From: a virus
Lineage: Duplodnaviria; Caudoviricetes
Length of the DNA stretch: 64,000 nucleotides
Reading direction: 5' to 3' (one strand)
Virus record (IMG/VR): IMGVR_UViG_3300048881_000780
Position 1 is the first letter of the stretch. Each line of letters begins with the position of its first letter. The notes under the pieces were generated by a model. The model saw nothing but the letters and a program-made list of their open reading frames with translations. It did no database searches and was not told the DNA's origin. Position numbers and translations under genes: made by a program. Shown piece after piece: positions 1-64,000 of the stretch.

Positions 1-2106
1 TATTTCTGGAGGTCTATTTAGAATATTAACACTTGCTGTATATGGACCAGATTCTCTTCCATCACTATCAGAAACCATAAAATCAAAAGAGTCTGGCTCA
101 ACTGGAGTTTTAATCATTGGCCCACTTGGGTAATAAGTATAAGAATCCGTAATTTCATTATAAGTTAGATCACCTAGTCTAGGTGGTGAAACTATAGTAA
201 CAGTTGTTTGGGTTTCTTCTGGATCACTTCTTTCTATAGTGAAGGTTTTTGAAGACCCTGAAAGTAATTCAATAGCAAAGTCTTCAGATATTGGTTTTCT
301 ATTTTTTATACTTAATTTGATAGTTACTAAATCACTAGTATTGTGACCATCAAATAGTCTTAAAGTAAATTCATCTTCATAGTTTGAATTCTGATACTCT
401 GGCAAATATGAAATTTCAACTCCAGTACTAAATGGATAGCGACCAAGTCCTTCTCTAGTTAGAATCAATGGCCCTTTAGTAGTTGGTGAAACTATGAACA
501 CCTTCATGTCATCAGGAAAGGAATCTGCGTCACTATAATTTAAAGTGAAAACAAATGGTTCGTTATCAATATTAGAAGGTACCTCGATTAATTGATTAAT
601 GGCGATACTCGGGGCGACTGAAGTGATCTCATATGTAACAGTTGCTACATTTGAGTATAGTTCACCGTCTGTACATCTATAAGTATAAGTTACAACCCCT
701 ACGTCATTAGGAGCGGCCTCAAAGGTTGCTAATCTGTTATCTAGAGACTTAAACCTCACTAATCCTCTTTGTGGATTATCAACGATTGAGTAGCTCATTG
801 AAGTATTTTCAGGGTCACTACAAAGCAAGATTGCATCATCAAAACTATTTGAACTAATCGTCTTTGATATATCTTGGGCCACTGGAGCCCTATTTTGAAT
901 CAATATCGGAACTTCATATTCATCTGTTTGCCAAGACCCATCATCAACTTTAAATCTAAAGAAGTCATAACCTGTGTAATTTCCTTCAGGTGAAAACGTG
1001 AATATCCCATCTCCAGTTAAAGTTAACCTCCCATTTTCTGGCATTTTAGTGATAACAAAATTTAGATCTTCATAATTTGTCTCTTGATCAGTAACATCTA
1101 AAACAAAGTTTAAATCTTCTCGAGACAAAGTCGAAAGAGCTTTTTGTTTATACTCTGGCCCAGTGTTAACAACATTTACATATGCCAATCTTAATGGAGA
1201 AGTTACTCCTTGATTATTAGTCACTCTATAAGAAAATTGATCAATACCAACAAATCTACCCAGAGGCCTATAATTATAATCTCCAATTGATCTTCCATCA
1301 TCCTCTTCGATACTTAGGAGATCTCCACTTGGTGAAGAGCTTACTATATCGATCTTAGTTTTATTTCCGACTTGAGAACCTAGAATGATATCAATCGAAC
1401 TTCCGGCACTAACTTCAAAGAAATCATAACTTCCATCAACACTTGGTCCAATAACTTTAAAGACAATTGAAGCGCTCGAGCTTGATTTCCCATCGGAAAC
1501 AGTAAAACTGATACCATCTCGACCTAAGAAACCAGGGTTTGGGAAATACCTAAAATACTCCGGACTTAACATTTCTACTGTACCATTATTGGGCATTGAG
1601 ATTATTGTTGTCGTTAATAGACTATTGGGATCACTTTCATCATTTAACGGGAATTTAATAGTATTTGGAGAGTCTGCTCTAACAAAGACTTCAACTGAAT
1701 TTGTACTAGGTGCAATATTTACCACACTTAAATCAATCACTCCTTCTAAATCTCCCTCGATCACAGTATTTTCTGGGTCAATATTGACTAGTCTATAACT
1801 AAATGAGTCTTCTCCAACAAAGCTTGCTCTTGGTCGATATTGAAATTTATTTGATATTAAATGTAATTCTCCATTTTGAGGATCAGTTGTTATCTCGATA
1901 TCGACACCAGCGACCATTGCTAACTCAGAAAGTCTATTTAGATCTATATTGTGATCATGAACGAGCTCCACTCTATATGATATGGCATCTATTTTTATAG
2001 ATTTCTTTAAAATAGTTTTGGTGTCAGGAATATTAACGACTTCAGAACTCTTTGAACAAGCTCCTAAAAACAAAGACAAAATAATACAAATAATGGCCAC
2101 TCTCAC
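1..2106 (-). CDS. Large lipoprotein adhesin with tandem cadherin-like/Ig-like repeats (runs off the window start; absent from the ORF track)
   Basis: Hand-translated: AGGAG SD, then GTG at 2106 giving MRVAIICIILSLFLGAC (lipobox). The same frame is open at position 1 (...SGPYTASVNILNRPPEI). Repeated cadherin-like motifs NRAPVA/NRPP, DSFDFMVSD, DFFRFKVDDG, DGISFTVSDG. Confidence 0.85.
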   Translation of the reverse strand, partial: MRVAIICIILSLFLGACSKSSEVVNIPDTKTILKKSIKIDAISYRVELVHDHNIDLNRLSELAMVAGVDIEITTDPQNGELHLISNKFQYRPRASFVGEDSFSYRLVNIDPENTVIEGDLEGVIDLSVVNIAPSTNSVEVFVRADSPNTIKFPLNDESDPNSLLTTTIISMPNNGTVEMLSPEYFRYFPNPGFLGRDGISFTVSDGKSSSSASIVFKVIGPSVDGSYDFFEVSAGSSIDIILGSQVGNKTKIDIVSSSPSGDLLSIEEDDGRSIGDYNYRPLGRFVGIDQFSYRVTNNQGVTSPLRLAYVNVVNTGPEYKQKALSTLSREDLNFVLDVTDQETNYEDLNFVITKMPENGRLTLTGDGIFTFSPEGNYTGYDFFRFKVDDGSWQTDEYEVPILIQNRAPVAQDISKTISSNSFDDAILLCSDPENTSMSYSIVDNPQRGLVRFKSLDNRLATFEAAPNDVGVVTYTYRCTDGELYSNVATVTYEITSVAPSIAINQLIEVPSNIDNEPFVFTLNYSDADSFPDDMKVFIVSPTTKGPLILTREGLGRYPFSTGVEISYLPEYQNSNYEDEFTLRLFDGHNTSDLVTIKLSIKNRKPISEDFAIELLSGSSKTFTIERSDPEETQTTVTIVSPPRLGDLTYNEITDSYTYYPSGPMIKTPVEPDSFDFMVSDSDGRESGPYTASVNILNRPPEI

Positions 2107-2123
2107 AGCATCTCCTATATATA

Positions 2124-2131
2124 TTATTATA
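2124..2131 (-). promoter_or_regulatory. Class II promoter motif variant (TATAATAA) upstream of the adhesin
   Basis: Minus strand reads TCTAATAATT-TATAATAA, then the SD. Confidence 0.4.
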
Positions 2132-2185
2132 AATTATTAGAAGGTGCTATTAATGGGTAAGATCTAGAATATTTCTCTTTAATTT

Positions 2186-2605
2186 CTAGTACTTAATGAT
2201 CTCTTCTTCACTTGTTAGACTACTTGTCCCGTCACCTTCGAACTCTTCTAACTTTTGTGCGAATTCAACATAGTTCATGGGATAGTTTTGATTATCAATT
2301 ATTAACATATTTAAAAGAGATACGAGGGCCCCGATTGCGAGAATTACATAGTAGTAGATAGAGTGAGTAATTAAAACCCAGAGAACTACCTGGATAGAGA
2401 ATAGAGTAATAATAAAACGAATTCCCTTAGCTTTTAAATATCTCGCATAGTCTAATTTTAAATTATAACGCCTAATCTTTATAATGAGCTCTGCAATATA
2501 GAATATATTAAAAAAAGGTCCTCCCAATATGTTGAAAAAATTTAAACATATTAATAAAGTAAGAACCACTTTATTAGACCCTTTAAAGAATTTTTCAATA
2601 TCCAT
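2186..2605 (-). CDS. Hypothetical membrane protein (about 4 TM segments)
   Basis: 139 aa, hydrophobic segments, AGGAG SD. Confidence 0.75.
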   Translation of the reverse strand: MDIEKFFKGSNKVVLTLLICLNFFNILGGPFFNIFYIAELIIKIRRYNLKLDYARYLKAKGIRFIITLFSIQVVLWVLITHSIYYYVILAIGALVSLLNMLIIDNQNYPMNYVEFAQKLEEFEGDGTSSLTSEEEIIKY

Positions 2606-2622
2606 ATAATACTCCTAATATA

Positions 2623-2665
2623 TGAGCATCACAGTAGGCACGACTATTTATTACTGTGATGCTCA
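2623..2665. repeat. Perfect 14-bp inverted repeat (hairpin) between clp and the downstream gene
   Basis: TGAGCATCACAGTA-15 nt-TACTGTGATGCTCA; no U-tract, directly before the next SD. Confidence 0.8.
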
Positions 2666-2678
2666 ATAAACCTATAAC

Positions 2679-5468
2679 TTAAACAGCTACAGGTTCACCT
2701 TTTTGTTTTTTATTATTCTTTCTAACTGGTCTAGTTGGGTTATTCTCTACAATTTGAATAGTTCCATCTTTAGTAACTTTACTTTTAATAATCTTAACAC
2801 CTGGATTCGTGGCGATAAATTTTGCCACAGGCATCAGAAGATTCTTTTCAATTACTTTAGATATTGGTCTAGCTCCCATCTTCTCATCATAATTAATGCT
2901 AGCAAGTTGTAATAAAGACTTATTATCTACATTAAGAATTATCTCAGACTCTTTAAGAAGTTCGCAGTTTTCAGACACTTGCTTTTTTACAATCTCAAAG
3001 TAGACATCTTTAGAGATGGCATTAAAAGAAAGAATTGAGAAGAATCTATTTCTAAATTCTGGCGAAAATACTTCATTTAACCCCTCTTTAGAGACAGTTG
3101 GTTTTGATACACTCTCACTTTTTACGAGACCAACCTTTTTATTTGAGTCCACAACAGCGCATCCAGCATTAGTAGTCATTAGAATTACTATATTTTTACA
3201 ACAAATTTCATCCCCTCTTCCATCAACGAATGATCCGTTATCTAGAACCTGTAAGAATATATTAAAAACTTCAGGAGTTGATTTCTCTAATTCGTCGATT
3301 AATATAACAGAGTATGGATTCTCTTTAATGCAATTACTTAAAACCCCACCATCATCGCTACCGTGAAATCCTTTAGTAGAACCAATCAGTTTAGTTACCC
3401 CCATCTCTCCTTTATATTCGGACATATTGAAGTTATATAGTGGGATATTCATATACTCCGCTACTTTCTTTGCCATCTCGGTTTTACCAACACCAGTTGG
3501 TCCCTGACACAGAAAGCTCAGAGGTCTATCATCATTTTTACAAAGAGGTGAATTTCTAAAGGTAATAGCATCACAAACTTCATTAATGGCCTCATCTTGA
3601 CCGATAACACATTTTTTTAATTGATCATTAAATTGAGTTAAATCGTTTGAAGTTTTCTCTTTGTTAATATTAGAGATATTACTCATATTGGAAACTACCT
3701 CATATAGCATTTCAATCTGAGTCGACTCTCTTTTTGAGAGTTTAATTCTAGAACAAAGCTCATCTAAGATATCAATTGAGATATCAGGGTTACATCTAGA
3801 AGGAATATATCTAGTTGCCAAATCTACCATAATGGAAAGTAACTCTTTTTCTACTTCTACATTATGGTACTTTTCATAAATTGGAAGAATACTCTTTAGA
3901 ACTTTAATAGTTCCGTCTTTAGATAATTCTTTAATATCGGTCTTCTTAAATCTTCTAGCAAAGGCCTTGTCTGGTTGAATAAATTCATTATATTCAGCGT
4001 AAGTTGTGGCACCAATAATAGAAAAATCATTCTTTGATAGCAGAGGCTTTAATTGGTTACCTATTGTCATTCCTGTAGAAGGATCTCCTCCCTTTACAAT
4101 TTGATGAAATTCATCGACAAATAGAATAACTTTTTTCTCAGAATCTTTAGATAATCTTGCTAATTCTGAAAATAAATCCTTAACTCTTTGCTCCAAATCT
4201 CCTCTAAATTTTGTTCCGGCCAATAAATCACTTGTGGACAGAGAAAAGAGATAGGCCCCTTTAAGATTATCACTTAATAGCCCATCCTTAATTTTAATTG
4301 CTAAGTCTTCAGCAATAGCACTTTTTCCGACACCAGGTCGACCTATTAATATAGGGTGATTCTTTTGCTTTCTCGATAAAGTATATACTACACTTTGAAC
4401 TTCATTTTCTCTTGATATAGCGGGAGATAGTTCCCCTCTAGATGCTTCGTCAATTAAATCCCGACAAAGAGTAGCTATAGTTTTATACTTTCTTAGAGAA
4501 TTTCTTCTCTTTTGTTCTTTGTGTTCCGATAAACTAGTTACATTATCTCTAGCAACTTCGGTTGCTGTTGTTACTGAAGTACGCTCATTTGTGACAAAAG
4601 CATTAGCAATAGTTAAAAAATTTAAAATATCATCTAATTGTTCGTGTGTTAGTGAATAAAAAATTTCTGTAACATTTTCTTTAAAAAATAGAAAAACAGT
4701 TGAAGCAATACAAGCATTTTCAATTAGACCTCTTTCATTAAATATATCCCAAATACTAGTATATGGAATTTTTAAATTAGGCGCCCCACTACAGGCATCA
4801 ATGGCCAACTGGGCACTAACACCAACAGGTGGATTGTAGAAATTTAGATATTGATAAACCGGATGAGATACAATATGAACCATAAAATCTGATAGGTACA
4901 CATATCTAGACTCTACATTATCTTCATCTTCATCGAGATCGGTGTGAACCAAATCTTTAAGAATATACATAAATTGATTATGATCAGCATAGCTATTAGC
5001 GATGTGAAAAACTGGATCATTATTATGAATTTCATGCAAACAAACAAATCTATTAATTTGTTTTAAAAGAAGTGGGTTAACATCAAGCCTGCTTTCATAA
5101 AAGAGGATACACGTTAAGAATAGGATAATCTCTTCTTTATCGTTTACAAACTCTCTTTCTTTTAAAACGTTGTCGTAAAAATCTCTTTCATTTATAATAT
5201 GATAGACAACTTCACTACATCTAGGAGAACTGGGGTCATCTTTATTGACTCTCTTAGTGTAAAGAGAATCATCAACTATAGTCTCACTAGCTTTTCCCAC
5301 CATAGAAAGTAGATCATTATACATTCTTAAATAAAATGAACTTTGAAATATATTAAAAAGAGATTTAGATGTTAAAAAATGTCTAACAAAGTTTTCATCT
5401 GTTATAACATCTTTATTGCTATTGCTCAAAAGCCTTGCAAACTCTTTTTTTAATACTTCTGTTTTCAT
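2679..5468 (-). CDS. clpA: ClpA/ClpB-family AAA+ ATPase with an unrecognised N-terminal domain of about 330 aa
   Basis: NBD1 GRPGVGKS/VDEFH/GATT; NBD2 GPTGVGKT/IDELEK/GARP; no long ClpB M-domain; VGL at the IGF-loop position. Confidence 0.9.
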   Translation of the reverse strand: MKTEVLKKEFARLLSNSNKDVITDENFVRHFLTSKSLFNIFQSSFYLRMYNDLLSMVGKASETIVDDSLYTKRVNKDDPSSPRCSEVVYHIINERDFYDNVLKEREFVNDKEEIILFLTCILFYESRLDVNPLLLKQINRFVCLHEIHNNDPVFHIANSYADHNQFMYILKDLVHTDLDEDEDNVESRYVYLSDFMVHIVSHPVYQYLNFYNPPVGVSAQLAIDACSGAPNLKIPYTSIWDIFNERGLIENACIASTVFLFFKENVTEIFYSLTHEQLDDILNFLTIANAFVTNERTSVTTATEVARDNVTSLSEHKEQKRRNSLRKYKTIATLCRDLIDEASRGELSPAISRENEVQSVVYTLSRKQKNHPILIGRPGVGKSAIAEDLAIKIKDGLLSDNLKGAYLFSLSTSDLLAGTKFRGDLEQRVKDLFSELARLSKDSEKKVILFVDEFHQIVKGGDPSTGMTIGNQLKPLLSKNDFSIIGATTYAEYNEFIQPDKAFARRFKKTDIKELSKDGTIKVLKSILPIYEKYHNVEVEKELLSIMVDLATRYIPSRCNPDISIDILDELCSRIKLSKRESTQIEMLYEVVSNMSNISNINKEKTSNDLTQFNDQLKKCVIGQDEAINEVCDAITFRNSPLCKNDDRPLSFLCQGPTGVGKTEMAKKVAEYMNIPLYNFNMSEYKGEMGVTKLIGSTKGFHGSDDGGVLSNCIKENPYSVILIDELEKSTPEVFNIFLQVLDNGSFVDGRGDEICCKNIVILMTTNAGCAVVDSNKKVGLVKSESVSKPTVSKEGLNEVFSPEFRNRFFSILSFNAISKDVYFEIVKKQVSENCELLKESEIILNVDNKSLLQLASINYDEKMGARPISKVIEKNLLMPVAKFIATNPGVKIIKSKVTKDGTIQIVENNPTRPVRKNNKKQKGEPVAV

Positions 5469-5538
5469 TAAATTCCCTTTCTGTGCGTATGTGTGTTACA
5501 TATAGAGTACAACCCATACTGCACTTGGTCAAGAATAT

Positions 5539-5553
5539 TAACACTAAGTGTTA
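5539..5553. promoter_or_regulatory. Palindromic operator TAACRY-N3-RYGTTA upstream of clp
   Basis: TAACACTAAGTGTTA. Confidence 0.8.
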
Positions 5554-5688
5554 AGAAATGTATCGGCTAACACACCGTATTTATTTAGGCTTTTATACTT
5601 TTTTTAGGTCTTTTTAGTAGACGACGTAAATGAATAGTTACATTACGATATTCTTTTGAAGTGATTTACCAGCTCTTTATAAGGTAGT

Positions 5689-6165
5689 TTAATTAGAATG
5701 ATTTATTAAAGTTTGATCAAAATAATAAAAGGCCTTGTCCATATAATTTAAAGATCTAGATTCTTGTATTACTTTCTCTAAAACAGACCCTTTAAAGCAT
5801 TTGCAAAAGACAATTTTTCTTAATTGTTTAACATTAAATTTAGATATTATCGCCAAAGTGATGGTATGGATAATTTCCTTTTCATCTTCGCTAAGGAGAT
5901 TAAAGGAAGTTGGTATATAATTTGTTATTTTTTTTAATTCATACTGGTCGTATTCATCCCAAAAGATCTCACTAAAAATTATGTTATTTTGGTATACCTC
6001 TGGATGATTGTGTAAGCGAATTCTTTTTAATTCATTATTTTTAAAACTGACCATTTGTAGAACTATCAGAGCACCCATTAACTCAAAAGCATTAATATAG
6101 ATTTCATTTTCAATGAATATTTTCAATACTTCGTTTTTAATTTGTGCATCTTTTGTATTAATCAT
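5689..6165 (-). CDS. Hypothetical protein
   Basis: 158 aa ORF co-oriented with recA and the helicase. Confidence 0.7.
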   Translation of the reverse strand: MINTKDAQIKNEVLKIFIENEIYINAFELMGALIVLQMVSFKNNELKRIRLHNHPEVYQNNIIFSEIFWDEYDQYELKKITNYIPTSFNLLSEDEKEIIHTITLAIISKFNVKQLRKIVFCKCFKGSVLEKVIQESRSLNYMDKAFYYFDQTLINHSN

Positions 6166-6184
6166 ATACCCACATTAAACCTTA

Positions 6185-7924
6185 TTATCTCAGACCGCCG
6201 ATCTTCTGCCAGGCTTTTTCGACATAACTAACTGTCTTGTCTTTTTCATAGTATTCTTCAAATAACTTTTTTCTTAAATACGAGTGCTCTCTTAATTTGT
6301 CATGAAACCAATCATTCATATCGTGAACTTGAAACAAGAATCTCTTACAGAATTCATTTACTCTTAATCCACGACCAATTCTTTGAAGCATTCTTATAGG
6401 AGACTTTCTTGTATCAACTAGAAAAACATCTGTTATATTTTGCATGTCGGTACCCTCACCAATGGCCATCGTTCCAACAACAATTGCGGGTCTCTCTCCT
6501 TCACTAGCTGAGAGTTCTCGCTCTCTTCTCTCTTTTTTTGAAACTCCTCCATGTATCACATAATAATCAAAATCCGGAGAGTTCATCTCTTCTAATTTCT
6601 TTTCAAAGTAAAAACAATGGGCCTCTTCTGTCATAGCGAGAAAGATTCTTCGACCTTGGGCCATTAACTCGAAACACTTATCTAAGATAAAATCATTTCT
6701 GGCCTCATTGGCAATAATACCAACTGACATAATAACATTGAAGTCCTTTTCCTTATACTTAGAAAGTCTCTTACCGGATTCATCTCTTCTTAGATCTTGT
6801 AACCAGTAATTCTTTCCACCGACTATGCAACCAGGTGTTTCGTATTGCTTATAAATAGGCCTTTGAACAGTACCTCTTTTCATACTCTCTTGTGGTTTAA
6901 TTTCATAAATTAAACTCTTGCCGATCGCCGCACATAATAGTTCCATTTGGGCCTTAGACTCTTTAAATGGCGTCGCTGAAAGCGCAAATCTATAGTACGC
7001 ATTACTCATCTCTCTCGTGGCCTCTAAAATAGTGTCACATGAGGCCCAGTGGGCTTCATCAATGATTAAACAACCAACTGACTGTAAATAATCGTATGAA
7101 AGTCCCGGTAGAGATTGAAAACAAACAACACTTACAGCGGGATAGGAACTAGCATTCTTTTTTCCGCGAATTAATCCTTTGTCACTATCTTGGGTTTTTC
7201 TATATTTTCCAAATTCAAGAGTCATCCCCTTGGCCGCAAGAATTTGTTCAGATAGAGATTGGGAACTAAAATCCTCTTCTCTCTTATTGCTTTGATTTTT
7301 CTTATATTCAATAGCTTCCTTTAAAGTAACTCCCGATCCTTCAGACTTTGGAGGTGACTTAGAAACCATACTAGGTCCAAAATATTGGCATAGTTTTTTA
7401 TAAAGTCCATTTTGAACGGATGTATTAGGAACTACTATTAGAGTAGTTTTTGAGTATTTTTGAACTAATCTAGCGATGAGATAACTCTTTCCCTCACCAG
7501 TCATTGCGCAAAATAGACCCCTATGAATAATGAGATCTAACATTTCATCAATCTCATCGAGTTTTGCAAGAGCTTCCTCTTGCCACTCCCTTGGTTCTTC
7601 GAATTTTCCATCAGAAAAAGAATGCTTATCTAAGACATCTGCAAAATACTCATCAAAATCTGCTTCAATCTCTAATTCCTCACCTCTTTTGTCATAGATC
7701 TCAGAGAGTCTCTCATCCAATCTCGTTAGATATGGTGTTGGAAAACTTAAAAAGTTCTCCCCCTCTTTTCGCAGAAGATTCACTCTCTTTTTAATTTCTC
7801 TTCTACCATTTATATAGTTGTACTCTGTGATCACCAGGCAATCTTTAATAAGGGCCCTCTCTTCATTAGAGAGGGTCTTATTATCGATTAAACAAATATG
7901 AGGTTTAACAACTAGTGAGATCAA
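6185..7924 (-). CDS. SF2 DEAH helicase (UvsW/XPB-like)
   Basis: Q-motif PREWQ, TGEGKS, DEAH, SAT, QRIGRGLR. Confidence 0.9.
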   Translation of the reverse strand: MISLVVKPHICLIDNKTLSNEERALIKDCLVITEYNYINGRREIKKRVNLLRKEGENFLSFPTPYLTRLDERLSEIYDKRGEELEIEADFDEYFADVLDKHSFSDGKFEEPREWQEEALAKLDEIDEMLDLIIHRGLFCAMTGEGKSYLIARLVQKYSKTTLIVVPNTSVQNGLYKKLCQYFGPSMVSKSPPKSEGSGVTLKEAIEYKKNQSNKREEDFSSQSLSEQILAAKGMTLEFGKYRKTQDSDKGLIRGKKNASSYPAVSVVCFQSLPGLSYDYLQSVGCLIIDEAHWASCDTILEATREMSNAYYRFALSATPFKESKAQMELLCAAIGKSLIYEIKPQESMKRGTVQRPIYKQYETPGCIVGGKNYWLQDLRRDESGKRLSKYKEKDFNVIMSVGIIANEARNDFILDKCFELMAQGRRIFLAMTEEAHCFYFEKKLEEMNSPDFDYYVIHGGVSKKERRERELSASEGERPAIVVGTMAIGEGTDMQNITDVFLVDTRKSPIRMLQRIGRGLRVNEFCKRFLFQVHDMNDWFHDKLREHSYLRKKLFEEYYEKDKTVSYVEKAWQKIGGLR

Positions 7925-7933
7925 GAATATCTC

Positions 7934-9214
7934 TTAAGCTGACTCAGGAAGATTATCTAAATCTTCAGCTGATAGATCTTCATCTTCGTCTTCAGTATTA
8001 GCATTAATACTAGAAATTCGAGTTCCGCTATCATACATTTTAATAGCTTCTTCTTTTAGACCAGCAAAATCAGTTCCGTTAACTAGATTTGCTCTGGTTT
8101 TACCATCTTCAATGGCTTTTCTTTTGATTTCTACTTTTTGAAGTTCAAAGTAAACAATACTCTTATAGTATAGCTCTTGAAATAATTCAGGAAGCTCTCT
8201 TAAAGAAGTTTCAAGCTGACCAACTCCGTGCCACTTGTGAAGAGTTCCGTTCTTATCTGTATATTGCCATCTCTTATTAGAAGTCTCTTCAATAACTCCA
8301 AGAGGTAAGAGAGCGTTGTGAATAATATCGTGAAAACGACAGAAACCAGCACCTAAGATAAGCTTCATAGTTACGGATCTTGCTAGACCCATTCTATTTT
8401 TTTCTGGAACAATTTCAGTATATCTTCCAATTGAATTTCCATTTTCATCTAAAATCTGTTTGTCCTTGGCCATACTCTTTTTAACTTTTGCTCTAACGGA
8501 AGTATAGAACTCAGTTGCGTTACCACCTGTTGATTTATCAGGAGCTCCATAGCCACCAATATTTGTTCTAGCTTGATTTACAACAATCATCGTGGCGCCA
8601 CTCTTGCCAAGTCTAGCGGTTAAGATTTGCCACATCTTAGAAATTAATCTTGCTTGAGATCCCATTTCATGATCTTCAGCACTACCATCTCTCATTTTCT
8701 TTGGAGTTAAGTTCTTCATACTATCAACGATAATAAAATCAATTGCTCCCGCATCTAGCGCCTGCGCAACTGTATCAATTCCCTCTTCACCATCAGCTGG
8801 TTGAAAAATTTGAAATAGACCCGATTCAACATCGATTCCAAGACTAGTTGCGTAGTCTTTATTAATAGCGTATTCCGTATCAACATAGAGAACAGTCTTT
8901 CCCTTTTTTACAAAAGAAGCAGAATAGATCATGCCAATAGTTGATTTAGATCCACCAGACGGACCCCAAAACTCTGAAATTCTACCAATAGGTAATCCAC
9001 CCGCTGCCATTAATCCATAATCAAGGCCAAGAAAACCAGAAGGCATCACTTCTTGCTCCTTTAATTTGGTAAAAGAAGACTCTAATTCTCCATTAAATTT
9101 AGAAGATTTTTCTAGTGACTTAAAGAAGTTAGCAAATAACTCTTTTTTGTTATTTTTAACTTCTTTAGTATCAGATTTTTTCTTTGTTTTTGCTTTAGTT
9201 TTTTTAATGGCCAT
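7934..9214 (-). CDS. recA: Divergent RecA/UvsX recombinase
   Basis: GGLPIGRISEFWGP, YVDTE, IVDS, MGSQARL, NQ.R, GGNA.EFY.SVR, KN motifs. Confidence 0.93.
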   Translation of the reverse strand: MAIKKTKAKTKKKSDTKEVKNNKKELFANFFKSLEKSSKFNGELESSFTKLKEQEVMPSGFLGLDYGLMAAGGLPIGRISEFWGPSGGSKSTIGMIYSASFVKKGKTVLYVDTEYAINKDYATSLGIDVESGLFQIFQPADGEEGIDTVAQALDAGAIDFIIVDSMKNLTPKKMRDGSAEDHEMGSQARLISKMWQILTARLGKSGATMIVVNQARTNIGGYGAPDKSTGGNATEFYTSVRAKVKKSMAKDKQILDENGNSIGRYTEIVPEKNRMGLARSVTMKLILGAGFCRFHDIIHNALLPLGVIEETSNKRWQYTDKNGTLHKWHGVGQLETSLRELPELFQELYYKSIVYFELQKVEIKRKAIEDGKTRANLVNGTDFAGLKEEAIKMYDSGTRISSINANTEDEDEDLSAEDLDNLPESA

Positions 9215-9236
9215 AGCGCCCTCCTTTTTTAAATAA

Positions 9237-9251
9237 TAACACCTAGTGTTA
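9237..9251. promoter_or_regulatory. Palindromic operator overlapping the recA -10
   Basis: TAACACCTAGTGTTA; on the minus strand GTTA runs into TATTAT. Confidence 0.8.
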
Positions 9252-9461
9252 ACTATTCCACTTTATTAATTTAGATTTCTTTAATCTAATTAAATTATCG
9301 CTTATTTTTCAGTGTCTTAAGAATGCTAAATTACCCATTTAACAGGTTAAAAAGGGTGAATATCTGCCAAAGAGAGTTTAGTCTGAGGGGAATTATTGAG
9401 AAAACAGATATTTAGCATAGAGAAGATCTATTCATAGTTAAATATCATTACTTGAGATTTT

Positions 9462-9476
9462 TGACAGGACATGTTA
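9462..9476. promoter_or_regulatory. Operator variant upstream of ORF 9499
   Basis: TGACAGGACATGTTA running into TAATAT. Confidence 0.55.
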
Positions 9477-9498
9477 ATATATCAAAAAGGAGTTTTAC

Positions 9499-9978
9499 AT
9501 GAAGTATATCATAGTCTTTTTATTAGTGCTTAATTCTTGGAGTTTTCCCACTCCTGACAAAGTTGAAGAAAAATTAATTTGTAAAAATGGAACTTGTAAA
9601 AAAGAAGTTGAATTCACTAAAAATCAGGCCAGCGTCTATGATGTTGACGATATAATTTATCAAACTGAGAAATATCCAAATTATATGTGCTTCTTTTCTC
9701 CTAATTCCAATAATGTATACTATCAAATTAGATATATTCACAAATATCAACAAACCTACCGAAAACCTGATTTATACTATGCTATAATTAAAGATAGAAA
9801 TACCATCATTCTAAAGAGAACTGATTATTACAAGAATGAGAAGTTTTCTGGATATTTTCTAGATTGCAAGGAAACTCCTTTTGCAAGATGGGAAAAGGAA
9901 ATTGAGAGAACTCTAAGAGGAACGAAGAAAACGACAGTTGGTAGATTTACAATTATTCACGATCGTAAATTTTATTAA
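9499..9978 (+). CDS. Secreted hypothetical protein
   Basis: N-terminal signal peptide, AGGAG SD. Confidence 0.75.
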   Translation: MKYIIVFLLVLNSWSFPTPDKVEEKLICKNGTCKKEVEFTKNQASVYDVDDIIYQTEKYPNYMCFFSPNSNNVYYQIRYIHKYQQTYRKPDLYYAIIKDRNTIILKRTDYYKNEKFSGYFLDCKETPFARWEKEIERTLRGTKKTTVGRFTIIHDRKFY

Positions 9979-9992
9979 AATAGGAAGTTATT

Positions 9993-10502
9993 ATGTGGAA
10001 CAAAACTAGAGAATTCAATGTTGAAGTATTAACAACAGAAGAACACGATAGAATAATGAAAGAACATAGAGAAGGTGCTGTTCGCTACCCTCTATTAGTT
10101 ATTAGAGAAAATATCTTTCGTCATATCAAGTCTCTTAATGATAACTACTCGAGAGATGAAGTTATAGGTCTATATCAAGATGTTTACAGAAAAGAAGACC
10201 TCTTTGATATGTGTATAAAGAAAGAGATTCCTTTTGATATTTTATTTTCAAAGCAATTTATTCACATGTTATTTCTAATCTCTAAAGATTGCGATATTTC
10301 TTATATCAAAGGTGTTGAGAAAGACTCTAAAGAGAGACTTATCCGTGGTGGAGAAGTAACTCTTTGGCGCCTTGATGAGGCCCGAGAAAAGATCAAGCAA
10401 TTCAAAGATGAAAATGAAAAGCACGATCTATTACAAAAAAGAAGAACTGCTGAAACTCCAATGAGAGACTTCATGCACGAAATCAAAAAGACTATTGCTT
10501 AA
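9993..10502 (+). CDS. Hypothetical protein
   Basis: 169 aa, SD present. Confidence 0.75.
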   Translation: MWNKTREFNVEVLTTEEHDRIMKEHREGAVRYPLLVIRENIFRHIKSLNDNYSRDEVIGLYQDVYRKEDLFDMCIKKEIPFDILFSKQFIHMLFLISKDCDISYIKGVEKDSKERLIRGGEVTLWRLDEAREKIKQFKDENEKHDLLQKRRTAETPMRDFMHEIKKTIA

Positions 10503-10512
10503 ACCAATAAAA

Positions 10513-10535
10513 GTGGTCACTTTTCTAGTGACCAC
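10513..10535 (+). terminator. Hairpin after ORF 9993 (possible terminator)
   Basis: GTGGTCACT-tttct-AGTGACCAC; no U-tract on the + strand. Confidence 0.45.
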
Positions 10536-10632
10536 CCTCATATAACTATCTAATAATTCAATATTAACATTCTCATCATATTTTGGTGTTATACTCTCTT
10601 CGCACAAAAAATATCCCACGGGAGTTAAATAT

Positions 10633-11001
10633 ATGAGTCACCTAACTAAAGAGTTTATTGAAAAACAAAGAAAGCTTCTACTTTCGCAAAAGAGCTCAAT
10701 ATTAAATCACATGAAGTTAAATGAAATAGAAGACCTCAGACCAGATCCGGACCAGATTGTAGAAGAGGTGGAAAAGGGACAGGTATATGCATCTCAGAGC
10801 TTAAGCATGAACTTGAGAGAGCGAGAGCTTAAGAATCTCCATGAAATAGAAGAGGCCCTCTATAGAATTGAGGTGGGTAGTTATGGTATATGTGAAGAAA
10901 CGGGAGAGGAAATAACTATTGCAAGACTTGAAAAGATTCCTTGGGTAAGACTATCTGTTGAGGCGCAAGAAGAAATAGAGAGATCTCAAATGGCCGCGTA
11001 A
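10633..11001 (+). CDS. dksA: DksA/TraR family transcription factor (single-Cys, probably Zn-free)
   Basis: RERE.K.L.EIEEAL.RI..GSYGICEETGEEI..ARLE.IPW.RLS signature. Confidence 0.9.
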   Translation: MSHLTKEFIEKQRKLLLSQKSSILNHMKLNEIEDLRPDPDQIVEEVEKGQVYASQSLSMNLRERELKNLHEIEEALYRIEVGSYGICEETGEEITIARLEKIPWVRLSVEAQEEIERSQMAA

Positions 11002-11010
11002 TATTGAATT

Positions 11011-11042
11011 TACTTATATATACAATTTTGTATATATAAGTA
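11011..11042. terminator. Perfect AT-rich 15-bp inverted repeat between convergent genes
   Basis: TACTTATATATACAA-TT-TTGTATATATAAGTA. Confidence 0.6.
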
Positions 11043-11142
11043 GATTAATGTGAAAACTAAATTCGGGTAAGAGTGGAATTTAAACGTTAAAAATCACTAG
11101 ATATGATCACATTTAGTGATTACATTCCTATGAAACTGGAAA

Positions 11143-11916
11143 CTAAGTGTGAAATAACTCATCCTCTTGAGACTTATTATCTTTCTCGCTTTTACTTCTG
11201 GCGGCGAGTTCAATAATTTTTAAATGTAGATATTCATTCCAAAAATCAAGTTCATCCTCATCTTTTAGATCTAAATGAGCTGATAGGTGATCTTTGAAAT
11301 TCTCAATATCTTTACCCAGGTAGAGCCCTAAAATCTCATAAATTGAAGAGAGAACAGGATTGTAAACACTCTCATCTCTAACGACTTCTTTTAATTCATT
11401 TGCGAGTGGAACAAATAATTCCAATCGCTCTCTGGAGTCTATATTGTGATCACCATCAAATGTATAGAAGTGGGTCTTAACATCAACTAAACTATCTCTT
11501 TCTATAGAGTCAGCTATATAAATTGAAGCAAAGGTATTTGCCCTAGAGTGCTCCGCAAGAAGCATTTCAAGAAACTCAGAAAATATTGCAAAGTCCTTAT
11601 CTCGTCTTTGAAAGAGCGTAAATTCAACACTACTGTATTTAAAATCTACAAATAAGTAGAAGCAAATATGATTTTTATCGAGTTCATTTCTTTGTTCAAT
11701 GAGCTCCATTTTCTTTGCTTCAACATGTTTAAAGAATGCTGTTTCATCTTGATCTCTAATAATTCTTAAAAATTGTGAGTCAATACCATCAATCTTTGGA
11801 GATACCCTGATGTCGAGATCTAAATCCTTTATTCCAACTTCTGTATAATTTAAATTGGAAGACTTTGTAATATTATCTAAAATCTCAGCTACTTTTGCTT
11901 CTCTATCTCTTATCAT
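11143..11916 (-). CDS. Hypothetical acidic protein
   Basis: 257 aa, abuts the exonuclease gene. Confidence 0.75.
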   Translation of the reverse strand: MIRDREAKVAEILDNITKSSNLNYTEVGIKDLDLDIRVSPKIDGIDSQFLRIIRDQDETAFFKHVEAKKMELIEQRNELDKNHICFYLFVDFKYSSVEFTLFQRRDKDFAIFSEFLEMLLAEHSRANTFASIYIADSIERDSLVDVKTHFYTFDGDHNIDSRERLELFVPLANELKEVVRDESVYNPVLSSIYEILGLYLGKDIENFKDHLSAHLDLKDEDELDFWNEYLHLKIIELAARSKSEKDNKSQEDELFHT

Positions 11917-11917
11917 A

Positions 11918-12877
11918 TTACTCTCTCACTAATCTTGAGTTTCTATATATTTTTGACAGCATCCCATCAATTTTATCTACAAAGTTATACACTGGCGGAG
12001 CATGAAATTTTTGTAATGAATAAGGTCTCTTTGATTTCATGTAACCACTATCTTTAATTGCTTTATTTAAAGTTTCTAGGGTTTCTTCTACCTCGTCAAC
12101 ACAAACTTTCTTATACCAAACTTTATTATCATTATACCATACAGGACGAATAGCTTCTTTCGCCACGTCTTTTACGTCATATTGTAATCCAACTAGAAAT
12201 AAGTATACCTTATCTTTTAGACCTCTCTCAATCATGACTTTTAAATAGTCTTTCATTGTAAGAAGAAGAGAAAGGGCTTTAACGTCATTTATGGCCTTAT
12301 GACCAATAAACTCAACCCCATGATATGTCATCAAACTTTCTTGCTTGTGATTAATGAACTCAGTCCACGGACCATCTTCGTAAGAACAGAGACAAGTTGG
12401 AACTTCATCTTTAGTGAATCCCATCTTTTTAAAACCCTGTTTATCAAAGGACATATTGTGAGCAATAATAAAATCAACATCCTTTAAAAAATCTTTCACT
12501 TCTTGATTATCTATTTTATGTCCGGCCACCATTTCATCATCAATACCCGTAAGCTCAGTAATAAATTCAGATATCGGCATACCTGGATCATTATATCGAT
12601 GAAGGGTTCCTAGTTGCCCTAAGAACTTAAAGTTCTCATCAAAACAAAGCTTTACCATAGCAAGCTCTATAATTTCATCAGTGGTTGATAATTTGGTACC
12701 AGTTGTCTCGAGATCAAAAGTCACTAGAACTTTAGACCCTTCAGGTGCCTTATCCAATTTAGGAAAAGTTAAATCAAATAGCTTTTCTAGATTCTCATCA
12801 TCTAATTTTGATACTTCAACCTTTGGGACTTCTAACCCTTTGATATCAATAAAATTTTCATTAAAAAACTTTTTCAT
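11918..12877 (-). CDS. DEDDh 3'-5' exonuclease (DnaQ/epsilon-like)
   Basis: ExoI FDLETTG, ExoII AHNMSFD, ExoIII HKAIND. Confidence 0.9.
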   Translation of the reverse strand: MKKFFNENFIDIKGLEVPKVEVSKLDDENLEKLFDLTFPKLDKAPEGSKVLVTFDLETTGTKLSTTDEIIELAMVKLCFDENFKFLGQLGTLHRYNDPGMPISEFITELTGIDDEMVAGHKIDNQEVKDFLKDVDFIIAHNMSFDKQGFKKMGFTKDEVPTCLCSYEDGPWTEFINHKQESLMTYHGVEFIGHKAINDVKALSLLLTMKDYLKVMIERGLKDKVYLFLVGLQYDVKDVAKEAIRPVWYNDNKVWYKKVCVDEVEETLETLNKAIKDSGYMKSKRPYSLQKFHAPPVYNFVDKIDGMLSKIYRNSRLVRE

Positions 12878-12933
12878 AATTTTTCTCCTAATTCTATGAT
12901 AGCACGCACAAAAGAGCTCAACAACTTATTTAT

Positions 12934-12948
12934 TAACATATTACGTTA
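12934..12948. promoter_or_regulatory. Palindromic operator upstream of the exonuclease
   Basis: TAACATATTACGTTA. Confidence 0.75.
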
Positions 12949-12952
12949 TAGT

Positions 12953-15346
12953 TTAATTACCGTCTCCCTTTAGGACCTTTAAGCGCTTTTTAGCGCCATT
13001 GATGATACTTTTAGGGATTCCGGAGGTTTGTGCTGTATAGATACCAAATGCTTGCTCTGTGATGCCATTAACGACCTCATAGAGGTACTCCACACTCCCC
13101 TCTTCAGGATTTGCTCGATAATTCATATAAACGCTCATGCAGTCAGCCTTATCAGAATTCTCTCTAACTACATCTAGAAAGTGGGAAGCGAAAAATACCT
13201 GAGACTCATTATTATTTATCAATTCAGATAAAAGTGATCCAGCGATGGCCTCTCCTTCTTTTGGAGTGGTTCCCCTACCTACTTCATCTAAAAAGAGAAT
13301 AGATTCTTTATTCTTTGCATTTAATACGTATGACAACTCGAGCATTTCTGTTTGAAATGTACTGGCCTCTTTATCTTGAGTATCTAATTTTGTCAGAATA
13401 TGATTATAGGGATATGTTGCAAAATCGTTAAATACATAACCACCTATCCTAGACATTACAATTAACTCAGCCATTGTTCTCATGAGATATGATTTACCTG
13501 ACCCATTTGGGCCTGTTAGCATGACAACCTTATTCTTGGCATCTATTGATAATGGGACCAAGTCTTCATTTTTTATTTCCTGCATTTGAGTACATCTAAT
13601 GCCATTTTTCATAACTACTTTTCTTTCGACAAGAAATTCTGGCCTTCTTAAATTAAGTTCTATGGCCTGGGCAGTAAAGGCCAATAGACAATCAATCTGA
13701 GCAATGTGCCAATCTAGAATATTTAGCGAATCCTGAATAGACAGTACAAATTCAGATAATTCTTTAATTAAGTTATCTTCAAATTCCTTTAGATTATCGG
13801 TAAATGTTTGCAGTCTTACTGACAGTTTTCTCATTTCCTTAGTTTCAAATTTTGAACTATTCTTTAATCCCTTCACTAGAACTGCGTCAGGATAAATTTC
13901 TTTAAATTTTTCGATATTTTTAAGATTAACTTCAATTGTTATATCATTTTTTTGAGTCTTCTTAATCTTACAAGGAAACCCACATTTCTTAGATAAATCT
14001 AACTCTCTTTTAACTAAGGTTTCCTTAATATTTACATTACTGTCTACTAATTCGTAATACTCAGGAAACTTATCTTCACTAAGAGGGAAACCTTCTTTTG
14101 TAATAAAATAGTCTTCGTTAAAACAAGAACTTAATCTATTTGAGATTTTATTGAATGATTCATTTAACTGATATTCTTTAATATTTAATTTCTTTGAAAC
14201 TTTTAAATGGGATTCTATAGATCTTCCCAGTTTAAAAAAATCTCTTAAATTTGATTTGTTTTTTAGAGTTTTTCCAACCATTAATCTGTAATTAATGATC
14301 GATCCTAGTTGATTAACTAAATCACCTACCTCTTTAGGTTTTAATAGAAGTTCTGATATATACTCATGAGATCGATTAGTCATTTCAAACTCTGGAAAAA
14401 ATCTGACCCTATTAGAAAATTCTCTCTTACCTTGTGGTGTCTTTAAATATTTCTCATAAAATAAAGACTCTAAACTATCTATCCTTAGAGACTTAATGCT
14501 ATTCTCATTAAGAGAGCGTGTCACTTCTCTCATGTTGTTAAATTCAAAAGTAGTCCCCTTTTTATAAAAGAATGATCGAGAAACTAGAATTAATCGTGAC
14601 AACATCTCAAAGTGTTTTAAAGTCTCATCATCTAGACCTTGTTTTAGAATCTGAGGGTTCACTTGTTTCAGATTCACATACCCTTCCTGATAAGATAGTG
14701 AGCAAACACTTTCAATCTTCTTGAACTCTTTAACTAAAGCACTCTCTTCTCCGTATGAGAAATCATGATTTACATAGAATACATCTTTCATGTCATTTGA
14801 GATCACTTCCGATAGGAAGTTCTTCATGTCTCCATCAAATAAAGGCCCTACATCAAATTTAAGGTTTATAGTATCTATACTGACATATGTAATTTGTGAT
14901 TTACTATTTTTATAAATTAAGCACTTATTGAATCTTTGTTCTTGGTGAGTATTTATTGATAAAGGGTTTGATGCTGTGATGATATCAGTGATTTCTCTTA
15001 TCTTAGAGCCATCCTCCCTAGATCCCACCTGGTCAGCGATAGCAAAGTTTATTCCATCCCCCTGAAGTTTTAATGCCCAATCCTCGAGCTTTGAAAGTGG
15101 AAAACCACCCATAGGAATCTTACTCTCCCCTAAATTTCCTCTGTGAGTAAGGGTTAAATTTAGCTTATCAGACATAACTCTAGCGTCATCAAATAATACC
15201 TCATAGAAGTCCCCAAGAGCGAATAACAGTATATAATCACTAGGGATACTAGTTCTTAAATTGTAATACTCTTCAATCGTTTTAGTGAATCTCAACCCTT
15301 TTTGACGTGCTTCTTTTAATATCATTACCGTCTTATTCATTAACAA
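12953..15346 (-). CDS. mutS: Divergent MutS (mismatch-binding domain plus ATPase)
   Basis: GDFYE mismatch motif; GPNGSGKS, STF..EM, DEVGRGT, ASHF, C-terminal helix-turn-helix FGI..A..SGIP. Confidence 0.92.
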   Translation of the reverse strand: MLMNKTVMILKEARQKGLRFTKTIEEYYNLRTSIPSDYILLFALGDFYEVLFDDARVMSDKLNLTLTHRGNLGESKIPMGGFPLSKLEDWALKLQGDGINFAIADQVGSREDGSKIREITDIITASNPLSINTHQEQRFNKCLIYKNSKSQITYVSIDTINLKFDVGPLFDGDMKNFLSEVISNDMKDVFYVNHDFSYGEESALVKEFKKIESVCSLSYQEGYVNLKQVNPQILKQGLDDETLKHFEMLSRLILVSRSFFYKKGTTFEFNNMREVTRSLNENSIKSLRIDSLESLFYEKYLKTPQGKREFSNRVRFFPEFEMTNRSHEYISELLLKPKEVGDLVNQLGSIINYRLMVGKTLKNKSNLRDFFKLGRSIESHLKVSKKLNIKEYQLNESFNKISNRLSSCFNEDYFITKEGFPLSEDKFPEYYELVDSNVNIKETLVKRELDLSKKCGFPCKIKKTQKNDITIEVNLKNIEKFKEIYPDAVLVKGLKNSSKFETKEMRKLSVRLQTFTDNLKEFEDNLIKELSEFVLSIQDSLNILDWHIAQIDCLLAFTAQAIELNLRRPEFLVERKVVMKNGIRCTQMQEIKNEDLVPLSIDAKNKVVMLTGPNGSGKSYLMRTMAELIVMSRIGGYVFNDFATYPYNHILTKLDTQDKEASTFQTEMLELSYVLNAKNKESILFLDEVGRGTTPKEGEAIAGSLLSELINNNESQVFFASHFLDVVRENSDKADCMSVYMNYRANPEEGSVEYLYEVVNGITEQAFGIYTAQTSGIPKSIINGAKKRLKVLKGDGN

Positions 15347-15363
15347 AAATCCTTTTTAATTCA

Positions 15364-15399
15364 TAACGCTATATGTTATAATGTTAACAAGAAGTGTTA
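15364..15399. promoter_or_regulatory. Tandem operators in the divergent mutS/ATP-grasp promoter
   Basis: TAACGCTATATGTTA (15364-15378) and TAACAAGAAGTGTTA (15385-15399) flanking TATAAT. Confidence 0.8.
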
Positions 15400-15421
15400 A
15401 CTTAAGCAATGAGCTTTAAAA

Positions 15422-16141
15422 ATGAAACAACTATGCCTTTTTGACAATAATAACAACCAAATGGATCCATTTGTTGAGAAGCTCGTTCAACTCCACAGTT
15501 TACAAGGTGGACAAATAAAAAAGATTTCTTATTTCAATAGTTTAAAAAAGGGAGACCTTCTGGTTCCATTCTCATTTAGTGATGAATGGAGAGAATTTAT
15601 GGAGTCAAATGAGGATCTATTAGAGTATACATTCTCTAAAGATGCAAACTTCATGTCTCGAGTAGAATTTACAAATTATCTAATAGAGAAAGATATCCCA
15701 ACACTTTGTCATCTTGATCATAAAACTTGCGAACTCCCATTTATCCTAAAGGGAATGTCTTCCAACAGAAAGAGTAAAACTACTGAAATCAAATCACTAA
15801 ATGACTATAGTTGTGCAGTGGAGCAATTTGATAGCTTTATAGTTCAAGAAAAGAAAAATATTGAAGAAAATTTAAGAGTTCTGATTGTAAACTCTGAACC
15901 TGTCCTCTTTTATGTTAAATCCAAAAGTAACCCAATAGAAAAAGGCGTTATCCCTGAGGATATAATGAAATATGTTACATACATTATTAAAGATCTCAAT
16001 TTATCCCTGGCAAATATCTGCATAGTTAAGAGCGCTGGAACATTATACGTAAACAAGATCAACTTTTTTCCATGCTTACATAATTCTTTAAAAATTAATG
16101 AAAATATTCATGAAGTTATATGGAGTCACTATTTGAAGTAG
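15422..16141 (+). CDS. RimK-like ATP-grasp fold protein (degenerate)
   Basis: PFILK, FIVQE, LRVLIV, L.LANICIV, VNKIN..P align with RimK motifs. Confidence 0.6.
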   Translation: MKQLCLFDNNNNQMDPFVEKLVQLHSLQGGQIKKISYFNSLKKGDLLVPFSFSDEWREFMESNEDLLEYTFSKDANFMSRVEFTNYLIEKDIPTLCHLDHKTCELPFILKGMSSNRKSKTTEIKSLNDYSCAVEQFDSFIVQEKKNIEENLRVLIVNSEPVLFYVKSKSNPIEKGVIPEDIMKYVTYIIKDLNLSLANICIVKSAGTLYVNKINFFPCLHNSLKINENIHEVIWSHYLK

Positions 16142-16188
16142 ATCATTTTACGATAATAGATATATAGACAAAAAAAGAGGAAAATTTT

Positions 16189-16500
16189 ATGAGAGAATCC
16201 ATTATTGAATTAATCGAAGAATGCCACCCAGATGGACTTACTTTTCATTCAGATATTATTCATGGATGGATCGAAGTAAAGAGAGAGGTACTTGAAATAC
16301 TTGGAATCGCAGATAAAATCAGCTCTCACTCATCGCAAGAGGGAGATAGAGTATTTCTTGAAAGTGATGTCGACTCTAAGATATTTCTATCCGCCCTTAG
16401 GCAATTTGAAATTAATGAAGAGGATTATCTAATAAGACGAAAAGAGTATGAAAACACTGCCACCATTAGATTTTACGATAATTACTGCAATTTCAACTAA
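16189..16500 (+). CDS. Conserved mobile-element hypothetical protein (D..HGW..V / IS..S / LE.D.D)
   Basis: Motif pattern recognised from small phage/plasmid proteins; SD present. Confidence 0.7.
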   Translation: MRESIIELIEECHPDGLTFHSDIIHGWIEVKREVLEILGIADKISSHSSQEGDRVFLESDVDSKIFLSALRQFEINEEDYLIRRKEYENTATIRFYDNYCNFN

Positions 16501-16530
16501 GTAGAAGGAAGGATTTCTTACTTTCAAAGT

Positions 16531-16545
16531 TAACGCTCTGTGTTA
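16531..16545. promoter_or_regulatory. Palindromic operator overlapping the -10 of ORF 16556
   Basis: TAACGCTCTGTGTTA running into TACTAT, 6 nt before ATG. Confidence 0.75.
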
Positions 16546-16555
16546 CTATTAAAAC

Positions 16556-17026
16556 ATGAAAAGCACACACATAAAAATACTTACTGCCATCCTAATTACA
16601 TTTAACATCTCTGCATTCACTTGCAAGACAGAGAATCAAAAGAGAACGAATTACTGTAAATGCGTAACAAAAAAGACTAAATCTCTTGGTAAAGATGCAA
16701 TCTTTGAAAGAGAGAAGAGATTAGAATACAGTGAAATATGTTCCAAGAGGCACAATAGACTTCTTGAACATAACCAAGTTATGCGTAACTTATTTGATAG
16801 AGTTAATGAGGATTATAAAAATCAGCTAACTCAAAGATATGACACTATGTTAATGAGTGATGCCGAGTTCTTTTTACATTGTAATTACGTAAAAATTAAA
16901 GCTCTCTGTAGCGATTATAATACCCCATCGGGATTATTTAGATGCTACAAGAATGTCGAAATAGAAACTTATGATACCGTCTATAGGTCTTGTTTAAATC
17001 CTGTTCATAGACAAGTAAATATATAA
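16556..17026 (+). CDS. Secreted Cys-rich hypothetical protein
   Basis: Signal peptide, multiple Cys. Confidence 0.75.
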   Translation: MKSTHIKILTAILITFNISAFTCKTENQKRTNYCKCVTKKTKSLGKDAIFEREKRLEYSEICSKRHNRLLEHNQVMRNLFDRVNEDYKNQLTQRYDTMLMSDAEFFLHCNYVKIKALCSDYNTPSGLFRCYKNVEIETYDTVYRSCLNPVHRQVNI

Positions 17027-17036
17027 GAGTATCTGC

Positions 17037-18005
17037 CTACACTTTAAAGTAGGCAGTATTATCATCTCTGATTACTCTCTTATAGTTTTTTGCATCTTTT
17101 AGCTTTTTAAAATCTGACAAAGTTCCATAAAGAAGAACCTCTTCAACACCTTTAATTTTAGAAATTCCTCTAATCGATCTCTTAGAGATATCAATAACAG
17201 CAACTCTTTGTTTAGGTCCCTTAGTTGAAGTAGCCTTGTCAATCGTATTAAAAATTATCTCAAAATCGTAATCTTTAGATGAACCAACATCTCTAACAGT
17301 GATCTTATCAACAACATTCTTTAGTCCCATTAGGACTTTGAAATCCTTTCTCTGTGGGATACCAATTGTTGAAGTAATAATAGGATCAAGCGCCTTATAA
17401 CTTCTACTAAAGTTCTCTACACCAGATCTTCTAAGCACTGAGCTTGCTACTTTAGATTTACTTCCTTCACTTGATCTCTTAGTTTTTCTTGATTTAGTCA
17501 TAAGTTGACTCTCTAGAATAGTCTTAAACTCTACTTTATTTCTAGAGTCGCTATATGCCATCTCTAATGCATGTAAGATAACATCAGCTGTGTAATCTCT
17601 TTTTAATCTACTCGATAAAGTTGGGCCTAAGTAACCGTCTCTATCTGCTTGGATCGCTAACTTCATTGCCTCAAATGAAAGATTGATATCTTTAAACTTT
17701 ACAGCATTAACAATTCTCACATACCTCTTAATAGATGAGATTATTTCTTTTTCAGAGATTATATATTTCTTTTCTTTAGCTGTACTTTCAATAAATAGAA
17801 ATACTCTTGCTAGATTTTGAACTGTATCTTTATTTCTAACAAATGCGCTGTCACCAACTTTCTCTTTTACAGTTTCTCTAAGCCAAACTCTTGCTTCTTG
17901 AGTCTTTGTCAATTCTGGACGTGCCTTAGTTACTGTCTTTTTACGAACTGTTGATACTTTTTTCTTAGCTGTCTTCTTTGATTTCTTAGTTACTGCCACA
18001 CTCAC
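17037..18005 (-). CDS. Highly basic hypothetical protein with a Lys-rich N-terminal tail (possibly DNA-binding)
   Basis: KKSKKTAKKKVSTVRKK tail; AAGGAAGG SD. Confidence 0.75.
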   Translation of the reverse strand: MSVAVTKKSKKTAKKKVSTVRKKTVTKARPELTKTQEARVWLRETVKEKVGDSAFVRNKDTVQNLARVFLFIESTAKEKKYIISEKEIISSIKRYVRIVNAVKFKDINLSFEAMKLAIQADRDGYLGPTLSSRLKRDYTADVILHALEMAYSDSRNKVEFKTILESQLMTKSRKTKRSSEGSKSKVASSVLRRSGVENFSRSYKALDPIITSTIGIPQRKDFKVLMGLKNVVDKITVRDVGSSKDYDFEIIFNTIDKATSTKGPKQRVAVIDISKRSIRGISKIKGVEEVLLYGTLSDFKKLKDAKNYKRVIRDDNTAYFKV

Positions 18006-18221
18006 AACACACCTTCCTTAATATATTTCAAACTTTTATTAAAAGTCTTTTCAATTTAATTCTATTACTGATAAATCGGCTCTTCAAGAAAAATAGTATA
18101 ACGAATTTTGTTATATTTTAAATTTGCCTATTTTCAACCACTTATACACATACATTCTAGTTTTCTTGAGCGATTCTAAAGAAACCTTAAGAAAAATTTG
18201 CCAAATATTCTTGATACTAAG

Positions 18222-18245
18222 GTTCGATTCTCGCCACCTCCACCA
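18222..18245 (+). other. ssrA: 3-prime fragment of tmRNA (or Ala-type tRNA-like end); att-like core
   Basis: GTTCGATTCTCGCCACCTCCACCA = T-loop, 3' T-stem, acceptor strand with U70, A73 and CCA; 5' T-stem arm absent. Confidence 0.75.
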
Positions 18246-18298
18246 AAAATGTTGATTAATAAAGGGTATCGGAATGATTTGTGAAAAATATTAAAAAA

Positions 18299-18313
18299 TA
18301 ACACTAAATGTCA
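18299..18313. promoter_or_regulatory. Operator variant upstream of ORF 17037-18005
   Basis: TAACACTAAATGTCA (1 mismatch). Confidence 0.6.
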
Positions 18314-18357
18314 AGATTTATGTAAACTTAAGGAGTGGAAACATTTTTTATTTAAGA

Positions 18358-18378
18358 GGGCCCAAAGAATCTGGGCCC
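18358..18378 (-). terminator. Hairpin after the SGNH gene
   Basis: GGGCCCA-7 nt-TGGGCCC, 8 nt after the stop. Confidence 0.55.
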
Positions 18379-18386
18379 ATAGATAT

Positions 18387-20447
18387 TTAGTTAACTGGAA
18401 AAACTCCATCGCCAGAACCACTCGTATTATCTGTCCATGCCGCATGTACAGGGTCACCAAAGGCCAACTCATTAGTAGTCTCTTTAAGCGTCCAGCTACC
18501 AATCGTATTGTCAGATAGGATATCTAATTGTGTTAGATCCTCACTTGCCTCCCACATAATTGCGTAGTGATAATGAAGTCCATTTACGGTGTCAGCATCG
18601 ACAATTCCAGATCTAAATAATTCTGCGTATTTTCTTGGATTACTATTTTGAACATTTTGAATGGCCACTCTAATTGGAACGTGATTATCTGCAATTTTTC
18701 TCAAAAAGATATCCGGTGAAGAAGCTGGTAGCGGGTCTACTAGATCGTGCATATAGAGCATATAGAACTTCCCTCTAGTATTTCTTGGTAGAATATCTAC
18801 AGCTGTACCTTTATCCGAAGTCTCTTCATTAATCTTTACCCACGATGAGTGGTTAATGTCATCAATGGAAGCAGGATTATCTGAAAGATATAATTCATAT
18901 GTATTCATCTCTCTAGAAATACCGTTTCCTGCGACAAGTCCAGTTACTTCAAGAGCAGTTGGTACCCCTTCACTCGCAAAAGTCATACTCGTCGGAAATT
19001 GTGATGAACCATTGTAAAACCCTCCATATGGAGCGGTAATATCACCAAAGAGTCCCTCATAACTGTAGACATTAGATGAGTCGTGAATACCTGGATGAAG
19101 AACTGTGTTTGGAGAATTAATATTTCTAAATCCAACATACTTAGATGGCTCTGTAGACATTGTCCCCTGGGCCACCAATTTATAGTAATTAATAATTGGA
19201 CCATATTGATTACCAACAATTGAGTCATATAGTACACAATCCGCATATAATCTCTTTGCCTCTGTACCTGTATAATCAGGGTGAACTCCATCTGGAACAA
19301 GAGATTCCACATTGTACTTATTTACATAACTTCTAATTCCAGTATGAGAATCAATATAAAGGTAACCATAGTCTTGGCCATATTGTTCAAGTCCTGAATT
19401 CCAATCTAGATATCTCGCGTCTGTTAACTCTCTACCAAGAGCTGAGTATAAATCATCCCAATATGAAGGCCAAATAGAAGCTATAACAACCTCTGCGCCA
19501 TCCTGGGCCAATCTTGATACAATTTGATCGATATTATCTAAGTAATCAGTTTTGTTGGTAGCTCCCCTTGCATCATTATATCTAGCATCATTAATACCTA
19601 TGGCAATAAAGTAGAGATCTGCATCTTCCGCTGCGATTGTATCAATCATGGCCAATGTGTCTTTTGTAGTATGTCCACCAACACCATGATTGACATAATT
19701 GGCACCTGGGTATTTATTTTCTATAAAAGTCGTAAACCCCGTAATCTTACCAGGCGTACCATTACCTTGTTCGGTAATTGAATCCCCAACCCAAACTACT
19801 TTCATCGCATTATCAGACATATTAGAAAGTAGATCATTTAAAATTTCTTTATTAGTTCTATCTTCAAAAACTGCGGAAACATATGTTTTAGCAATAGTGA
19901 AACTACCTACTGACGAACCATCAACTGATACGTCAAAAGACCCTTTATTAGTTGACGAGACAAACATGTAATTTCCATTCATCAAAACAGAAGATCCACC
20001 CTGAGTAACGCTAACGACTCCATTTCCTGAGACGGGAACCTTTACCCACTGAGAAACCCCTTGAGGTACCTCAATATTTATTCCGCCAGCAAGAGAAGCA
20101 TCTGACCCAGGGAAGACAAATGCCATCATTTTTCCATTTATAGTACTGTAAACAATTGCTTCTTTATCAGGAGCAGTTGCCAAAATAGAGGCCTTATGAA
20201 CACTTCCATCGAAGCTAAACTCTAAAAACTGAGCAAGCCTATCTGGAACAGTTAAAACAGTATTTCCAAGCAGGGCCGCGTCACCTAGAACGACTTCATT
20301 TACACTATCTAACCTGATTTCATAAATGGCCTGAATTGGGTTTTGTTTTTCAATTTTAGGGTCAAATTTTCTCTTAAATGATAGATTCTTGTCACAACCT
20401 ACAAATGATAAAAGTAATGACAAGGTGATAAGTAACTTGAATTTCAT
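18387..20447 (-). CDS. Lipoprotein with SGNH/GDSL hydrolase domain
   Basis: Lipobox FVGC; blocks GDSIT, GVGG, GIND, DGVHP. Confidence 0.9.
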   Translation of the reverse strand: MKFKLLITLSLLLSFVGCDKNLSFKRKFDPKIEKQNPIQAIYEIRLDSVNEVVLGDAALLGNTVLTVPDRLAQFLEFSFDGSVHKASILATAPDKEAIVYSTINGKMMAFVFPGSDASLAGGINIEVPQGVSQWVKVPVSGNGVVSVTQGGSSVLMNGNYMFVSSTNKGSFDVSVDGSSVGSFTIAKTYVSAVFEDRTNKEILNDLLSNMSDNAMKVVWVGDSITEQGNGTPGKITGFTTFIENKYPGANYVNHGVGGHTTKDTLAMIDTIAAEDADLYFIAIGINDARYNDARGATNKTDYLDNIDQIVSRLAQDGAEVVIASIWPSYWDDLYSALGRELTDARYLDWNSGLEQYGQDYGYLYIDSHTGIRSYVNKYNVESLVPDGVHPDYTGTEAKRLYADCVLYDSIVGNQYGPIINYYKLVAQGTMSTEPSKYVGFRNINSPNTVLHPGIHDSSNVYSYEGLFGDITAPYGGFYNGSSQFPTSMTFASEGVPTALEVTGLVAGNGISREMNTYELYLSDNPASIDDINHSSWVKINEETSDKGTAVDILPRNTRGKFYMLYMHDLVDPLPASSPDIFLRKIADNHVPIRVAIQNVQNSNPRKYAELFRSGIVDADTVNGLHYHYAIMWEASEDLTQLDILSDNTIGSWTLKETTNELAFGDPVHAAWTDNTSGSGDGVFPVN

Positions 20448-20475
20448 TAATGCTCCGATAAAGGGTTTCTTTATA

Positions 20476-20483
20476 CTATTTTA
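20476..20483 (-). promoter_or_regulatory. Class II promoter motif (TAAAATAG)
   Basis: CTAAAAACAT-TAAAATAG on the minus strand. Confidence 0.5.
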
Positions 20484-20532
20484 ATGTTTTAGATAAATTT
20501 ATCCCTTTTTATACATGTATTACTTTAAATTA

Positions 20533-20547
20533 TAACACGCATCGGTA
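20533..20547. promoter_or_regulatory. Operator variant overlapping an extended -10 upstream of the SGNH gene
   Basis: TAACACGCATCGGTA; minus strand continues TGTTATAAT. Confidence 0.5.
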
Positions 20548-20613
20548 TGATTTAGATCAATCATTAGTGATTTTATGGCCATTAGAGGTGATTAAACGCT
20601 TAATTTGTCCTAT

Positions 20614-21051
20614 TTATTTAAATAATCCGATAAAATAGAATCTCGATCTTTCACAAAAGTATCCACTCCCAGTCTTATACAGGAAGCCACTTTCATGTAA
20701 TCTCAAAAGTATAAGGTTTGATATTTTCAAAGAAGTTCTGATTTTTGATTTAATAAATTCGCTAGAAACCTTAAACTTATAGTTTTTACTGGCATCAACC
20801 TCCTCTTTTAAAATATATAGAAGTTTCTGTACTTTGGATTCATATTTTGAGTTAAATTTCTCTACATCAATAAATGATTTCTTAAAATTCTCCTTAGATC
20901 TATAGAATTTTGGAATATCACATTCATACATTGGCATATACTCAACTATATATTGCCAAGAGTCAGATTCCTTATACTTAACAAATTTAGTGATCACATA
21001 TAACTTGCCATTTGATTTACAAATATAAATACTATCTTCTCTAAGTTTCAC
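20614..21051 (-). CDS. Hypothetical protein, DUF1653-like N-terminus with possible C-terminal winged helix
   Basis: Y...G.LY.I....VEY..MY.....FYR...F pattern. Confidence 0.6.
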   Translation of the reverse strand: MKLREDSIYICKSNGKLYVITKFVKYKESDSWQYIVEYMPMYECDIPKFYRSKENFKKSFIDVEKFNSKYESKVQKLLYILKEEVDASKNYKFKVSSEFIKSKIRTSLKISNLILLRLHESGFLYKTGSGYFCERSRFYFIGLFK

Positions 21052-21062
21052 TAGAAAGCTCC

Positions 21063-21908
21063 TTATTCATCACTGGTAAAATTAACGCCATCAACTAGAA
21101 TTGATTCTAGATACTTTCTCGTTACGTGATCAAGCCCCTGCATGATCTCGGTTTTCTTCTTTTTTGGGCCAATAATTGAAGCTCCACCATTATTTCCATT
21201 TTCACCTTGAACTATTGGTCTCCAATTTATTTTTTGAATATATAACTCTGGACTATAAGCGTAGACACTAGAAACTCCATCTGTCACGGCGTCTCTAAGT
21301 TTTACGCAATATCTAATATTATCTAAATCATTAGGAAGATCAGCTACTCCGCCAAGACCACCAATACCTGGTAGATTTTCAGCTGTATAATTAAAGATTT
21401 TAAAAGAAAAGATATCCGCGTATCCCGCGGCGGTTCCCTTAACTCCTGAAGTTGGATTTAATACTGTAAAAATCTCTTCTCTTTCTACAATTTCTTGATA
21501 AATATTACATTCTTTTCCAATTCCACACTCAAGAACTTCTTGTCCATTTTCAGCACTTGAAACTAATCCTAAATCGACCCATGTAACTCTATTGTGAGGA
21601 TCTTGAGGATGACCCAAGTCTATTGCTGGTTGGCAGTCATTATATGTTGGTGCAATCGATACTGAAATATTAGAAACCTTCTCGCCTGCATCATAAACAA
21701 ACCCTTGTTCATCATGCTCACTACAATCACCCATGTGAGAAGTAGAAAGCCTCACTTCCCAATCTGAACCTGGTAGAGGTTCCTTAGTGGCCTCATTTAA
21801 TCCAATAGTAAACTCTTCTTGAGTAACAGTTACTCTAATTTTAGATGCCGCCCCATGGGAGTTAAAATTAATTAACATCAAAAAAAGAACTAAAATATAA
21901 TTTTTCAT
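21063..21908 (-). CDS. Secreted hypothetical protein
   Basis: Signal peptide, paired Cys. Confidence 0.8.
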   Translation of the reverse strand: MKNYILVLFLMLINFNSHGAASKIRVTVTQEEFTIGLNEATKEPLPGSDWEVRLSTSHMGDCSEHDEQGFVYDAGEKVSNISVSIAPTYNDCQPAIDLGHPQDPHNRVTWVDLGLVSSAENGQEVLECGIGKECNIYQEIVEREEIFTVLNPTSGVKGTAAGYADIFSFKIFNYTAENLPGIGGLGGVADLPNDLDNIRYCVKLRDAVTDGVSSVYAYSPELYIQKINWRPIVQGENGNNGGASIIGPKKKKTEIMQGLDHVTRKYLESILVDGVNFTSDE

Positions 21909-21919
21909 ACTTCTAACCT

Positions 21920-23473
21920 CTACAAGAATCCATTAAATAAACAACTAGACTCATTGTACTTATAGTAAAATCTATATGTCGGACCATCGTCTCTCTTATA
22001 TGTAACATCAACAAAATACTCTCCGTTTCGATAGATTAAACTCTCATCTGAACCAGCCAGTATCGTTGCACCAAATAGTTCATCTTTAAATATCTGAGGT
22101 ATTGTTGAAGAAATACAGCTTGGTGCATCTCCTTGAATAACATTTGCACCAAGATCAATATCCGAATTATTTTCAGGTTGAATTAAGAATGTTCTACTGT
22201 ATTTAGTATCATTTCCACCTACGATTAAATTAAACTCACTTGACTCTGCTCCAAATTGATCAGTTAGAGACATAACCATTACAAATGATTCCGTTTTTGC
22301 GCTTAACTCACATCGAATATCTGTAACATCACTTTGATCCATGCCAAGACAATTTCGAAGTGTTACTCCACTTGTTAATCCTAGGATATTGTTTATATTA
22401 AAGCTAACAACTCTAACATCTCCGTCATCTGTATTTGGAATAAGTTGAGGAAGTTTTATATCAAAGCTTAAACCATTTCTAGAATCCTCGACTCCGTTAT
22501 GAAGAAGAGGAGTAAAACTATCTTCTCCAAGTTGCCATTCAACATTAAAACTAGTTTGACCACTTGATAGAGCTAATTGACAGGCATACTGAGAACCCCT
22601 CTCTAGAATCGAGCTTTCATCAACAATGAACTCTCTCTCTAAATATGACCCCGAATTTCGTGCCGCGATTTCATTTGGGTCTTGAGGATTGACTTTAATT
22701 TTTTCTGTACAAGAGTACGGATCACATGGCCAACCAATTGGAGATGAAACCCATTTTAAATCACTAGTATTCATTGAGTTCGCATTTCTAATTAATTGAT
22801 CTTGCACACTAGATCCACTTGGAGCACAATTACAATATGGCCCAATGATATCCATTCTACATTTAATTTTCTTTCTTCTTTTTACACAGTATCTTTGTTC
22901 AAAGGTAGCATTACAAACTCTCTTTGATTTATTGATTACAATATTCTGTATACCTTGCAATGCACTCTTATCTTCATAACCAGCTGGACATGAAAAGGTT
23001 TGTTCAATTTTTTGAATATCTGAAGGAGTACATCTTGAAGTATCTACATTGTGATCTAATAGAAATTGATTCTTTATTGATTGTCCGTAATCTCCATTCA
23101 TTATATTGCTGGCGCAAATTTCTGAACTATCTATACCTCTCTCACCACTTCTTCCATTTAAGTTGATAGAGATATTATCAAGTAGTCCCGTTAAAAATAC
23201 TATATTTGAAGCATTCTCATCTACATTTCTAGAGGGCATATTAATACTAGTAGACCTTAGCTCCTTTGAATAAAATCTAAATTCATCTATATTTTCGAAT
23301 ATAGGATCAGTAATAAAGTTTAATACTTCTTCTTGTGCCCAATATGTCGGTACAATAGTTCCTAAGTCATTAATATCATCATTTATACAACCCAAATTAG
23401 ATGAACAAGTCACCTCTTGAGAGTAACTACATAATGTAATTATAAATATGAAAAAAACCCTTAAGTACTTCAT
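21920..23473 (-). CDS. Secreted Cys-rich hypothetical protein
   Basis: Signal peptide, many Cys. Confidence 0.8.
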   Translation of the reverse strand: MKYLRVFFIFIITLCSYSQEVTCSSNLGCINDDINDLGTIVPTYWAQEEVLNFITDPIFENIDEFRFYSKELRSTSINMPSRNVDENASNIVFLTGLLDNISINLNGRSGERGIDSSEICASNIMNGDYGQSIKNQFLLDHNVDTSRCTPSDIQKIEQTFSCPAGYEDKSALQGIQNIVINKSKRVCNATFEQRYCVKRRKKIKCRMDIIGPYCNCAPSGSSVQDQLIRNANSMNTSDLKWVSSPIGWPCDPYSCTEKIKVNPQDPNEIAARNSGSYLEREFIVDESSILERGSQYACQLALSSGQTSFNVEWQLGEDSFTPLLHNGVEDSRNGLSFDIKLPQLIPNTDDGDVRVVSFNINNILGLTSGVTLRNCLGMDQSDVTDIRCELSAKTESFVMVMSLTDQFGAESSEFNLIVGGNDTKYSRTFLIQPENNSDIDLGANVIQGDAPSCISSTIPQIFKDELFGATILAGSDESLIYRNGEYFVDVTYKRDDGPTYRFYYKYNESSCLFNGFL

Positions 23474-23477
23474 ATCT

Positions 23478-23485
23478 CTATTATA
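23478..23485 (-). promoter_or_regulatory. Class II promoter motif (TATAATAG), leaderless geometry
   Basis: AAAAAAAGAA-TATAAT-AGAGAT-ATG. Confidence 0.55.
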
Positions 23486-23518
23486 TTCTTTTTTTAGGCA
23501 CTATTATTGTTCCAAAAC

Positions 23519-23548
23519 TTGACACGCTACGTTAACCATGGTTATAAT
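23519..23548 (+). promoter_or_regulatory. Sigma70-type promoter containing an operator variant
   Basis: TTGACA-18 nt-TATAAT-6 nt-ATG; operator variant TGACACGCTACGTTA at 23520-23534. Confidence 0.7.
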
Positions 23549-23554
23549 TGAAGC

Positions 23555-24277
23555 ATGAATAATAATAACGGCGCTGGCCTGATAAAGAAATTCATCCCCC
23601 TAATCCCTGGTAGTATTAAAGTCGTGGGACTCTTCTTAGTCTTAAAGATTTCATGTCATATATTAGGACTTCAGAACATACCAGATTGGGTTTTTGGACT
23701 ATTTTCTCTTCCGGCCCTCTTAATGGGAAAGAGTGCCTACTTTGCTACATTCTTTGCAATGTCTACAAATAATGCATTTAAAATGTACTTAGAGGGTGAG
23801 AAGAATTATGATCTCATCGTTGCTGGACTAACTTTAGCAGTTTCTTTCTACGTCATAGGATTCTTAATTAATCCCATGAAGTCTCTACTATTTAGACTTA
23901 ATCCCTTTTCATATCTCTTTAAAAGAAGAAGATATAAAAAAGGTCAGGAAGTTTCTTATCATGTGGATCACATATTTCCTCGAAGTTTATTTCCGCACTT
24001 ATGCTTAGAACCAAGGAACCTACAAATTCTTTGTAATTTTTGTAATATAAAAAAGTCAAATCACACATTCATTGACTATAGGGGTGACCAGAAAAGATAC
24101 GTCAATCAGCCAGTTGCGATTAATTTAAGTAATCATCCAACTGGACAAAAGGGAATGGCCCTTGCAGAAATTGGCGTTCGAGACGACTTCTACTCTAGTT
24201 CTCTTTGGAGAAAGCAGAGAAAGAAGGCCCTCGATAAGTATGGTAAGAAATGTATGAATAAGTCATGTCCTCACTGA
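23555..24277 (+). CDS. Membrane-anchored HNH endonuclease with circularly permuted motif order
   Basis: N-terminal TM segments; HVDHIFP...NLQILCNFCNIKKSN followed by FYSS.LWR...KYGKKCMNKSC. Confidence 0.85.
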   Translation: MNNNNGAGLIKKFIPLIPGSIKVVGLFLVLKISCHILGLQNIPDWVFGLFSLPALLMGKSAYFATFFAMSTNNAFKMYLEGEKNYDLIVAGLTLAVSFYVIGFLINPMKSLLFRLNPFSYLFKRRRYKKGQEVSYHVDHIFPRSLFPHLCLEPRNLQILCNFCNIKKSNHTFIDYRGDQKRYVNQPVAINLSNHPTGQKGMALAEIGVRDDFYSSSLWRKQRKKALDKYGKKCMNKSCPH

Positions 24278-24304
24278 AGAGAGACAGAATTTTAAACAAG
24301 GTGT

Positions 24305-24724
24305 GTGTGTATGTGTACGGCTACGTCAATGAAAAGTTATCTGGAAGATAACTGGTCTAAAGTTCCTTATCCAAAATTAGTAAAAACTGTAAAGTCTGCG
24401 CTTAAGAGAGAGAAAAACTTGAGACGAAATACTCGAGTATGGAGAGAGATCCTCTCTTTATTTGAACCAGGTGAATTCATTAGCTCAAAAGCTGAAAGGG
24501 AGTTTTATGACTCACTAGATGAATCTTTTATGGCATTTCGAGGTGATTCTAGAAAGTGTGATACTCCTAGAAAGGTTCTTTGGCAACAGGATGAATCTGA
24601 GGCGAAAGCAAGAAATTGTGACGTTAAAGATGGTACAACTTTTACAGTCTTTTATAGAAAGATTTTTAAAGAAAAAATTCTTGGCGTGTTTCCAGATAGT
24701 GGAGAAATTATCTATATAGACTAA
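24305..24724 (+). CDS. Hypothetical protein, possibly a degenerate ADP-ribosyltransferase-like fold
   Basis: EFYDSL.E.F..FRG / W..D.SEA / I.KEKI...F....E.I pattern; real start probably ATG at 24329. Confidence 0.6.
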   Translation: MCMCTATSMKSYLEDNWSKVPYPKLVKTVKSALKREKNLRRNTRVWREILSLFEPGEFISSKAEREFYDSLDESFMAFRGDSRKCDTPRKVLWQQDESEAKARNCDVKDGTTFTVFYRKIFKEKILGVFPDSGEIIYID

Positions 24725-24726
24725 TT

Positions 24727-24936
24727 CTAATCAGGTCTTCTAATCTGGTTGATATCATAATTAGTTTCAGTAAAGTAATCGTTACCGTTTCTATATTTTG
24801 GTGTCCCTTCACAGAAAACCTTTTTTGTCTCAGGGTCTTGAGCACAAATTTTACCAGTCTTAGAATATCCTCTAAATTCACTACTGGCACAAGATGTCAG
24901 TAGTGTTAACAGAACTAATATATTTAGATAATACAT
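24727..24936 (-). CDS. Small lipoprotein at the end of the transfer operon (VirB7-like position and size)
   Basis: Lipobox LTSC, 69 aa, start overlaps the upstream stop. Confidence 0.65.
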   Translation of the reverse strand: MYYLNILVLLTLLTSCASSEFRGYSKTGKICAQDPETKKVFCEGTPKYRNGNDYFTETNYDINQIRRPD

Positions 24937-25676
24937 TACTTTTCCTCTTTCACTCTAAGATCATCAACTTTTTGATTAACATCTTTTTTCTCTTGAACTT
25001 GAACCTTAGTATCGTAGAGTTCATCACTTACAAGCAAGCTCATCACTTCATTTGCAACCTTAGCAAGCTCTTCTTTTGTCATTTCCTTAGAGGCATTAAG
25101 TTTTGACTCTTTGACCATTTTTTGAACAGTAGATTCCAATTCTTTTTTAAACTTATCAAAATCAGACTTTTTAACGATAGTCTTCATTCTTCTCTTTACG
25201 TAAGAGCGCATCTTTTTAGCGACTTCCTTTCTCTCATCTTTATCTCTATCAATTGAGGCCATAATCTCTTGCTTCACTCTCATGAAGATCTCGTTATTTC
25301 CACTCATAATTTGTTTTTCAACTTCCTTGGCCATCAGATCTTTAAACACCACTTGCTCTTGGTACATCTGTCCCTGAAGCTGAACAATTGCCTCTGAAGA
25401 CTCTTTAATAAAAGATGCTAACATCTTTTCCATCTCCTCTTCTCTATCGTGAGCGTTCTTATTTGAAAGATAATCTAGTCCCTCATATAATCCTGCGATT
25501 GCACAAACACCAGCAGAAGCAATAGCTTTATTTTTAGTCTCTTCAATTGTCATAAACACGGTCGCACTACCAACGGCACAAACGGCTCCCCATTTTGTCC
25601 ACTTAGATTCGTACCACTCTTTAGCAACTAAAGACTGTGATAAAACTAAAGTCAAAATCAATATAATATTTTTCAT
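24936..25676 (-). CDS. Secreted protein with Gly/Ala hydrophobic hairpin and coiled coil
   Basis: Signal peptide, GAVCAVG...AGVCAIAG, long charged helix. Confidence 0.8.
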   Translation of the reverse strand: MKNIILILTLVLSQSLVAKEWYESKWTKWGAVCAVGSATVFMTIEETKNKAIASAGVCAIAGLYEGLDYLSNKNAHDREEEMEKMLASFIKESSEAIVQLQGQMYQEQVVFKDLMAKEVEKQIMSGNNEIFMRVKQEIMASIDRDKDERKEVAKKMRSYVKRRMKTIVKKSDFDKFKKELESTVQKMVKESKLNASKEMTKEELAKVANEVMSLLVSDELYDTKVQVQEKKDVNQKVDDLRVKEEK

Positions 25677-25685
25677 AGCTAACTC

Positions 25686-26357
25686 CTACTTAATATTCTT
25701 TCCATACAAGAAACGACACAGACTCATATTGGCCTTAACTCTTTTTCTTGTTTCTGATTCATATTTTTTGTCACACTTATAATCTTTCTTTATTTGATTA
25801 ATTTCTTTTAAATAATCATTTCTCTTGTTAACATCTTCATTGGCAAAATCGGCCATCAATCGCCTGAGAACTTCTCCCACTTTTTCAGCACACTTCATTT
25901 TCTCACTATGAATATTTAAATACTCACCATCTACTTCACAAGCTAAACTCGTATTACTATAGTGAACACGTACTTTTACTCCATCAAAATCCACAAAAAA
26001 GTAATACATTAAATCTTCGTCAAAATCAGGATTCAACTCCTTCATCTCCTTAACAAACTCTGTATATTTCTTACGTGAAATTTCATCGACCATTCTATTT
26101 TCTTTATAGTGCTCCATCATTGAGTTCTTAGAAACTCTATCAAATTTCATTATCTTATAATCAGAAAGAACTTTATCAATAGCCGACTCCAATCTTGTCC
26201 TTGGTGGTTGCATTGCTAGAATATTAATTGATAATACAAATATTAGAAAAATCTTAGTTGCCACGAAGAAAACTCCCTTGTTCTGTTCTACCTTCCAGAT
26301 AGAATTCATAACTTCCCTCTTCAATAGACCCGTCACTTCTTCTTGTACCTGGTACAT
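25686..26357 (-). CDS. Secreted hypothetical protein (true start probably near 26270)
   Basis: Signal-like ATKIFLIFVLSINILA follows a GTG with SD. Confidence 0.7.
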   Translation of the reverse strand: MYQVQEEVTGLLKREVMNSIWKVEQNKGVFFVATKIFLIFVLSINILAMQPPRTRLESAIDKVLSDYKIMKFDRVSKNSMMEHYKENRMVDEISRKKYTEFVKEMKELNPDFDEDLMYYFFVDFDGVKVRVHYSNTSLACEVDGEYLNIHSEKMKCAEKVGEVLRRLMADFANEDVNKRNDYLKEINQIKKDYKCDKKYESETRKRVKANMSLCRFLYGKNIK

Positions 26358-26706
26358 AAACGGGTCTAACCTTTACTGGGTAATCATCTGGAACATCACT
26401 AGACATTGACATTACCATTTCGTTAATTATCTTTTCCTTTTCCTTGAAAATCTTCTTTTCTTTATTACCGTATTTTTCATCGTAGTGATCAAAGATAAAG
26501 TACCCTGCACCTCCTAGAGCAACACCTACAAGTAAGCTTGTTTTGATATCTTGGCCAGATAAGTACATAGCACTGGTACCACCAACGAATCCAACAGTTG
26601 TCTCGAGCATAGGACCTTGAACCCATCTATCAAGTAGAGTTCTCTCGCTTGCTAAAGAAGAAAACGTAATTAAGAATGCTGTAAGTAATACTAAAATAGT
26701 TTTCAT
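26254..26706 (-). CDS. Secreted glycine-zipper protein with a TraV-like C-terminal motif
   Basis: Signal peptide, GFVGG/GVALGGAG, VRPVYVPG...DG...EGSYEFY. Confidence 0.7.
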   Translation of the reverse strand: MKTILVLLTAFLITFSSLASERTLLDRWVQGPMLETTVGFVGGTSAMYLSGQDIKTSLLVGVALGGAGYFIFDHYDEKYGNKEKKIFKEKEKIINEMVMSMSSDVPDDYPVKVRPVYVPGTRRSDGSIEEGSYEFYLEGRTEQGSFLRGN

Positions 26707-26714
26707 CTCTTATC

Positions 26715-27137
26715 CTATAGATCATTTCCAGAGTAATTAAATTTATACCTAGTCTTTCCACCTCTAAGTACACCATTAGTCTCTTGGATAGTTCCTCTAA
26801 TGACTTCAATATTTACTGGTGCCTTGCCATTTTTCATGTACTGGGCCTGCAATTCTTTTAATGCTTCTATTTGCGCCGTTTGTTCACGATGCTTGGCTTC
26901 ATAATTATAACCAATTCTATTCTTATACATTTTATTAACTAAATAACCTGTGATCGTTCCTGCCAGACAACCTGTTCCAAGTCCCATCATCTTGTCATCT
27001 TCCGAACTTAGATAGTACATGGTTCCACCAACAGCAACACATCCAATAAGAGGTTCAGAAAACTCAATTTCACTTAACCAATTGGCATAGATGCTTTGGT
27101 TTATTAGTAGTAAAAGTATTAATAATAATTTCTTCAT
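26715..27137 (-). CDS. Secreted glycine-zipper protein (paralog of its neighbours)
   Basis: Signal peptide, GCVAVGG...GTGCLAG, coiled coil. Confidence 0.75.
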   Translation of the reverse strand: MKKLLLILLLLINQSIYANWLSEIEFSEPLIGCVAVGGTMYYLSSEDDKMMGLGTGCLAGTITGYLVNKMYKNRIGYNYEAKHREQTAQIEALKELQAQYMKNGKAPVNIEVIRGTIQETNGVLRGGKTRYKFNYSGNDL

Positions 27138-27145
27138 AACTAATC

Positions 27146-27898
27146 CTAAAATACCAAGAGTGGATTTCTATGCATATTTGTATAGTAATCTTCAATATAT
27201 TTAGATGTAATGGCCTCTTTTTTAAATGAAATTACATAAAGTCCATTTTTGTTTCTATGCGCTTTACCATCAGCAGTCCTAAGAGGAAAACCTTGTCCCA
27301 CAAGGAGGCTAATTCTAACCGCACCAGCAGTTCTATCAAAAACCTCATCTCTCTTTTTCTTGCTTCGATCAAATAACTGAATTCTCTCTCCAATAATGGA
27401 TACATAGAAATTTCCATTTGGAGTTTTTCTAATATCTTCAATGGCGGCAATTCCAAAATACCAAGAACAAGCACATCTCTCGAGCTCCTCTGCTCTCTTT
27501 CCAGAGAACGCGAACTCTTCTTCAACCTTTAATCTCTCTGGACCAATTGAATAGAATATGGCCTTCTTAAGAGAGTGGTTGATTCCATCAAGCTTATATC
27601 GATTTCCATTAATATCTTCAGAGAAATTAATAAGACTCTCATTCATTCTTAGTTGAGTATACTTAAGAGAGAATTGATACAGATTTGCTAAATCATTTTG
27701 CATAGATGTACTCTGCATTCCCATGACCATAGGAAATGTATAAAAATTCTTCGAAGGATCAAGAACAACTGTCTCTTCTCTCGACTTCCAAATTAGTACA
27801 CTTAAGCTTAGAAATATTAAGCAAAGAATAGATACAAACCCTAGAGACAGAGCGATCTTTTCATATTTTGAAATTTTGTTTATATCAATTATCTTCAT
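27146..27898 (-). CDS. Bitopic VirB8/TraE-like transfer protein
   Basis: Single N-terminal TM; C-terminal N..GLYV..F typical of VirB8; operon context. Confidence 0.55.
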   Translation of the reverse strand: MKIIDINKISKYEKIALSLGFVSILCLIFLSLSVLIWKSREETVVLDPSKNFYTFPMVMGMQSTSMQNDLANLYQFSLKYTQLRMNESLINFSEDINGNRYKLDGINHSLKKAIFYSIGPERLKVEEEFAFSGKRAEELERCACSWYFGIAAIEDIRKTPNGNFYVSIIGERIQLFDRSKKKRDEVFDRTAGAVRISLLVGQGFPLRTADGKAHRNKNGLYVISFKKEAITSKYIEDYYTNMHRNPLLVF

Positions 27899-27902
27899 GA
27901 AT

Positions 27903-27910
27903 CTATTATA
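27903..27910 (-). promoter_or_regulatory. Class II promoter motif (TATAATAG), leaderless geometry, just after the sigma gene
   Basis: ATAAATAATT-TATAAT-AGATTC-ATG. Confidence 0.55.
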
Positions 27911-27912
27911 AA

Positions 27913-28815
27913 TTATTTATCAGTGGTTCTGATGCGATTTAACAATTGTCGATACTCATTATCTATGGCCTTAAAGCTTGCGAGATCTCCTTTTCCAGAG
28001 AATTCTTTTTGAATATCTTTTTTAGTAATATCAAATACATAGCGAAGGATTACATAGCGATAACACTCCGGAGAAATATCATCCATGTAGTCATTTAAAA
28101 TATGGATTAGTTTGGTATCTTTAACTACCTTAGTAAAATCAATCTCTTCACCTCTTGATATCTCCAGGTGATTCAATTCTAATTTATCCATCAACTCCTT
28201 AAAAGAAGTGAGATAATCCCTCTCAATGCCTCCTGCTGAGTTAACTAGTTGATGAATGGAATTAACTTTATCAATAGCATCGATATAATCTCGATATAAA
28301 GATTTCTCATCTTCAGTTAATTCTTCATTGATTTTTATCTTATCGAAAACTTTATTTTCTTTTAGCTTTTTTTGAATAATTAAAATTTGGCGCTCTAAAT
28401 TTCCCTTGTTAGTTGTAATATAGCGAGATCTCTTTTCATCAAGGATATGATTGGCCAGAAGTTTTTGAGCAAAACCTGTAAAGAAGTCATCATATGAAAT
28501 ACTCTCGACCTTATATAAGGACTTATCAAATTTATCTAATACTTTATTAAATAACTCCCATGCGTAGCCCAAGTGAGGGCCTTCAAACTGTCCTTTAGTT
28601 AAATCCCAGTTATTTTCATATGGAGCACTCTTACAGATCAATCGATTGGCATCTGAACTCATTTTAAAGCAAAATCTTTTAAAGAAAAAAGAAAAGTGCT
28701 TATTAAAAAAATGGTCCCTCTCTTTTTTATTAAGAGGACTTTTAGGAGGTGTCGCAGTCTTATATATTTTTGGACTGTGATCTTTTCCCTCTTTAATTGA
28801 AAACAAGTCTTCCAT
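27913..28815 (-). CDS. Divergent sigma-70 family factor
   Basis: Region-2-like LFNKVLDKFD...FTGFAQKLLANHILDEKR; region-4-like LNDYMDDISPECYRYVILRYVFDITKKDI. Confidence 0.65.
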   Translation of the reverse strand: MEDLFSIKEGKDHSPKIYKTATPPKSPLNKKERDHFFNKHFSFFFKRFCFKMSSDANRLICKSAPYENNWDLTKGQFEGPHLGYAWELFNKVLDKFDKSLYKVESISYDDFFTGFAQKLLANHILDEKRSRYITTNKGNLERQILIIQKKLKENKVFDKIKINEELTEDEKSLYRDYIDAIDKVNSIHQLVNSAGGIERDYLTSFKELMDKLELNHLEISRGEEIDFTKVVKDTKLIHILNDYMDDISPECYRYVILRYVFDITKKDIQKEFSGKGDLASFKAIDNEYRQLLNRIRTTDK

Positions 28816-28822
28816 AATGATC

Positions 28823-31171
28823 CTAGTTTGAATAAATCACAATCATCTTTTTCTTATTTGCATAGAACACTTCAGAAGAAGAACCAATATCTTTAACTAG
28901 AAAATCTGAAACCGTCTGAGTTGTCGCTTGCCCAGCAGATACAAGTCCACCAGTAATCTCATTGGCAACTGTATCCTCTCCATTTTCATCACTTGGAGCA
29001 AGAACACCAATTGATTTAATTAAAGTTTGTACAATCTCTGAAGCGAAGACCTCTCCAATCTTAGATAATCTATTACCCCAAGCTTGACCTCTTAGTTCTC
29101 CAGTAAAGTTAACTGTATGAGTCTTTCCGCCTATTCTTAGAGTATTAAAATTAATAGTAGCTACTTTAGTATCTAGAGAGAAACTTCCTGTTTTACCAAT
29201 TAAAATACTCCCCTCAGGGATAACGATTTCACCCGTAGTTGGATGACGTATATCACGAGTGATTAAGGCCTGAGATCTCTTGGCCTTTACATTATCTGAG
29301 ATATATGTCTCCGTAACCATAACCGCCTGAAGTTCTTCACCTGGTGGAAGTATAGATTTCTTTCTAGGATCTTTAGAGTATACTGACAGTTTTGACAGAT
29401 CACCTCTAAGTTCTCCGTCTTTGTTAATAGAAGAAGGGTCTACACTAGCAAACTCATCTCTAATAGAGTTATTGTCACCATCTATATCGTCATTAAGTAA
29501 GTCTTTTAACTCATTAGTACTCATATCATTTAAAGTTTTACCATAAACAACCTTTTGAGCTCTCTCGTTAAATCCTTTATCTTTTTGAATCTTATTAATT
29601 AATTTCTTTTTAAGTAAATTACCTGAACTACTTAAAGATTTTTTATTTCTAATGAAGTATCTATTCTTAATTAGATCCTTGTTAATTAAAATGTCATCGC
29701 ATTTAACAAGTTTAATATCACTATCGCTTAAGGCGTCACCGTAAACCTTAGAAATAGATTTTTGAGAAGAATATAAATCCTTCTTAATCTTCTTAGCGTC
29801 AATTGAAAAATCTCTCTCTAGCTTCTTAAGTAATAATGCCTTCGACCTAATTTTTTCTCTAATGGCCTCACAAGTTTTGTGAAGTTTGAATTCATTTGGA
29901 GATAGAACATCTCCGGCCTTAAGTTTATCTATAATCTTTTCATATTTCTCACCAGAGCAGTTTTCCTTTAAAAACTGTCTGAGCTTTTGGATATCCGAAA
30001 AGTTATCTAGTAAATTATCTGCTAGATCTACAATATTAGAATCTTTATTACTTGCAAATAATGTTGAACCAAATAAGTCCTTGGCCCTATCTTTAAGATC
30101 TCCATCTAGAGAGTCAAATAGTCCCGCCAAAAGTCCAGAGTCTCTAAGTTTCTTAAGAAGAGCATCCCTTTGTTTTTCAGATAGATTATCTAATAAACCT
30201 TGATCAAATAACTCCTTCATCGCATCTTCATCAATTGAACCGGAATCTATACCCTGATTAATTAAATCTAATAAATTATTCTTATCTAAATCCTTTAAAT
30301 TATCAGAAATATCTTTAATACTTTGTGGACTTAGAGTATTTCCTGAGTTTAAAAATTCAGAAAGTGCTTTTGAAACCTCATCATTATCTAATTTTTTAAG
30401 CGCGTCTCCAATTAGAGGAATAGGTAGTCCATCAGGTCTCTCTCCCTCTCCTTTTAACCAAGAAAGTAAATCGTCCTTTTGTTTCTCGTCAAGGGCCATG
30501 ATCTCAGCAAGATTTCCGATTCTCTCACCATCTAGTAGCTTATTGGCCAAATACTCCTCTAAGCTTCCTTCTTTAATATCACCGCTGGCAACCTTTTTGA
30601 GTAAATCGATCTCCGCGTCGGATAGACCAAGCTCTTTGGCCTTTTTTAACATTTCAATTGCTTTTAATTGAGAATCCGATAAACCACCAGGGTTTTCATC
30701 TAGACATTGTTTATAAGTTTGCTCTTCTTCTTTGGTTAACTCTTTACCGGAAATTACTTTATCAAATAAATCCTGACAAATATCTGGATCTATATCTAAA
30801 TCGTTAGTCGCTGCAATTTGATTATTTTGTGATCTACGATTTAATTCATCTTTGATTTTTTTAATTTGTTCTTTTTGTCGCTTTACTAAATCAGTATCAG
30901 TATCCAGCTTATCTTGCTCTCTTTCTGTGTCATTAAATTCTTTCTTAGTCGCATCAAATGTATTGATATCATCTTTCGTTGTAACTAAAGACATAATCAA
31001 TACGGCCAGAATCCCACTCACAACCAGCGTGATACCAATAGGTTTCATTTTAGAAGGAGTAAACATCTTTCCATTTGAAACTTCGTCTCTTTTATCTAAT
31101 GTTTTATTTTTTTTCTTATCGACTCTATCTTTTATCCAAAGATAAGCGTCTCTTATTTTATTTTTAATCAT
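28823..31171 (-). CDS. virB10: VirB10/TrbI-like T4SS core protein with an enlarged helical middle region
   Basis: N-terminal TM; C-terminal LPPGEELQA.M.T / A.ITRDI / VIPEGSILIG / INF..L TrbI motifs. Confidence 0.75.
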   Translation of the reverse strand: MIKNKIRDAYLWIKDRVDKKKNKTLDKRDEVSNGKMFTPSKMKPIGITLVVSGILAVLIMSLVTTKDDINTFDATKKEFNDTEREQDKLDTDTDLVKRQKEQIKKIKDELNRRSQNNQIAATNDLDIDPDICQDLFDKVISGKELTKEEEQTYKQCLDENPGGLSDSQLKAIEMLKKAKELGLSDAEIDLLKKVASGDIKEGSLEEYLANKLLDGERIGNLAEIMALDEKQKDDLLSWLKGEGERPDGLPIPLIGDALKKLDNDEVSKALSEFLNSGNTLSPQSIKDISDNLKDLDKNNLLDLINQGIDSGSIDEDAMKELFDQGLLDNLSEKQRDALLKKLRDSGLLAGLFDSLDGDLKDRAKDLFGSTLFASNKDSNIVDLADNLLDNFSDIQKLRQFLKENCSGEKYEKIIDKLKAGDVLSPNEFKLHKTCEAIREKIRSKALLLKKLERDFSIDAKKIKKDLYSSQKSISKVYGDALSDSDIKLVKCDDILINKDLIKNRYFIRNKKSLSSSGNLLKKKLINKIQKDKGFNERAQKVVYGKTLNDMSTNELKDLLNDDIDGDNNSIRDEFASVDPSSINKDGELRGDLSKLSVYSKDPRKKSILPPGEELQAVMVTETYISDNVKAKRSQALITRDIRHPTTGEIVIPEGSILIGKTGSFSLDTKVATINFNTLRIGGKTHTVNFTGELRGQAWGNRLSKIGEVFASEIVQTLIKSIGVLAPSDENGEDTVANEITGGLVSAGQATTQTVSDFLVKDIGSSSEVFYANKKKMIVIYSN

Positions 31172-32152
31172 CTATAACTCCACGCCCATCTTCTTAAATT
31201 TCTTGTAACCCTCTCTAAGATTAATCAAAGTCTTTGAGTAACTCTTATGGTCATGATCAATCATATATAAATAAAAGAATCCTCTCTCTTTTATATATTT
31301 CTTTGAGACAAATAATTTAAAGTCCATGGCCCAAGTTGGCATACCTTTTTGTTTAGTTTCGTATTGAGTAACATAAGGAAGAACTCTGTACTGAATTGGC
31401 AATAAATTAAACTCGAGGGAATCAAATGCTTTAAACTCAATCTTTTTTAGATTTTTAATTTTGACATGCTCAGGATTAATATTTACAGAAATAGAAAGAG
31501 AGATGAAATCTTCTTCACTACTTGCGGCTAAAGCATCATAGTTGACTTGATAATACTCGCCCGTTCTTTCGTAGTTATAGGTATTTTCAATAATAAAATT
31601 TCTTGGGTGAAGCATTACTGAATTCTTACTATTGGTTACCTTCTTTCCAATTTCAGCTGAAATAGGATAATCATCAGCACCTCTACAGTCAGTACCAATG
31701 ATCTCAAAGTTATAAGAGTCTCTCGTGGCATTATCTAACTCTACTCTAATTCCAGATAGAACTTTAATTCGTTTCTTTGATAATTTAACAGGTTCCTTTA
31801 GCTGGACTTTTACGGCCCTTTTAGACTTCGTCATGCTAACATCAATAAGGTCATTATATTTACTTACATCGTGGACATCCTCAATAAATGTCTCATCAAA
31901 TTCAATTGTTAAATACCTATTAAAACAAACAAAAACTTCCGCAGTATCTCCAGGGCCCATTAATTCTTTTACAATTCTTGGGTCGTTTCTTCTTACAGAA
32001 AAGTATTTATTATTCTTTCCTTTTTTTATCGCGATAGGATCATAAACCTTGCTCTTAGTTGAATCTGCAAATGATGCCCCAGACAATAGAAATAATATTG
32101 TTACTATGATATTTTTCATTACTTTATATCTCCTAATTTCCACAGACCCCAT
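31172..32152 (-). CDS. VirB9/TraK-like secreted core protein (true start probably near 32119)
   Basis: Signal MKNIIVTILFLLSGASFA; V.V.FN..LTIEF; lies between the VirB8-like and VirB10-like genes. Confidence 0.55.
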   Translation of the reverse strand: MGSVEIRRYKVMKNIIVTILFLLSGASFADSTKSKVYDPIAIKKGKNNKYFSVRRNDPRIVKELMGPGDTAEVFVCFNRYLTIEFDETFIEDVHDVSKYNDLIDVSMTKSKRAVKVQLKEPVKLSKKRIKVLSGIRVELDNATRDSYNFEIIGTDCRGADDYPISAEIGKKVTNSKNSVMLHPRNFIIENTYNYERTGEYYQVNYDALAASSEEDFISLSISVNINPEHVKIKNLKKIEFKAFDSLEFNLLPIQYRVLPYVTQYETKQKGMPTWAMDFKLFVSKKYIKERGFFYLYMIDHDHKSYSKTLINLREGYKKFKKMGVEL

Positions 32153-32838
32153 TTACTTCTTCGCTCCCCACTAATTGGGTCATAGATATACTGAAACTTA
32201 AATCCCTCATAGTAGAGACCAGATAGGGATTCATTCTTCTTTGCATCATGGAAACCTATATGAAGAAACATCTTTGCGTAAAAAACAGCTTCTTTTGAAT
32301 TTCTTCTTTTAACTAAAATACCTTCAACTGTTACAACCCACCCCTTACTAGGGTCATTGGCGTCAATTCTTCTTTGTCTATACTTTTCTTTAGTATGCAC
32401 AGGATAAAAATCCCAGCGATCACCAAAACTCAATTTCTCTTTATATTTATGAGATTCATCTAAATAGGCATCAAAAATATCCTTTAATCTTCCGTGTGAA
32501 TTATCTCTTAAATACTTAAACCTTAAATCAAATAAATTCTGATCTTTAGTAAAGAAGGCCTGATAAAATCTTCTAGTAACGGCTCTTAATTTTCTTTCTT
32601 GAAATACTGCACTCTTTTCTTCTGTTACTTTTACAAGAAAAGTTTCCTGATCTACTGAATATGTATTGTCTGGGAAATAAGTGATTACTCTTTGATCTGA
32701 AAGAAATTTATATCCCACAAAGAGACAAAGTAAAATTGACGTCATCAAAGCGGAGATAACCACCAATTGCTTGATTCCCTCTTCTTTTTTTTCAATCTCT
32801 TTTTCTTTTAAAGACTCAGCTAATGACTTATTACTCAT
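32119..32838 (-). CDS. Bitopic VirB8/TraE-like transfer protein
   Basis: Single TM, WVVTVEG, SGLYY..F; directly precedes the VirB9-like and VirB10 genes. Confidence 0.55.
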   Translation of the reverse strand: MSNKSLAESLKEKEIEKKEEGIKQLVVISALMTSILLCLFVGYKFLSDQRVITYFPDNTYSVDQETFLVKVTEEKSAVFQERKLRAVTRRFYQAFFTKDQNLFDLRFKYLRDNSHGRLKDIFDAYLDESHKYKEKLSFGDRWDFYPVHTKEKYRQRRIDANDPSKGWVVTVEGILVKRRNSKEAVFYAKMFLHIGFHDAKKNESLSGLYYEGFKFQYIYDPISGERRSKWGLWKLGDIK

Positions 32839-32858
32839 ACAACACCTAATTAATTATT

Positions 32859-32873
32859 TAACATAACACGTTA
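32859..32873. promoter_or_regulatory. Palindromic operator upstream of virB8-virB9-virB10-sigma
   Basis: TAACATAACACGTTA. Confidence 0.75.
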
Positions 32874-32913
32874 TTATTATAACCTATTTAGAAACGATAA
32901 TTTTTATAGGTGC

Positions 32914-33702
32914 TTATTTTTCTTCAATAAGTACATCGCGTTTTTTAGCATCACAATAGATAATAGCGGTATCGTTGATCTTGCCAAATCCCATATTTGT
33001 ACTTCCAACAAGTGAATATATTTGACCGCTCTCGTCACGCTTACTCTTGATAATCTTTACTCTCTTCTCGAGTAAATCAACTTCTCTAGCAATTTCAACT
33101 ACTTTACCTTCTCTATCTTTTTGAAATTTCATCTTTCGAACGCATTCACCAGTAATCACAACACTTTTAGCGCTAGATTTTAGTTTTTTTACAAAATTAT
33201 TGGCCTTAGTTAGCTTTTCGATATCCTCACGACACTTAGCAAGCTCTTTTGAAAATCTTTCGCCACTCTCCAACTTGAGCTTATTTCTAAATTTCTTATT
33301 CTCCAGAGATATCCTAATGGCCTCTGCCTTTGAAATAGCATTATATTGAATGTCTTTTAAGTTGCACGTCGTGAGATGAGGATTCTCGTCTACCGTATTT
33401 ATAATAACTTTAATCAAAAAGTCAGTATCATTGATCTTCTCTACATTACTTACTGAGGCCAGGGCATCGGTATAGAGCCTGTCATTATCACAGCGACCAG
33501 TAATTAGAACTGATTTATTGCCAAGTTCACTCTTATAGATAGAAAAAACTGACGTTTTCTTTTCCATATGATCAATTAAATAGGGAATATTTCCCAAAAT
33601 AAGGCCAACTCGATCTGAAATCTTATAACTAGTATCAATATGAGATATGGCCGCAAAGAGAACTGCAAATATATAAACATAGCTTGAATTGAATTTTTTC
33701 AT
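32914..33702 (-). CDS. Membrane-anchored hypothetical protein
   Basis: N-terminal hydrophobic anchor, 262 aa. Confidence 0.75.
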   Translation of the reverse strand: MKKFNSSYVYIFAVLFAAISHIDTSYKISDRVGLILGNIPYLIDHMEKKTSVFSIYKSELGNKSVLITGRCDNDRLYTDALASVSNVEKINDTDFLIKVIINTVDENPHLTTCNLKDIQYNAISKAEAIRISLENKKFRNKLKLESGERFSKELAKCREDIEKLTKANNFVKKLKSSAKSVVITGECVRKMKFQKDREGKVVEIAREVDLLEKRVKIIKSKRDESGQIYSLVGSTNMGFGKINDTAIIYCDAKKRDVLIEEK

Positions 33703-33705
33703 CTC

Positions 33706-33975
33706 TTAATCCTCTTTTTCTGGGGTTACTTTCTTTTTCAAATTAAGTCCCTTAACGAACTTAAGCTCCTTTTCTAGGCGCTCACACTGCTTAAGCAAAG
33801 GATTCATTAACTCGCTGATTATAGTTAACAACTCCATGTCATTTTCAATAGTTACGCAACTAATATCTAGCCCATCAGGATTGTAGACACTAACTTGATA
33901 GCCTCCACTCTCCAGTGGTTTCACCTCTTTTAAATAGGAAACTTGAACCTTCTTTAATGATTTATAGTCAGTCAC
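33706..33975 (-). CDS. Hypothetical protein
   Basis: 89 aa, abuts the next gene. Confidence 0.7.
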   Translation of the reverse strand: MTDYKSLKKVQVSYLKEVKPLESGGYQVSVYNPDGLDISCVTIENDMELLTIISELMNPLLKQCERLEKELKFVKGLNLKKKVTPEKED

Positions 33976-34006
33976 AAATACTCTCTTGCTTTAAGTTAAT
34001 TCCTAT

Positions 34007-34014
34007 CTATTTTA
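34007..34014 (-). promoter_or_regulatory. Class II promoter motif (TAAAATAG)
   Basis: CAAATTTATT-TAAAATAG. Confidence 0.5.
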
Positions 34015-34064
34015 AATAAATTTGAGCAATAAACTCTTTTTTTCAACAATTTCCTTTCCAAAGT

Positions 34065-34079
34065 TAACACTTGGCGTTA
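34065..34079. promoter_or_regulatory. Palindromic operator upstream of the phosphoesterase
   Basis: TAACACTTGGCGTTA running into TAATAT. Confidence 0.8.
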
Positions 34080-34126
34080 ATATCTAAATAACACAACGCA
34101 ACGCACACGATTTAAGGAATGAAGAC

Positions 34127-36712
34127 ATGAAAATTTTAGCTATGCAATTTGAAGGACTAGTAAGAGCATTTGGTCTAAAGAGTGATAGAAAAGTATTCAA
34201 AAAGATGTTAGATACATCCAAATTTTCACCAAAAGAGATTGAAGAGTTTTCTAAAGTAAAAGTAACTAAAACTGAACTAAAGAAAATGAATACTTCATTT
34301 GCTGAAAAATTTCTAATAAGAACAATGAACGATGCAAATAATTTGCAAGCAGTACTATGTGAAGTCTCTAACTTCTCTATGGGTATCGTCGCTCCGTTTT
34401 TATCATTTTACTCAGATGAAATTTTAGCGCTTATCAGTCAGGCCAGAGAAAGCTACCTAAAAGAGGTGGCCACTAGCACAGTAGAATCTTTTGAAAGAGA
34501 ATTAAGTACTGAAATTGAATATGACGAGAGTATGTTTAATGAAAAAATGATTAACTCTCAAATTCTAGTAGATTCAAACCTTAAAGAGAGAATGGAGAGA
34601 GTTCAAATCATTGAGTGCTTCTTTAAGAAGGCAACCGTAATTAATATTTTAAATACTTCAAATTTAAATTTAAGCGAAATGGCCACAAATGCCTTTGCAA
34701 CTATTGGTGTTACAAATCCTTCAACTATTCAATCTCTAGTTGATAGAATCCAAGATGATATGCCTAGCGAATTTCCTTATATGTTTACACCTAAGGGATC
34801 TTCAATTGAGACATCAATGTACTACAAGGATATAGATAGTATCGCAAGATACGCCAAAAAGATTAGTCCTGAAAAATTTAGAGAGATTACTTCAAAATAT
34901 TATGAACAAATGGTTTCAACATGTTCAAACTTCTATGTTCAAGCATATCGAGCGAAGAAGTACTATGATAAGAATCCAACGAGACAAGAGATTCTTGACC
35001 AGGGGATTTCTTCATCAGACTTTAAAAGATTCTTTGTTAATGCAAAACTAGCGTTCTCACTATCAAGAGTATTTGTACCTGAAGAACTTATCGAAAACTA
35101 CACGCCAGAAGAGTTATGGAATAAAGAAATATCAAATAGAGCCAAAAAGGAAATTAAAGAATGCCAAAGACTTTATATTTCTAGTATGGGTCAAGGTGGC
35201 GTTTCTGAGGATCTTAATACACTTTTATTTATGGCAAAAGTAAATGGTGGAAGAGTATTTCTAATGCCTGTTAAGCACACTGTACACAAGCTTGACCCTA
35301 AAATTTTAAGAATGCACTTACAAGGTGAACTTACAGTTCTTTTTGAAAGTATGAAAATCAATAGTAACCTTTATCTAGATTGCCTAGAAATTAAAGGGAC
35401 AGCTAGAAGACCTCTTAATGGTTTAGATAGCTACCGTGGTGGAAAATTTAAAAGAAACCACGATATGAGAGACAATCCTTCAATTATTATTGCAGGAACA
35501 AAACAAATTTTAAAATCTATTGCCACTGGTGGTACTCGTCACGCTAGAGTTAGCTATACGCCAGGTGCAATCACTAAACCTTTTTATCCATCTAAGACAT
35601 ATATGAAGTCTAAGGCCAATGCGCTAGCAACTGAAGAGCACTTTATGGGAGCTTTAGTTGTAGAAAAAGATGTAAGAGATACATTCCACGTTAGACAATT
35701 AATGTTTCAGGATAATTTCTCTTGTGTTGATATGGGTATTAGATATTTTCAAGATAGAGCGGAAACAACAAATGCTCAATGTGTAGTATACGGTGATATC
35801 CACTCTGATGACCTAGATAGAAAAGCACTTAAACTATTTACAGATTTAGCAGTTTCTCTTGATACTAAAGAATCTGTTATTCAAGATATTTACGATGCGG
35901 CATCTACAAATCCACATGAAGCAAAGAACCAAACTAAGAAAATGGCAACTGCTCTAGAAGGAAAAGCACACGCAAAAGATGAACTGCAACTACTAAGAGA
36001 TGATCTTAACTTCTTTGGAAAGAGATATGAAAAGACTTACATCCCTTACTCAAATCACGATGATATGTTCACTAGAGCATTTAACTCTAATGAAATTAAC
36101 AACAATCCATTCAACGCCATTTTAGCGTCAATCCTTATGCCGATGGCCATTAATACCAACCTAAGACACCACTACTCTTCTGAACAAATTCTAGAGCAAT
36201 GGTCAAAGGGAACTGGTATTAGTAAGAAAGTTCTAAAGAGACAATATCCTTTCTTAGACTCTAAGAAGCAATTACTACAATATGTAATGGAAGATCTTTT
36301 CGAATTAAAGAATCCAGGTAAGTTTAAGTGGTTTGAGCTCTATAGTGAACACAGAATTGGTGGTTACAATGTAGCAGTTCATGGTGATAAAGGTGCAAAC
36401 GGAGCGAGAGGAAGCCATCAGGCCAATTGTAAGATAGATAAGAAACAAATCTCTGGTCACACTCACGTAGCTGCCCAAATGAACCACAATATCAGTGTAG
36501 GCCATCTTCATCAGGTAGAAGGTGGTGTAGGCCCTCAGTACGCCCTAGGAGGCGCCAGCTCTTGGATGCAGACTTGTGTTTACATCTATGAAACGGGAGA
36601 GGCCCAATTGATCACCAATATCAATGGAAGACTACAAAATAATGTTGGTAGACTTACTCCACAAAATTTTAAATCAACTTATAAGAAAAGAATGAAGTCT
36701 CTACAGGCATAG
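34127..36712 (+). CDS. Large protein with C-terminal calcineurin-like metallophosphoesterase (jumbo-phage-type family)
   Basis: GDIH, QDIYD....PH, SNHDD, HGDKGANGARG, GHTH, SSW motifs. Confidence 0.85.
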   Translation: MKILAMQFEGLVRAFGLKSDRKVFKKMLDTSKFSPKEIEEFSKVKVTKTELKKMNTSFAEKFLIRTMNDANNLQAVLCEVSNFSMGIVAPFLSFYSDEILALISQARESYLKEVATSTVESFERELSTEIEYDESMFNEKMINSQILVDSNLKERMERVQIIECFFKKATVINILNTSNLNLSEMATNAFATIGVTNPSTIQSLVDRIQDDMPSEFPYMFTPKGSSIETSMYYKDIDSIARYAKKISPEKFREITSKYYEQMVSTCSNFYVQAYRAKKYYDKNPTRQEILDQGISSSDFKRFFVNAKLAFSLSRVFVPEELIENYTPEELWNKEISNRAKKEIKECQRLYISSMGQGGVSEDLNTLLFMAKVNGGRVFLMPVKHTVHKLDPKILRMHLQGELTVLFESMKINSNLYLDCLEIKGTARRPLNGLDSYRGGKFKRNHDMRDNPSIIIAGTKQILKSIATGGTRHARVSYTPGAITKPFYPSKTYMKSKANALATEEHFMGALVVEKDVRDTFHVRQLMFQDNFSCVDMGIRYFQDRAETTNAQCVVYGDIHSDDLDRKALKLFTDLAVSLDTKESVIQDIYDAASTNPHEAKNQTKKMATALEGKAHAKDELQLLRDDLNFFGKRYEKTYIPYSNHDDMFTRAFNSNEINNNPFNAILASILMPMAINTNLRHHYSSEQILEQWSKGTGISKKVLKRQYPFLDSKKQLLQYVMEDLFELKNPGKFKWFELYSEHRIGGYNVAVHGDKGANGARGSHQANCKIDKKQISGHTHVAAQMNHNISVGHLHQVEGGVGPQYALGGASSWMQTCVYIYETGEAQLITNINGRLQNNVGRLTPQNFKSTYKKRMKSLQA

Positions 36713-36740
36713 AAGTCCTGTAAGTGTTGTGTTTAATAAG

Positions 36741-36770
36741 AAAAGGCCCTCTTCTGTAAGAGGGCCTTTT
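36741..36770. terminator. Bidirectional rho-independent terminator
   Basis: AAAAGGCCCTCTT-ctgt-AAGAGGGCCTTTT between convergent genes. Confidence 0.9.
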
Positions 36771-36818
36771 ATTTTTAAGAAGCTTCTGACAGATGATAAA
36801 GAAGCCTTTTAATCTCTT

Positions 36819-37445
36819 TTATTTAGCTGTAATAGAGAAAGTAATAGTATCTGAGTACTCACCTTCTTCTCGAGCTCTTAGATAAGCTGGATCTGCGTGA
36901 GATAGATCAATTGTTAAATCAATCGCCGCAGTATCAACACTAATCATATTAGCATTTTGATTATCAAACTTCTCACCTTCAGAAACTACACCTGTAGGGA
37001 AGTTAGTATTAATCTGAGAATCAGCTGTTCTATTTGCTGTTGCAACTGTATCTTCACCAGTCCAACCAGTTGTAACCTCACCTGGAAGGTGATCCCCTAG
37101 GGCCGCTCTATCATACTCAAGTCCATACTCGTAAGTAATTGACTCGTGAGCTTCTGAAAGATCTTTATCTTCACCAGCTCTTAGTAATTTCCACCCATTT
37201 TGAGATGTCACGTCAATAATCATTCCATTAAATGAATTACTTTGAAAATCCATTCCTAAGAATAGTACATTTGGTTGACCAAGTGAACTTGTTACATCAA
37301 CATCTTGAGATAGGTACTTAGCTCCGTCGATCCAAATATTCATTAGAGAATACTCTCCCTTTGAAGCTGTCATATCAATACTCTTATCAATTGCCATTGA
37401 TAGCGAGCTTGATAAAATTAAAAATAATGCAATAAATTTTTTCAT
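36819..37445 (-). CDS. Chaperone-usher pilin-like subunit
   Basis: Signal peptide; C-terminal GEYSDTITFSITAK. Confidence 0.75.
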   Translation of the reverse strand: MKKFIALFLILSSSLSMAIDKSIDMTASKGEYSLMNIWIDGAKYLSQDVDVTSSLGQPNVLFLGMDFQSNSFNGMIIDVTSQNGWKLLRAGEDKDLSEAHESITYEYGLEYDRAALGDHLPGEVTTGWTGEDTVATANRTADSQINTNFPTGVVSEGEKFDNQNANMISVDTAAIDLTIDLSHADPAYLRAREEGEYSDTITFSITAK

Positions 37446-37460
37446 CTATATCTCCTATTC

Positions 37461-38138
37461 TTACTTATCTGTTAGAGTGAAAGTTAAAGTGTCAATAAAG
37501 TCACCACTTGCTAATTCTCCAGCAACAACTTCAATTACAACAGGTACATCAAGTGAACCATCTGCCTTTGCCGCCGCCACAGGTGATCCTGCCGCAGTTG
37601 TTCTAGCTGGCGTTGAAACACTTGAATCGTCAAGGTTAACCATAGCACTTGCGTGCTCAACAGTATTACCACAATTCGCGGCCTCGTCAGCACCACTAGT
37701 TTCCATTCCTAGAACATCACTAGCTGACTCACCAAACTTTAATCTATAACGAGCAGAAATAGCATTACATCCACTTAGTGGGTAAACTGCTCCGGCCATT
37801 TGATCATGAATTAGTCTAAAAGAATTTGCTGAAGCAACGCTTAAATCATAACCAGATGTATTGTTAGTAAAATAAACAACATCAAAATCACCAGATCCAG
37901 CATTATTAGAATCTAGAGGAATTGAAAGAGTTGCCTTCTCTGCACAAGACTGATCGTTATCAGCAGAGTTACATAGCTTTAATTGAGATTGCGCTACAAT
38001 AGTTGTTCCGATTGTAAATTGCATACTTGAATCAAGTGCATCCGCTGAGTGAGATTGACTTTGGTCAACTGCAATAGCAAGAGGACTTAATGTAATAGCA
38101 AGAATCGCCACTAAATTTTTCAACGTTTTTTTATTCAT
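37461..38138 (-). CDS. Chaperone-usher pilin-like subunit
   Basis: Signal peptide; C-terminal GDFIDTLTFTLTDK. Confidence 0.75.
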   Translation of the reverse strand: MNKKTLKNLVAILAITLSPLAIAVDQSQSHSADALDSSMQFTIGTTIVAQSQLKLCNSADNDQSCAEKATLSIPLDSNNAGSGDFDVVYFTNNTSGYDLSVASANSFRLIHDQMAGAVYPLSGCNAISARYRLKFGESASDVLGMETSGADEAANCGNTVEHASAMVNLDDSSVSTPARTTAAGSPVAAAKADGSLDVPVVIEVVAGELASGDFIDTLTFTLTDK

Positions 38139-38177
38139 AATTTCTCCGTTTTCACGTTTGTAAAAGTGTCGTTACAC

Positions 38178-38185
38178 CTATTTTA
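38178..38185 (-). promoter_or_regulatory. Class II promoter motif (TAAAATAG)
   Basis: AAAAATAATT-TAAAATAG. Confidence 0.5.
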
Positions 38186-38214
38186 AATTATTTTTAAAAA
38201 AAATTAATAAATAG

Positions 38215-39093
38215 TCAGATATCCTGTTTTAAGAATAATTGCCCGCGCTGGCGAAGTTTTAACAACCTCTTCATTACTCTATTTGGAGCAACTTCCTTAA
38301 ACTCACCTCTGCGATAATCGACCTTTGAAATCCCAGTATCTTTAATCTCTTTAATGATTCTCCAATAAGGAAATTCTGGAAAGTGAACTAATATATCCGC
38401 TACTAATGAAGTTACTATGGCCGCAGATTGAGAAGTTCCCGATTTAACACTGAGAGCGTCTCTCTTATAAAATGAAATAATATCCTCTCCATCAGCGAAA
38501 ATATCCACTAAGTTACCGTAATTAGAGAAATTTGAAATCTCTCCTCCCTTGCCACTACCGACGCTTAAAATATTGTCCTGATCATAACAGGCCGGGTAGT
38601 AACAACTCTCCTTTCTTAGGTATTCACCTGGATGTTTATTTCCAGCACTTGAGACAATGATAATTCCTCTCTTCTTTGCCTTTTTAACTAACTCTAATTC
38701 CACCTCATCTGGATAAGGACCACCACCTGAATAATTAATTACATCGGCCTTAATATTAAAAATCGCATACTCTAGGGCCCTATTGTATTCCTTCACGGTT
38801 TCCTCTTCTGATAAATAGGGATCTATAGCGAGAGAGACAATCTTTACATCTGGATGAGTATTTAAGGCAATAATTCCGGCCACATGGGTACCATGATTAC
38901 TATTTTTATCAAAATCCCTATAAAGAGAGCGGATTTTACCATTTCTAAATTCTCTATTTTTATCCATTAGAAACTTATTTTTTAGCGATTTATCAAAGCT
39001 CCCAAGGCCAGTGTCGATAACCGCAACAACAATATCCCCAGCATGAGAATTGATAGCGATAAGTAAATAAAGAATCACAAGAACTTTTTTCAT
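38215..39093 (-). CDS. Secreted S8 subtilisin-like serine protease (no evident propeptide)
   Basis: VIDTG, HGTHVAG, SAGN, GTSQ; signal peptide leads directly into the catalytic Asp strand. Confidence 0.92.
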   Translation of the reverse strand: MKKVLVILYLLIAINSHAGDIVVAVIDTGLGSFDKSLKNKFLMDKNREFRNGKIRSLYRDFDKNSNHGTHVAGIIALNTHPDVKIVSLAIDPYLSEEETVKEYNRALEYAIFNIKADVINYSGGGPYPDEVELELVKKAKKRGIIIVSSAGNKHPGEYLRKESCYYPACYDQDNILSVGSGKGGEISNFSNYGNLVDIFADGEDIISFYKRDALSVKSGTSQSAAIVTSLVADILVHFPEFPYWRIIKEIKDTGISKVDYRRGEFKEVAPNRVMKRLLKLRQRGQLFLKQDI

Positions 39094-39097
39094 GTGA

Positions 39098-39105
39098 CTA
39101 TTATA
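39098..39105 (-). promoter_or_regulatory. Class II promoter motif (TATAATAG), leaderless geometry
   Basis: TAAAAAAATT-TATAAT-AGTCAC-ATG. Confidence 0.55.
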
Positions 39106-39124
39106 AATTTTTTTAAGGACTAAT

Positions 39125-39346
39125 ATGAGAGTTAAAAAAGCGCTAGAAGATATATCAACACTACCCCAGGCAAGATGGTTTTTTCATTCCTATAAGTCTG
39201 TAATCACTACAGAACAACAAGAGTGTCTACTAATTAGAATTGAAGAGATTAAGTGTTTTTCTAATACACGAGACTGGGAAATAGCAAGTCTTAATGAGCT
39301 CATTGAAGATATCAAGGAAGAATTTAAAGAGTGTTCTTCCAATTAA
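39125..39346 (+). CDS. Small hypothetical protein
   Basis: 73 aa, AAGGA SD. Confidence 0.6.
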   Translation: MRVKKALEDISTLPQARWFFHSYKSVITTEQQECLLIRIEEIKCFSNTRDWEIASLNELIEDIKEEFKECSSN

Positions 39347-41226
39347 TTATGGGTAACACTCTCAATTCTTTTTGCGTAAATAACATTATTAATATTCATT
39401 CCTCGATAATCACTTCTTAGACATTTAGTTATCTCTACATCTTTTGATATAGTTTTATAAGAAACGATTCCTTCACTAGCAAATGAGATATTATTTATTA
39501 AATCTTCCTCTGATTCGTAAATATCAATGATTGCATTCTTAATGTGATTCGAAAGAGAAGTCTTTGCTTTTCTAATATCTCCAGATAGATCATTGGTATC
39601 TAAGTAATCACTGATAAAATCTCTCGATATCTCAATTTCTCCTCTAACAATCTCAAGACAAGTTGATATTTCACCACCAAGACACTTACTAAATATTGAA
39701 CTAATTTGAGGGGTACCAAGAGGCTTGAATATAAAATCTCTACTTACTCTACTCATAAACTCTGGAGAAAAAGTATTCTTTAATTCATCGTTTCTAATTC
39801 TATCTCTCTTAACTTGTAAACTATCTATACTATTTAATCCAACAAGTTTAGTTCTAGAACTCTCTTTCTCTCCCACATTGGAGGTCATTATGACTATTAA
39901 ATTAGAAGCTGAATAATCACCAACTCGATTATCGTAACCTATACCTGTATCAAGTAACTTTAATAAAATATTTATTATCTCAGGCGGGGCCTTTTCTATT
40001 TCATCAATAAGCAGAATCTTTAATCCAAGTCCGGCCTCTTTTATTTTAATGTGAAGACTTCCACCTCGAGTATCTCCCTCGTAACCCCTAGGAGATCCTA
40101 TAAGGGCCCACGAATCTTCTTTTGTTGTAAAATTATTAAAATCTAACCTAATTAAAGGAATATCTAATGTTTCCTTTAAAATAGTCGCGCTAAATGTTTT
40201 TCCACACCCTGAAGGACCTCTTATTAAGTAAACTCCCACTGGAGCATTATCAGTTGATTTAACTGAGTGCTCTAGAATTCGTAAATCTTTCACTAATTCA
40301 CTTGAGAACTCTCTACAATGCTCCAACTTATTTTTAAGCTCTTTAATTTGATCTTTATTGAATTTAGTTTTTCCAACTTTGAAATTATCATCAACATATT
40401 GAATTAATTTATCTTCTAATTCCTCTTCATCTTCTCTGTCAAAAGAAATTAGAAAATGTATTAATTCATTTAGCTTCATCGCAATAGCTTTCTTTCCTTG
40501 ATAACTGCAATAACTCTTAATAAGTTTGATCGTTGAACTAGAGAAGCTTTTTAAATCAAATTTAAATTGATTTTCATGGTAGCACTTAATCCTATAAGAT
40601 GAATTAAAGTAGTCCCAAATGGCCTGCTCGTCACTTTTAAGTTGAGTAACATAGAATAAATTCAAGAAGTCACTAAATACCTCTTTAATCACCTTACTCT
40701 TCTCTTTGTCACAAAAGATATATATCAAAGACTTTCTATTCTTTAATTCCTTTATGATATCCATTACCTCATTGGAAATTTCTTTAAGTATAAAGAGGTT
40801 ATCATGGGCCTTCTCATCTTGGGCCACTTCAGTGAGAATTGATAAATCTAGAAAAACACAATCCGAATCCAATTGAGATAGAATATCTCTTCTAAATTTA
40901 TTTAAAGTAAGAGATATATTATCACTTCTAAAAGAATTCACATAACTTGAGTAATTCATCTCTACTAAAGAGTCTTCATACTCTATTAAAGTGTTAGTTA
41001 AAACTAGCGACGTACTACATTGAATAGATAGATCAAGAAAATCGATCTTCGTCTCATCCTCTTCGTTAACATGGACTTCATCGCCAATGGCCTCAAATAG
41101 ATTACTTCTTAAATGTTTTGAGATTTTCTTTCTGGCAAATAACTGAGCATCATACTCAACTAACACCCCTTGAACATTCTTATTGTTCAGTCCATCCATG
41201 GACTCTTTAACAATATTTGTTAACAT
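39343..41226 (-). CDS. Clp/Hsp100-like ATPase retaining only NBD2
   Basis: GPSGCGKT, GSPRGYEG pore loop, IDEIEK, TSN, FSPEF..R; no Walker A in the N-terminal half. Confidence 0.85.
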   Translation of the reverse strand: MLTNIVKESMDGLNNKNVQGVLVEYDAQLFARKKISKHLRSNLFEAIGDEVHVNEEDETKIDFLDLSIQCSTSLVLTNTLIEYEDSLVEMNYSSYVNSFRSDNISLTLNKFRRDILSQLDSDCVFLDLSILTEVAQDEKAHDNLFILKEISNEVMDIIKELKNRKSLIYIFCDKEKSKVIKEVFSDFLNLFYVTQLKSDEQAIWDYFNSSYRIKCYHENQFKFDLKSFSSSTIKLIKSYCSYQGKKAIAMKLNELIHFLISFDREDEEELEDKLIQYVDDNFKVGKTKFNKDQIKELKNKLEHCREFSSELVKDLRILEHSVKSTDNAPVGVYLIRGPSGCGKTFSATILKETLDIPLIRLDFNNFTTKEDSWALIGSPRGYEGDTRGGSLHIKIKEAGLGLKILLIDEIEKAPPEIINILLKLLDTGIGYDNRVGDYSASNLIVIMTSNVGEKESSRTKLVGLNSIDSLQVKRDRIRNDELKNTFSPEFMSRVSRDFIFKPLGTPQISSIFSKCLGGEISTCLEIVRGEIEISRDFISDYLDTNDLSGDIRKAKTSLSNHIKNAIIDIYESEEDLINNISFASEGIVSYKTISKDVEITKCLRSDYRGMNINNVIYAKRIESVTHN

Positions 41227-41449
41227 TATACCTCCTGTATTTATAAATTCATTTTGGTGATGAATGAATAAATTATACTTAAGAGTATTATTTGCTCATA
41301 AGTTTTTTTTCTAAAGATTCCTTAAGAAAACCTTTAAATCCGAGAAAAAATATTTAGAAATATGACAAAAATGTTGTTTTTTGAAATCTTTTTTTTTAGA
41401 TGTTTTTTGTTTATGGATTTTTTCTCAAGAGTTCTTGATTTAAATAAAT

Positions 41450-41476
41450 AAAAAAAGAGGGCATACGCCCCCTCTT
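41450..41476 (-). terminator. Rho-independent terminator of the pilin pair
   Basis: Minus strand AAGAGGGGGCGTATGCCCTCTTTTTT. Confidence 0.8.
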
Positions 41477-41499
41477 CTTTCAAAACCTATCTTTATTTA

Positions 41500-42180
41500 T
41501 TACAGTTGAGCTGTAAAAGTAAAAGTAATTGTATCAGTGTAAACACCTGATGCTAGTTGATCAATAACACCAGCTGGTGCCTTTTGGATGAAAACACCCA
41601 TCTCTACTGGAGCAACTAGACCCGCTGTAGCACTCTCTGCTGAAGCATCAAGTGTATTTTGAGATCCTGTAACTCCGTTTGTTTCAAGACTTACAATATT
41701 CTTCGCTGAACCTGACATCATTGAGCTTGCATCACTATATACAGAGTTCATTTTTGCACCAATTGCTAGATCAGAAGAAATCCCTGAACCTTGGTGGTTA
41801 TCTAGCATTTCCATTTTAACTTCATAAGGAATATGAAATCTAGCGTCAGCGAAATCAGTGTCTCCACCAGCGATTTGCGCATCGTCAGTCATCTTTCCTT
41901 TTGCACTTGAAATTTCTAAATCAAACTTATCATTTGATTCGATTTCAACTTTAAAAAGAGGATCAAGACTAACACTTCCGTCTCTGATAGAGTCGATAGT
42001 GAAATCAGCATATCTTCTATCTTCTTGACTAAGAACAGTTGAACCATCCTTAATAGTCATGTGAGCAACTTGAGGAACTTCTAATTGAAGAGTCTCTGAA
42101 TCGCTTGCACTTAGGATATCTGCTGCATTAACAGAGTTAACCATTAATCCAAGAAGTAGTGTAGTTAATAGTTTATTCAT
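41500..42180 (-). CDS. Chaperone-usher pilin-like subunit
   Basis: Signal peptide; IPYE; C-terminal GVYTDTITFTFTAQL. Confidence 0.78.
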   Translation of the reverse strand: MNKLLTTLLLGLMVNSVNAADILSASDSETLQLEVPQVAHMTIKDGSTVLSQEDRRYADFTIDSIRDGSVSLDPLFKVEIESNDKFDLEISSAKGKMTDDAQIAGGDTDFADARFHIPYEVKMEMLDNHQGSGISSDLAIGAKMNSVYSDASSMMSGSAKNIVSLETNGVTGSQNTLDASAESATAGLVAPVEMGVFIQKAPAGVIDQLASGVYTDTITFTFTAQL

Positions 42181-42197
42181 AAATATCTCCTTCTAAA

Positions 42198-42869
42198 TTA
42201 TAGAATTTCAATTGAAAAAGTTAATACATCTGAGAAAACACCTCTATGAAGCTGTCTTGCTTTCAGTGGTGGCATTTTAACAGTTAGACTTCCACTCTCA
42301 TCTCCAACTACACCAGCTGATGATTTTGATGGCTCTGCTACAAGAGGATCTACAAATAGATTCTTTGCAGTCTTATGAGAATCTGAAATACTTAGTGCTT
42401 GTGCTTCACAGTCAACCTGAGTAAGTGCGGCACCGTAACCAAGAGCATTTGAAACTGCTTGAGTTGGAAGACTCTCTCCAGATGCACCAAATAGAGAAGC
42501 AGTATCCCCTGCTAGTTGGTAAGGAATTGAGTAAGCTGAACAAAGTTTAGCACCTTGACTTCCAAAATTTAATCCGTCAATGGCAGAGTGTCTAAGAACA
42601 AATCCATTTTGAGACTGAACTTTAACTTCCCAGTTCTTCATATTTGAATACATTCTTAAATCAATACTAGAGTCAGCTAGAACTTCATCTTCGCTGGCCA
42701 TAATACCTTTATCCATTTGGGCCTTATTAGTAATTTCAATTTCAACTTTCTTCTCGATATGAGTATGTAAGTTAAATTGTCTATCTTCTGCTGTAAACTC
42801 TGCACCAGGATCAGCAAATGAGAAACCTGACGATAATAGAGCAAGACCAATAATTGTTTTCTTTAACAT
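42198..42869 (-). CDS. Chaperone-usher pilin-like subunit
   Basis: Signal peptide; SQNGFVL, IPYQ; C-terminal GVFSDVLTFSIEIL. Confidence 0.78.
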   Translation of the reverse strand: MLKKTIIGLALLSSGFSFADPGAEFTAEDRQFNLHTHIEKKVEIEITNKAQMDKGIMASEDEVLADSSIDLRMYSNMKNWEVKVQSQNGFVLRHSAIDGLNFGSQGAKLCSAYSIPYQLAGDTASLFGASGESLPTQAVSNALGYGAALTQVDCEAQALSISDSHKTAKNLFVDPLVAEPSKSSAGVVGDESGSLTVKMPPLKARQLHRGVFSDVLTFSIEIL

Positions 42870-42909
42870 ATTTTTCCTCCAAAATTGTTTTTAAAATCCA
42901 ACTTCCCCA

Positions 42910-42917
42910 CTATTATA
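42910..42917 (-). promoter_or_regulatory. Class II promoter motif (TATAATAG)
   Basis: TAAAAAAATA-TATAATAG. Confidence 0.55.
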
Positions 42918-43052
42918 TATTTTTTTAAAAAAAATTTAAAAGTTACCAATCCTCCCAATTAAAGACCTCCTTTATGTACAATTCTCACATTGAATACCCC
43001 TACATAGTGAATTCAGCAACTTACAAGAAATGGGTAAAGTTGTATGAAATAT

Positions 43053-43067
43053 TAACACCTTATGTTA
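43053..43067. promoter_or_regulatory. Palindromic operator overlapping the extended -10 of recD2
   Basis: TAACACCTTATGTTA running into TATAAT, 7 nt before ATG. Confidence 0.8.
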
Positions 43068-43078
43068 TAATATAGCCT

Positions 43079-45244
43079 ATGAAAGTAACTGCGTCTTTAA
43101 AGAGAGTGATTTATCAAAATGAAAAGAATTGGGGTATCTATATCTTTTCTATAAAGGATTCCTTTAAAGATATCAAAGTAACTGGAGTTATCAATAAACC
43201 TGTAAAGGGTGTGAATTTCTCGCTAGATTTAGAATCAATATCAAATAATGAATATGGTGATCAATATAAGATAAACTCGATTATCTTAGAGACGGATTTA
43301 AATGACCCCGCGCAAATACTCGCGGTACTAAGCAGTGGCCTTATACCTGGAGTGAGAGAGAAGATGGCCCTAACTCTCCTTAAGGAGTTCAGGGAAGATA
43401 TTGGTGATATTATTAAAGACCACCCTATGGAGCTTACTAGAATTAAAGGTATTACTAAAAAGAAGGCCCTATTAATTCAAGAAGCTTGGATAAATATTGA
43501 AGTAAATAGTCACTACTTAAGTATTTTAATTGCTAAAGGATTCACTAAAAACAGGGCCCAATTTATTTGCGAAAATCACGATCAACCATTTATAGAGAGC
43601 GCTCTTTTAAATCCCTATGAATTCACAAAAGTTAAAGGAATTGGCTTTAGATTAATAGATGAGCTCGCCGTGGCAAACTTTAAAATAGAAAGAGATTGTA
43701 TCCATAGGATTCGATCTGGAATCAAGTGCGCTCTAAAGGAATCTCAAACTAATGGGAGTTTCTATATTAATGTCATAGATCTGACAAATAGAACCACTGA
43801 ATTATTTAAAGGTGACTTTAGCTTCGATGATATCTTTATAAAGATTAAACAAATGGCAAAAGAAGATAATCTCCTACATCACTGTAAAGTAGATGGAGAA
43901 GTATACTTGTGCTTTCCAAAAGATAGAGAATTGGAAATAAAATTAGCGCAAGAAATTGAGCGACTTAAAGAAGAGATTGAAATTGACTACTCAAAGGCCA
44001 ATGAGGCCATGGCCCAAGCAATTGATGACATTGGCTATCCATTAGATGAAATTCAAAAGATTGCCATATTAAAATCACTAGGAAATAGGATTTCAATCAT
44101 TACAGGTGGTCCTGGTAGAGGTAAAACCACCGTCGCTAGAACACTAATTGAAACACTGGAAAACCTCGAGGGAAATAAAGTTACTTATCTAAATGCCCTA
44201 TCAGCTAAGGCCGCAAAGAAAATCGGAGAATCCTGTCAAAGGGATTCCTCTACTCTACACTCACTACTTAGAATTGGTGGTGACGAAAGTGCAGAAATTA
44301 ACTTAGGTACAATTCATGGTGATCTTTTTATTATCGACGAGAGCTCTATGGTTGGTTCAAGTCTATTCTACACTTATCTAAGTGTTATTCCTTCTACTGC
44401 CCGAGTTGTAATACTAGGAGATCCCGATCAGCTACAAAGTATTGATTGTGGTAATGTTTTAAGAGATCTTATCTCTTCTGGAAAAATCCCTGTTACCACT
44501 CTTGAGAAAATTTATAGAGTTAAGAATGGGTCTGAAAATATCATTATTAGCTCTGATAAAGTTATCCAAGGTGAAATTCCAACGATTGAAGATTTTGACC
44601 AGTCAATTGTTTCACAAAGTGTAGGTTTCCTAAAAACAGATGATGTTAAAAATATTTGCGATATCTTTCTTAGTTACGAAAGAAGGAGAATAGATTCGCA
44701 GATATTATCTCCATACAAAAAAGGAGAGCTTGGTACAGAAAATATCAACAAAATAATTCAAGCTAGATACTTTTCTCACCTTGGTGATGATTGCTTTATG
44801 AGTAAAAAACATAAAGATAAGAGATTTTATATAGGTGATCGAGTTATTCAGACCCAAAACACTAGATATAGTGACATATATCTATGTAATGGTTCTATCG
44901 GTGTCGTTATTGATTACCTATATAAGAAAGATGGCACTATAAAAGGAATAATAGTTGAATTTGACGACATTATTGTTGAGATTATAAGTCCTACTCACAT
45001 AGAACTAGCGTACGCTACGACTGTTCATAAAGCACAGGGAAATGAGTACAGCTGTGTTTTAATGGCCGTATCAAAGGCCCATTACCACTTAATGAGTCGA
45101 GAACTCCTTTACACTGGAATGACTCGAGCAAAGGAGAAATTAATTCTCTTTGGAGATAAGAGAGCATTAAGTTTATACTGTATAAAAGAAAACCAAAAAA
45201 GAATCTCTTTTCTAAAAGAAGAGATCTTAAAGTTAGTATCTTAA
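43079..45244 (+). CDS. recD2: RecD2 SF1B helicase
   Basis: N-terminal OB/HhH regions, GGPGRGKT, DESSM, GDPDQL, AYATTVHKAQG, LLYTGMTRAK. Confidence 0.93.
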   Translation: MKVTASLKRVIYQNEKNWGIYIFSIKDSFKDIKVTGVINKPVKGVNFSLDLESISNNEYGDQYKINSIILETDLNDPAQILAVLSSGLIPGVREKMALTLLKEFREDIGDIIKDHPMELTRIKGITKKKALLIQEAWINIEVNSHYLSILIAKGFTKNRAQFICENHDQPFIESALLNPYEFTKVKGIGFRLIDELAVANFKIERDCIHRIRSGIKCALKESQTNGSFYINVIDLTNRTTELFKGDFSFDDIFIKIKQMAKEDNLLHHCKVDGEVYLCFPKDRELEIKLAQEIERLKEEIEIDYSKANEAMAQAIDDIGYPLDEIQKIAILKSLGNRISIITGGPGRGKTTVARTLIETLENLEGNKVTYLNALSAKAAKKIGESCQRDSSTLHSLLRIGGDESAEINLGTIHGDLFIIDESSMVGSSLFYTYLSVIPSTARVVILGDPDQLQSIDCGNVLRDLISSGKIPVTTLEKIYRVKNGSENIIISSDKVIQGEIPTIEDFDQSIVSQSVGFLKTDDVKNICDIFLSYERRRIDSQILSPYKKGELGTENINKIIQARYFSHLGDDCFMSKKHKDKRFYIGDRVIQTQNTRYSDIYLCNGSIGVVIDYLYKKDGTIKGIIVEFDDIIVEIISPTHIELAYATTVHKAQGNEYSCVLMAVSKAHYHLMSRELLYTGMTRAKEKLILFGDKRALSLYCIKENQKRISFLKEEILKLVS

Positions 45245-45246
45245 TA

Positions 45247-46314
45247 ATGGCATTATTTTTTAACCCCAATTTAACTATTGATGACAATATTGTAGAAGTA
45301 ATTCTAAAGAGCTCTAAATTTAATAAGAGTGAACTTCGTCACATAAGATCACTGGTTGCCAATATTGTATTAAATACCAATTGTTATATTCCACTTAATA
45401 ATAGATTTTGGCCCAAGTTGAGCGAGAGGTATAACCCTCAAAAGTTAAATTACAATGGTCTTCTTAAGGCCGTTGAAACTCTTGAGGCCAAGAAGATTAT
45501 TTCTAAGTCTTGGGCGCCTGGCATGAGAGCAACTAAGCTTGATACCCTTTGTGATCTAGATCTCTATAAGGCTGGAGTTAAATTTTGCTACAATAGAGAA
45601 CTCATTGTTCTTAGAAGTGAATTTAGAGAACCCCTTCCCTATGAAGATACTAATAGATTATCAATGCAAAGAAGAGCTCTTAAGAAGATTAATGATCTAA
45701 ATGCTTCATTTGACATTGAACTTGGTAACTCTAAACTAGAAACCGATTTAACCAGATTATACAAAATTGACTTCAACTCGGGGGGAAGATTCTTTGCTCC
45801 CTATCAATTTATTGAAAAAGATAAGAGAAAGTACATAACTATTAACAAAGAAAAGACTGTCGAAATTGATTACCAGTCTATGCATATCTACTTGGCATTT
45901 CATCTTCTAGGACAAGTCGCTCCGGTTGGGGATTTTTATAATCACCCATTTATCCAAAGAGACATTGTAAAGTTAGCAACACTTATCTCCTTAAATGCTA
46001 AGAGCTTTAAAGAGGCCATATTCGCGCTCTCTAAGAAAACAGGACTAAGTGACTTAGATAGTGAAAATATTCTAAGATCAATTACAGCTAATTCTCCCTA
46101 CTTTAATGAAATATTCTATTCAGGGATTGCCCTTAAGTTACAAAAACTAGAAAGTGATACTATCTTTGATATTATGAAATATGCTACAAAGAAGAAGCTT
46201 CCTCACTTAGTGGTTCACGACTCATTTATAGTTAGAGAAAAAGAGCAAGAAATCGTTCGCGCCATGATGATTGATATTCCTAAGAAATTAAATGATTTAA
46301 ATCTCTACTTGTAA
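45247..46314 (+). CDS. Stand-alone family-A nucleotide polymerase-like (palm) protein
   Basis: GGRF....Q, motif A EIDY, LQ..ES, motif C VHDS; 2 nt after the recD2 stop. Confidence 0.7.
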   Translation: MALFFNPNLTIDDNIVEVILKSSKFNKSELRHIRSLVANIVLNTNCYIPLNNRFWPKLSERYNPQKLNYNGLLKAVETLEAKKIISKSWAPGMRATKLDTLCDLDLYKAGVKFCYNRELIVLRSEFREPLPYEDTNRLSMQRRALKKINDLNASFDIELGNSKLETDLTRLYKIDFNSGGRFFAPYQFIEKDKRKYITINKEKTVEIDYQSMHIYLAFHLLGQVAPVGDFYNHPFIQRDIVKLATLISLNAKSFKEAIFALSKKTGLSDLDSENILRSITANSPYFNEIFYSGIALKLQKLESDTIFDIMKYATKKKLPHLVVHDSFIVREKEQEIVRAMMIDIPKKLNDLNLYL

Positions 46315-46376
46315 GACATTGAATATTGGTAATTCATGTAATTATTCTATGTCAATGATCACCTAGTGACATTAGT

Positions 46377-46889
46377 TTGTTACATCTAAGTAAATTAATT
46401 ACGATAAATATTATAATGAAACTAGGTTTCAAAATATTAGAATTGGTAATTATGAATTTTACGATTAATAAGAACACATTTATTCTAGAAAAATGCAAGA
46501 AGACTGTAGTCGAAGGACAACTAGTTCCAGACTACCCAAGAAAGCTTGTTATTTTAAAAATACTACAGGCCATAATCTTAAGACCAGGTAAACTAACTGG
46601 AAACGAAGTATTCTTTATTAGAAAAGAATTTGGACTATCTAAGGTAAAGCTTGGACAAATGTTTGGAACAAGTCACACTGCCGTAGCTAAGTGGGAAGCC
46701 AGTAAGAATCAGGCAAGTTGTATGGATTTATTAAAAGATAAAGAGTTAAGACTCTCTATTTTTAAATATATTGCTAAAGAGGTTAAATTATCACAAAGAC
46801 AAATTGAAAGTGAGTTTTTTAACCTATATCAAAATATTCCAAAGATTCAAAAAAAGAAGAGCTCACCTATTAAAGTCATTATGGAGTAG
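46377..46889 (+). CDS. XRE HTH protein (MqsA/HigA-like); true start probably downstream
   Basis: LTGNEVFFIRKEFGLSKVKLGQMFGTSHTAVAKWE. Confidence 0.8.
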   Translation: MLHLSKLITINIIMKLGFKILELVIMNFTINKNTFILEKCKKTVVEGQLVPDYPRKLVILKILQAIILRPGKLTGNEVFFIRKEFGLSKVKLGQMFGTSHTAVAKWEASKNQASCMDLLKDKELRLSIFKYIAKEVKLSQRQIESEFFNLYQNIPKIQKKKSSPIKVIME

Positions 46890-47079
46890 TTCTGTTAAAA
46901 GCAGATCTTAAAGCATCTAAAGCCTCATCACCCAGCGAGTGCTCTTCTTTTACTTTTAGACATTCTTCAAACTCTTCGTCTTTGTATCTTTCAACATCTA
47001 GAACGAGATCCTCCATTGAGAACTCTGCCCCTAAATCCCTATGTCCATATTTTTCTTCAAAGTATTTCATATAACTCAT
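46879..47079 (-). CDS. Small acidic hypothetical protein
   Basis: 66 aa, SD present, follows the pentapeptide gene. Confidence 0.55.
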   Translation of the reverse strand: MSYMKYFEEKYGHRDLGAEFSMEDLVLDVERYKDEEFEECLKVKEEHSLGDEALDALRSAFNRTTP

Positions 47080-47087
47080 AGTAAATC

Positions 47088-47876
47088 CTAAGCAACTTTT
47101 AAAAAGTTATAGTTTCCAAATTCATTTTCAAAGTAATCATCTAGATCGTCTCCGACCATCTCAAATATCCATCTATTTTCTTTAACGATAGGAATATAGT
47201 TTTTCTCATCTTGAACTTCTAGCGTACAAACACTAGTAAAGATTGACATGAATTTTGAGTCAACTAATAGTTTTCTCCAGTTTTCACAGTGATGACTAAA
47301 TAGAATATTCTTCTTTGGTGCCTGAGTGCCATCTTTTCCGTAAACTTGAGTCCCCATAAAGGCACACATTGCATGTAAGAAGTTTCCACGATACGAGGCA
47401 CCTCTTTTTAAATGATCCCAAACACTCTTTCTAAAACTTAAATGATCCTCGATCTCAACAGTCGCATAGCGTTTTGACTCAAGAAAAATTCTATACTCAT
47501 CAAAACATCTCACCATAAACTGATAAGACTCTTCGTCTTCATGGATTACACTATCGTAGAAGTATGTTAGAGATAGTTGATCAAGACTAGTGAAGTTAAC
47601 TTTTTCAAACTCACACTCTAAAAAGAAGCTCAATGAAACAGAGGCCTTTTCAAAGCTAATATTCTTAAATGAACAATTTATAAAAATACAATTTTCAATA
47701 TATAATTCTTTGTAATCGACATTATCAAAAGAGCAGTTTACATAGATCTTACTTTTTATTTTTTCATTTTTAAACTTCTTCTTCTTTAACTTTAAATCAA
47801 GAAATTCCTTTCTCCTTCCTTTTGGTAGAATTTTCTTTTCCTTCAGTAGATCCAACCACTTCTTCTTTAATTCCAT
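47088..47876 (-). CDS. Pentapeptide-repeat protein
   Basis: NCSFDNVDY..ENCIFINCSFKNISFEKA..FLECEFEKVNF. Confidence 0.8.
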   Translation of the reverse strand: MELKKKWLDLLKEKKILPKGRRKEFLDLKLKKKKFKNEKIKSKIYVNCSFDNVDYKELYIENCIFINCSFKNISFEKASVSLSFFLECEFEKVNFTSLDQLSLTYFYDSVIHEDEESYQFMVRCFDEYRIFLESKRYATVEIEDHLSFRKSVWDHLKRGASYRGNFLHAMCAFMGTQVYGKDGTQAPKKNILFSHHCENWRKLLVDSKFMSIFTSVCTLEVQDEKNYIPIVKENRWIFEMVGDDLDDYFENEFGNYNFLKVA

Positions 47877-47934
47877 ATCTTTTCCAATCCGTGTGTGCGG
47901 TAAAATAGTAAGTCAAATACTATTAATTAAATCT

Positions 47935-47949
47935 TAACACTTTGCGGTA
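47935..47949. promoter_or_regulatory. Operator variant upstream of the pentapeptide gene
   Basis: TAACACTTTGCGGTA; minus strand runs into TAAGAT. Confidence 0.6.
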
Positions 47950-48244
47950 ACTAAAAAAAGAAATAAACTTGCAATCTAATTTTCAAATAATCCATAAGAT
48001 ACTGAAACTAGTTAACTCTTGACCGCTTGCGACACATTTTTATCTATTTTTCTATTCTTTTATCTCGATATTGAAGGTCTTTGATTAGTTTTCTGTACAT
48101 TTTCCATATATCCTCTTGATTTTTAATACCTCTGCAAAGCTCCCCAAAATTGCACCAAATTTATTTACATTGCACCAAAATGCACAAGTGAAGCTATGCT
48201 ACCTGTTAGCCAAGTTTACGAAATTAACTTTAAAGGTTTTGCTT

Positions 48245-50533
48245 TTACTGAAATTCTTCAGTTACGAGTGATTTAAAATTAGAGATATCAATCTCTGTGG
48301 TGCCATCAATAATATCCATGCCCATATCTCCAGCATAGTTTTCAATACTCCACTGACCAGAAGTTACAACGGCTTCAATCTGAGCGTTAGCATCAGTTTT
48401 TTGATACTTGTATTCATTTAATTCTCTATTGGCCAAGTAGAATTCTCGACCAATGACAGGTTTGCCATTTTCATAAATTGTAAGTTTAATAATTTTTGAC
48501 TCTATCGTCTCTATATCTAGATAGTGACCAGAGTTTCTATAGTTATATATAGTTTGCTGAGAGTTTTTAATAGTATCATTTAAGCTCGTTAAATTAAGTC
48601 TTGAGATGTCATATGACTTTAGACCACCAATATAGCTAGTATTTAGTGAATCCAGATCTCCCTTATTGGAAGTAACTCCCTTTTTAGAAGTCAGAGCAAA
48701 TGGTTTATCTACTTCTCTATTAACTATGGCCATGGCCCCTGGAACAAAGAATAGAGAAGTCGAGGCCTTTAGTGAAACACTTTGATTTAAGCTCTCACTA
48801 TCCATTCTAGGGATTCTGACACTATATCCTTTGGAGAGGTAGAATAAATCGTTATTGTGGCTTAAAACTGAATTTAGACTCGATCCATTCTCATCATTAT
48901 TTGAAGTGACACTAAGGCTATTTTTATCGTGGGAAAAATTAAAATCATAATTAATTGAAAAGCTTTGGGCCTTTTGATCATTATATGAATAATTTAAACT
49001 TAAACCATTGTAGTGATAAGAACTATATAGTCGATATCGATAATTTCTATCAAATTTATCAAATTCTAAATCATACTCTCCTCCCACTTTAAAATCACTT
49101 AAGTTTAAAGAGAGATCTGTATTTATACTATCATTGAACCAACCACCAAAATCCTTAGATGCTCTATAACCATAACTTAGAGCAAAAGGCCCCCATCTCT
49201 TAGAGATATTAAAAGACATTGATAAATTATCAAAATCAGAACTAGAGTACTCCTTATCTTGATATTGAGTTTGCAATGTAAAGTTATGCCCAAATAAACT
49301 AAGAGGAATATTAGACTGATAGGACGAACCAAAGTCTTCACCTCTTTTTCTATAATTAGAATTAAGCTTTAAATTACCAAACCTAGAAGCGTATATATAG
49401 TTTTGACCTACTTCATAATTTCCTAATTCACTAAAAAAGACAGAACTTTCAAGAGTTAGATTCTTTGTTACCCCATATGCCGCGGCCACAAAGTACTCAT
49501 CAATATTTGGCAATTCTGAGTAGAATTCACTTTGATCTGATCTCTTTCCAGTTGCAGAAATATCCCAATAGAACTTACCTGGTGAAATTAAATCAGAAGA
49601 GCCCATCACTTGGTACTCAATAATCCTCTTTTTCTTGTCCTCATCAGTAATGACTATTTTTACATCGTTAAATTCATTGTAAAACGGCAACCCCTCTAGA
49701 GTGTGAACTCCCTTATCTAAGTGAAGTGAGCTAACATTTTTAGAGTTAACAATAATATCAACTTTAGATCTTTTCTTTAGAATGATTTTTCTTGAGTATT
49801 CATTTCTTATATCAATATCTTTAAGGCCACTACCTCGATTACCAATTCTTATACCACTTCCTGAGTGGGACTGATTTCCATAATTAAGAGAGCTGATATT
49901 TAAAAAGTTAAAGTATAGATTATGCTCTGGGAAATCTAGATATCCCCTGGGCTCATCAATCATCCACTTATCTCTTGATGATTTCTTAGTCACTTCAGAA
50001 TCAAGCCATATTCTCCATAATTGCAGGCCACCATCTAAATTAATTCCAGTGGTGCTCTTTCTCTCTTTTGTTAAGCCCATATTGTGGTCTAAATTAACTC
50101 TAAATTGTCCCGAAAATATACTAGGCCTTAATGCCTCAACTTCCCAAGGACGCTGTTCACCTTCTTTTAAATTACTCTTAGTTCCCTTATAGAATTTTGA
50201 TGGTAAATCTAACTTAATAGTCATGGTTTCCATCTCGTAATCAAATTTATAAGAAGAGATGTCACTTTTAGACAGCTTTTGAAATAGTTTATCTCTAAAT
50301 TCTTTTTTTATTTTATTTTTAGAAAAATGAGAGTTCTTTAATCCACTTAGGTCAATACTAACGAGAGTTTCTCCATCAGCATATGCCTCAACCTCTCCCA
50401 CATAGCTTCCCCCAATATACATAGTGCCAAGGACTAAGTCCTTGGCACTGGAGTTTGTGCTATATAAAAACACAAGGAGAAACACATGCAGAGAATAAAG
50501 GAGGCACCCTCTGTGTAATTTTTTATCAAACAA
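48245..50533 (-). CDS. Fimbrial outer-membrane usher
   Basis: Signal peptide, beta-barrel alternation, plug-like LDKGVHTLEGLP....NDVKIVITD, DLISPG...W, YGVTKNLTL. Confidence 0.85.
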   Translation of the reverse strand: MFDKKLHRGCLLYSLHVFLLVFLYSTNSSAKDLVLGTMYIGGSYVGEVEAYADGETLVSIDLSGLKNSHFSKNKIKKEFRDKLFQKLSKSDISSYKFDYEMETMTIKLDLPSKFYKGTKSNLKEGEQRPWEVEALRPSIFSGQFRVNLDHNMGLTKERKSTTGINLDGGLQLWRIWLDSEVTKKSSRDKWMIDEPRGYLDFPEHNLYFNFLNISSLNYGNQSHSGSGIRIGNRGSGLKDIDIRNEYSRKIILKKRSKVDIIVNSKNVSSLHLDKGVHTLEGLPFYNEFNDVKIVITDEDKKKRIIEYQVMGSSDLISPGKFYWDISATGKRSDQSEFYSELPNIDEYFVAAAYGVTKNLTLESSVFFSELGNYEVGQNYIYASRFGNLKLNSNYRKRGEDFGSSYQSNIPLSLFGHNFTLQTQYQDKEYSSSDFDNLSMSFNISKRWGPFALSYGYRASKDFGGWFNDSINTDLSLNLSDFKVGGEYDLEFDKFDRNYRYRLYSSYHYNGLSLNYSYNDQKAQSFSINYDFNFSHDKNSLSVTSNNDENGSSLNSVLSHNNDLFYLSKGYSVRIPRMDSESLNQSVSLKASTSLFFVPGAMAIVNREVDKPFALTSKKGVTSNKGDLDSLNTSYIGGLKSYDISRLNLTSLNDTIKNSQQTIYNYRNSGHYLDIETIESKIIKLTIYENGKPVIGREFYLANRELNEYKYQKTDANAQIEAVVTSGQWSIENYAGDMGMDIIDGTTEIDISNFKSLVTEEFQ

Positions 50534-50537
50534 TTCA

Positions 50538-51521
50538 CTATTCCTTAATCGAAACCTTTAAATCCTTTTGACAGCTTTTAAGATCCGATTTGCTAAGTGC
50601 CATATGAAAGTCCATTTCACTTTTGGCCAGAACATTAGTGATTGCATTGGTCTTCTTTACGAAGCTTGATTTAACAACTTTTCCATTACATTTTAATTTT
50701 AGAGTTTTAAACATTACATTCTTTGAACCAACATTTTTTACTCTAACTACCACTCTGTCCTTCTTAACTGTCTTATTAGCTATTTTAAGGTTTCCAGCAG
50801 TAGTCTTAGATCCATTAACATAGATATTTCCAACATATCTAAGTCTTTGAATTATCTGAGTTCTTGTTCCCTTTGCCTTCTTATCTCTCTTAGGCATTTC
50901 AGGGACTTGTGTGAAAATAACTCTATAACTCTTTTGTTTTGAGAAATTATGATCACCAGTGTAGAGAACTTTTACTACCGCACTACCTGGTTTTCCGTCC
51001 TTCGCTGGTGGAATAAACACTGGTGAGCGATAAATTTTAAATTCTTTTGCTAAAGGTCTTGCTCTTGTTTTAACCATCTCTCTTAGTGGTAAGACAGTGT
51101 CTCTTAACTCTTTTTGAGTCAAAATAGTTTTGGCCTTCTTGCCTTTTCCACTCTTTTGAAAGAGAATTCTCTCAATGGCCATAAATTCATTTGCTTCAAG
51201 AATATGAGTCTTTTCTAGTTTATTTAATAATTTAGATAGGACTTCTTTATTCTTTTTAGAAATAAGCTTATGATTTTCTAGTTTTCTTAATTTTCTAAGA
51301 GTACTTTCAACATTTAAAAATACTTCCTTTTCAGTTCCATCTAACAGTTGAATTCTGTGAGCAGTATCAACAACTACCTCCATCTTCTTATTGGATCCAT
51401 TTTGTAACTTAAAAATAGCTACCTTTTGACCATTTTCCAGCGTTGCCGAAGTTGGGGATAACGAAAACCCGTAACTAAGAGTAGATAGGGTGAACATTAA
51501 TAACATTAAACATTTTTTCAT
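50538..51521 (-). CDS. Fimbrial periplasmic chaperone with a basic insertion of about 95 aa
   Basis: FSLSPT...F.L.N, R....DG.E, SYRVIFTQVP, RY.G.IYV, VKNVG.K. Confidence 0.8.
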   Translation of the reverse strand: MKKCLMLLMFTLSTLSYGFSLSPTSATLENGQKVAIFKLQNGSNKKMEVVVDTAHRIQLLDGTEKEVFLNVESTLRKLRKLENHKLISKKNKEVLSKLLNKLEKTHILEANEFMAIERILFQKSGKGKKAKTILTQKELRDTVLPLREMVKTRARPLAKEFKIYRSPVFIPPAKDGKPGSAVVKVLYTGDHNFSKQKSYRVIFTQVPEMPKRDKKAKGTRTQIIQRLRYVGNIYVNGSKTTAGNLKIANKTVKKDRVVVRVKNVGSKNVMFKTLKLKCNGKVVKSSFVKKTNAITNVLAKSEMDFHMALSKSDLKSCQKDLKVSIKE

Positions 51522-51752
51522 TTTTTTCTCCTTTAATTAGTAACTACATTTTAAGGCACAAAGGAGTGGTAAGAATTAATTTTTAACATATTGCGTTTAA
51601 ATATAAATATTCAACAAGATAAGATAGGAACCACCATGGGGTATTCTCTATGATTACGAATACTTAAAAAGAAAACACTTCCATTCCTAGATCTTTTAAA
51701 GAAGGGGGCCTTAAGGCGTAAATTTGGACTTTAATTTATTTAAAATGAACAC

Positions 51753-52352
51753 ATGAAATACTTATTACTATTATTAATGCTTAGTTCTTGTGGTGTTTTA
51801 AATGACACTCTAAATGAAGATATGGTTGTGGAGCACATTCCCTTTGATGAAGTAGATGATCCACGTCTATTTACTAGTGGAGTCAATGAGAATGTTAGTC
51901 CATATATCGATCAATACATAAATAGACTAATACTTCTCACTCCAGTTTCTATTGATATAAATCACATCCCAGTGAATATCATTAACTTCCTAGAGTACCC
52001 AGAGTACAAGAAAAAATTAGAACAAGATAATGTAAGAGCAATTTGCATTGTCTATAGCAATGAATACACTCAACAAACTTTCAAAGAGATTCTAATTGAC
52101 GCAAGTTTTTGGTCTAATGCAAATGAAAGCACTAGAGAGTTAGTAGTTACTCATGAACTTGGCCACTGTCACCTCGATTTAAGACATACAGATGAAAATT
52201 TAATTTACGTATCTCCAGGTGTTCCAAAAATTATGAACCCATCTCCAGATACCTCGGTCTTTGTCGGAGACGCAGTAATTAGAGAGGCAATTTACGATAT
52301 GTTAATTGACGCCAATATTGAGTTATATCCGTGGGAGAGTTTAGATGAATAA
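51753..52352 (+). CDS. Lipoprotein zinc metallopeptidase (metzincin-like)
   Basis: Lipobox LSSC; HELGHCHLDLRH; IMNP Met-turn. Confidence 0.85.
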   Translation: MKYLLLLLMLSSCGVLNDTLNEDMVVEHIPFDEVDDPRLFTSGVNENVSPYIDQYINRLILLTPVSIDINHIPVNIINFLEYPEYKKKLEQDNVRAICIVYSNEYTQQTFKEILIDASFWSNANESTRELVVTHELGHCHLDLRHTDENLIYVSPGVPKIMNPSPDTSVFVGDAVIREAIYDMLIDANIELYPWESLDE

Positions 52353-52956
52353 TAGCGGTGCTGAATACTTAAGAGAAGAAGAGGATTACCCCAATTTAAA
52401 ACCATCTCTTCGAAATTCTCCTTTATTTTTATTCTTTAGTGCTCTCTTAGTGTACTTACTTTCAAATTATGAGATCTACTCTAAAAGTTCTAAGAGTTTT
52501 TATAGGCTGGTTTTAAAACACTTTAATTACTATGATTTAAATAGAGAATATGGTGAAATAACATTTCTTATAAAAAAGATGGCCCTTCTCTGTAGTCAAA
52601 ATTACTACGAGCTCATCTATCTTTCAGTTGGTGTAATACTCGCAGTTATTATTAGATATAAACTCATTAATTTCATAAGTTTTGATAATCACCAAAAAGG
52701 TGTTGAGATCCGCTGGATTGACTCATCTGGGTTAACCCGAGACTTTATCGATATTACGCAAATAAAAGATTGTGACTTAGAAATGGGCCCTTGGCAATTT
52801 CTCACTCTTACCTATCGACTTAAAATTTCTTCAAGAACTGAAGGTATTAAATACTTCTCTGGCCTTCCTATTAGTAAGTTAACAAGAAAATATAGAAAAT
52901 CTATTAATAGAAAAGGTGTTGATAGCTACACTGAGTTTAAAATTAAAAGTAATTAA
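52345..52956 (+). CDS. Membrane protein with possible bacterial PH domain
   Basis: Two TM segments, then I.I..IKD.......WQ......LKI.S. Confidence 0.65.
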   Translation: MNNSGAEYLREEEDYPNLKPSLRNSPLFLFFSALLVYLLSNYEIYSKSSKSFYRLVLKHFNYYDLNREYGEITFLIKKMALLCSQNYYELIYLSVGVILAVIIRYKLINFISFDNHQKGVEIRWIDSSGLTRDFIDITQIKDCDLEMGPWQFLTLTYRLKISSRTEGIKYFSGLPISKLTRKYRKSINRKGVDSYTEFKIKSN

Positions 52957-52959
52957 AAT

Positions 52960-53325
52960 ATGAAAAGAGTATTTGAGACAATTTTTGGAAGTTCTGTATT
53001 TTCACTATGCCTATATAGTTGTTATCAACTTTGTAGTCATTTAAATTTTGAACTAGAAGATCTTGGTGATAATAGAATTTATCTGGCATTAACGGCCATT
53101 ATCATGTCTCTACTTTTTTGTTTTGAGGCCACAAATGGAGACTATGAGTACCCAGACCCTCTCGCCTTTTGGGGTGAGATATCTAGAAGAACTTTCTTCT
53201 TGGCCTTTGCTATTTATACCTCAACTTATTTACAAGGAGAGATAGGACCTCCTATTCTCATCGCTTTTAGTTGGCTAACTCTCTATTTAATAATCTACAA
53301 AGTACAAGAAGTTCAGCATGAATAG
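52960..53325 (+). CDS. Hypothetical membrane protein
   Basis: About 4 TM segments. Confidence 0.7.
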   Translation: MKRVFETIFGSSVFSLCLYSCYQLCSHLNFELEDLGDNRIYLALTAIIMSLLFCFEATNGDYEYPDPLAFWGEISRRTFFLAFAIYTSTYLQGEIGPPILIAFSWLTLYLIIYKVQEVQHE

Positions 53326-53608
53326 CTTAATGACCTTTATCTCTATTCTTATAGTTGTAGTTGTTATATCAATTTTTATCGTTAAGTTTTTTAATTATAT
53401 CACTACTCCAAACTATATTAACTATAGTGATGAATTGCTTATTACAAAGTGTAAAAAACATATCATTGATTTTCACTTAAATCCCAAGCTTCATGAAGTA
53501 CAAATTAAGAAAATTATATTTGAATTAAAGTGTCGAGGAGTAGACCCCTCATCACTAGATGATGACTTTACTCAAGTCATGATAAAGAAGTGGGAAAGAG
53601 ACTTATAG
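53318..53608 (+). CDS. Hypothetical single-TM protein
   Basis: 96 aa, start overlaps the upstream gene. Confidence 0.7.
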   Translation: MNSLMTFISILIVVVVISIFIVKFFNYITTPNYINYSDELLITKCKKHIIDFHLNPKLHEVQIKKIIFELKCRGVDPSSLDDDFTQVMIKKWERDL

Positions 53609-53611
53609 ATT

Positions 53612-54061
53612 TTAGTCTTTAAGCTTTCTTTTTATTCTTTCAATATCCTCTAATTCAGATCTCACTCGATCTGCTTCACTTTTAAGATAATTTATATAAC
53701 CCGAATCCGCTATCTTCTTTTCTTCTATTCTAAGAATTAAAAAATCCATGGCCATAAAGTAAATAAGAATGGGTGTGATCATTATAAATACTAAACCATT
53801 AAAGAAGGCCTCATTGCTAATGAATTTTGATAATGGCACTACTGGATTATGAATAATGAAGAGTATCCATATAAATAAATTGGGACGTCGAGAATAGGTA
53901 TTAAACTTTGCTCTAATGATTATCACAAGACCCAGACAGATTGGAAATACCCACTTTAATAGTGTGTAAAACTCTGTTGGCATTGTAAGAAGACTTAGAC
54001 CTGAGAATATAGTGATTGTGGTTAGAAGAAAAATAGTAATGATTCTTTCATTTAAGATCAT
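53612..54061 (-). CDS. Membrane protein, DUF6804-like
   Basis: MP..FY.LL.W / I.NP..P pattern. Confidence 0.6.
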   Translation of the reverse strand: MILNERIITIFLLTTITIFSGLSLLTMPTEFYTLLKWVFPICLGLVIIIRAKFNTYSRRPNLFIWILFIIHNPVVPLSKFISNEAFFNGLVFIMITPILIYFMAMDFLILRIEEKKIADSGYINYLKSEADRVRSELEDIERIKRKLKD

Positions 54062-54138
54062 AATAAGAATTCCTTTTTCTTAATCTCTTTAGTAACACTT
54101 TTTTCGTGATGCTAACAAAGAAATGTTAATATCACGAT

Positions 54139-54390
54139 TTATATATCGTGCCTTAAGTTAGCGCCCAACTCTCCGCGATCAAAGCGCTCTTGCAATTGAT
54201 CACAAGTGCTCTTAGCTACTACCATCCCCTCGCCAATGGGGACTGCTAAGGCCAGAGATTTAATGGCCAGAATTTCACCATTACCAGCATCGATGCCGTG
54301 CAGATAGACGCCCTGGTCGATGCCATCTTTAAAAATACCCATTTTATATTCACCACTATCACTGTGGAGAATTGGTACAAATGTAATCAC
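54139..54390 (-). CDS. Small hypothetical protein, GC-rich relative to the window
   Basis: GAGG SD; 59 of 120 bases are G+C in 54181-54300. Confidence 0.6.
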   Translation of the reverse strand: MITFVPILHSDSGEYKMGIFKDGIDQGVYLHGIDAGNGEILAIKSLALAVPIGEGMVVAKSTCDQLQERFDRGELGANLRHDI

Positions 54391-54506
54391 TTAATTTTCC
54401 TCGCTCTACTTTAAAGTGATATTCTAACATAGGGTTATAGATTGCTTAAAATAAACTTACGACTCAAGTATATGTAATTAAAATAATTTCAGTATTTACC
54501 TTTTCC

Positions 54507-54712
54507 TGAACACGACAAATCAATTACTTAACGCTGTTTAACTTTTTCTGAACACAAAAATTCAAACACTTACAATGTTCAGCTTTTCGTGAACACCCAA
54601 AATTTAGTGAACATTCTTTAAATTTCAAACACTTAAGAGTGTTCAGCTTTTCGTGAACACCCAAATTGAGTGAACATTTATTAAATTTTAAGTACTTAAA
54701 GGTGTTCAGCTT
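54507..54712. repeat. Array of TGAACA/TGTTCA boxes with about 64-bp tandem period and IHF-like sites
   Basis: TGTTCAGCTTTTCGTGAACACCCAAA at 54576 and 54640, partial copy at 54703; six TGAACA and three TGTTCA. Confidence 0.9.
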
Positions 54713-55067
54713 ACTCTATAAGTTTCTTTACAAGCTCCATACTCTTGCCCTCTTCAATGGAGACGCCCTTTATTTCCGCTATTTTAGTAATTATGTCCAA
54801 CTCTTCTTTCTCTTCTCTTTTTCTCTTATTACACTCTTTACAAGAGGGCCTTCGACCATCACTTCTTTGCTTATCTCTAGCAAAGTAATCTATGTTCTTC
54901 TTCTCTTTGCAAATGGTGCAAATTTTCCTTTTTTCATTCTCTATCCCCACATCATTTACAGGTGAACAAACCTCTAGAGAATAGATCTCTTGTGACCTTA
55001 AAAAGCTTTCAAATTTTTCCAGAGAAGATTTTGTTGGAAATATTAGGGAGTAATTCTTTTTAAACAT
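54711..55067 (-). CDS. Small C4 zinc-finger protein
   Basis: CTIC...F.....DG....CKEC (endonuclease VII/HNH-associated zinc ribbon type). Confidence 0.75.
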   Translation of the reverse strand: MFKKNYSLIFPTKSSLEKFESFLRSQEIYSLEVCSPVNDVGIENEKRKICTICKEKKNIDYFARDKQRSDGRRPSCKECNKRKREEKEELDIITKIAEIKGVSIEEGKSMELVKKLIE

Positions 55068-55142
55068 TTTTAAATCTCTTAATTAAAGTTACTAAAAACT
55101 TATAGGAGTTTCTTTTCTTTAAAACTGAACAACGAAATAGAT

Positions 55143-55556
55143 TCATGGACTCATTCTGTATTCTAGATAATTTCTAACATCTCTAAGGTGGGCCGGATGC
55201 TTAAAGATATACGACATTGGCGATAAATGGCCAAAGGTCTTATGCTCCGTCTTTAACCATTTAACCTGATCTTCAGTTCTTACAAAGTAACTTGAGAGAC
55301 AATCATATAACTCGATTAGCTCATAAATTTGAACATCATCGGGTGTATATCTACTTTTAGAAACTTTAACACTTCCATTTTTAAACCATCCATTAACTGT
55401 CGTTCTTGGCTTGTGTAAGAGTTTAGAAATCTCTGATTCATCAAACCCAAACTCTCTTTGAATACCACGCAAAATCTTATACAACCCCCTATAAAGGTCT
55501 TCTGGTGATGATGATCTTAATGGCATTGGAACTAAAGCTTCCATAGTATCCTCCAC
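55143..55556 (-). CDS. Xre/MbcA/ParS-like antitoxin
   Basis: N-terminal HTH; C-terminal WL......FG..SP...I......V..YL. Confidence 0.75.
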   Translation of the reverse strand: MEDTMEALVPMPLRSSSPEDLYRGLYKILRGIQREFGFDESEISKLLHKPRTTVNGWFKNGSVKVSKSRYTPDDVQIYELIELYDCLSSYFVRTEDQVKWLKTEHKTFGHLSPMSYIFKHPAHLRDVRNYLEYRMSP

Positions 55557-55697
55557 ACTTATTATACTACTTTAAATTACTATTTAGTGCTCTTAATTAA
55601 AACAATGTCAATAATACACACAAGTACTAATATTATTAACAGTTTACAACTATACGAATTAGTAAAACATCATTATTTAAGGTTTTTAAATGTCATT

Positions 55698-55762
55698 ACA
55701 TATGTTAAAAAATGAAATAATTCTAACATATGTCAAAGTTTTTGAATTTATATAACATATGT
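55698..55762. repeat. Three ACATATGT palindromes spaced 28-29 bp
   Basis: Copies at 55698, 55726, 55755. Confidence 0.75.
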
Positions 55763-55811
55763 TAAAAAAGCGATCTAAATTCAATAACTTAAATCAACTT
55801 TTCGTCATTTT

Positions 55812-56612
55812 CTAAAGAATTAGACCATCGATAAAGGGAGTTAGGATAGCTAATAATTCGGATTCTCTCTTAGGGTCAGGTATGTTTCCATTATTCATAT
55901 CAACCAAGAGTTTCTTCATCGTGTATGAGTTCTTGGCCATATTAGTTATGACAGCTGATAAATCACTGCCAGCTAAAAGAAATTGAATTCTAGATGCAAA
56001 AATGGATATCCACAGGCCATCTTCGTCACCAATGTATTTTTCAAAGAGAGATTCATTCCTATCTTCATGAAAGTCATCATCAAGATCAGGGCAAAGAGTC
56101 TTCACATTCTGTAAAACAACTTTTATATCAACGGCATCCTTTCTTCTAACTTCAGAGTGGCACCAACTTGATAATTTAAGGGCAATTAACATCTCTGGTA
56201 TAATCACTTTAACGGCAGTATCAGCTAAATTAATATCTACTGCACATTCAAAGGCCTTATTAAAACCCATAACCTTCATTCTAGACCTAAAAGGCCTTGG
56301 CCACTTAATTGTTTCAGAATCTCCAGCAATATCACCAAATGGAATCAAATCAATTGGGATTTCTCCTAATAATAATCGATAGGATTTTTCGGGATCTTCT
56401 TTCATCGACTTCTCAGTCTTTAAAAGTTCTTTAATCTTTTTAAATTCATCCCAATCCTTCACCAGTATAGCAAAGTCGACATCTCTCGTTTTTATACCCT
56501 GGGGTAAACTTCTTTCTTCAAAGTAAATATCTCTTGCGAGAGCTCCAATAACAATGAAGTCAATTGCTTCTCTATTAAATATTTTAGATATTTCTACCAC
56601 TATGTCTTTCAT
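55812..56612 (-). CDS. AbiEii-like nucleotidyltransferase toxin (type IV TA)
   Basis: IGALARD, TRDVDF, ALK, KDAVD. Confidence 0.85.
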   Translation of the reverse strand: MKDIVVEISKIFNREAIDFIVIGALARDIYFEERSLPQGIKTRDVDFAILVKDWDEFKKIKELLKTEKSMKEDPEKSYRLLLGEIPIDLIPFGDIAGDSETIKWPRPFRSRMKVMGFNKAFECAVDINLADTAVKVIIPEMLIALKLSSWCHSEVRRKDAVDIKVVLQNVKTLCPDLDDDFHEDRNESLFEKYIGDEDGLWISIFASRIQFLLAGSDLSAVITNMAKNSYTMKKLLVDMNNGNIPDPKRESELLAILTPFIDGLIL

Positions 56613-57615
56613 TTAGTATTTTCTTGGCCTTATTGAGGTACTTCTTAAATCTAACTTCTCCAGCTTCCTTAACTCTTTGATCACTAGAGTTCATTAATTC
56701 CGCACTTATAATAATATCGTGAGCAAACTGAGCTCTATCTCTTAAGTCTAATCGAGTTGGATAGAGAACTACACTACCTCTATTATCCGGAATTAGTCCC
56801 AATCTCTTATAAAGTGATTTTTGAGATTTAGTCTCCATAAAAATAGACATCTCAAGAGCGTTATCAAGATAACCGTCTCTCTTTATACAATCAATTCTTG
56901 GGCCACTTAGCGCCCACAAACCATCGTTAAGTTCATTACTGGCTATATCTATAAGTTCATCATTACTTAGCTTTGTTTTAAATCTGGCATACTCTTTCTT
57001 TGTCTTATATTGAGAAAGAATAAATCTCCACCTCTCAAAGTAAGTTTCTATATTGGTCAGGTGATACCCGTCATTAATTTTCACAATAAGATTTTCTTTT
57101 TCCATACTCTTAAGTGTTATGTTGACGGTGGCCGCGGATTTACCAATTAGCTCTCCGATCTCGGCCTGAGTTAAATCTAGGAGTCCATGGTTTTTAAAGA
57201 ATAGATACCCGATTGGAAATTCATTTAAGACACTAGAAGATCTGGTCTGCTCTTTCTTTTCTTCCGAGTAAAATGAATCACTGGAAATTAAATGCAGTGG
57301 TATATAGAAGTGATTTTCATTATCAATATATCCAATCCCTTTTTCCTTTAGAAACCTCATCTGCTCTTCGTTTAGATAACTAGAATAAATGATCACTCTC
57401 TCATACTCTGAAAGTTGAATAATATCTCTAATGTCACTTTTAATATCAAAGGATTCATTTAACTCAACTAATATTACCGCCAAAGTGGATCTTCCTAGAG
57501 AGATGGAAGCTCGCTGGACCGATCTACCATTACCAAGTAGTAGAGAGTCTCTATATTGAAATTCGAGACCAGTATGATTAAATATGATTTCACTTATATT
57601 ACTCATATTTAACAC
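56584..57615 (-). CDS. AbiEi-like antitoxin/transcriptional regulator
   Basis: GYIDNEN..I, central wHTH TQAEIG.LIGKS.ATV, C-terminal AELM.S.D.R..EAG; overlaps the toxin start. Confidence 0.75.
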   Translation of the reverse strand: MLNMSNISEIIFNHTGLEFQYRDSLLLGNGRSVQRASISLGRSTLAVILVELNESFDIKSDIRDIIQLSEYERVIIYSSYLNEEQMRFLKEKGIGYIDNENHFYIPLHLISSDSFYSEEKKEQTRSSSVLNEFPIGYLFFKNHGLLDLTQAEIGELIGKSAATVNITLKSMEKENLIVKINDGYHLTNIETYFERWRFILSQYKTKKEYARFKTKLSNDELIDIASNELNDGLWALSGPRIDCIKRDGYLDNALEMSIFMETKSQKSLYKRLGLIPDNRGSVVLYPTRLDLRDRAQFAHDIIISAELMNSSDQRVKEAGEVRFKKYLNKAKKILNERHSGRNI

Positions 57616-57775
57616 TATATCACATATTTAACTTTAAAGCAACATGAAAACCATGCTTAACTACCTAATTTTACATATTTATTTAATAAAAACAACGCAT
57701 TTAATTTTATTTAAATGAATAATTACTTAGAAATCATCTAAACTAGGTCGGATCAAAATATTCTGAACTGACACC

Positions 57776-58162
57776 CTAAGAATTTAGGCCATCTAAAATA
57801 GTATCAATTTTTTTAACAACTCCAGGCAAACTACTAGAGCCTCTCTTTATTTCAGATAAGAGCTCTTTAAAGCGTATTCCCGAAATTTCACAATCTTCAT
57901 CAAGGTACTGATAGAGGCCCATTACACAGGCCTCTCTCAAGTAAGGTGAATCACTGGATTTAAATTCTTTAATATATTCGTAAAAATCTCTATTAGTATC
58001 ATTTTTTGCAATTCCAACAAGAGCATACCCTTTAGCAAGAGCTCCTACTCTTGTACTTGCAATAATTTCCTTTAAAATTTGATAATCACCAGCGATGCAA
58101 GCCTTTTCAATATTTTCTTCATTGAAGTGACCATAGTTTAATCTAAATCTCTCCATTGGCAT
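57776..58162 (-). CDS. Hypothetical helical (HEAT-like) protein
   Basis: KGYAL.G / S.SPYLREAC..GL repeats. Confidence 0.6.
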   Translation of the reverse strand: MPMERFRLNYGHFNEENIEKACIAGDYQILKEIIASTRVGALAKGYALVGIAKNDTNRDFYEYIKEFKSSDSPYLREACVMGLYQYLDEDCEISGIRFKELLSEIKRGSSSLPGVVKKIDTILDGLNS

Positions 58163-58257
58163 TACTCTCTCACAGTTATCGACTTTATTTTTAGATCTCT
58201 AATATACTTATCGGCCAAATTGTTTACCTATAATCGATAGGAATATATCTGAATTAA

Positions 58258-58548
58258 TTAAGCGACGTTCTTATATTTTAACTCAACCTTTTTCCCTAAT
58301 GATGATAAAACTCTAATTAATCTATCTATAGTTACTCTCTGTAAACTCCCATTTACAACTCCAGTTACAGTAGATCTAGAAACTCCTGATAACTCAGATA
58401 CCTCTTTGTGAGTAAGTTTCTTTTTTTCTATAGTTTTGATGATTTCTTTTGTTAGACTAGCTTTCATTTGTGCAATTACGCCATTCTCACTAGTCAGCCC
58501 AAGAGCAACTGCCAGTTCAGAAGTATTTTTATATGTTTTAGATTTCAT
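58258..58548 (-). CDS. HigA-like XRE antitoxin
   Basis: LTHKEVSELSGVSRSTV...TIDRL. Confidence 0.85.
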   Translation of the reverse strand: MKSKTYKNTSELAVALGLTSENGVIAQMKASLTKEIIKTIEKKKLTHKEVSELSGVSRSTVTGVVNGSLQRVTIDRLIRVLSSLGKKVELKYKNVA

Positions 58549-58862
58549 TACAGACCCCTAATGCGCTTTTTCACAAGCTCAATTGTTTTCAGTGGTGTTT
58601 TATTAGATTTTTTTTGAAAAGCGTGAATAACGTAAATCGCATCCTTCTTTCTTATAACGTAAAAAACTCTATATATTCCATTTCTATCTTTAAGTCTTAA
58701 TTCATGTGTATCTTTATCAATACTAGGCATATGCTTAGATAGTGGCATACTAAGAAATACCCCTTCTCGAAGCTTGGATATGGCATCTAAAAAATCCTCG
58801 AGCACTTCTCTTGGAAACTTTTTCAACTCTTTTTCACATACGTTTAGTACTTTTATATCCAC
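58548..58862 (-). CDS. RelE/HigB (Gp49-like) toxin
   Basis: ELR......YRVFY......YVIHAFQKKS.KTP; toxin-first order; stop overlaps the antitoxin start. Confidence 0.9.
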   Translation of the reverse strand: MDIKVLNVCEKELKKFPREVLEDFLDAISKLREGVFLSMPLSKHMPSIDKDTHELRLKDRNGIYRVFYVIRKKDAIYVIHAFQKKSNKTPLKTIELVKKRIRGL

Positions 58863-58871
58863 GTCTTCAAT

Positions 58872-58887
58872 GTCTCATAAATAAGAC
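58872..58887 (-). promoter_or_regulatory. Imperfect palindrome in the TA promoter (probable autoregulatory operator)
   Basis: GTCTCATAAATAAGAC within TTGCCT-17 nt-GACATT on the minus strand. Confidence 0.5.
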
Positions 58888-58980
58888 CATAAGGCAAGTT
58901 ATTTTTAGTAGTACAAAATGTAAAGTATTAGAATCTCAAAGGCTATTTAACTTATTCTTGAATTAACTATACGATCATCA

Positions 58981-58997
58981 TTTTCTAACTCGTCCAC
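58981..58997. repeat. 17-bp direct repeat, copy 1 (copy 2 at 60354-60370)
   Basis: TTTTCTAACTCGTCCAC, exact at both sites. Confidence 0.85.
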
Positions 58998-59005
58998 ATC
59001 AAGTC

Positions 59006-60370
59006 CTAACTAGAGAAGCTAAATAATCTCTTTAATAGAGATTTCTTAGGTTTTTTAATTTTACCTTCTTTAATTAAACGCTCTTGTTCTTTAGCAAACT
59101 CTTCTCTTCTCTTTTTACTGAGCCTTTCACCTTTTTTACTAAACTTTAAATCCTTAAGCTTTTCAATTGTAATTTCACAAGGATCATTTTCCTTTAGTTG
59201 CTCAAAGTTCTGCTCCCAAAATGAAGTATAATTGTAATTCTCTTTCAGCCACTTTCTTGGACCAACTTTAGGGATATCCCCCCCCACTCTTGGAGTAAAT
59301 GCTCTTCCCATGTCAGAACGAATCTTTAAATATCCATCAAAAATATCCATTCCATTTCTCTTTGCTCCACGAGATTTTGCAGTTCGAGACTGAATATATG
59401 CATCTAATAATATTTCCCAGTCGCAAGATGCTTCCTCATTTATTAGATCACTTCTATTGGCCTTAAGCCTCTCTTTTAACTTGTACCACTCGGTAACCAA
59501 AGCACTTGTTTGTAGATATGACTTACTATCCATAAGGGCATTAAGATCAAATACTTGCCACAGGTTACTAACGTAACTAGAAATATTAAAGGATCTATCA
59601 ACAATATTTACACCGTCGTAATAATATCTTCCCTCTAATTTAACTAGTGGGATAAAATCAAATCCGTCTACTGAGAATACTACTCCCATATACTTATTCT
59701 TATAGTCGATACTCTTGTAAACAATTGAGCTAAACTCTCCCTCTTTAAGAGGTAGGTAACCACAAGGTTGCAATCCGTATAGTTTATTAGGTAATAACTC
59801 TTGATGAGTATGATTAATTACTAGATCCATCCAACGGGCCATTCTAATTTGATCATTCACTTCAATGTCACTATCTTCTAATGCACATCTAATATAACCA
59901 GCAGATAGCGCTGTGCAATTTGTTATTGGATTAATTCTTTCGAACTCAATATCTTTTAATATAGAATGAGCTCTATCTAGAATCTCTTGGTCATATCTAA
60001 AATTAAAGAAATCATTTATTTTAATATTATAAGAATATTCAAATACAATCTCAGGATTTGACGGCTTAAGGGCGCTTCTATATAAATCAGCCATCTCACT
60101 TGGATATCTAAAGAAATCTGAATGACTTCCAAATTGGTCAGAGTTAAATGGTCTCTCCTTCCAAAAACAATTTACTTTCCCGAGAGTGTGGCATCTGTCA
60201 CCAATACCCTTAAGACCACTAACTCTTTCTCTAATTAGATAATTCTTAGCACTTCTATTTTCAATAATAAATTTAACTAGATCTAGATTTTCATCTAAAA
60301 ATTTTGTACTTGGAAAATTGATACGACCATCAATAATGAGAGCATTTGCTCTTTTTTCTAACTCGTCCAC
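59006..60370 (-). CDS. Hypothetical protein
   Basis: 454 aa, GAGG SD, GTG start. Confidence 0.8.
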   Translation of the reverse strand: MDELEKRANALIIDGRINFPSTKFLDENLDLVKFIIENRSAKNYLIRERVSGLKGIGDRCHTLGKVNCFWKERPFNSDQFGSHSDFFRYPSEMADLYRSALKPSNPEIVFEYSYNIKINDFFNFRYDQEILDRAHSILKDIEFERINPITNCTALSAGYIRCALEDSDIEVNDQIRMARWMDLVINHTHQELLPNKLYGLQPCGYLPLKEGEFSSIVYKSIDYKNKYMGVVFSVDGFDFIPLVKLEGRYYYDGVNIVDRSFNISSYVSNLWQVFDLNALMDSKSYLQTSALVTEWYKLKERLKANRSDLINEEASCDWEILLDAYIQSRTAKSRGAKRNGMDIFDGYLKIRSDMGRAFTPRVGGDIPKVGPRKWLKENYNYTSFWEQNFEQLKENDPCEITIEKLKDLKFSKKGERLSKKRREEFAKEQERLIKEGKIKKPKKSLLKRLFSFSS

Positions 60371-60489
60371 TTCAACCTCAACTTTATTAACAACAACTTT
60401 ATATTCGAGTTATTAATATTATACTATATACTATGGTAAGATACGAGATTAAGGTGTCAATATGTGAAATATCAACACCTTATGTGGCA

Positions 60490-63400
60490 TTATTTTCCTA
60501 GAATGCGCTTAAATAGCTCAATTCTCTCAGGAGTTAACTTTTTATCCTTTAAAAAGCTCTCAACTTCTTTTAATTCATTATTTCTAACACTTAGTGTTCT
60601 ACTCTTTACTGCTGCCTCTAATTCAGAAGTTAAACTAGTTACCGACTCCACTTCCTTGGCCATAAACTCTAACTCCCAGAGATCTTTTCTTAGATAATTT
60701 CCACTACTGATAATATCTTGTAGCTTCTTGAAATTAGAATTACTTAAATTACCATTTCTTTGTAATTCATCTCTTAGAGCTTCAATTAAGTTATAATTTT
60801 TAGATCTTTTATCTATAAACTCGCTTAAGAAACTGTGAGGATTATCTTTTTCAAGATTCTCTTCATTACTTGGTTGATAAGAGTTCACTAAATCGTTCAC
60901 TTGGTCAAATTGCTCTTGCGTTAGTATCGAAGTATTTCTGACCTCTCTAGCATAGAACTCTAACGCCTCTCTATTTTGATGGTACTTTGAGTTATCTAAT
61001 CTGGCTTCAATTTGAGAAAGGTATGATAGATCCTCTGCGCTTACTCCACCAAGAGAATCCAATTCCTTAGAAATCTTCTCGGAGTTCTTTTTAAGTTTTT
61101 CAACTTGTCTATTATATTGGCTTTCGTTGAGACCACTCGCCTCTATTCCAGCACTAGTGAGAGCTTCTAATTCAGATTCAACCATTGATTTTAATTTCAT
61201 CTTCTTATTTCTCTCTCCAATTTTACCACTACTAATAATATCAAATCTATCTCGCTCTCTTTGGGTAAGGTTTGACATTAAATCACTTTTCTTATTTAAG
61301 CTAGACATTCTAGCGTCAACAATTGCTTGTGAAGCTTCAGGTGTTGAAGAAACCATACTTGAGAGTGTACTCTCCCTCTTTACTCTAAGCGTCTCTCTAA
61401 CCATTGGATCAGTAGTCCCACTCATCTCTCTATCAATCTTAGAGATGTCACTAAGAGCATCTTCTACTTTAATTTTAGCAGGAAGAGAGAATTTACCACT
61501 CTTAAGATTAGCTCTAAGAATATCTTCACTAGATTTTCTCGCTCCAGCATCAGAGATCATAGCTAAACCAGTTTCATCTATCGCAATCTTATTTTCCATC
61601 TCTTTTGTTAACTTAGTCTCTTTGTTTAAATTTTCAGAAAGCATTTCAATGTTACGATCCCTCTCTTCAGATTGAGGCAATTGTTTTAAATCATTAATCT
61701 CTTGATCAAGCTCCTCTTTTCTTCCTTCACTTTCAATTAGATCTTGCTGACTACCTTCCATTGAAGATTGTAGATCACTTGCTCCGTCCATTTCGTAATT
61801 TCTAGTTTCTTCACCTTCTGAAGTTCTTTGTTCTACATCTACGTAATTTGAAACCTGAGCGTTTCCAACGCTAGCATTGGCCTCATCATATGATGCACGG
61901 GCCTTCTTTAGGTCTTCAGAGTTTGGAATAAATGAATTTGCGAAATTCTCAAAATTTCCACCCTTTTGCATGAATGCACTCTTAGCAAATCCCATCATGG
62001 CACCGCGCTTATCCCACATAGAATCTTTAAGAGAACTTAGATATGCTCTTCTCTTTAAAGATGCCTCTTCTTTGGCCTTTTGTTCAGCTGTTAGACTCTC
62101 ATCTCCAGAAAGTACCTGAGTTCCCTCTTTTCCAGGTCCAACAAACTCACCAGCTTCCATATTTCTGATTTCATCTAAATCACTCTTAGATTCAGTCTCG
62201 GCGCTAACTCCTTCAACTTTAGTAGGAACTTTAACATCTTCATCTCTAGTGATGATATCTCTTTTCTTTTTCTCATCCTTCTTATCACTAAGAGGAGAGC
62301 TTCCACTTTCAAAAACTGATTTAGAACCTGGTGCCGATGGCGCACTCATTGGTGATTCAGTTGGAGCACTTGCTCGACTAGTTGGAGCTTGAACAGATGG
62401 GGCGCTCGCAGTGGACATCTCTGGAACCGCTGGTGGTTTCACTCTATCCCATGCACTACCTGGCTTTTTTGGTGCTCCACTCATTCCCATGGCGCCAGAT
62501 CCACCACCGCCACCAAAAGATCCACCAAGTCCACCTGGCATCTTTAACTTTTGCAGTAATCCAGAACCCATCATCTTAGAGGCCATTGGACCAGCAAGAG
62601 AAGCTCCCGCTGTTAGTGCAATTCCTGAGATCATCACCGCACCAGCAATGGCCTCATTTCCAATATTAACCATGGTGCTCATATTATTATCAATTAAGCT
62701 CTTAGAGATGGATAATACCTTAAGCGTTAATCCAACTTTAATAATTAGAGCACCGATTCCAATAAATAGGGCCTGTGGAACAAAGGTCAAATCACTAGAA
62801 GCTACTCGATAAGCAATGATCACTAAGTAGTCAGTGATAAACATAATAAATCCCATTGTCGCTGGAACAATGGCAAATGTTAGATAACTCTTTAAATTAC
62901 TAAAGTACTGTTTTCTAGTTTTTGAATAAAGAATCGACGGAGCGTAAATTAACATGGCAAATGTTGCAAACGCGGCCAGAATAGATATCCCAAGATATAC
63001 AATAGAGCCGATAATATAAGCTACCCATGTAAAGAAAGTTGAGATCATTAACATAATATTATCAGCGTTAAAGAAATTTCTCTTTATTTGCTCCCAAATG
63101 GCAAATTCACTCATATCCTTTATCTTGGCCCAAAAACCAGTATGGCGCTTTGAGTTTAATTCCTTTTTAAGTGCAACTAATCTAGCGTGACTAACATCTT
63201 CAAATTTTCCGGCCTTATCCGCCACACATTGAACAATAGTTCTATTTTTTACCTCAATCTTATCATCACCTTGCGCCGCTCTGATAATTCCAGAGTACTG
63301 TGGCATATCATCAATATAAGCATTACAAAGAGAATTGGATGCTGATAATACATCTTTATAAAGAGTTACCTTTAAACGATGCTTTTTAAGTTCATCCAAA

Positions 63401-63798
63401 TCGAAGTACTTTTCTTGAAATGAAACAGATAGATTTGTTACTAGGTTATAGATATCTCTTAAAAGAAATTTATTATTAGATTCATAGTCTTGAATCTTAA
63501 AAGATCCATAGACTTCGGCCCTAAGCATTCCAATCCCTTTGGTATTACTTGGGGTAAGTCCGGTAAATAGAAATGCTAAGAGAATCCACCAAATGAGACC
63601 CCAGACTTTATTAAAGAGATCTCCCGATTTGCCATTTACATAAGGCTTAAAATAACTATGGTATAACTCCAAACAAAGTGCAAACATCATAAGAACAACA
63701 ATAAAGTTATTCGATCCATCAGTCGTCTTATCTAGAACAAAGTTAACCATTTCTCCAATGACTGACTGTATGAACTCTGTTGAATGATTTAGTGTCAT
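60490..63798 (-). CDS. virB6: Extended VirB6/TrbL-like polytopic T4SS protein
   Basis: Two TM, periplasmic loop, TM cluster with AP......TR..F..., Gly/Pro/Ser linker, helical tail of about 600 aa. Confidence 0.7.
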   Translation of the reverse strand: MTLNHSTEFIQSVIGEMVNFVLDKTTDGSNNFIVVLMMFALCLELYHSYFKPYVNGKSGDLFNKVWGLIWWILLAFLFTGLTPSNTKGIGMLRAEVYGSFKIQDYESNNKFLLRDIYNLVTNLSVSFQEKYFDLDELKKHRLKVTLYKDVLSASNSLCNAYIDDMPQYSGIIRAAQGDDKIEVKNRTIVQCVADKAGKFEDVSHARLVALKKELNSKRHTGFWAKIKDMSEFAIWEQIKRNFFNADNIMLMISTFFTWVAYIIGSIVYLGISILAAFATFAMLIYAPSILYSKTRKQYFSNLKSYLTFAIVPATMGFIMFITDYLVIIAYRVASSDLTFVPQALFIGIGALIIKVGLTLKVLSISKSLIDNNMSTMVNIGNEAIAGAVMISGIALTAGASLAGPMASKMMGSGLLQKLKMPGGLGGSFGGGGGSGAMGMSGAPKKPGSAWDRVKPPAVPEMSTASAPSVQAPTSRASAPTESPMSAPSAPGSKSVFESGSSPLSDKKDEKKKRDIITRDEDVKVPTKVEGVSAETESKSDLDEIRNMEAGEFVGPGKEGTQVLSGDESLTAEQKAKEEASLKRRAYLSSLKDSMWDKRGAMMGFAKSAFMQKGGNFENFANSFIPNSEDLKKARASYDEANASVGNAQVSNYVDVEQRTSEGEETRNYEMDGASDLQSSMEGSQQDLIESEGRKEELDQEINDLKQLPQSEERDRNIEMLSENLNKETKLTKEMENKIAIDETGLAMISDAGARKSSEDILRANLKSGKFSLPAKIKVEDALSDISKIDREMSGTTDPMVRETLRVKRESTLSSMVSSTPEASQAIVDARMSSLNKKSDLMSNLTQRERDRFDIISSGKIGERNKKMKLKSMVESELEALTSAGIEASGLNESQYNRQVEKLKKNSEKISKELDSLGGVSAEDLSYLSQIEARLDNSKYHQNREALEFYAREVRNTSILTQEQFDQVNDLVNSYQPSNEENLEKDNPHSFLSEFIDKRSKNYNLIEALRDELQRNGNLSNSNFKKLQDIISSGNYLRKDLWELEFMAKEVESVTSLTSELEAAVKSRTLSVRNNELKEVESFLKDKKLTPERIELFKRILGK

Positions 63799-63811
63799 AA
63801 TATTATCCTAT

Positions 63812-64000
63812 TTAAAAAGTATTAGGTGGTTCTGGAATCTCTGGAACTAATAGTCCTTCGTTTTCAATTTCGACTTCCTTGGCCCTTCTTTCCAGTTTTC
63901 TCCTAATATCTCTTTCTTCTTCATCTCTTCTTTCTTTATCTCTTCTGGATTTCTCCATAGCATTTAGTTCTAATAGCTTCTCCGCTGCGATCTGATTGTA
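63812..64000 (-). CDS. C-terminal part of a coiled-coil protein upstream of virB6 (VirB5/TrbJ-like position), truncated by the window end
   Basis: Hand-translated YNQIAAEKLLELNAMEKSRRDKERR...PPNTF-stop. Confidence 0.6.
   Translation of the reverse strand, partial: YNQIAAEKLLELNAMEKSRRDKERRDEEERDIRRKLERRAKEVEIENEGLLVPEIPEPPNTF

Follow-up and report, generated by a model that had tools for sequence, protein, structure and literature searches.

The closest analogues of the regulatory system described here are the C1 regulon of P1 and the KorA regulon of RK2. P1 has a size of ~94 kb, and the targets of C1 include replication and recombination functions as well as the late-promoter activator. Twenty-two dispersed C1 operators have been described (PMC8546580). 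KorA of RK2 is a small HTH dimer, the operators of which overlap the -10 of several operons (PMC11790492). In Mollicutes, the Xre-type C-protein HsdC binds GTGTTA repeats overlapping a TRTG-extended -10, the TG being critical for binding, and an inverted TAACAC...ATGTTATAAT site has been predicted for M. mobile (PMC5282649).

We analysed a window of 64,000 nucleotides from an orphan, plasmid/phage-like element of 361 kb, and examined 127.7 kb of the element in total, the window included. A 15-bp palindrome, TAACRY-N3-RYGTTA, recurs throughout (Table 1), with a broader consensus of T(A/G)AC(A/G)(C/T)-N3-(A/G)(C/T)GT(C/T)A. A preliminary description of the window had reported eight perfect matches, all intergenic, with fewer than one expected by chance. 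All eight were recovered at the stated positions, and all are intergenic; dinucleotide shuffles of the window yielded a mean of 0.01 perfect matches, and none of 100 shuffles reached eight. With up to one mismatch allowed, 14 sites were observed in the window compared to 1.7 expected, and 13 of these fall within the 8.8% of the window outside ORFs. The 127.7 kb contain 16 perfect and 19 one-mismatch sites, and 28 of these 35 are intergenic in DNA of which 9.1% is non-coding (binomial P = 2.5e-23). The near matches listed earlier were confirmed as well, five with one mismatch (15385, 18299, 23520, 47935, 51584) and two with two (9462, 20533). That list omits an intergenic two-mismatch site at 18099, and the site at 60585, which could mark a promoter/operator inside a gene or have arisen by chance. 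These data support a real, non-random cis-element located on promoters. Plasmids, too, carry dispersed ParB/KorB-type palindromes (PMC11790492), and the sites might likewise be scattered partition/centromere, replication or recombination sites with no role in transcription. However, they recur at short distances from start codons, are tied to -10 features and occur singly or in pairs instead of clustered arrays, which leaves this explanation with very little credibility.

Table 1. Palindrome sites, and the sigma-like gene below one of them, in the 64-kb window
Position	Feature	Arms and predicted promoter	Context
5539..5553	perfect operator, TAACAC-taa-GTGTTA	minus-strand proximal arm TGnTAATAT	66 nt before start of ClpB/ClpA-like AAA+ gene 2679-5468(-)
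9237..9251	perfect operator	minus arm TGnTATTAT	18 nt before ATG of RecA-like gene 7934-9214(-), first in operon with SF2 helicase 6185-7924 and ORF 5689-6165
9462..9476	two-mismatch variant, TGACAG...ATGTTA	plus arm TGnTAATAT	18 nt before ORF 9499-9978(+); downstream, ORF 9993-10502 and DksA/TraR-type zinc-finger gene 10633-11001
12934..12948	perfect operator		52-nt gap upstream of RNase_T/DnaQ-like exonuclease 11918-12877(-)
15364..15378	perfect operator	plus arm TGTTATAAT; minus arm CGnTATGAA	75-bp divergent region; plus arm faces 15422-16141, minus arm 13 nt before MutS-like gene 12953-15346(-)
15385..15399	one-mismatch operator		second in 15364 region, 21 bp from first; 18 nt before ORF 15422(+)
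16531..16545	perfect operator	TGnTACTAT, ends 6 nt before ATG	ORF 16556-17026(+), predicted leaderless
18099..18113	two-mismatch variant	plus arm TGnTATATT	minus arm toward ORF 17037-18005(-); plus arm faces non-coding stretch with tRNA-like 3' end at its close
18299..18313	one-mismatch operator	minus-strand distal arm TTGACA (-35-like); AATATT or TATTTT 16-18 nt downstream	
20533..20547	two-mismatch variant	minus arm GTGTTATAAT	upstream of GDSL-lipase-like gene 18387-20447(-)
23520..23534	one-mismatch operator	just upstream of TGGTTATAAT (spacer register)	divergent region; before HNH-like gene 23555-24277(+), 42 nt from operon 21920-23473(-)
32859..32873	perfect operator	minus strand, downstream of consensus GGTTATAAT	heads operon 32838->24936(-), with weak TrbI-like gene 28823-31171 and sigma-like gene 27913-28815
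34065..34079	perfect operator	plus arm CGnTAATAT	43 nt before 861-aa gene 34127-36712(+); ORF 33706-33975(-) divergent
43053..43067	perfect operator	TGTTATAAT, ends 7 nt before ATG	RecD2-like helicase 43079-45244(+), predicted leaderless; operon runs on with 45247-46314 and 46377-46889
47935..47949	one-mismatch operator	minus arm TGnTAAGAT	upstream of pentapeptide-repeat gene 47088-47876(-)
51584..51598	one-mismatch operator		upstream of operon 50538-51521 / 48245-50533(-)
60585..60599	one-mismatch site		within 3' part of gene 60490-63798(-); 215 nt upstream of ORF 59006-60370(-)
27913..28815	sigma-70-like protein, 300 aa		minus strand; Atlas features 0.95; inside operon headed by operator

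All promoter, -10 and start-site positions given here are predictions from sequence. The promoters of the element appear to be of the sigma-70 type, with an extended -10 and no recognisable -35; a second class of boxed promoter, TACGATAA, is also present. The TG and TA of the extended -10, TGnTAnnnT, are supplied by the gene-proximal arm of the palindrome, which carries TG in 23 of 28 sites and TAnnnT in 18 of 28 (127.7 kb), whereas the distal arm has TG in only 15 of 28 (Fisher P = 0.02). Upstream of genes, the oriented k-mers with the strongest enrichment are GTTATAAT and GTGTTAT. The earlier statement that the GTTA half-site runs into the -10 is literally true for part of the sites, the exact sequence TGTTATAAT being present at 15364, 43053 and 20533. 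Within the first 100 kb of the extended sequence, however, all seven occurrences of TGTTATAAT lie on or adjoin a palindrome; six are in register with it, two of them with degenerate left arms, and the seventh adjoins the separate site 72275.

The gap between the predicted -10 and the ATG is 6, 7, 7 and 7 nt at four genes, which are therefore predicted to be leaderless. Their starts match independent gene calls, and that of RecD2 also matches the Pfam alignment. At ten further genes the gap measures 13-21 nt. A minority of sites use other registers: the operator is located between -35 and -10 at 23520, 72275 and an sRNA promoter at 114.4 kb, and at 32859 it begins 2 nt past GGTTATAAT and thus covers the predicted start site. 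Such a variable register fits an occluding repressor and not a promoter element. As far as predicted promoters allow, the sites lie where a repressor would be expected, over the extended -10, the -35/spacer or the start site.

The same promoters could be read as an "early/middle" class in which the palindrome acts positively, bound by an activator that the element encodes or by a factor redirecting RNA polymerase. The regular start-codon gaps (6-7 or 13-21 nt in 14 of 28 sites), the lack of a -35, the sigma-like protein encoded by the element and the TACGATAA class are in line with this idea. However, a symmetric site centred near -18 over the -10 region is unlike known activator positions: class I and II activators are found at -61/-41 and MotA at -30, and MerR-type proteins need a -35 with a 19-bp spacer. 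Since the register also varies, some sites being located in the spacer and others over the start site, and since sigma factors read asymmetric elements, we consider a positive element improbable. Under repression, the proximal arm R-T-G-T-T-A would contribute TG together with the first two -10 hexamer bases at most sites, and a bound dimer would span about -25 to -11, a position that would exclude RNA polymerase. The same effect is predicted for the minority of promoters with the site over the -35/spacer or the start site.

The spacing of the half-sites is strict. There are 16 perfect sites with N3, compared to 0-1 for any other spacing from N0 to N12 (127.7 kb), and the scan of spacings and arrangements showed no enrichment of direct or everted half-sites. 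Each arm varies independently of the other, mispairs (A·C and C·A) are present, and a hairpin would be mispaired at 12934, 15364, 32859, 34065 and 43053; an RNA hairpin was rejected because the arms lack compensatory pairing. Two-fold symmetry, strict spacing and the absence of RNA-type compensation indicate that a dimeric DNA-binding protein would recognise the palindrome. The flanks are symmetric as well, with A at -3 and T at +19 in about 69%, and the distal side reads TAnnnT in 14 of 28 sites, so that part of the "-10 overlap" could reflect a flank preference of the binding protein.

The frequent TAnnnT on both flanks (18/28 proximal, 14/28 distal) and the location of several sites in divergent regions (15364, 23520, 34065, 90112) would also be compatible with an arrangement that involves no dedicated protein, either back-to-back extended -10 elements forming bidirectional promoters or an N4-type hairpin/cruciform promoter. 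Two independent promoters, however, provide no reason for an exact 3-bp spacer. Many sites are located between co-directional genes (12934, 32859, 47935), where a second promoter would be antisense, and the divergent region 9215-9498 has two separate sites in use. The arms are often non-complementary, with a stem of only 4 bp. We regard such an arrangement as very unlikely.

The sequence shows the sites with their statistics, symmetry and promoter geometry, whereas repression and, further below, the identity of the regulator are inferred. We propose, with a probability of about 0.6, that a single repressor, sequence-specific and two-fold symmetric (dimeric) and most likely encoded by the element itself, uses the palindrome as its operator. 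Site-bearing transcription units account for about half of all units in the 128 kb examined. They include RecA-like, MutS-like, exonuclease, RecD2-, RuvC- and RNase H-like genes and SSB, but also Clp-type AAA+ genes, a phage-type DNA transfer protein and the sigma-like operon; adhesin, protease and toxin-antitoxin genes in the 128 kb carry no site. The proposed wealth of recombination/repair genes among the targets is thereby borne out, with one target operon encoding a sigma-like protein. As to individual gene labels, clp, recA, helicase, exonuclease, mutS and recD2 are backed by Pfam, while "ATP-grasp" and "polymerase" found no support. The label "virB8-9-10" is weak, with one sub-threshold TrbI match and an Atlas lead at 0.89, and the "phosphoesterase" following 34065 is best supported as phrog_1745 "DNA transfer protein" (1.3e-60). 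The "sigma" label is a lead from Atlas, with no Pfam or NCBIfam match; the top Atlas cluster is viral, and Sigma70_r2 is found in 73% of its members. The sigma-like gene may form a second tier of a cascade; zygotic induction, a T4SS core as target and control of class II surface genes by the sigma factor, all suggested earlier, are speculative.

The 64-kb window yielded no strong regulator gene, and the Pfam records for 128 kb contain no LexA/S24-type gene, so that the SOS-like programme suggested earlier is unsupported. The single element-encoded repressor postulated earlier retains its promoter cis-element and repressor geometry, while the protein itself would have to lie outside the window, where one candidate is found. 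The orphan 198-aa protein P0046, encoded at 90526-91122(-) in window numbering, would be the anticipated HTH gene with the motif upstream of itself; the site, at 91170, is a perfect operator, but the HTH signal is weak. In P0046, a weak N-terminal Xre-like HTH signal (HTH_31, E = 0.03, below the Pfam threshold) is followed by a disordered linker and, at the C-terminus, by a domain with predicted dimerisation. AF2 models show four short N-terminal helices, although the monomer model computed without an alignment is poor (pLDDT 45), and the top Foldseek rows are Xre/HigA-type HTH proteins, all weak and none significant. Homodimer prediction from our own two-row alignment returned a median ipSAE of 0.58, compared to 0.00 for the best control, with one of three runs scoring 0.00 (run agreement at least 0%, partner pLDDT at least 64); 20 of 30 proteins solved as same-chain pairs, and 1 of 23 solved as single chains, reach this mark. 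The predicted interface comprises residues 104-197. Other HTH genes examined have upstream palindromes of their own that differ from the operator motif. About half of the promoters have a site, so its presence upstream of P0046 is not specific to this gene. P0046 is our best candidate for the repressor within the 128 kb examined, at somewhat less than even odds.

The only relative found, the distant 4.5-kb contig L011, retains the architecture of the palindrome in the form TGACGA-N3-RTGTCA. An AAA+ gene lies directly upstream of the P0046-type gene in both, the AAA+ proteins being 33% identical and L011 P0047 being 24.5-29% identical to P0046. A small ORF of similar size (103/104 aa), with no BLAST match, is located just downstream on the opposite strand in each. 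In L011, TTGACGA-tgt-GTGTCAA precedes the P0046 homologue, and the next promoter region contains TTGACGA-ttt-ATGTCAA. Unrelated phage contigs (L126/L128, L085, L024) also carry the original 15-mer in paired operators, and its specificity is therefore not unique to the element; in the IMG/VR contigs L126/L128, two TAACAY-N3-RTGTTA sites separate divergent genes whose products, by eye, read like CI- and Cro-type HTH proteins. This wider occurrence, the resemblance of the recA-, mutS-, ruvC-, ssb- and exonuclease-like targets to an SOS set, and the lack of a strong regulator gene in the window would suit a host-encoded global regulator, such as a stress or SOS repressor, recruited to time replication/repair genes. 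However, the shifted half-site of L011 together with its diverged P0046-type protein fits a co-evolving, element-encoded pair better than a conserved host factor. LexA boxes include CTGT-N8-ACAG, GAAC-N4-GTTC, GTTC-N7-GTTC, TTAC-N3-GTAA and others; to our knowledge, none matches AAC-N9-GTT with a 3-bp spacer, which counts against a host SOS repressor. A host regulator thus appears unlikely.

The kind of circuit is familiar from mobile-element control, while the motif is new. As in the LexA/SOS system, a palindromic operator precedes recA-, ruvC-, ssb-, mutS- and exonuclease-type genes, but the targets here also include many non-repair genes, and the Pfam records for 128 kb show no S24 peptidase regulator. 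HsdC shares the GTGTTA core over a TG-extended -10; its sites are mostly direct repeats, (GTGTTA-N5)x2, in contrast to inverted N3, and control one or a few R-M operon promoters, compared to an element-wide regulon with no R-M link. The pseudo-palindromic operators of lambda/434 CI-Cro are likewise bound by HTH dimers and overlap promoter hexamers, and lambda OR2 starts TAACAC. There, however, one immunity region is controlled instead of dozens of promoters, the lambda spacer is 5 bp and not 3 bp, and no S24 or CI C-terminal domain was seen in the element. The KorA/KorB system of RK2 (IncP-1) is a plasmid-wide regulon, and P0046 has the same outline as KorA, namely an HTH signal at the N-terminus and a C-terminal domain predicted for dimerisation. 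The RK2 system differs in operator sequence and has far fewer sites; there is no demonstrated sequence similarity, and neither an OB-type second operator nor a ParB partner was identified in the element. P1 operators are asymmetric 17-mers (ATTGCTCTAATAAATTT), unlike the strict two-fold palindrome, and no C1 homologue was detected. The P1 C1 regulon nevertheless has one repressor with many operators across a large extrachromosomal element, at a density comparable to the about 0.22 per kb seen here, and its late-promoter activator, as a C1 target, parallels the sigma-like gene of the element.

All eight perfect copies of the palindrome TAACRY-N3-RYGTTA listed in the preliminary description were recovered from the window at their coordinates (see table), against a mean of 0.01 in dinucleotide-shuffled sequence. 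With up to one mismatch allowed, 14 matches are present where 1.7 are expected, and 13 of them are intergenic even though the ORF map assigns 91% of the window to coding sequence. The near matches also proved genuine, and two sites were added to those already listed. A 145-kb Logan contig (SRR35531919) carries the proteins of the window, and a 361-kb contig is also recorded in the protein collection. Overlapping Logan pieces, whose overlaps were checked to be identical, were joined to cover window coordinates -2066 to 127719. Positions 1–127719, of which 9.1% is intergenic by the assembly's gene calls, hold 16 perfect and 19 one-mismatch sites (0.07 and 3.5 expected in Markov-random sequence), and 28 of these 35 are intergenic (binomial P = 2.5e-23). 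The cis-regulatory element is real and statistically overwhelming. A wider form, TRACRY-N3-RYGTYA, in which position 2 may be G, has 23 perfect copies in the same 127.7 kb.

The arrangement of the two arms is strict. All 16 perfect sites have the N3 spacing, with zero or one copy at each other spacing in the range 0–12, and the 127.7 kb shows no enrichment of these arms in direct or everted order. The site thus has two-fold symmetry, with its half-sites set at a constant distance of about one helical turn, as in the operators of dimeric helix-turn-helix (HTH) proteins. Symmetric arms whose centres lie about 9 bp apart typically point to a dimer that contacts successive major grooves. An inverted repeat could also act as an RNA hairpin or structured leader. 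The arms vary independently, however, so that a hairpin would contain A·C or C·A mispairs at five sites (12934, 15364, 32859, 34065 and 43053), with no compensatory changes to keep the arms paired, and Rfam returned no match in the window. As base pairing of the arms is not maintained, an RNA structure was rejected, and we infer that the palindrome is a site on DNA for a dimeric protein.

Within the window, sites precede genes for a ClpB-like AAA+ protein, a RecA-like protein with an SF2 helicase, an RNase_T-type exonuclease, a MutS-like protein, a GDSL-lipase-like protein, an HNH-like protein, a RecD2-like helicase, a pentapeptide protein and several unknowns, as well as a unit with a DksA/TraR-type gene just downstream. 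Beyond it, DUF2227, RuvC-like, guanylate-kinase, SSB, SLT-operon, SprT-like and RNase H genes are likewise preceded by sites. The Big_9/cadherin adhesin, the subtilase, the second AAA+ gene and the toxin-antitoxin modules carry none. The supposed phosphoesterase is an 861-aa protein matching phrog_1745, 'DNA transfer protein' (1.3e-60). For the virB8-9-10 operon, the TrbI match on a 782-aa protein is sub-threshold (22 bits against a cut-off of 35), with a lead of 0.89 in the Atlas, our source of protein-feature and language-model clusters, and neither PHROGs nor NCBIfam returned anything for the putative T4SS operon. The proposed sigma factor, a 300-aa protein, is sigma-like by its Atlas features only (0.95) and has no Pfam or NCBIfam match; the language-model clusters closest to it consist of sigma-70 r2/r4 proteins from viruses and bacteria (0.95). 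The 861-aa protein, together with the T4_Y16D, RuvC, RecJ and SSB genes close by in the extended sequence, gives the element a strong phage flavour.

Coordinates of the features discussed (window numbering, carried on over the neighbouring DNA of the same element where marked 'extended'; contig numbering for L011, L126 and L128)
Feature	Position (strand)	Remark
Perfect sites	5539, 9237, 12934, 15364, 16531, 32859, 34065, 43053	window
Sites with one mismatch	15385, 18299, 23520, 47935, 51584	window
Sites with two mismatches	9462, 20533	window
Added site	18099	
Added site	60585	one mismatch, intragenic
Site-preceded unit	9499-10502	
DksA/TraR-type gene	10633-11001	
Predicted leaderless gene	16556	putative -10 ends 6 nt before start codon
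Predicted leaderless gene	43079	7 nt
Predicted leaderless gene	80073	extended; 7 nt
Predicted leaderless gene	80972	extended; 7 nt
TACGATAA boxes	16149, 16474, 46400	window
TACGATAA box	66720	extended
GGTTCGATTCTCGCCACCTCCACCA	18221-18245 (+)	tRNA/tmRNA-like
300-aa sigma-like protein	27913-28815 (-)	
861-aa DNA transfer protein	34127-36712 (+)	
TCACCTAGTGA	46355-46372	upstream of 170-aa HTH protein
170-aa HTH-like ORF	46377-46889	
P0046 gene	90526-91122 (-)	extended
AAA+ and P0046-type gene pair	90526-93448	extended
AAA+ and P0047 gene pair	775-3984	contig L011
TTACAC-N9-GTGTAA	96990-97050	extended; upstream of HTH_3 gene
123-aa HTH_3 gene	97056	extended
Paired sites, phage contig L126	2032-2189	
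Paired sites, phage contig L128	1685-1841	

The sites coincide with promoter-like sequence. The oriented k-mers most enriched upstream of genes are GTTATAAT, TGTTATAA and GTGTTAT. In the first 100 kb, all seven copies of TGTTATAAT lie on or adjoin a palindrome, six of them in register (two with degenerate left arms) and the seventh beside the separate site at 72275, and TGnTATAAT with any other n is found only within genes. Site positions 11–12 (YG) fall on the TG of an extended -10, and positions 14–15 (TA) on the first two bases of its hexamer. When the 28 intergenic sites were oriented towards the nearer start codon, TG was present in 23 of the proximal arms, those nearer the start codon, compared with 15 of the distal ones (Fisher one-sided P = 0.02). 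The flanks share the symmetry (in about 69%, A occupies -3 and T occupies +19), and TAnnnT appears on the distal side of 14 of the 28 sites, so part of the -10 likeness may come from a flank preference of the protein itself or from divergent promoters of low strength. A generic -35/-10 scan gave no excess over shuffles, and no consistent -35 was apparent by eye. Judged from the sequence, TGnTAnnnT would be suitably placed ahead of the start codon to serve as a sigma-70 extended -10 element, for which no -35 is required, and the palindrome would overlap the core promoter, whether at the -10, the -35/spacer or the start site.

At four genes, the putative -10 ends only 6 or 7 nt before the start codon (see table); at ten further genes the gap is 13–21 nt, just room for a Shine-Dalgarno leader. 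Because a transcription start 7 nt past the -10 is the A of the ATG, the mRNAs of the four genes are predicted to be leaderless. Their start codons match the assembly's independent gene calls, and that of the RecD2-like helicase fits a Pfam alignment starting at residue 2. The four genes are without a Shine-Dalgarno sequence, and such mRNAs are unusual in a low-GC element whose other genes carry strong AGGAG sites.

The register of the palindrome varies. At 23520, at 72275 and in a small-RNA promoter at 114.4 kb, it sits between a -35 (a TTGAC-type arm) and a separate -10, and at 32859 it begins 2 nt past the consensus GGTTATAAT and thus covers the predicted start site. A promoter element would hold one register, while a repressor need only overlap the RNA polymerase footprint, so that the variable register favours a repressor; as the symmetric site is moreover centred near -18, repression is preferred over activation. 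Three promoter readings of the palindrome were weighed and rejected. For an ECF-sigma-like AAC/CGT promoter, the spacer is 6 nt and not 16–17; the left arm might be a -35, but at most sites no -10 lies 17 nt downstream; and in an N4-type hairpin promoter the arms would be mispaired. Most likely, the palindrome is the operator of a single dimeric repressor that controls about half of the promoters of this orphan giant element.

A second box class, TACGATAA, is promoter-proximal and lies about 16–40 nt before start codons, where the sigma-like factor of the element may recognise it. Its copy at 46400 suggests that the true start of the HTH-like ORF there is the ATG at about 46417. Elsewhere, GGTTCGATTCTCGCCACCTCCACCA resembles the T-arm and acceptor 3' end, with CCA, of a tRNA or tmRNA. 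ARAGORN calls no tRNA in the window, and a matching 5' acceptor strand was not seen; one possibility is a tRNA fragment of the att type, another the end of a small RNA transcribed from the operator and promoter at 18099.

HTH genes are few in the 128 kb seen: toxin-antitoxin antitoxins, AbiEi, a 170-aa protein, a 123-aa HTH_3 protein and P0046, a 198-aa orphan protein encoded outside the window. The 170-aa and 123-aa proteins were set aside as regulators, each having a different palindrome of its own upstream (TCACCTAGTGA and TTACAC-N9-GTGTAA, respectively), which is probably its autoregulatory operator; the antitoxins have their own different palindromes or no site. Upstream of the P0046 gene, 43 nt from its start, lies a perfect operator with TGnTATTAT; this is weak evidence because about half of all promoters carry the site. 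Pfam gave P0046 a sub-threshold HTH_31 match (E = 0.03). An AlphaFold2 model with a two-sequence alignment predicts four short N-terminal helices (pLDDT 65–76), a disordered linker and a confident C-terminal domain (residues 100–198, pLDDT 78–88); the model made without an alignment was poor. A Foldseek search against the PDB returned no match reaching E 0.001, the top rows being HigA/Xre/HipB-type HTH proteins, and a PDB sequence-profile search gave only HTH matches at E of about 0.7, with none to KorA. Homodimer predictions, run with our own two-sequence alignment, yielded ipSAE values of 0.00, 0.58 and 0.64 (median 0.58; best control 0.00), with run agreement of at least 0% and partner pLDDT of at least 64; of proteins with solved structures, 20 of 30 homomers and one of 23 monomers attained the mark for this score. 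The predicted interface is symmetric (residues 104–197), and the modelling supports dimerisation of P0046. That P0046 is the protein binding the site is a serious possibility, to which we give somewhat less than even odds.

The element is nearly an orphan as far as sequence comparison can tell. Megablast of 25 kb against plasmid and phage collections gave zero matches, and when related loci were sought in viral, genome and metagenome contigs, the RecA-like protein and the 861-aa protein brought up nothing beyond ordinary RecA genes. The nearest homologues of the RecA-like and ClpA-like proteins were cellular proteins at 35–42%, which confined phylogenetic footprinting to one relative. This came from an exhaustive HMMER search of 1.84 billion cluster representatives with P0046, whose single hit, P0047, is encoded on the 4.5-kb contig L011; a look-up of the AAA+ protein of L011 found no longer contig. 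The orphan HTH gene directly follows a ClpA-like AAA+ gene in each of the two copies known, and a small ORF of similar size (103/104 aa, no BLAST match) lies just downstream on the opposite strand. Identity is 33% for the AAA+ proteins and 24.5% (BLAST) or 29% (HMMER) for P0046 and P0047. The N-terminal HTH-like module is duplicated in P0047.

Both promoter-bearing spacers of L011 retain this architecture, with the half-site shifted: TTGACGA-tgt-GTGTCAA precedes the P0046 homologue, and the other spacer has TTGACGA-ttt-ATGTCAA, whose left arm doubles as a -35, 18 nt before TGnTAGAAT. By a rough estimate, two copies of TGAC-N7-GTCA in about 250 nt of spacer are far beyond chance, and their recurrence indicates that the operator element is conserved at about 25–33% protein identity. 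An IMG/VR scan for TTAACAC-N3-GTGTTAA found at least 118 stretches; among the matches listed, nearly all have one site, a few phage contigs have two or three, and none is a homologue of this element.

In a joint reading, the P0046/P0047 orphan HTH family would be the master repressor of a 361-kb phage/plasmid hybrid, holding about 60–80 promoters, many of them leaderless and including that of the element's own sigma-like factor, until released by unfoldase-dependent removal. We consider this proteolysis-gated, two-tier 'immunity' circuit unlikely as a whole; if true, it would be a type of circuit so far undescribed in giant mobile elements. The element itself, a 361-kb orphan replicon, encodes a replication, recombination and repair kit of its own and has hardly any relatives in public data. 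One recognisable operator on about half of its promoters offers a direct map of its transcription units and of a likely early or maintenance gene set, and the predicted leaderless, -35-less promoters hint at the transcription style of the host.

Peptidase_S24 is absent from the precomputed Pfam records over the roughly 128 kb seen and from our own Pfam scans, in contrast to LexA, an S24 autopeptidase regulator. A full-text literature search with the operator arms returned no LexA paper bearing this site, and to our knowledge the motif is unlike the described LexA boxes. By the features testable here, this is not a LexA system, and what the first reading proposed on an SOS-like programme, zygotic induction and a T4SS is speculative and unsupported. 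The same 15-mer does have a natural example as a classical immunity operator, by eye, in two uncultivated phage contigs from IMG/VR, where two TAACAY-N3-RTGTTA sites lie between divergent CI-like and Cro-like genes. Mollicutes C-proteins bind GTGTTA cores overlapping TRTG-extended -10 promoters, and an inverted TAACAC...ATGTTATAAT site has been predicted in M. mobile (PMC5282649); unlike the sites of such restriction-modification controllers, those here lie upstream not of a C gene or R-M operon but of repair, replication and unknown genes. The closest systems by function and scale are P1 C1 and RK2 KorA. P1 C1 has 22 dispersed operators with an asymmetric 17-bp consensus (PMC8546580); the sites here are similarly dispersed over the replicon (35 with up to one mismatch in 127.7 kb) but symmetric. 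RK2 KorA is a dimeric HTH protein with operators over -10 elements (PMC11790492), and the palindromes likewise appear to overlap the -10 elements of several operons, although Pfam and PDB profile searches with P0046 revealed no homology to KorA or TrbA. Rather than revealing a new principle, the system would extend the P1 C1/RK2 KorA paradigm to a much larger element.

Follow-up and report, generated by a model that had tools for sequence, protein, structure and literature searches.

Relation to known systems

In the sigma-70 family, the Sigma70_r2 domain (PF04542) is a bundle of three or four helices that recognises the -10 element and binds to the clamp helices of the RNA polymerase beta-prime subunit, and region 4 (PF04545/PF08281), a C-terminal helix-turn-helix (HTH), recognises the -35 element and binds to the beta flap. 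Mobile elements can have dedicated factors of this type: the split sigma factor Sig7-8 of Tn916 is needed for excision and conjugation and drives conjugation genes, and SigN of pBS32 as well as the phage proteins T4 gp55-gp33 and SPO1 gp33-gp34 are treated in the same preprint (bioRxiv 10.64898/2026.10.01.756105). The subject of the present analysis is P0001, a 300-aa open reading frame on the minus strand (27913-28815) of a window of 64,000 nucleotides, which is the whole stretch of DNA that was analysed (IMG/VR virus record IMGVR_UViG_3300048881_000780). P0001 encodes a soluble orphan protein and is a candidate for a sigma-like or other HTH-type transcription factor. What it would share with Tn916 Sig7-8 and pBS32 SigN is the idea of an element-encoded sigma-type factor that is tied to transfer or other genes of the element. 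The regulatory idea as such is thus not new, as element-dedicated sigma factors are known from these two cases. The difference is that Sig7-8 and SigN are recognisable members of the sigma-70 family with demonstrated polymerase binding and are encoded in regulatory modules, whereas P0001 is unrecognisable for profiles and lies inside an operon for an envelope machine. A profile-invisible sigma factor with a long spacer that is embedded in an envelope-machine operon would be new, if true.

ECF (group 4) sigma factors, such as E. coli sigma-E, M. tuberculosis SigD, SigK and SigL, or S. coelicolor SigR, are similar to P0001 in two respects: the modelled C-terminal four-helix domain of P0001 superposes on their region 4, and a set of motifs resembling QE.F.K, LD.F, F..W and I..N...D..R is found at the expected place. 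P0001 has no HMM-level similarity to ECF sigma factors, a 95-residue spacer takes the place of their short linker, the putative sigma-2 part contains a 28-residue loop, the turn of the HTH is 5 residues longer, and there is no anti-sigma-like neighbour. With the late sigma-type factors of phages (T4 gp55 with gp33; SPO1 gp33-gp34), P0001 has in common that the nearest language-model neighbours of its N-terminal part are phage proteins of 164-176 aa, in whose clusters 39-52% of the members carry Sigma70_r2, and that promoters near P0001 have no -35 box and are dominated by the -10 element, like T4 late promoters. However, no sequence or fold match to gp55/gp33 or gp33-gp34 was obtained, and P0001 consists of a single chain whose tail is region-4-like. 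A third comparison concerns the IncP-1 regulators KorA, KorB and TrbA, as here, too, a plasmid-wide palindromic operator is found on core promoters, including that of the P0001 transfer operon, and KorA in complex with its operator is found, though weakly (Z 4.5), among the structural matches of P0001. In sequence, P0001 is not related to these regulators; it exceeds them in size and has its HTH at the C-terminus, and any binding of the operator by P0001 is putative.

A soluble orphan in an envelope-machine operon

P0001 begins with an ATG that is preceded by an AGGA ribosome-binding site (28821-28824). The intergenic stretch to the upstream gene (28816-28824, minus strand) consists of a 7-nt gap (28816-28822) plus 2 nt of the upstream stop codon and takes in this AGGA, which therefore overlaps the TAG stop of a 782-aa ORF (28823-31171, minus strand), so that the ATG of P0001 lies 7 nt past the TAG. 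The short spacing and the position of the AGGA over the stop codon suggest that translation of P0001 may be coupled to that of the upstream gene, which is VirB10/TrbI-like. The product of the latter is a bitopic inner-membrane protein with a single transmembrane helix (residues 41-59) and a C-terminal match to Pfam TrbI (PF03743; E 1.4e-4) that reaches 22 bits and thus stays below the 35-bit cut-off, while the homologous protein of plasmid pBdHM1 (E 1.3e-14) passes this cut-off with a TrbI score of 45 bits of its own. In a word search, the VirB10-like protein retrieved itself alone, and a VirB10 alignment gave zero matches against metagenome contigs. Further upstream follow a signal-peptide protein in VirB9 position (31172-32152, minus strand; homolog of a 490-aa pBdHM1 protein, E 4e-12) and a bitopic protein in VirB8 position (32119-32838, minus strand; homolog of a 219-aa pBdHM1 protein, E 9e-8). 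The topologies, which are bitopic, signal peptide and bitopic, fit the order VirB8-9-10, and the operon is type IV secretion-like. For two genes of this region the true start is uncertain: the longest-ORF start of 31172-32152 (minus strand) overlaps the upstream gene by 34 nt and that of 25686-26357 (minus strand) by 104 nt, and the Logan calls start later in both cases (315 aa and 207 aa, respectively).

Within a run of eleven envelope or exported proteins, P0001 is the only one that has neither a transmembrane helix nor a signal peptide. The gene directly downstream (27146-27898, minus strand) again encodes a bitopic membrane protein, of 250 aa, with a transmembrane helix at residues 12-30. 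As this helix leaves a cytoplasmic N-terminal tail of only about 11 residues, there is no room for an anti-sigma domain, and the protein is therefore not anti-sigma-like. A co-transcribed anti-sigma factor, which would be expected for an ECF system, is thus not encoded at this downstream position.

No family of Pfam, NCBIfam or PHROG matches P0001, and Pfam Sigma70_r2 and Sigma70_r4 remain silent even at E<=10, also when cut-out parts of the protein are used. A word-indexed search of 5.8 billion clustered proteins, both at default settings and at E<=10, and an exhaustive phmmer search of 1.84 billion representatives returned the query alone. With tblastn at E<=10, phages and plasmids gave only noise and IMG/VR gave zero matches; a sequence search of the PDB stayed at noise level throughout, and no paralogs were found within the 64-kb window. 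Nevertheless, the gene appears genuine. The GC content of the window, which belongs to a contig of up to 361 kb, is 31-38%, mostly about 33%, and P0001 is a 903-nt open frame within it; the 20.9 kb surrounding P0001 are base-for-base identical in the Logan assembly of run SRR35531919. The best explanation is that P0001 is a real, soluble and lineage-specific transcription factor.

The only relative of the VirB8/9/10-like trio that was found by tblastn in PLSDB is located on pBdHM1 of Bdellovibrio sp. HM001 (AP029175.1, 5539-9693). Three consecutive genes of this plasmid are colinear with the three consecutive window genes within 28823-32838, but there a DnaB-like helicase comes after the VirB10-like gene, and across the plasmid there are matches neither to P0001 nor to Pfam Sigma70_r2. 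As the syntenic pBdHM1 operon, albeit as one relative only, does without P0001, P0001 is not a core part of the machine. A small glycine-rich membrane protein encoded at 18035-18283 of pBdHM1 resembles the product of window positions 26254-26706 (E 1e-4). The shared trio and this glycine-rich protein hint that the kin of the element, and perhaps also its host, may be found in or near the Bdellovibrionota.

The operator ahead of the operon and the promoter-like site behind P0001

The palindrome TAACRY-N3-RYGTTA occurs with 14 matches (at most one mismatch), as compared to 1.7 expected. The operon is headed by a TATAAT box and, 2 nt on, the palindromic operator TAACGTGTTATGTTA (32859-32881, minus strand), with the operator copy itself at 32859-32873, 20 nt upstream of the gene that opens the run. 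From there to P0001, all gaps are <=14 nt, and a search for a convincing terminator found none. As judged from this arrangement, P0001 and the VirB8/9/10-like genes are predicted to stand under one operator-controlled promoter. A gene next to the operon and divergent from it (34127-36712, plus strand) is equipped with a separate operator copy at 34065; its product gives a match (E 1.3e-60) to phrog_1745, the family of the A1-like ‘DNA transfer protein’ of phage T5. When the A1-like nuclease was used as neighbour bait in metagenome and viral contigs, zero relatives were obtained.

On the other side of P0001, a promoter-like site of the arrangement CCACT-N11-TATAAT-N6-ATG (27896-27926, minus strand) overlaps the last codons and the stop codon of P0001. 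The sequence TTTATAATAG (27903-27912) follows directly past the stop; the TATAAT box is 6 nt ahead of the next ATG, and CCACT is 11 nt upstream of this box. Transcription from this site would start at the ATG of the next gene and would give a leaderless mRNA. In these points of architecture, the preliminary description of the locus holds: the gene indeed lies 7 nt downstream of a virB10 homolog, although the TrbI match is below the cut-off in the window and passes only in the pBdHM1 homolog; the operon is headed by a copy of the overrepresented palindrome, with no convincing terminator up to P0001; and a promoter-like site follows directly after it.

A TATAAT box exactly 6 nt before an ATG is seen at 23471-23485 (minus strand), 23543-23557 (plus strand), 27896-27910 (minus strand) and 39091-39105 (minus strand), so that besides the site at P0001 such boxes head the genes at 23473, 23555 and 39093. 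None of the four genes has a Shine-Dalgarno sequence, and two of them share an operator at 23520. The gene at 39093 (38215-39093, minus strand) encodes a subtilase (Peptidase_S8, E 8e-33) and has TTTATAATAG-N4-ATG ahead of it, as does the gene after P0001. This arrangement, too, would result in leaderless mRNAs. The enrichment of TATAAT-N6-ATG in the window is mild (5 versus 1.7 expected, p about 0.04), and overall there is no enrichment in the window of CACT-N10/11-TAWAAT (4 versus 1.9 expected) or of TAWAATAG (21 versus 16 expected). Such sites, which had been termed class II promoters, do not require a new sigma factor, as their TATAAT box is the housekeeping consensus that is read by the primary sigma factor.

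The C-terminal domain resembles sigma region 4

The structure of P0001 was modelled by AlphaFold2 in single-sequence mode, and the model as a whole is poor (pLDDT 41). Residues 231-300 at the extreme C-terminus (27916-28125, minus strand) are nevertheless predicted with a pLDDT of 62-83, and four helices are formed by residues 235-300. In an unbiased VIA-align comparison with 48,161 PDB representatives, this segment matched sigma domain 4 in 14 of the 16 best chains, among them SigD4, SigR region 4, sigma-28, CnrH, SigH, SigF, SigL, SigK, SigB, SigW and SigA region 4. The matches have Z-scores of 5.0-5.6, which is modest but inevitably so for a 65-residue domain, and rmsd values of 3.0-4.7 Å over 57-68 aligned residues. 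The LuxR-type domains of EsrB (Z 5.0) and DesR (Z 4.7) come lower in the same list, as does KorA in complex with its operator (Z 4.5). A Foldseek search with the whole P0001 model returned almost exclusively sigma factors among the top 50, none of them significant (E >= 0.5).

In hhalign, residues 219-296 align with region 4 (P 0.069), and sequence profiles of our own making gave p-values of about 0.03-0.07. In the hhalign alignment, ISPECYRYVILRY and the following HTH fall on regions 4.1-4.2, with a turn that is 5 residues longer than usual, and the HTH is formed by the last two helices. Regulators of the LuxR/GerE type have a four-helix C-terminal domain in which helices 2-3 make up the HTH and another helix serves dimerisation. 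The C-terminal 70 residues of P0001 are predicted to fold like sigma region 4, a conclusion supported by the modelled fold. It had been proposed in addition that this region 4 is degenerate. As far as charge is concerned, this argument is rejected, as the domain has a net charge of +1, which is within the range of reference sigma-4 segments.

A candidate region 2 and a long spacer

The case of region 2 is different. Residues 80-135 (28411-28578, minus strand) contain a candidate set of ECF-type region 2.2-2.4 motifs, which is statistically not robust: by eye and by hhalign, WELFNK, LDKF, FTGF and LLANHILDEKR (residues 84-130) can be aligned to the ECF motifs QE.F.K, LD.F, F..W and I..N...D..R. 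In hhalign, residues 92-132 fall on ECF region 2.2-2.4 (P 0.088), in the right order relative to the region 4 segment. The reference profiles were built from 14 ECF sigma factors of one Chryseobacterium genome and 14 sigma factors of groups 1-3 (ten from phages, four bacterial). Full-length sigma HMMs scored P0001 no better than shuffled sequences. With the ECF region-2 HMM, P0001 reached 4.3 bits, a score that was also reached by 37 of 5000 shuffles (p=0.007), and ranked first when 108 real protein pieces from the window were scored; its colinear score for regions 2 and 4 was reached by 14 of 5000 shuffles (p=0.003). With the broader 28-sequence region-2 profile, however, the score was -1.2 bits, which 1157 of 5000 shuffles reached (p=0.23), and the joint score of P0001 was exceeded by two unrelated proteins of the window. 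As the p-value moves from 0.007 to 0.23 with the profile used, the region-2 signal is not robust. The N-terminal extension of the divergently encoded A1-like protein (34127-36712, plus strand) obtains 5.4-5.7 bits with a sigma region-2 profile, which is above P0001; this is probably due to chance and illustrates the weakness of such scores.

When residues 25-141 were folded alone, the pLDDT was 60, and comparison of this model with the PDB and BFVD gave zero sigma-2 matches, the best match being ScpA with a Z-score of 4.6. Between the two candidate domains, residues 136-230 (28126-28410, minus strand) form an acidic spacer of long helices whose structure matches are coiled-coil-like only. ECF sigma factors connect regions 2 and 4 by a short linker, and the roughly 95 helical residues found here in its place thus deviate from the ECF layout. 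The protein-language-model neighbours are the only evidence that points to Sigma70_r2. In the ESM Atlas, the feature neighbours of whole P0001 are clusters with Sigma70_r2, Sigma70_r4 and HTH_23 (score 0.95), and when the HTH is left out and residues 1-225 alone are used, Sigma70_r2 is present in 23 of the 30 named neighbours (score 0.93), with phage clusters as the three best listed ones; the shared-feature counts of 110-159 out of 256 are in the range that the tool ascribes to chance or distant relatives. Altogether, the evidence for region 2 is weak.

The preliminary description had recognised motifs of both regions and, on this basis, a sigma-70-like protein. The region 4 part agrees with the fold (14 of 16 chains), but the region 2 part depends on the profile. 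Likewise, the sigma-70-like identity is in line with the C-terminal fold and the language-model neighbours, whereas the silence of Pfam at E<=10 and the absence of a sigma-2 match for residues 25-141 speak against it.

Possible functions of P0001

Which function can be assigned to such a protein? In our view, the chances are about even that P0001 is a very divergent, element-specific factor of the sigma-70 type. The C-terminal fold and the language-model neighbours make a sigma-like reading reasonable. While the ORF, its position, the operator, the sigma-4-like fold and the orphan status are actual observations, a sigma-2 domain, an interaction with core RNA polymerase and any promoters that P0001 might act on are inferred. 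The orphan status of P0001 and its absence from the pBdHM1 operon are counted against it. The layout would be an ECF-like sigma-2 domain, a 95-residue helical spacer and a sigma-4 domain. Once a global repressor is lifted from the operator, P0001 would be made along with the secretion machine, co-translated with the VirB8/9/10-like genes, and could then guide or assist RNA polymerase toward some other promoters of the element. That P0001 forms the second tier of a repressor-to-sigma cascade, as the preliminary description proposed, is conjecture. If P0001 is a working sigma factor, sigma-70-type factors can become so divergent that Pfam-level profiles no longer detect them, and a giant plasmid-like element would have wired a sigma factor straight into the operon of its secretion machine, which would also provide a candidate reader of the second promoter class.

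What alternatives exist for a sigma factor? P0001 may be a non-sigma DNA-binding regulator, in which a C-terminal domain of the sigma-4 or LuxR/GerE type is combined with a novel helical N-terminal or coiled-coil part, and we regard this as a serious, if somewhat doubtful, possibility. The C-terminal HTH is the only part of P0001 that has structural support, and the match list that contains the sigma domains also contains EsrB, DesR and the KorA-operator complex at Z-scores of 5.0, 4.7 and 4.5. Residues 130-197 match coiled coils only, which would be suited to dimerisation; the sigma profiles are not significant, and the model of the N-terminal domain is not sigma-2-like. Moreover, the operator regulon is real, and the promoters concerned carry the consensus TATAAT that is read by the primary sigma factor. 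Such a regulator could be a dimeric repressor of the palindromic operator, which would be autoregulated via its own operator-controlled operon. It could also act as an activator by recognising the CCACT box beside a housekeeping -10 box, comparable to MotA, the activator at T4 middle promoters. On the other hand, chains of sigma domain 4 rank above the LuxR-type and other HTH chains, the HTH consists of the last two helices and is preceded by L..(I)SP..R.V..LRY as in sigma region 4.1-4.2, and the N-terminal part attracts Sigma70_r2 neighbours when it is used alone. If P0001 is merely an HTH regulator, it would be among the few candidates for the global regulator of the element. Under either reading, sigma factor or regulator, the protein is small, soluble and easily testable.

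A more far-reaching version of the sigma factor reading, which we consider unlikely, is that P0001 founds a family of sigma-type factors that is invisible to profile libraries, is carried by giant plasmid-like elements, is produced along with their secretion machine, and reads CCACT-N10/11-TATAAT promoters that lack a -35 box. If true, this would mean that a conjugation-type element runs a T4-late-like, -10-dominated programme, in which many promoters start on the ATG itself, among them the site that overlaps the stop codon of P0001.

It is quite unlikely that P0001 acts as a cytoplasmic accessory of the secretion machine, for example as an adaptor, a chaperone or a relaxosome-type partner with an HTH-like tail that is past promoter binding. 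While the embedding of P0001 in the envelope-machine genes and its probable translational coupling to them would agree with such a role, there are zero links to known accessory families of type IV secretion systems in Pfam, NCBIfam or PHROG, P0001 is absent from the syntenic pBdHM1, and its one confident domain has a fold of the DNA-binding type. That P0001 is non-functional, i.e. an ORF that arose by chance or the remnant of a decaying gene, is hardly credible, as the lack of homologs in all protein searches is opposed by a frame that stays open over 903 nt despite 33% GC, by a Shine-Dalgarno site, the 7-nt coupling distance and the exact fit between the flanking genes, by the identity in a second assembly, and by a C-terminal domain that is foldable.

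Other potential regulators in the window

Two further loci of the window encode proteins with regulator-like domains. At 55812-57615 (minus strand), the gene of an AbiEi-like antitoxin or regulator (343 aa; HTH and AbiEi_2) overlaps that of an AbiEii-like nucleotidyltransferase (266 aa). As a pair, the two resemble type IV toxin-antitoxin or abortive-infection systems, with Pfam scores below the cut-off. The gene at 58261-58557 (minus strand), which comes just after a 104-aa ORF (58548-58862) and overlaps it by 10 nt, encodes a 99-aa Xre/HTH_37 protein (E 1.7e-14). This protein could be an antitoxin, and it is also a candidate, of the small dimeric-repressor type, for the protein that binds the palindromic operator.
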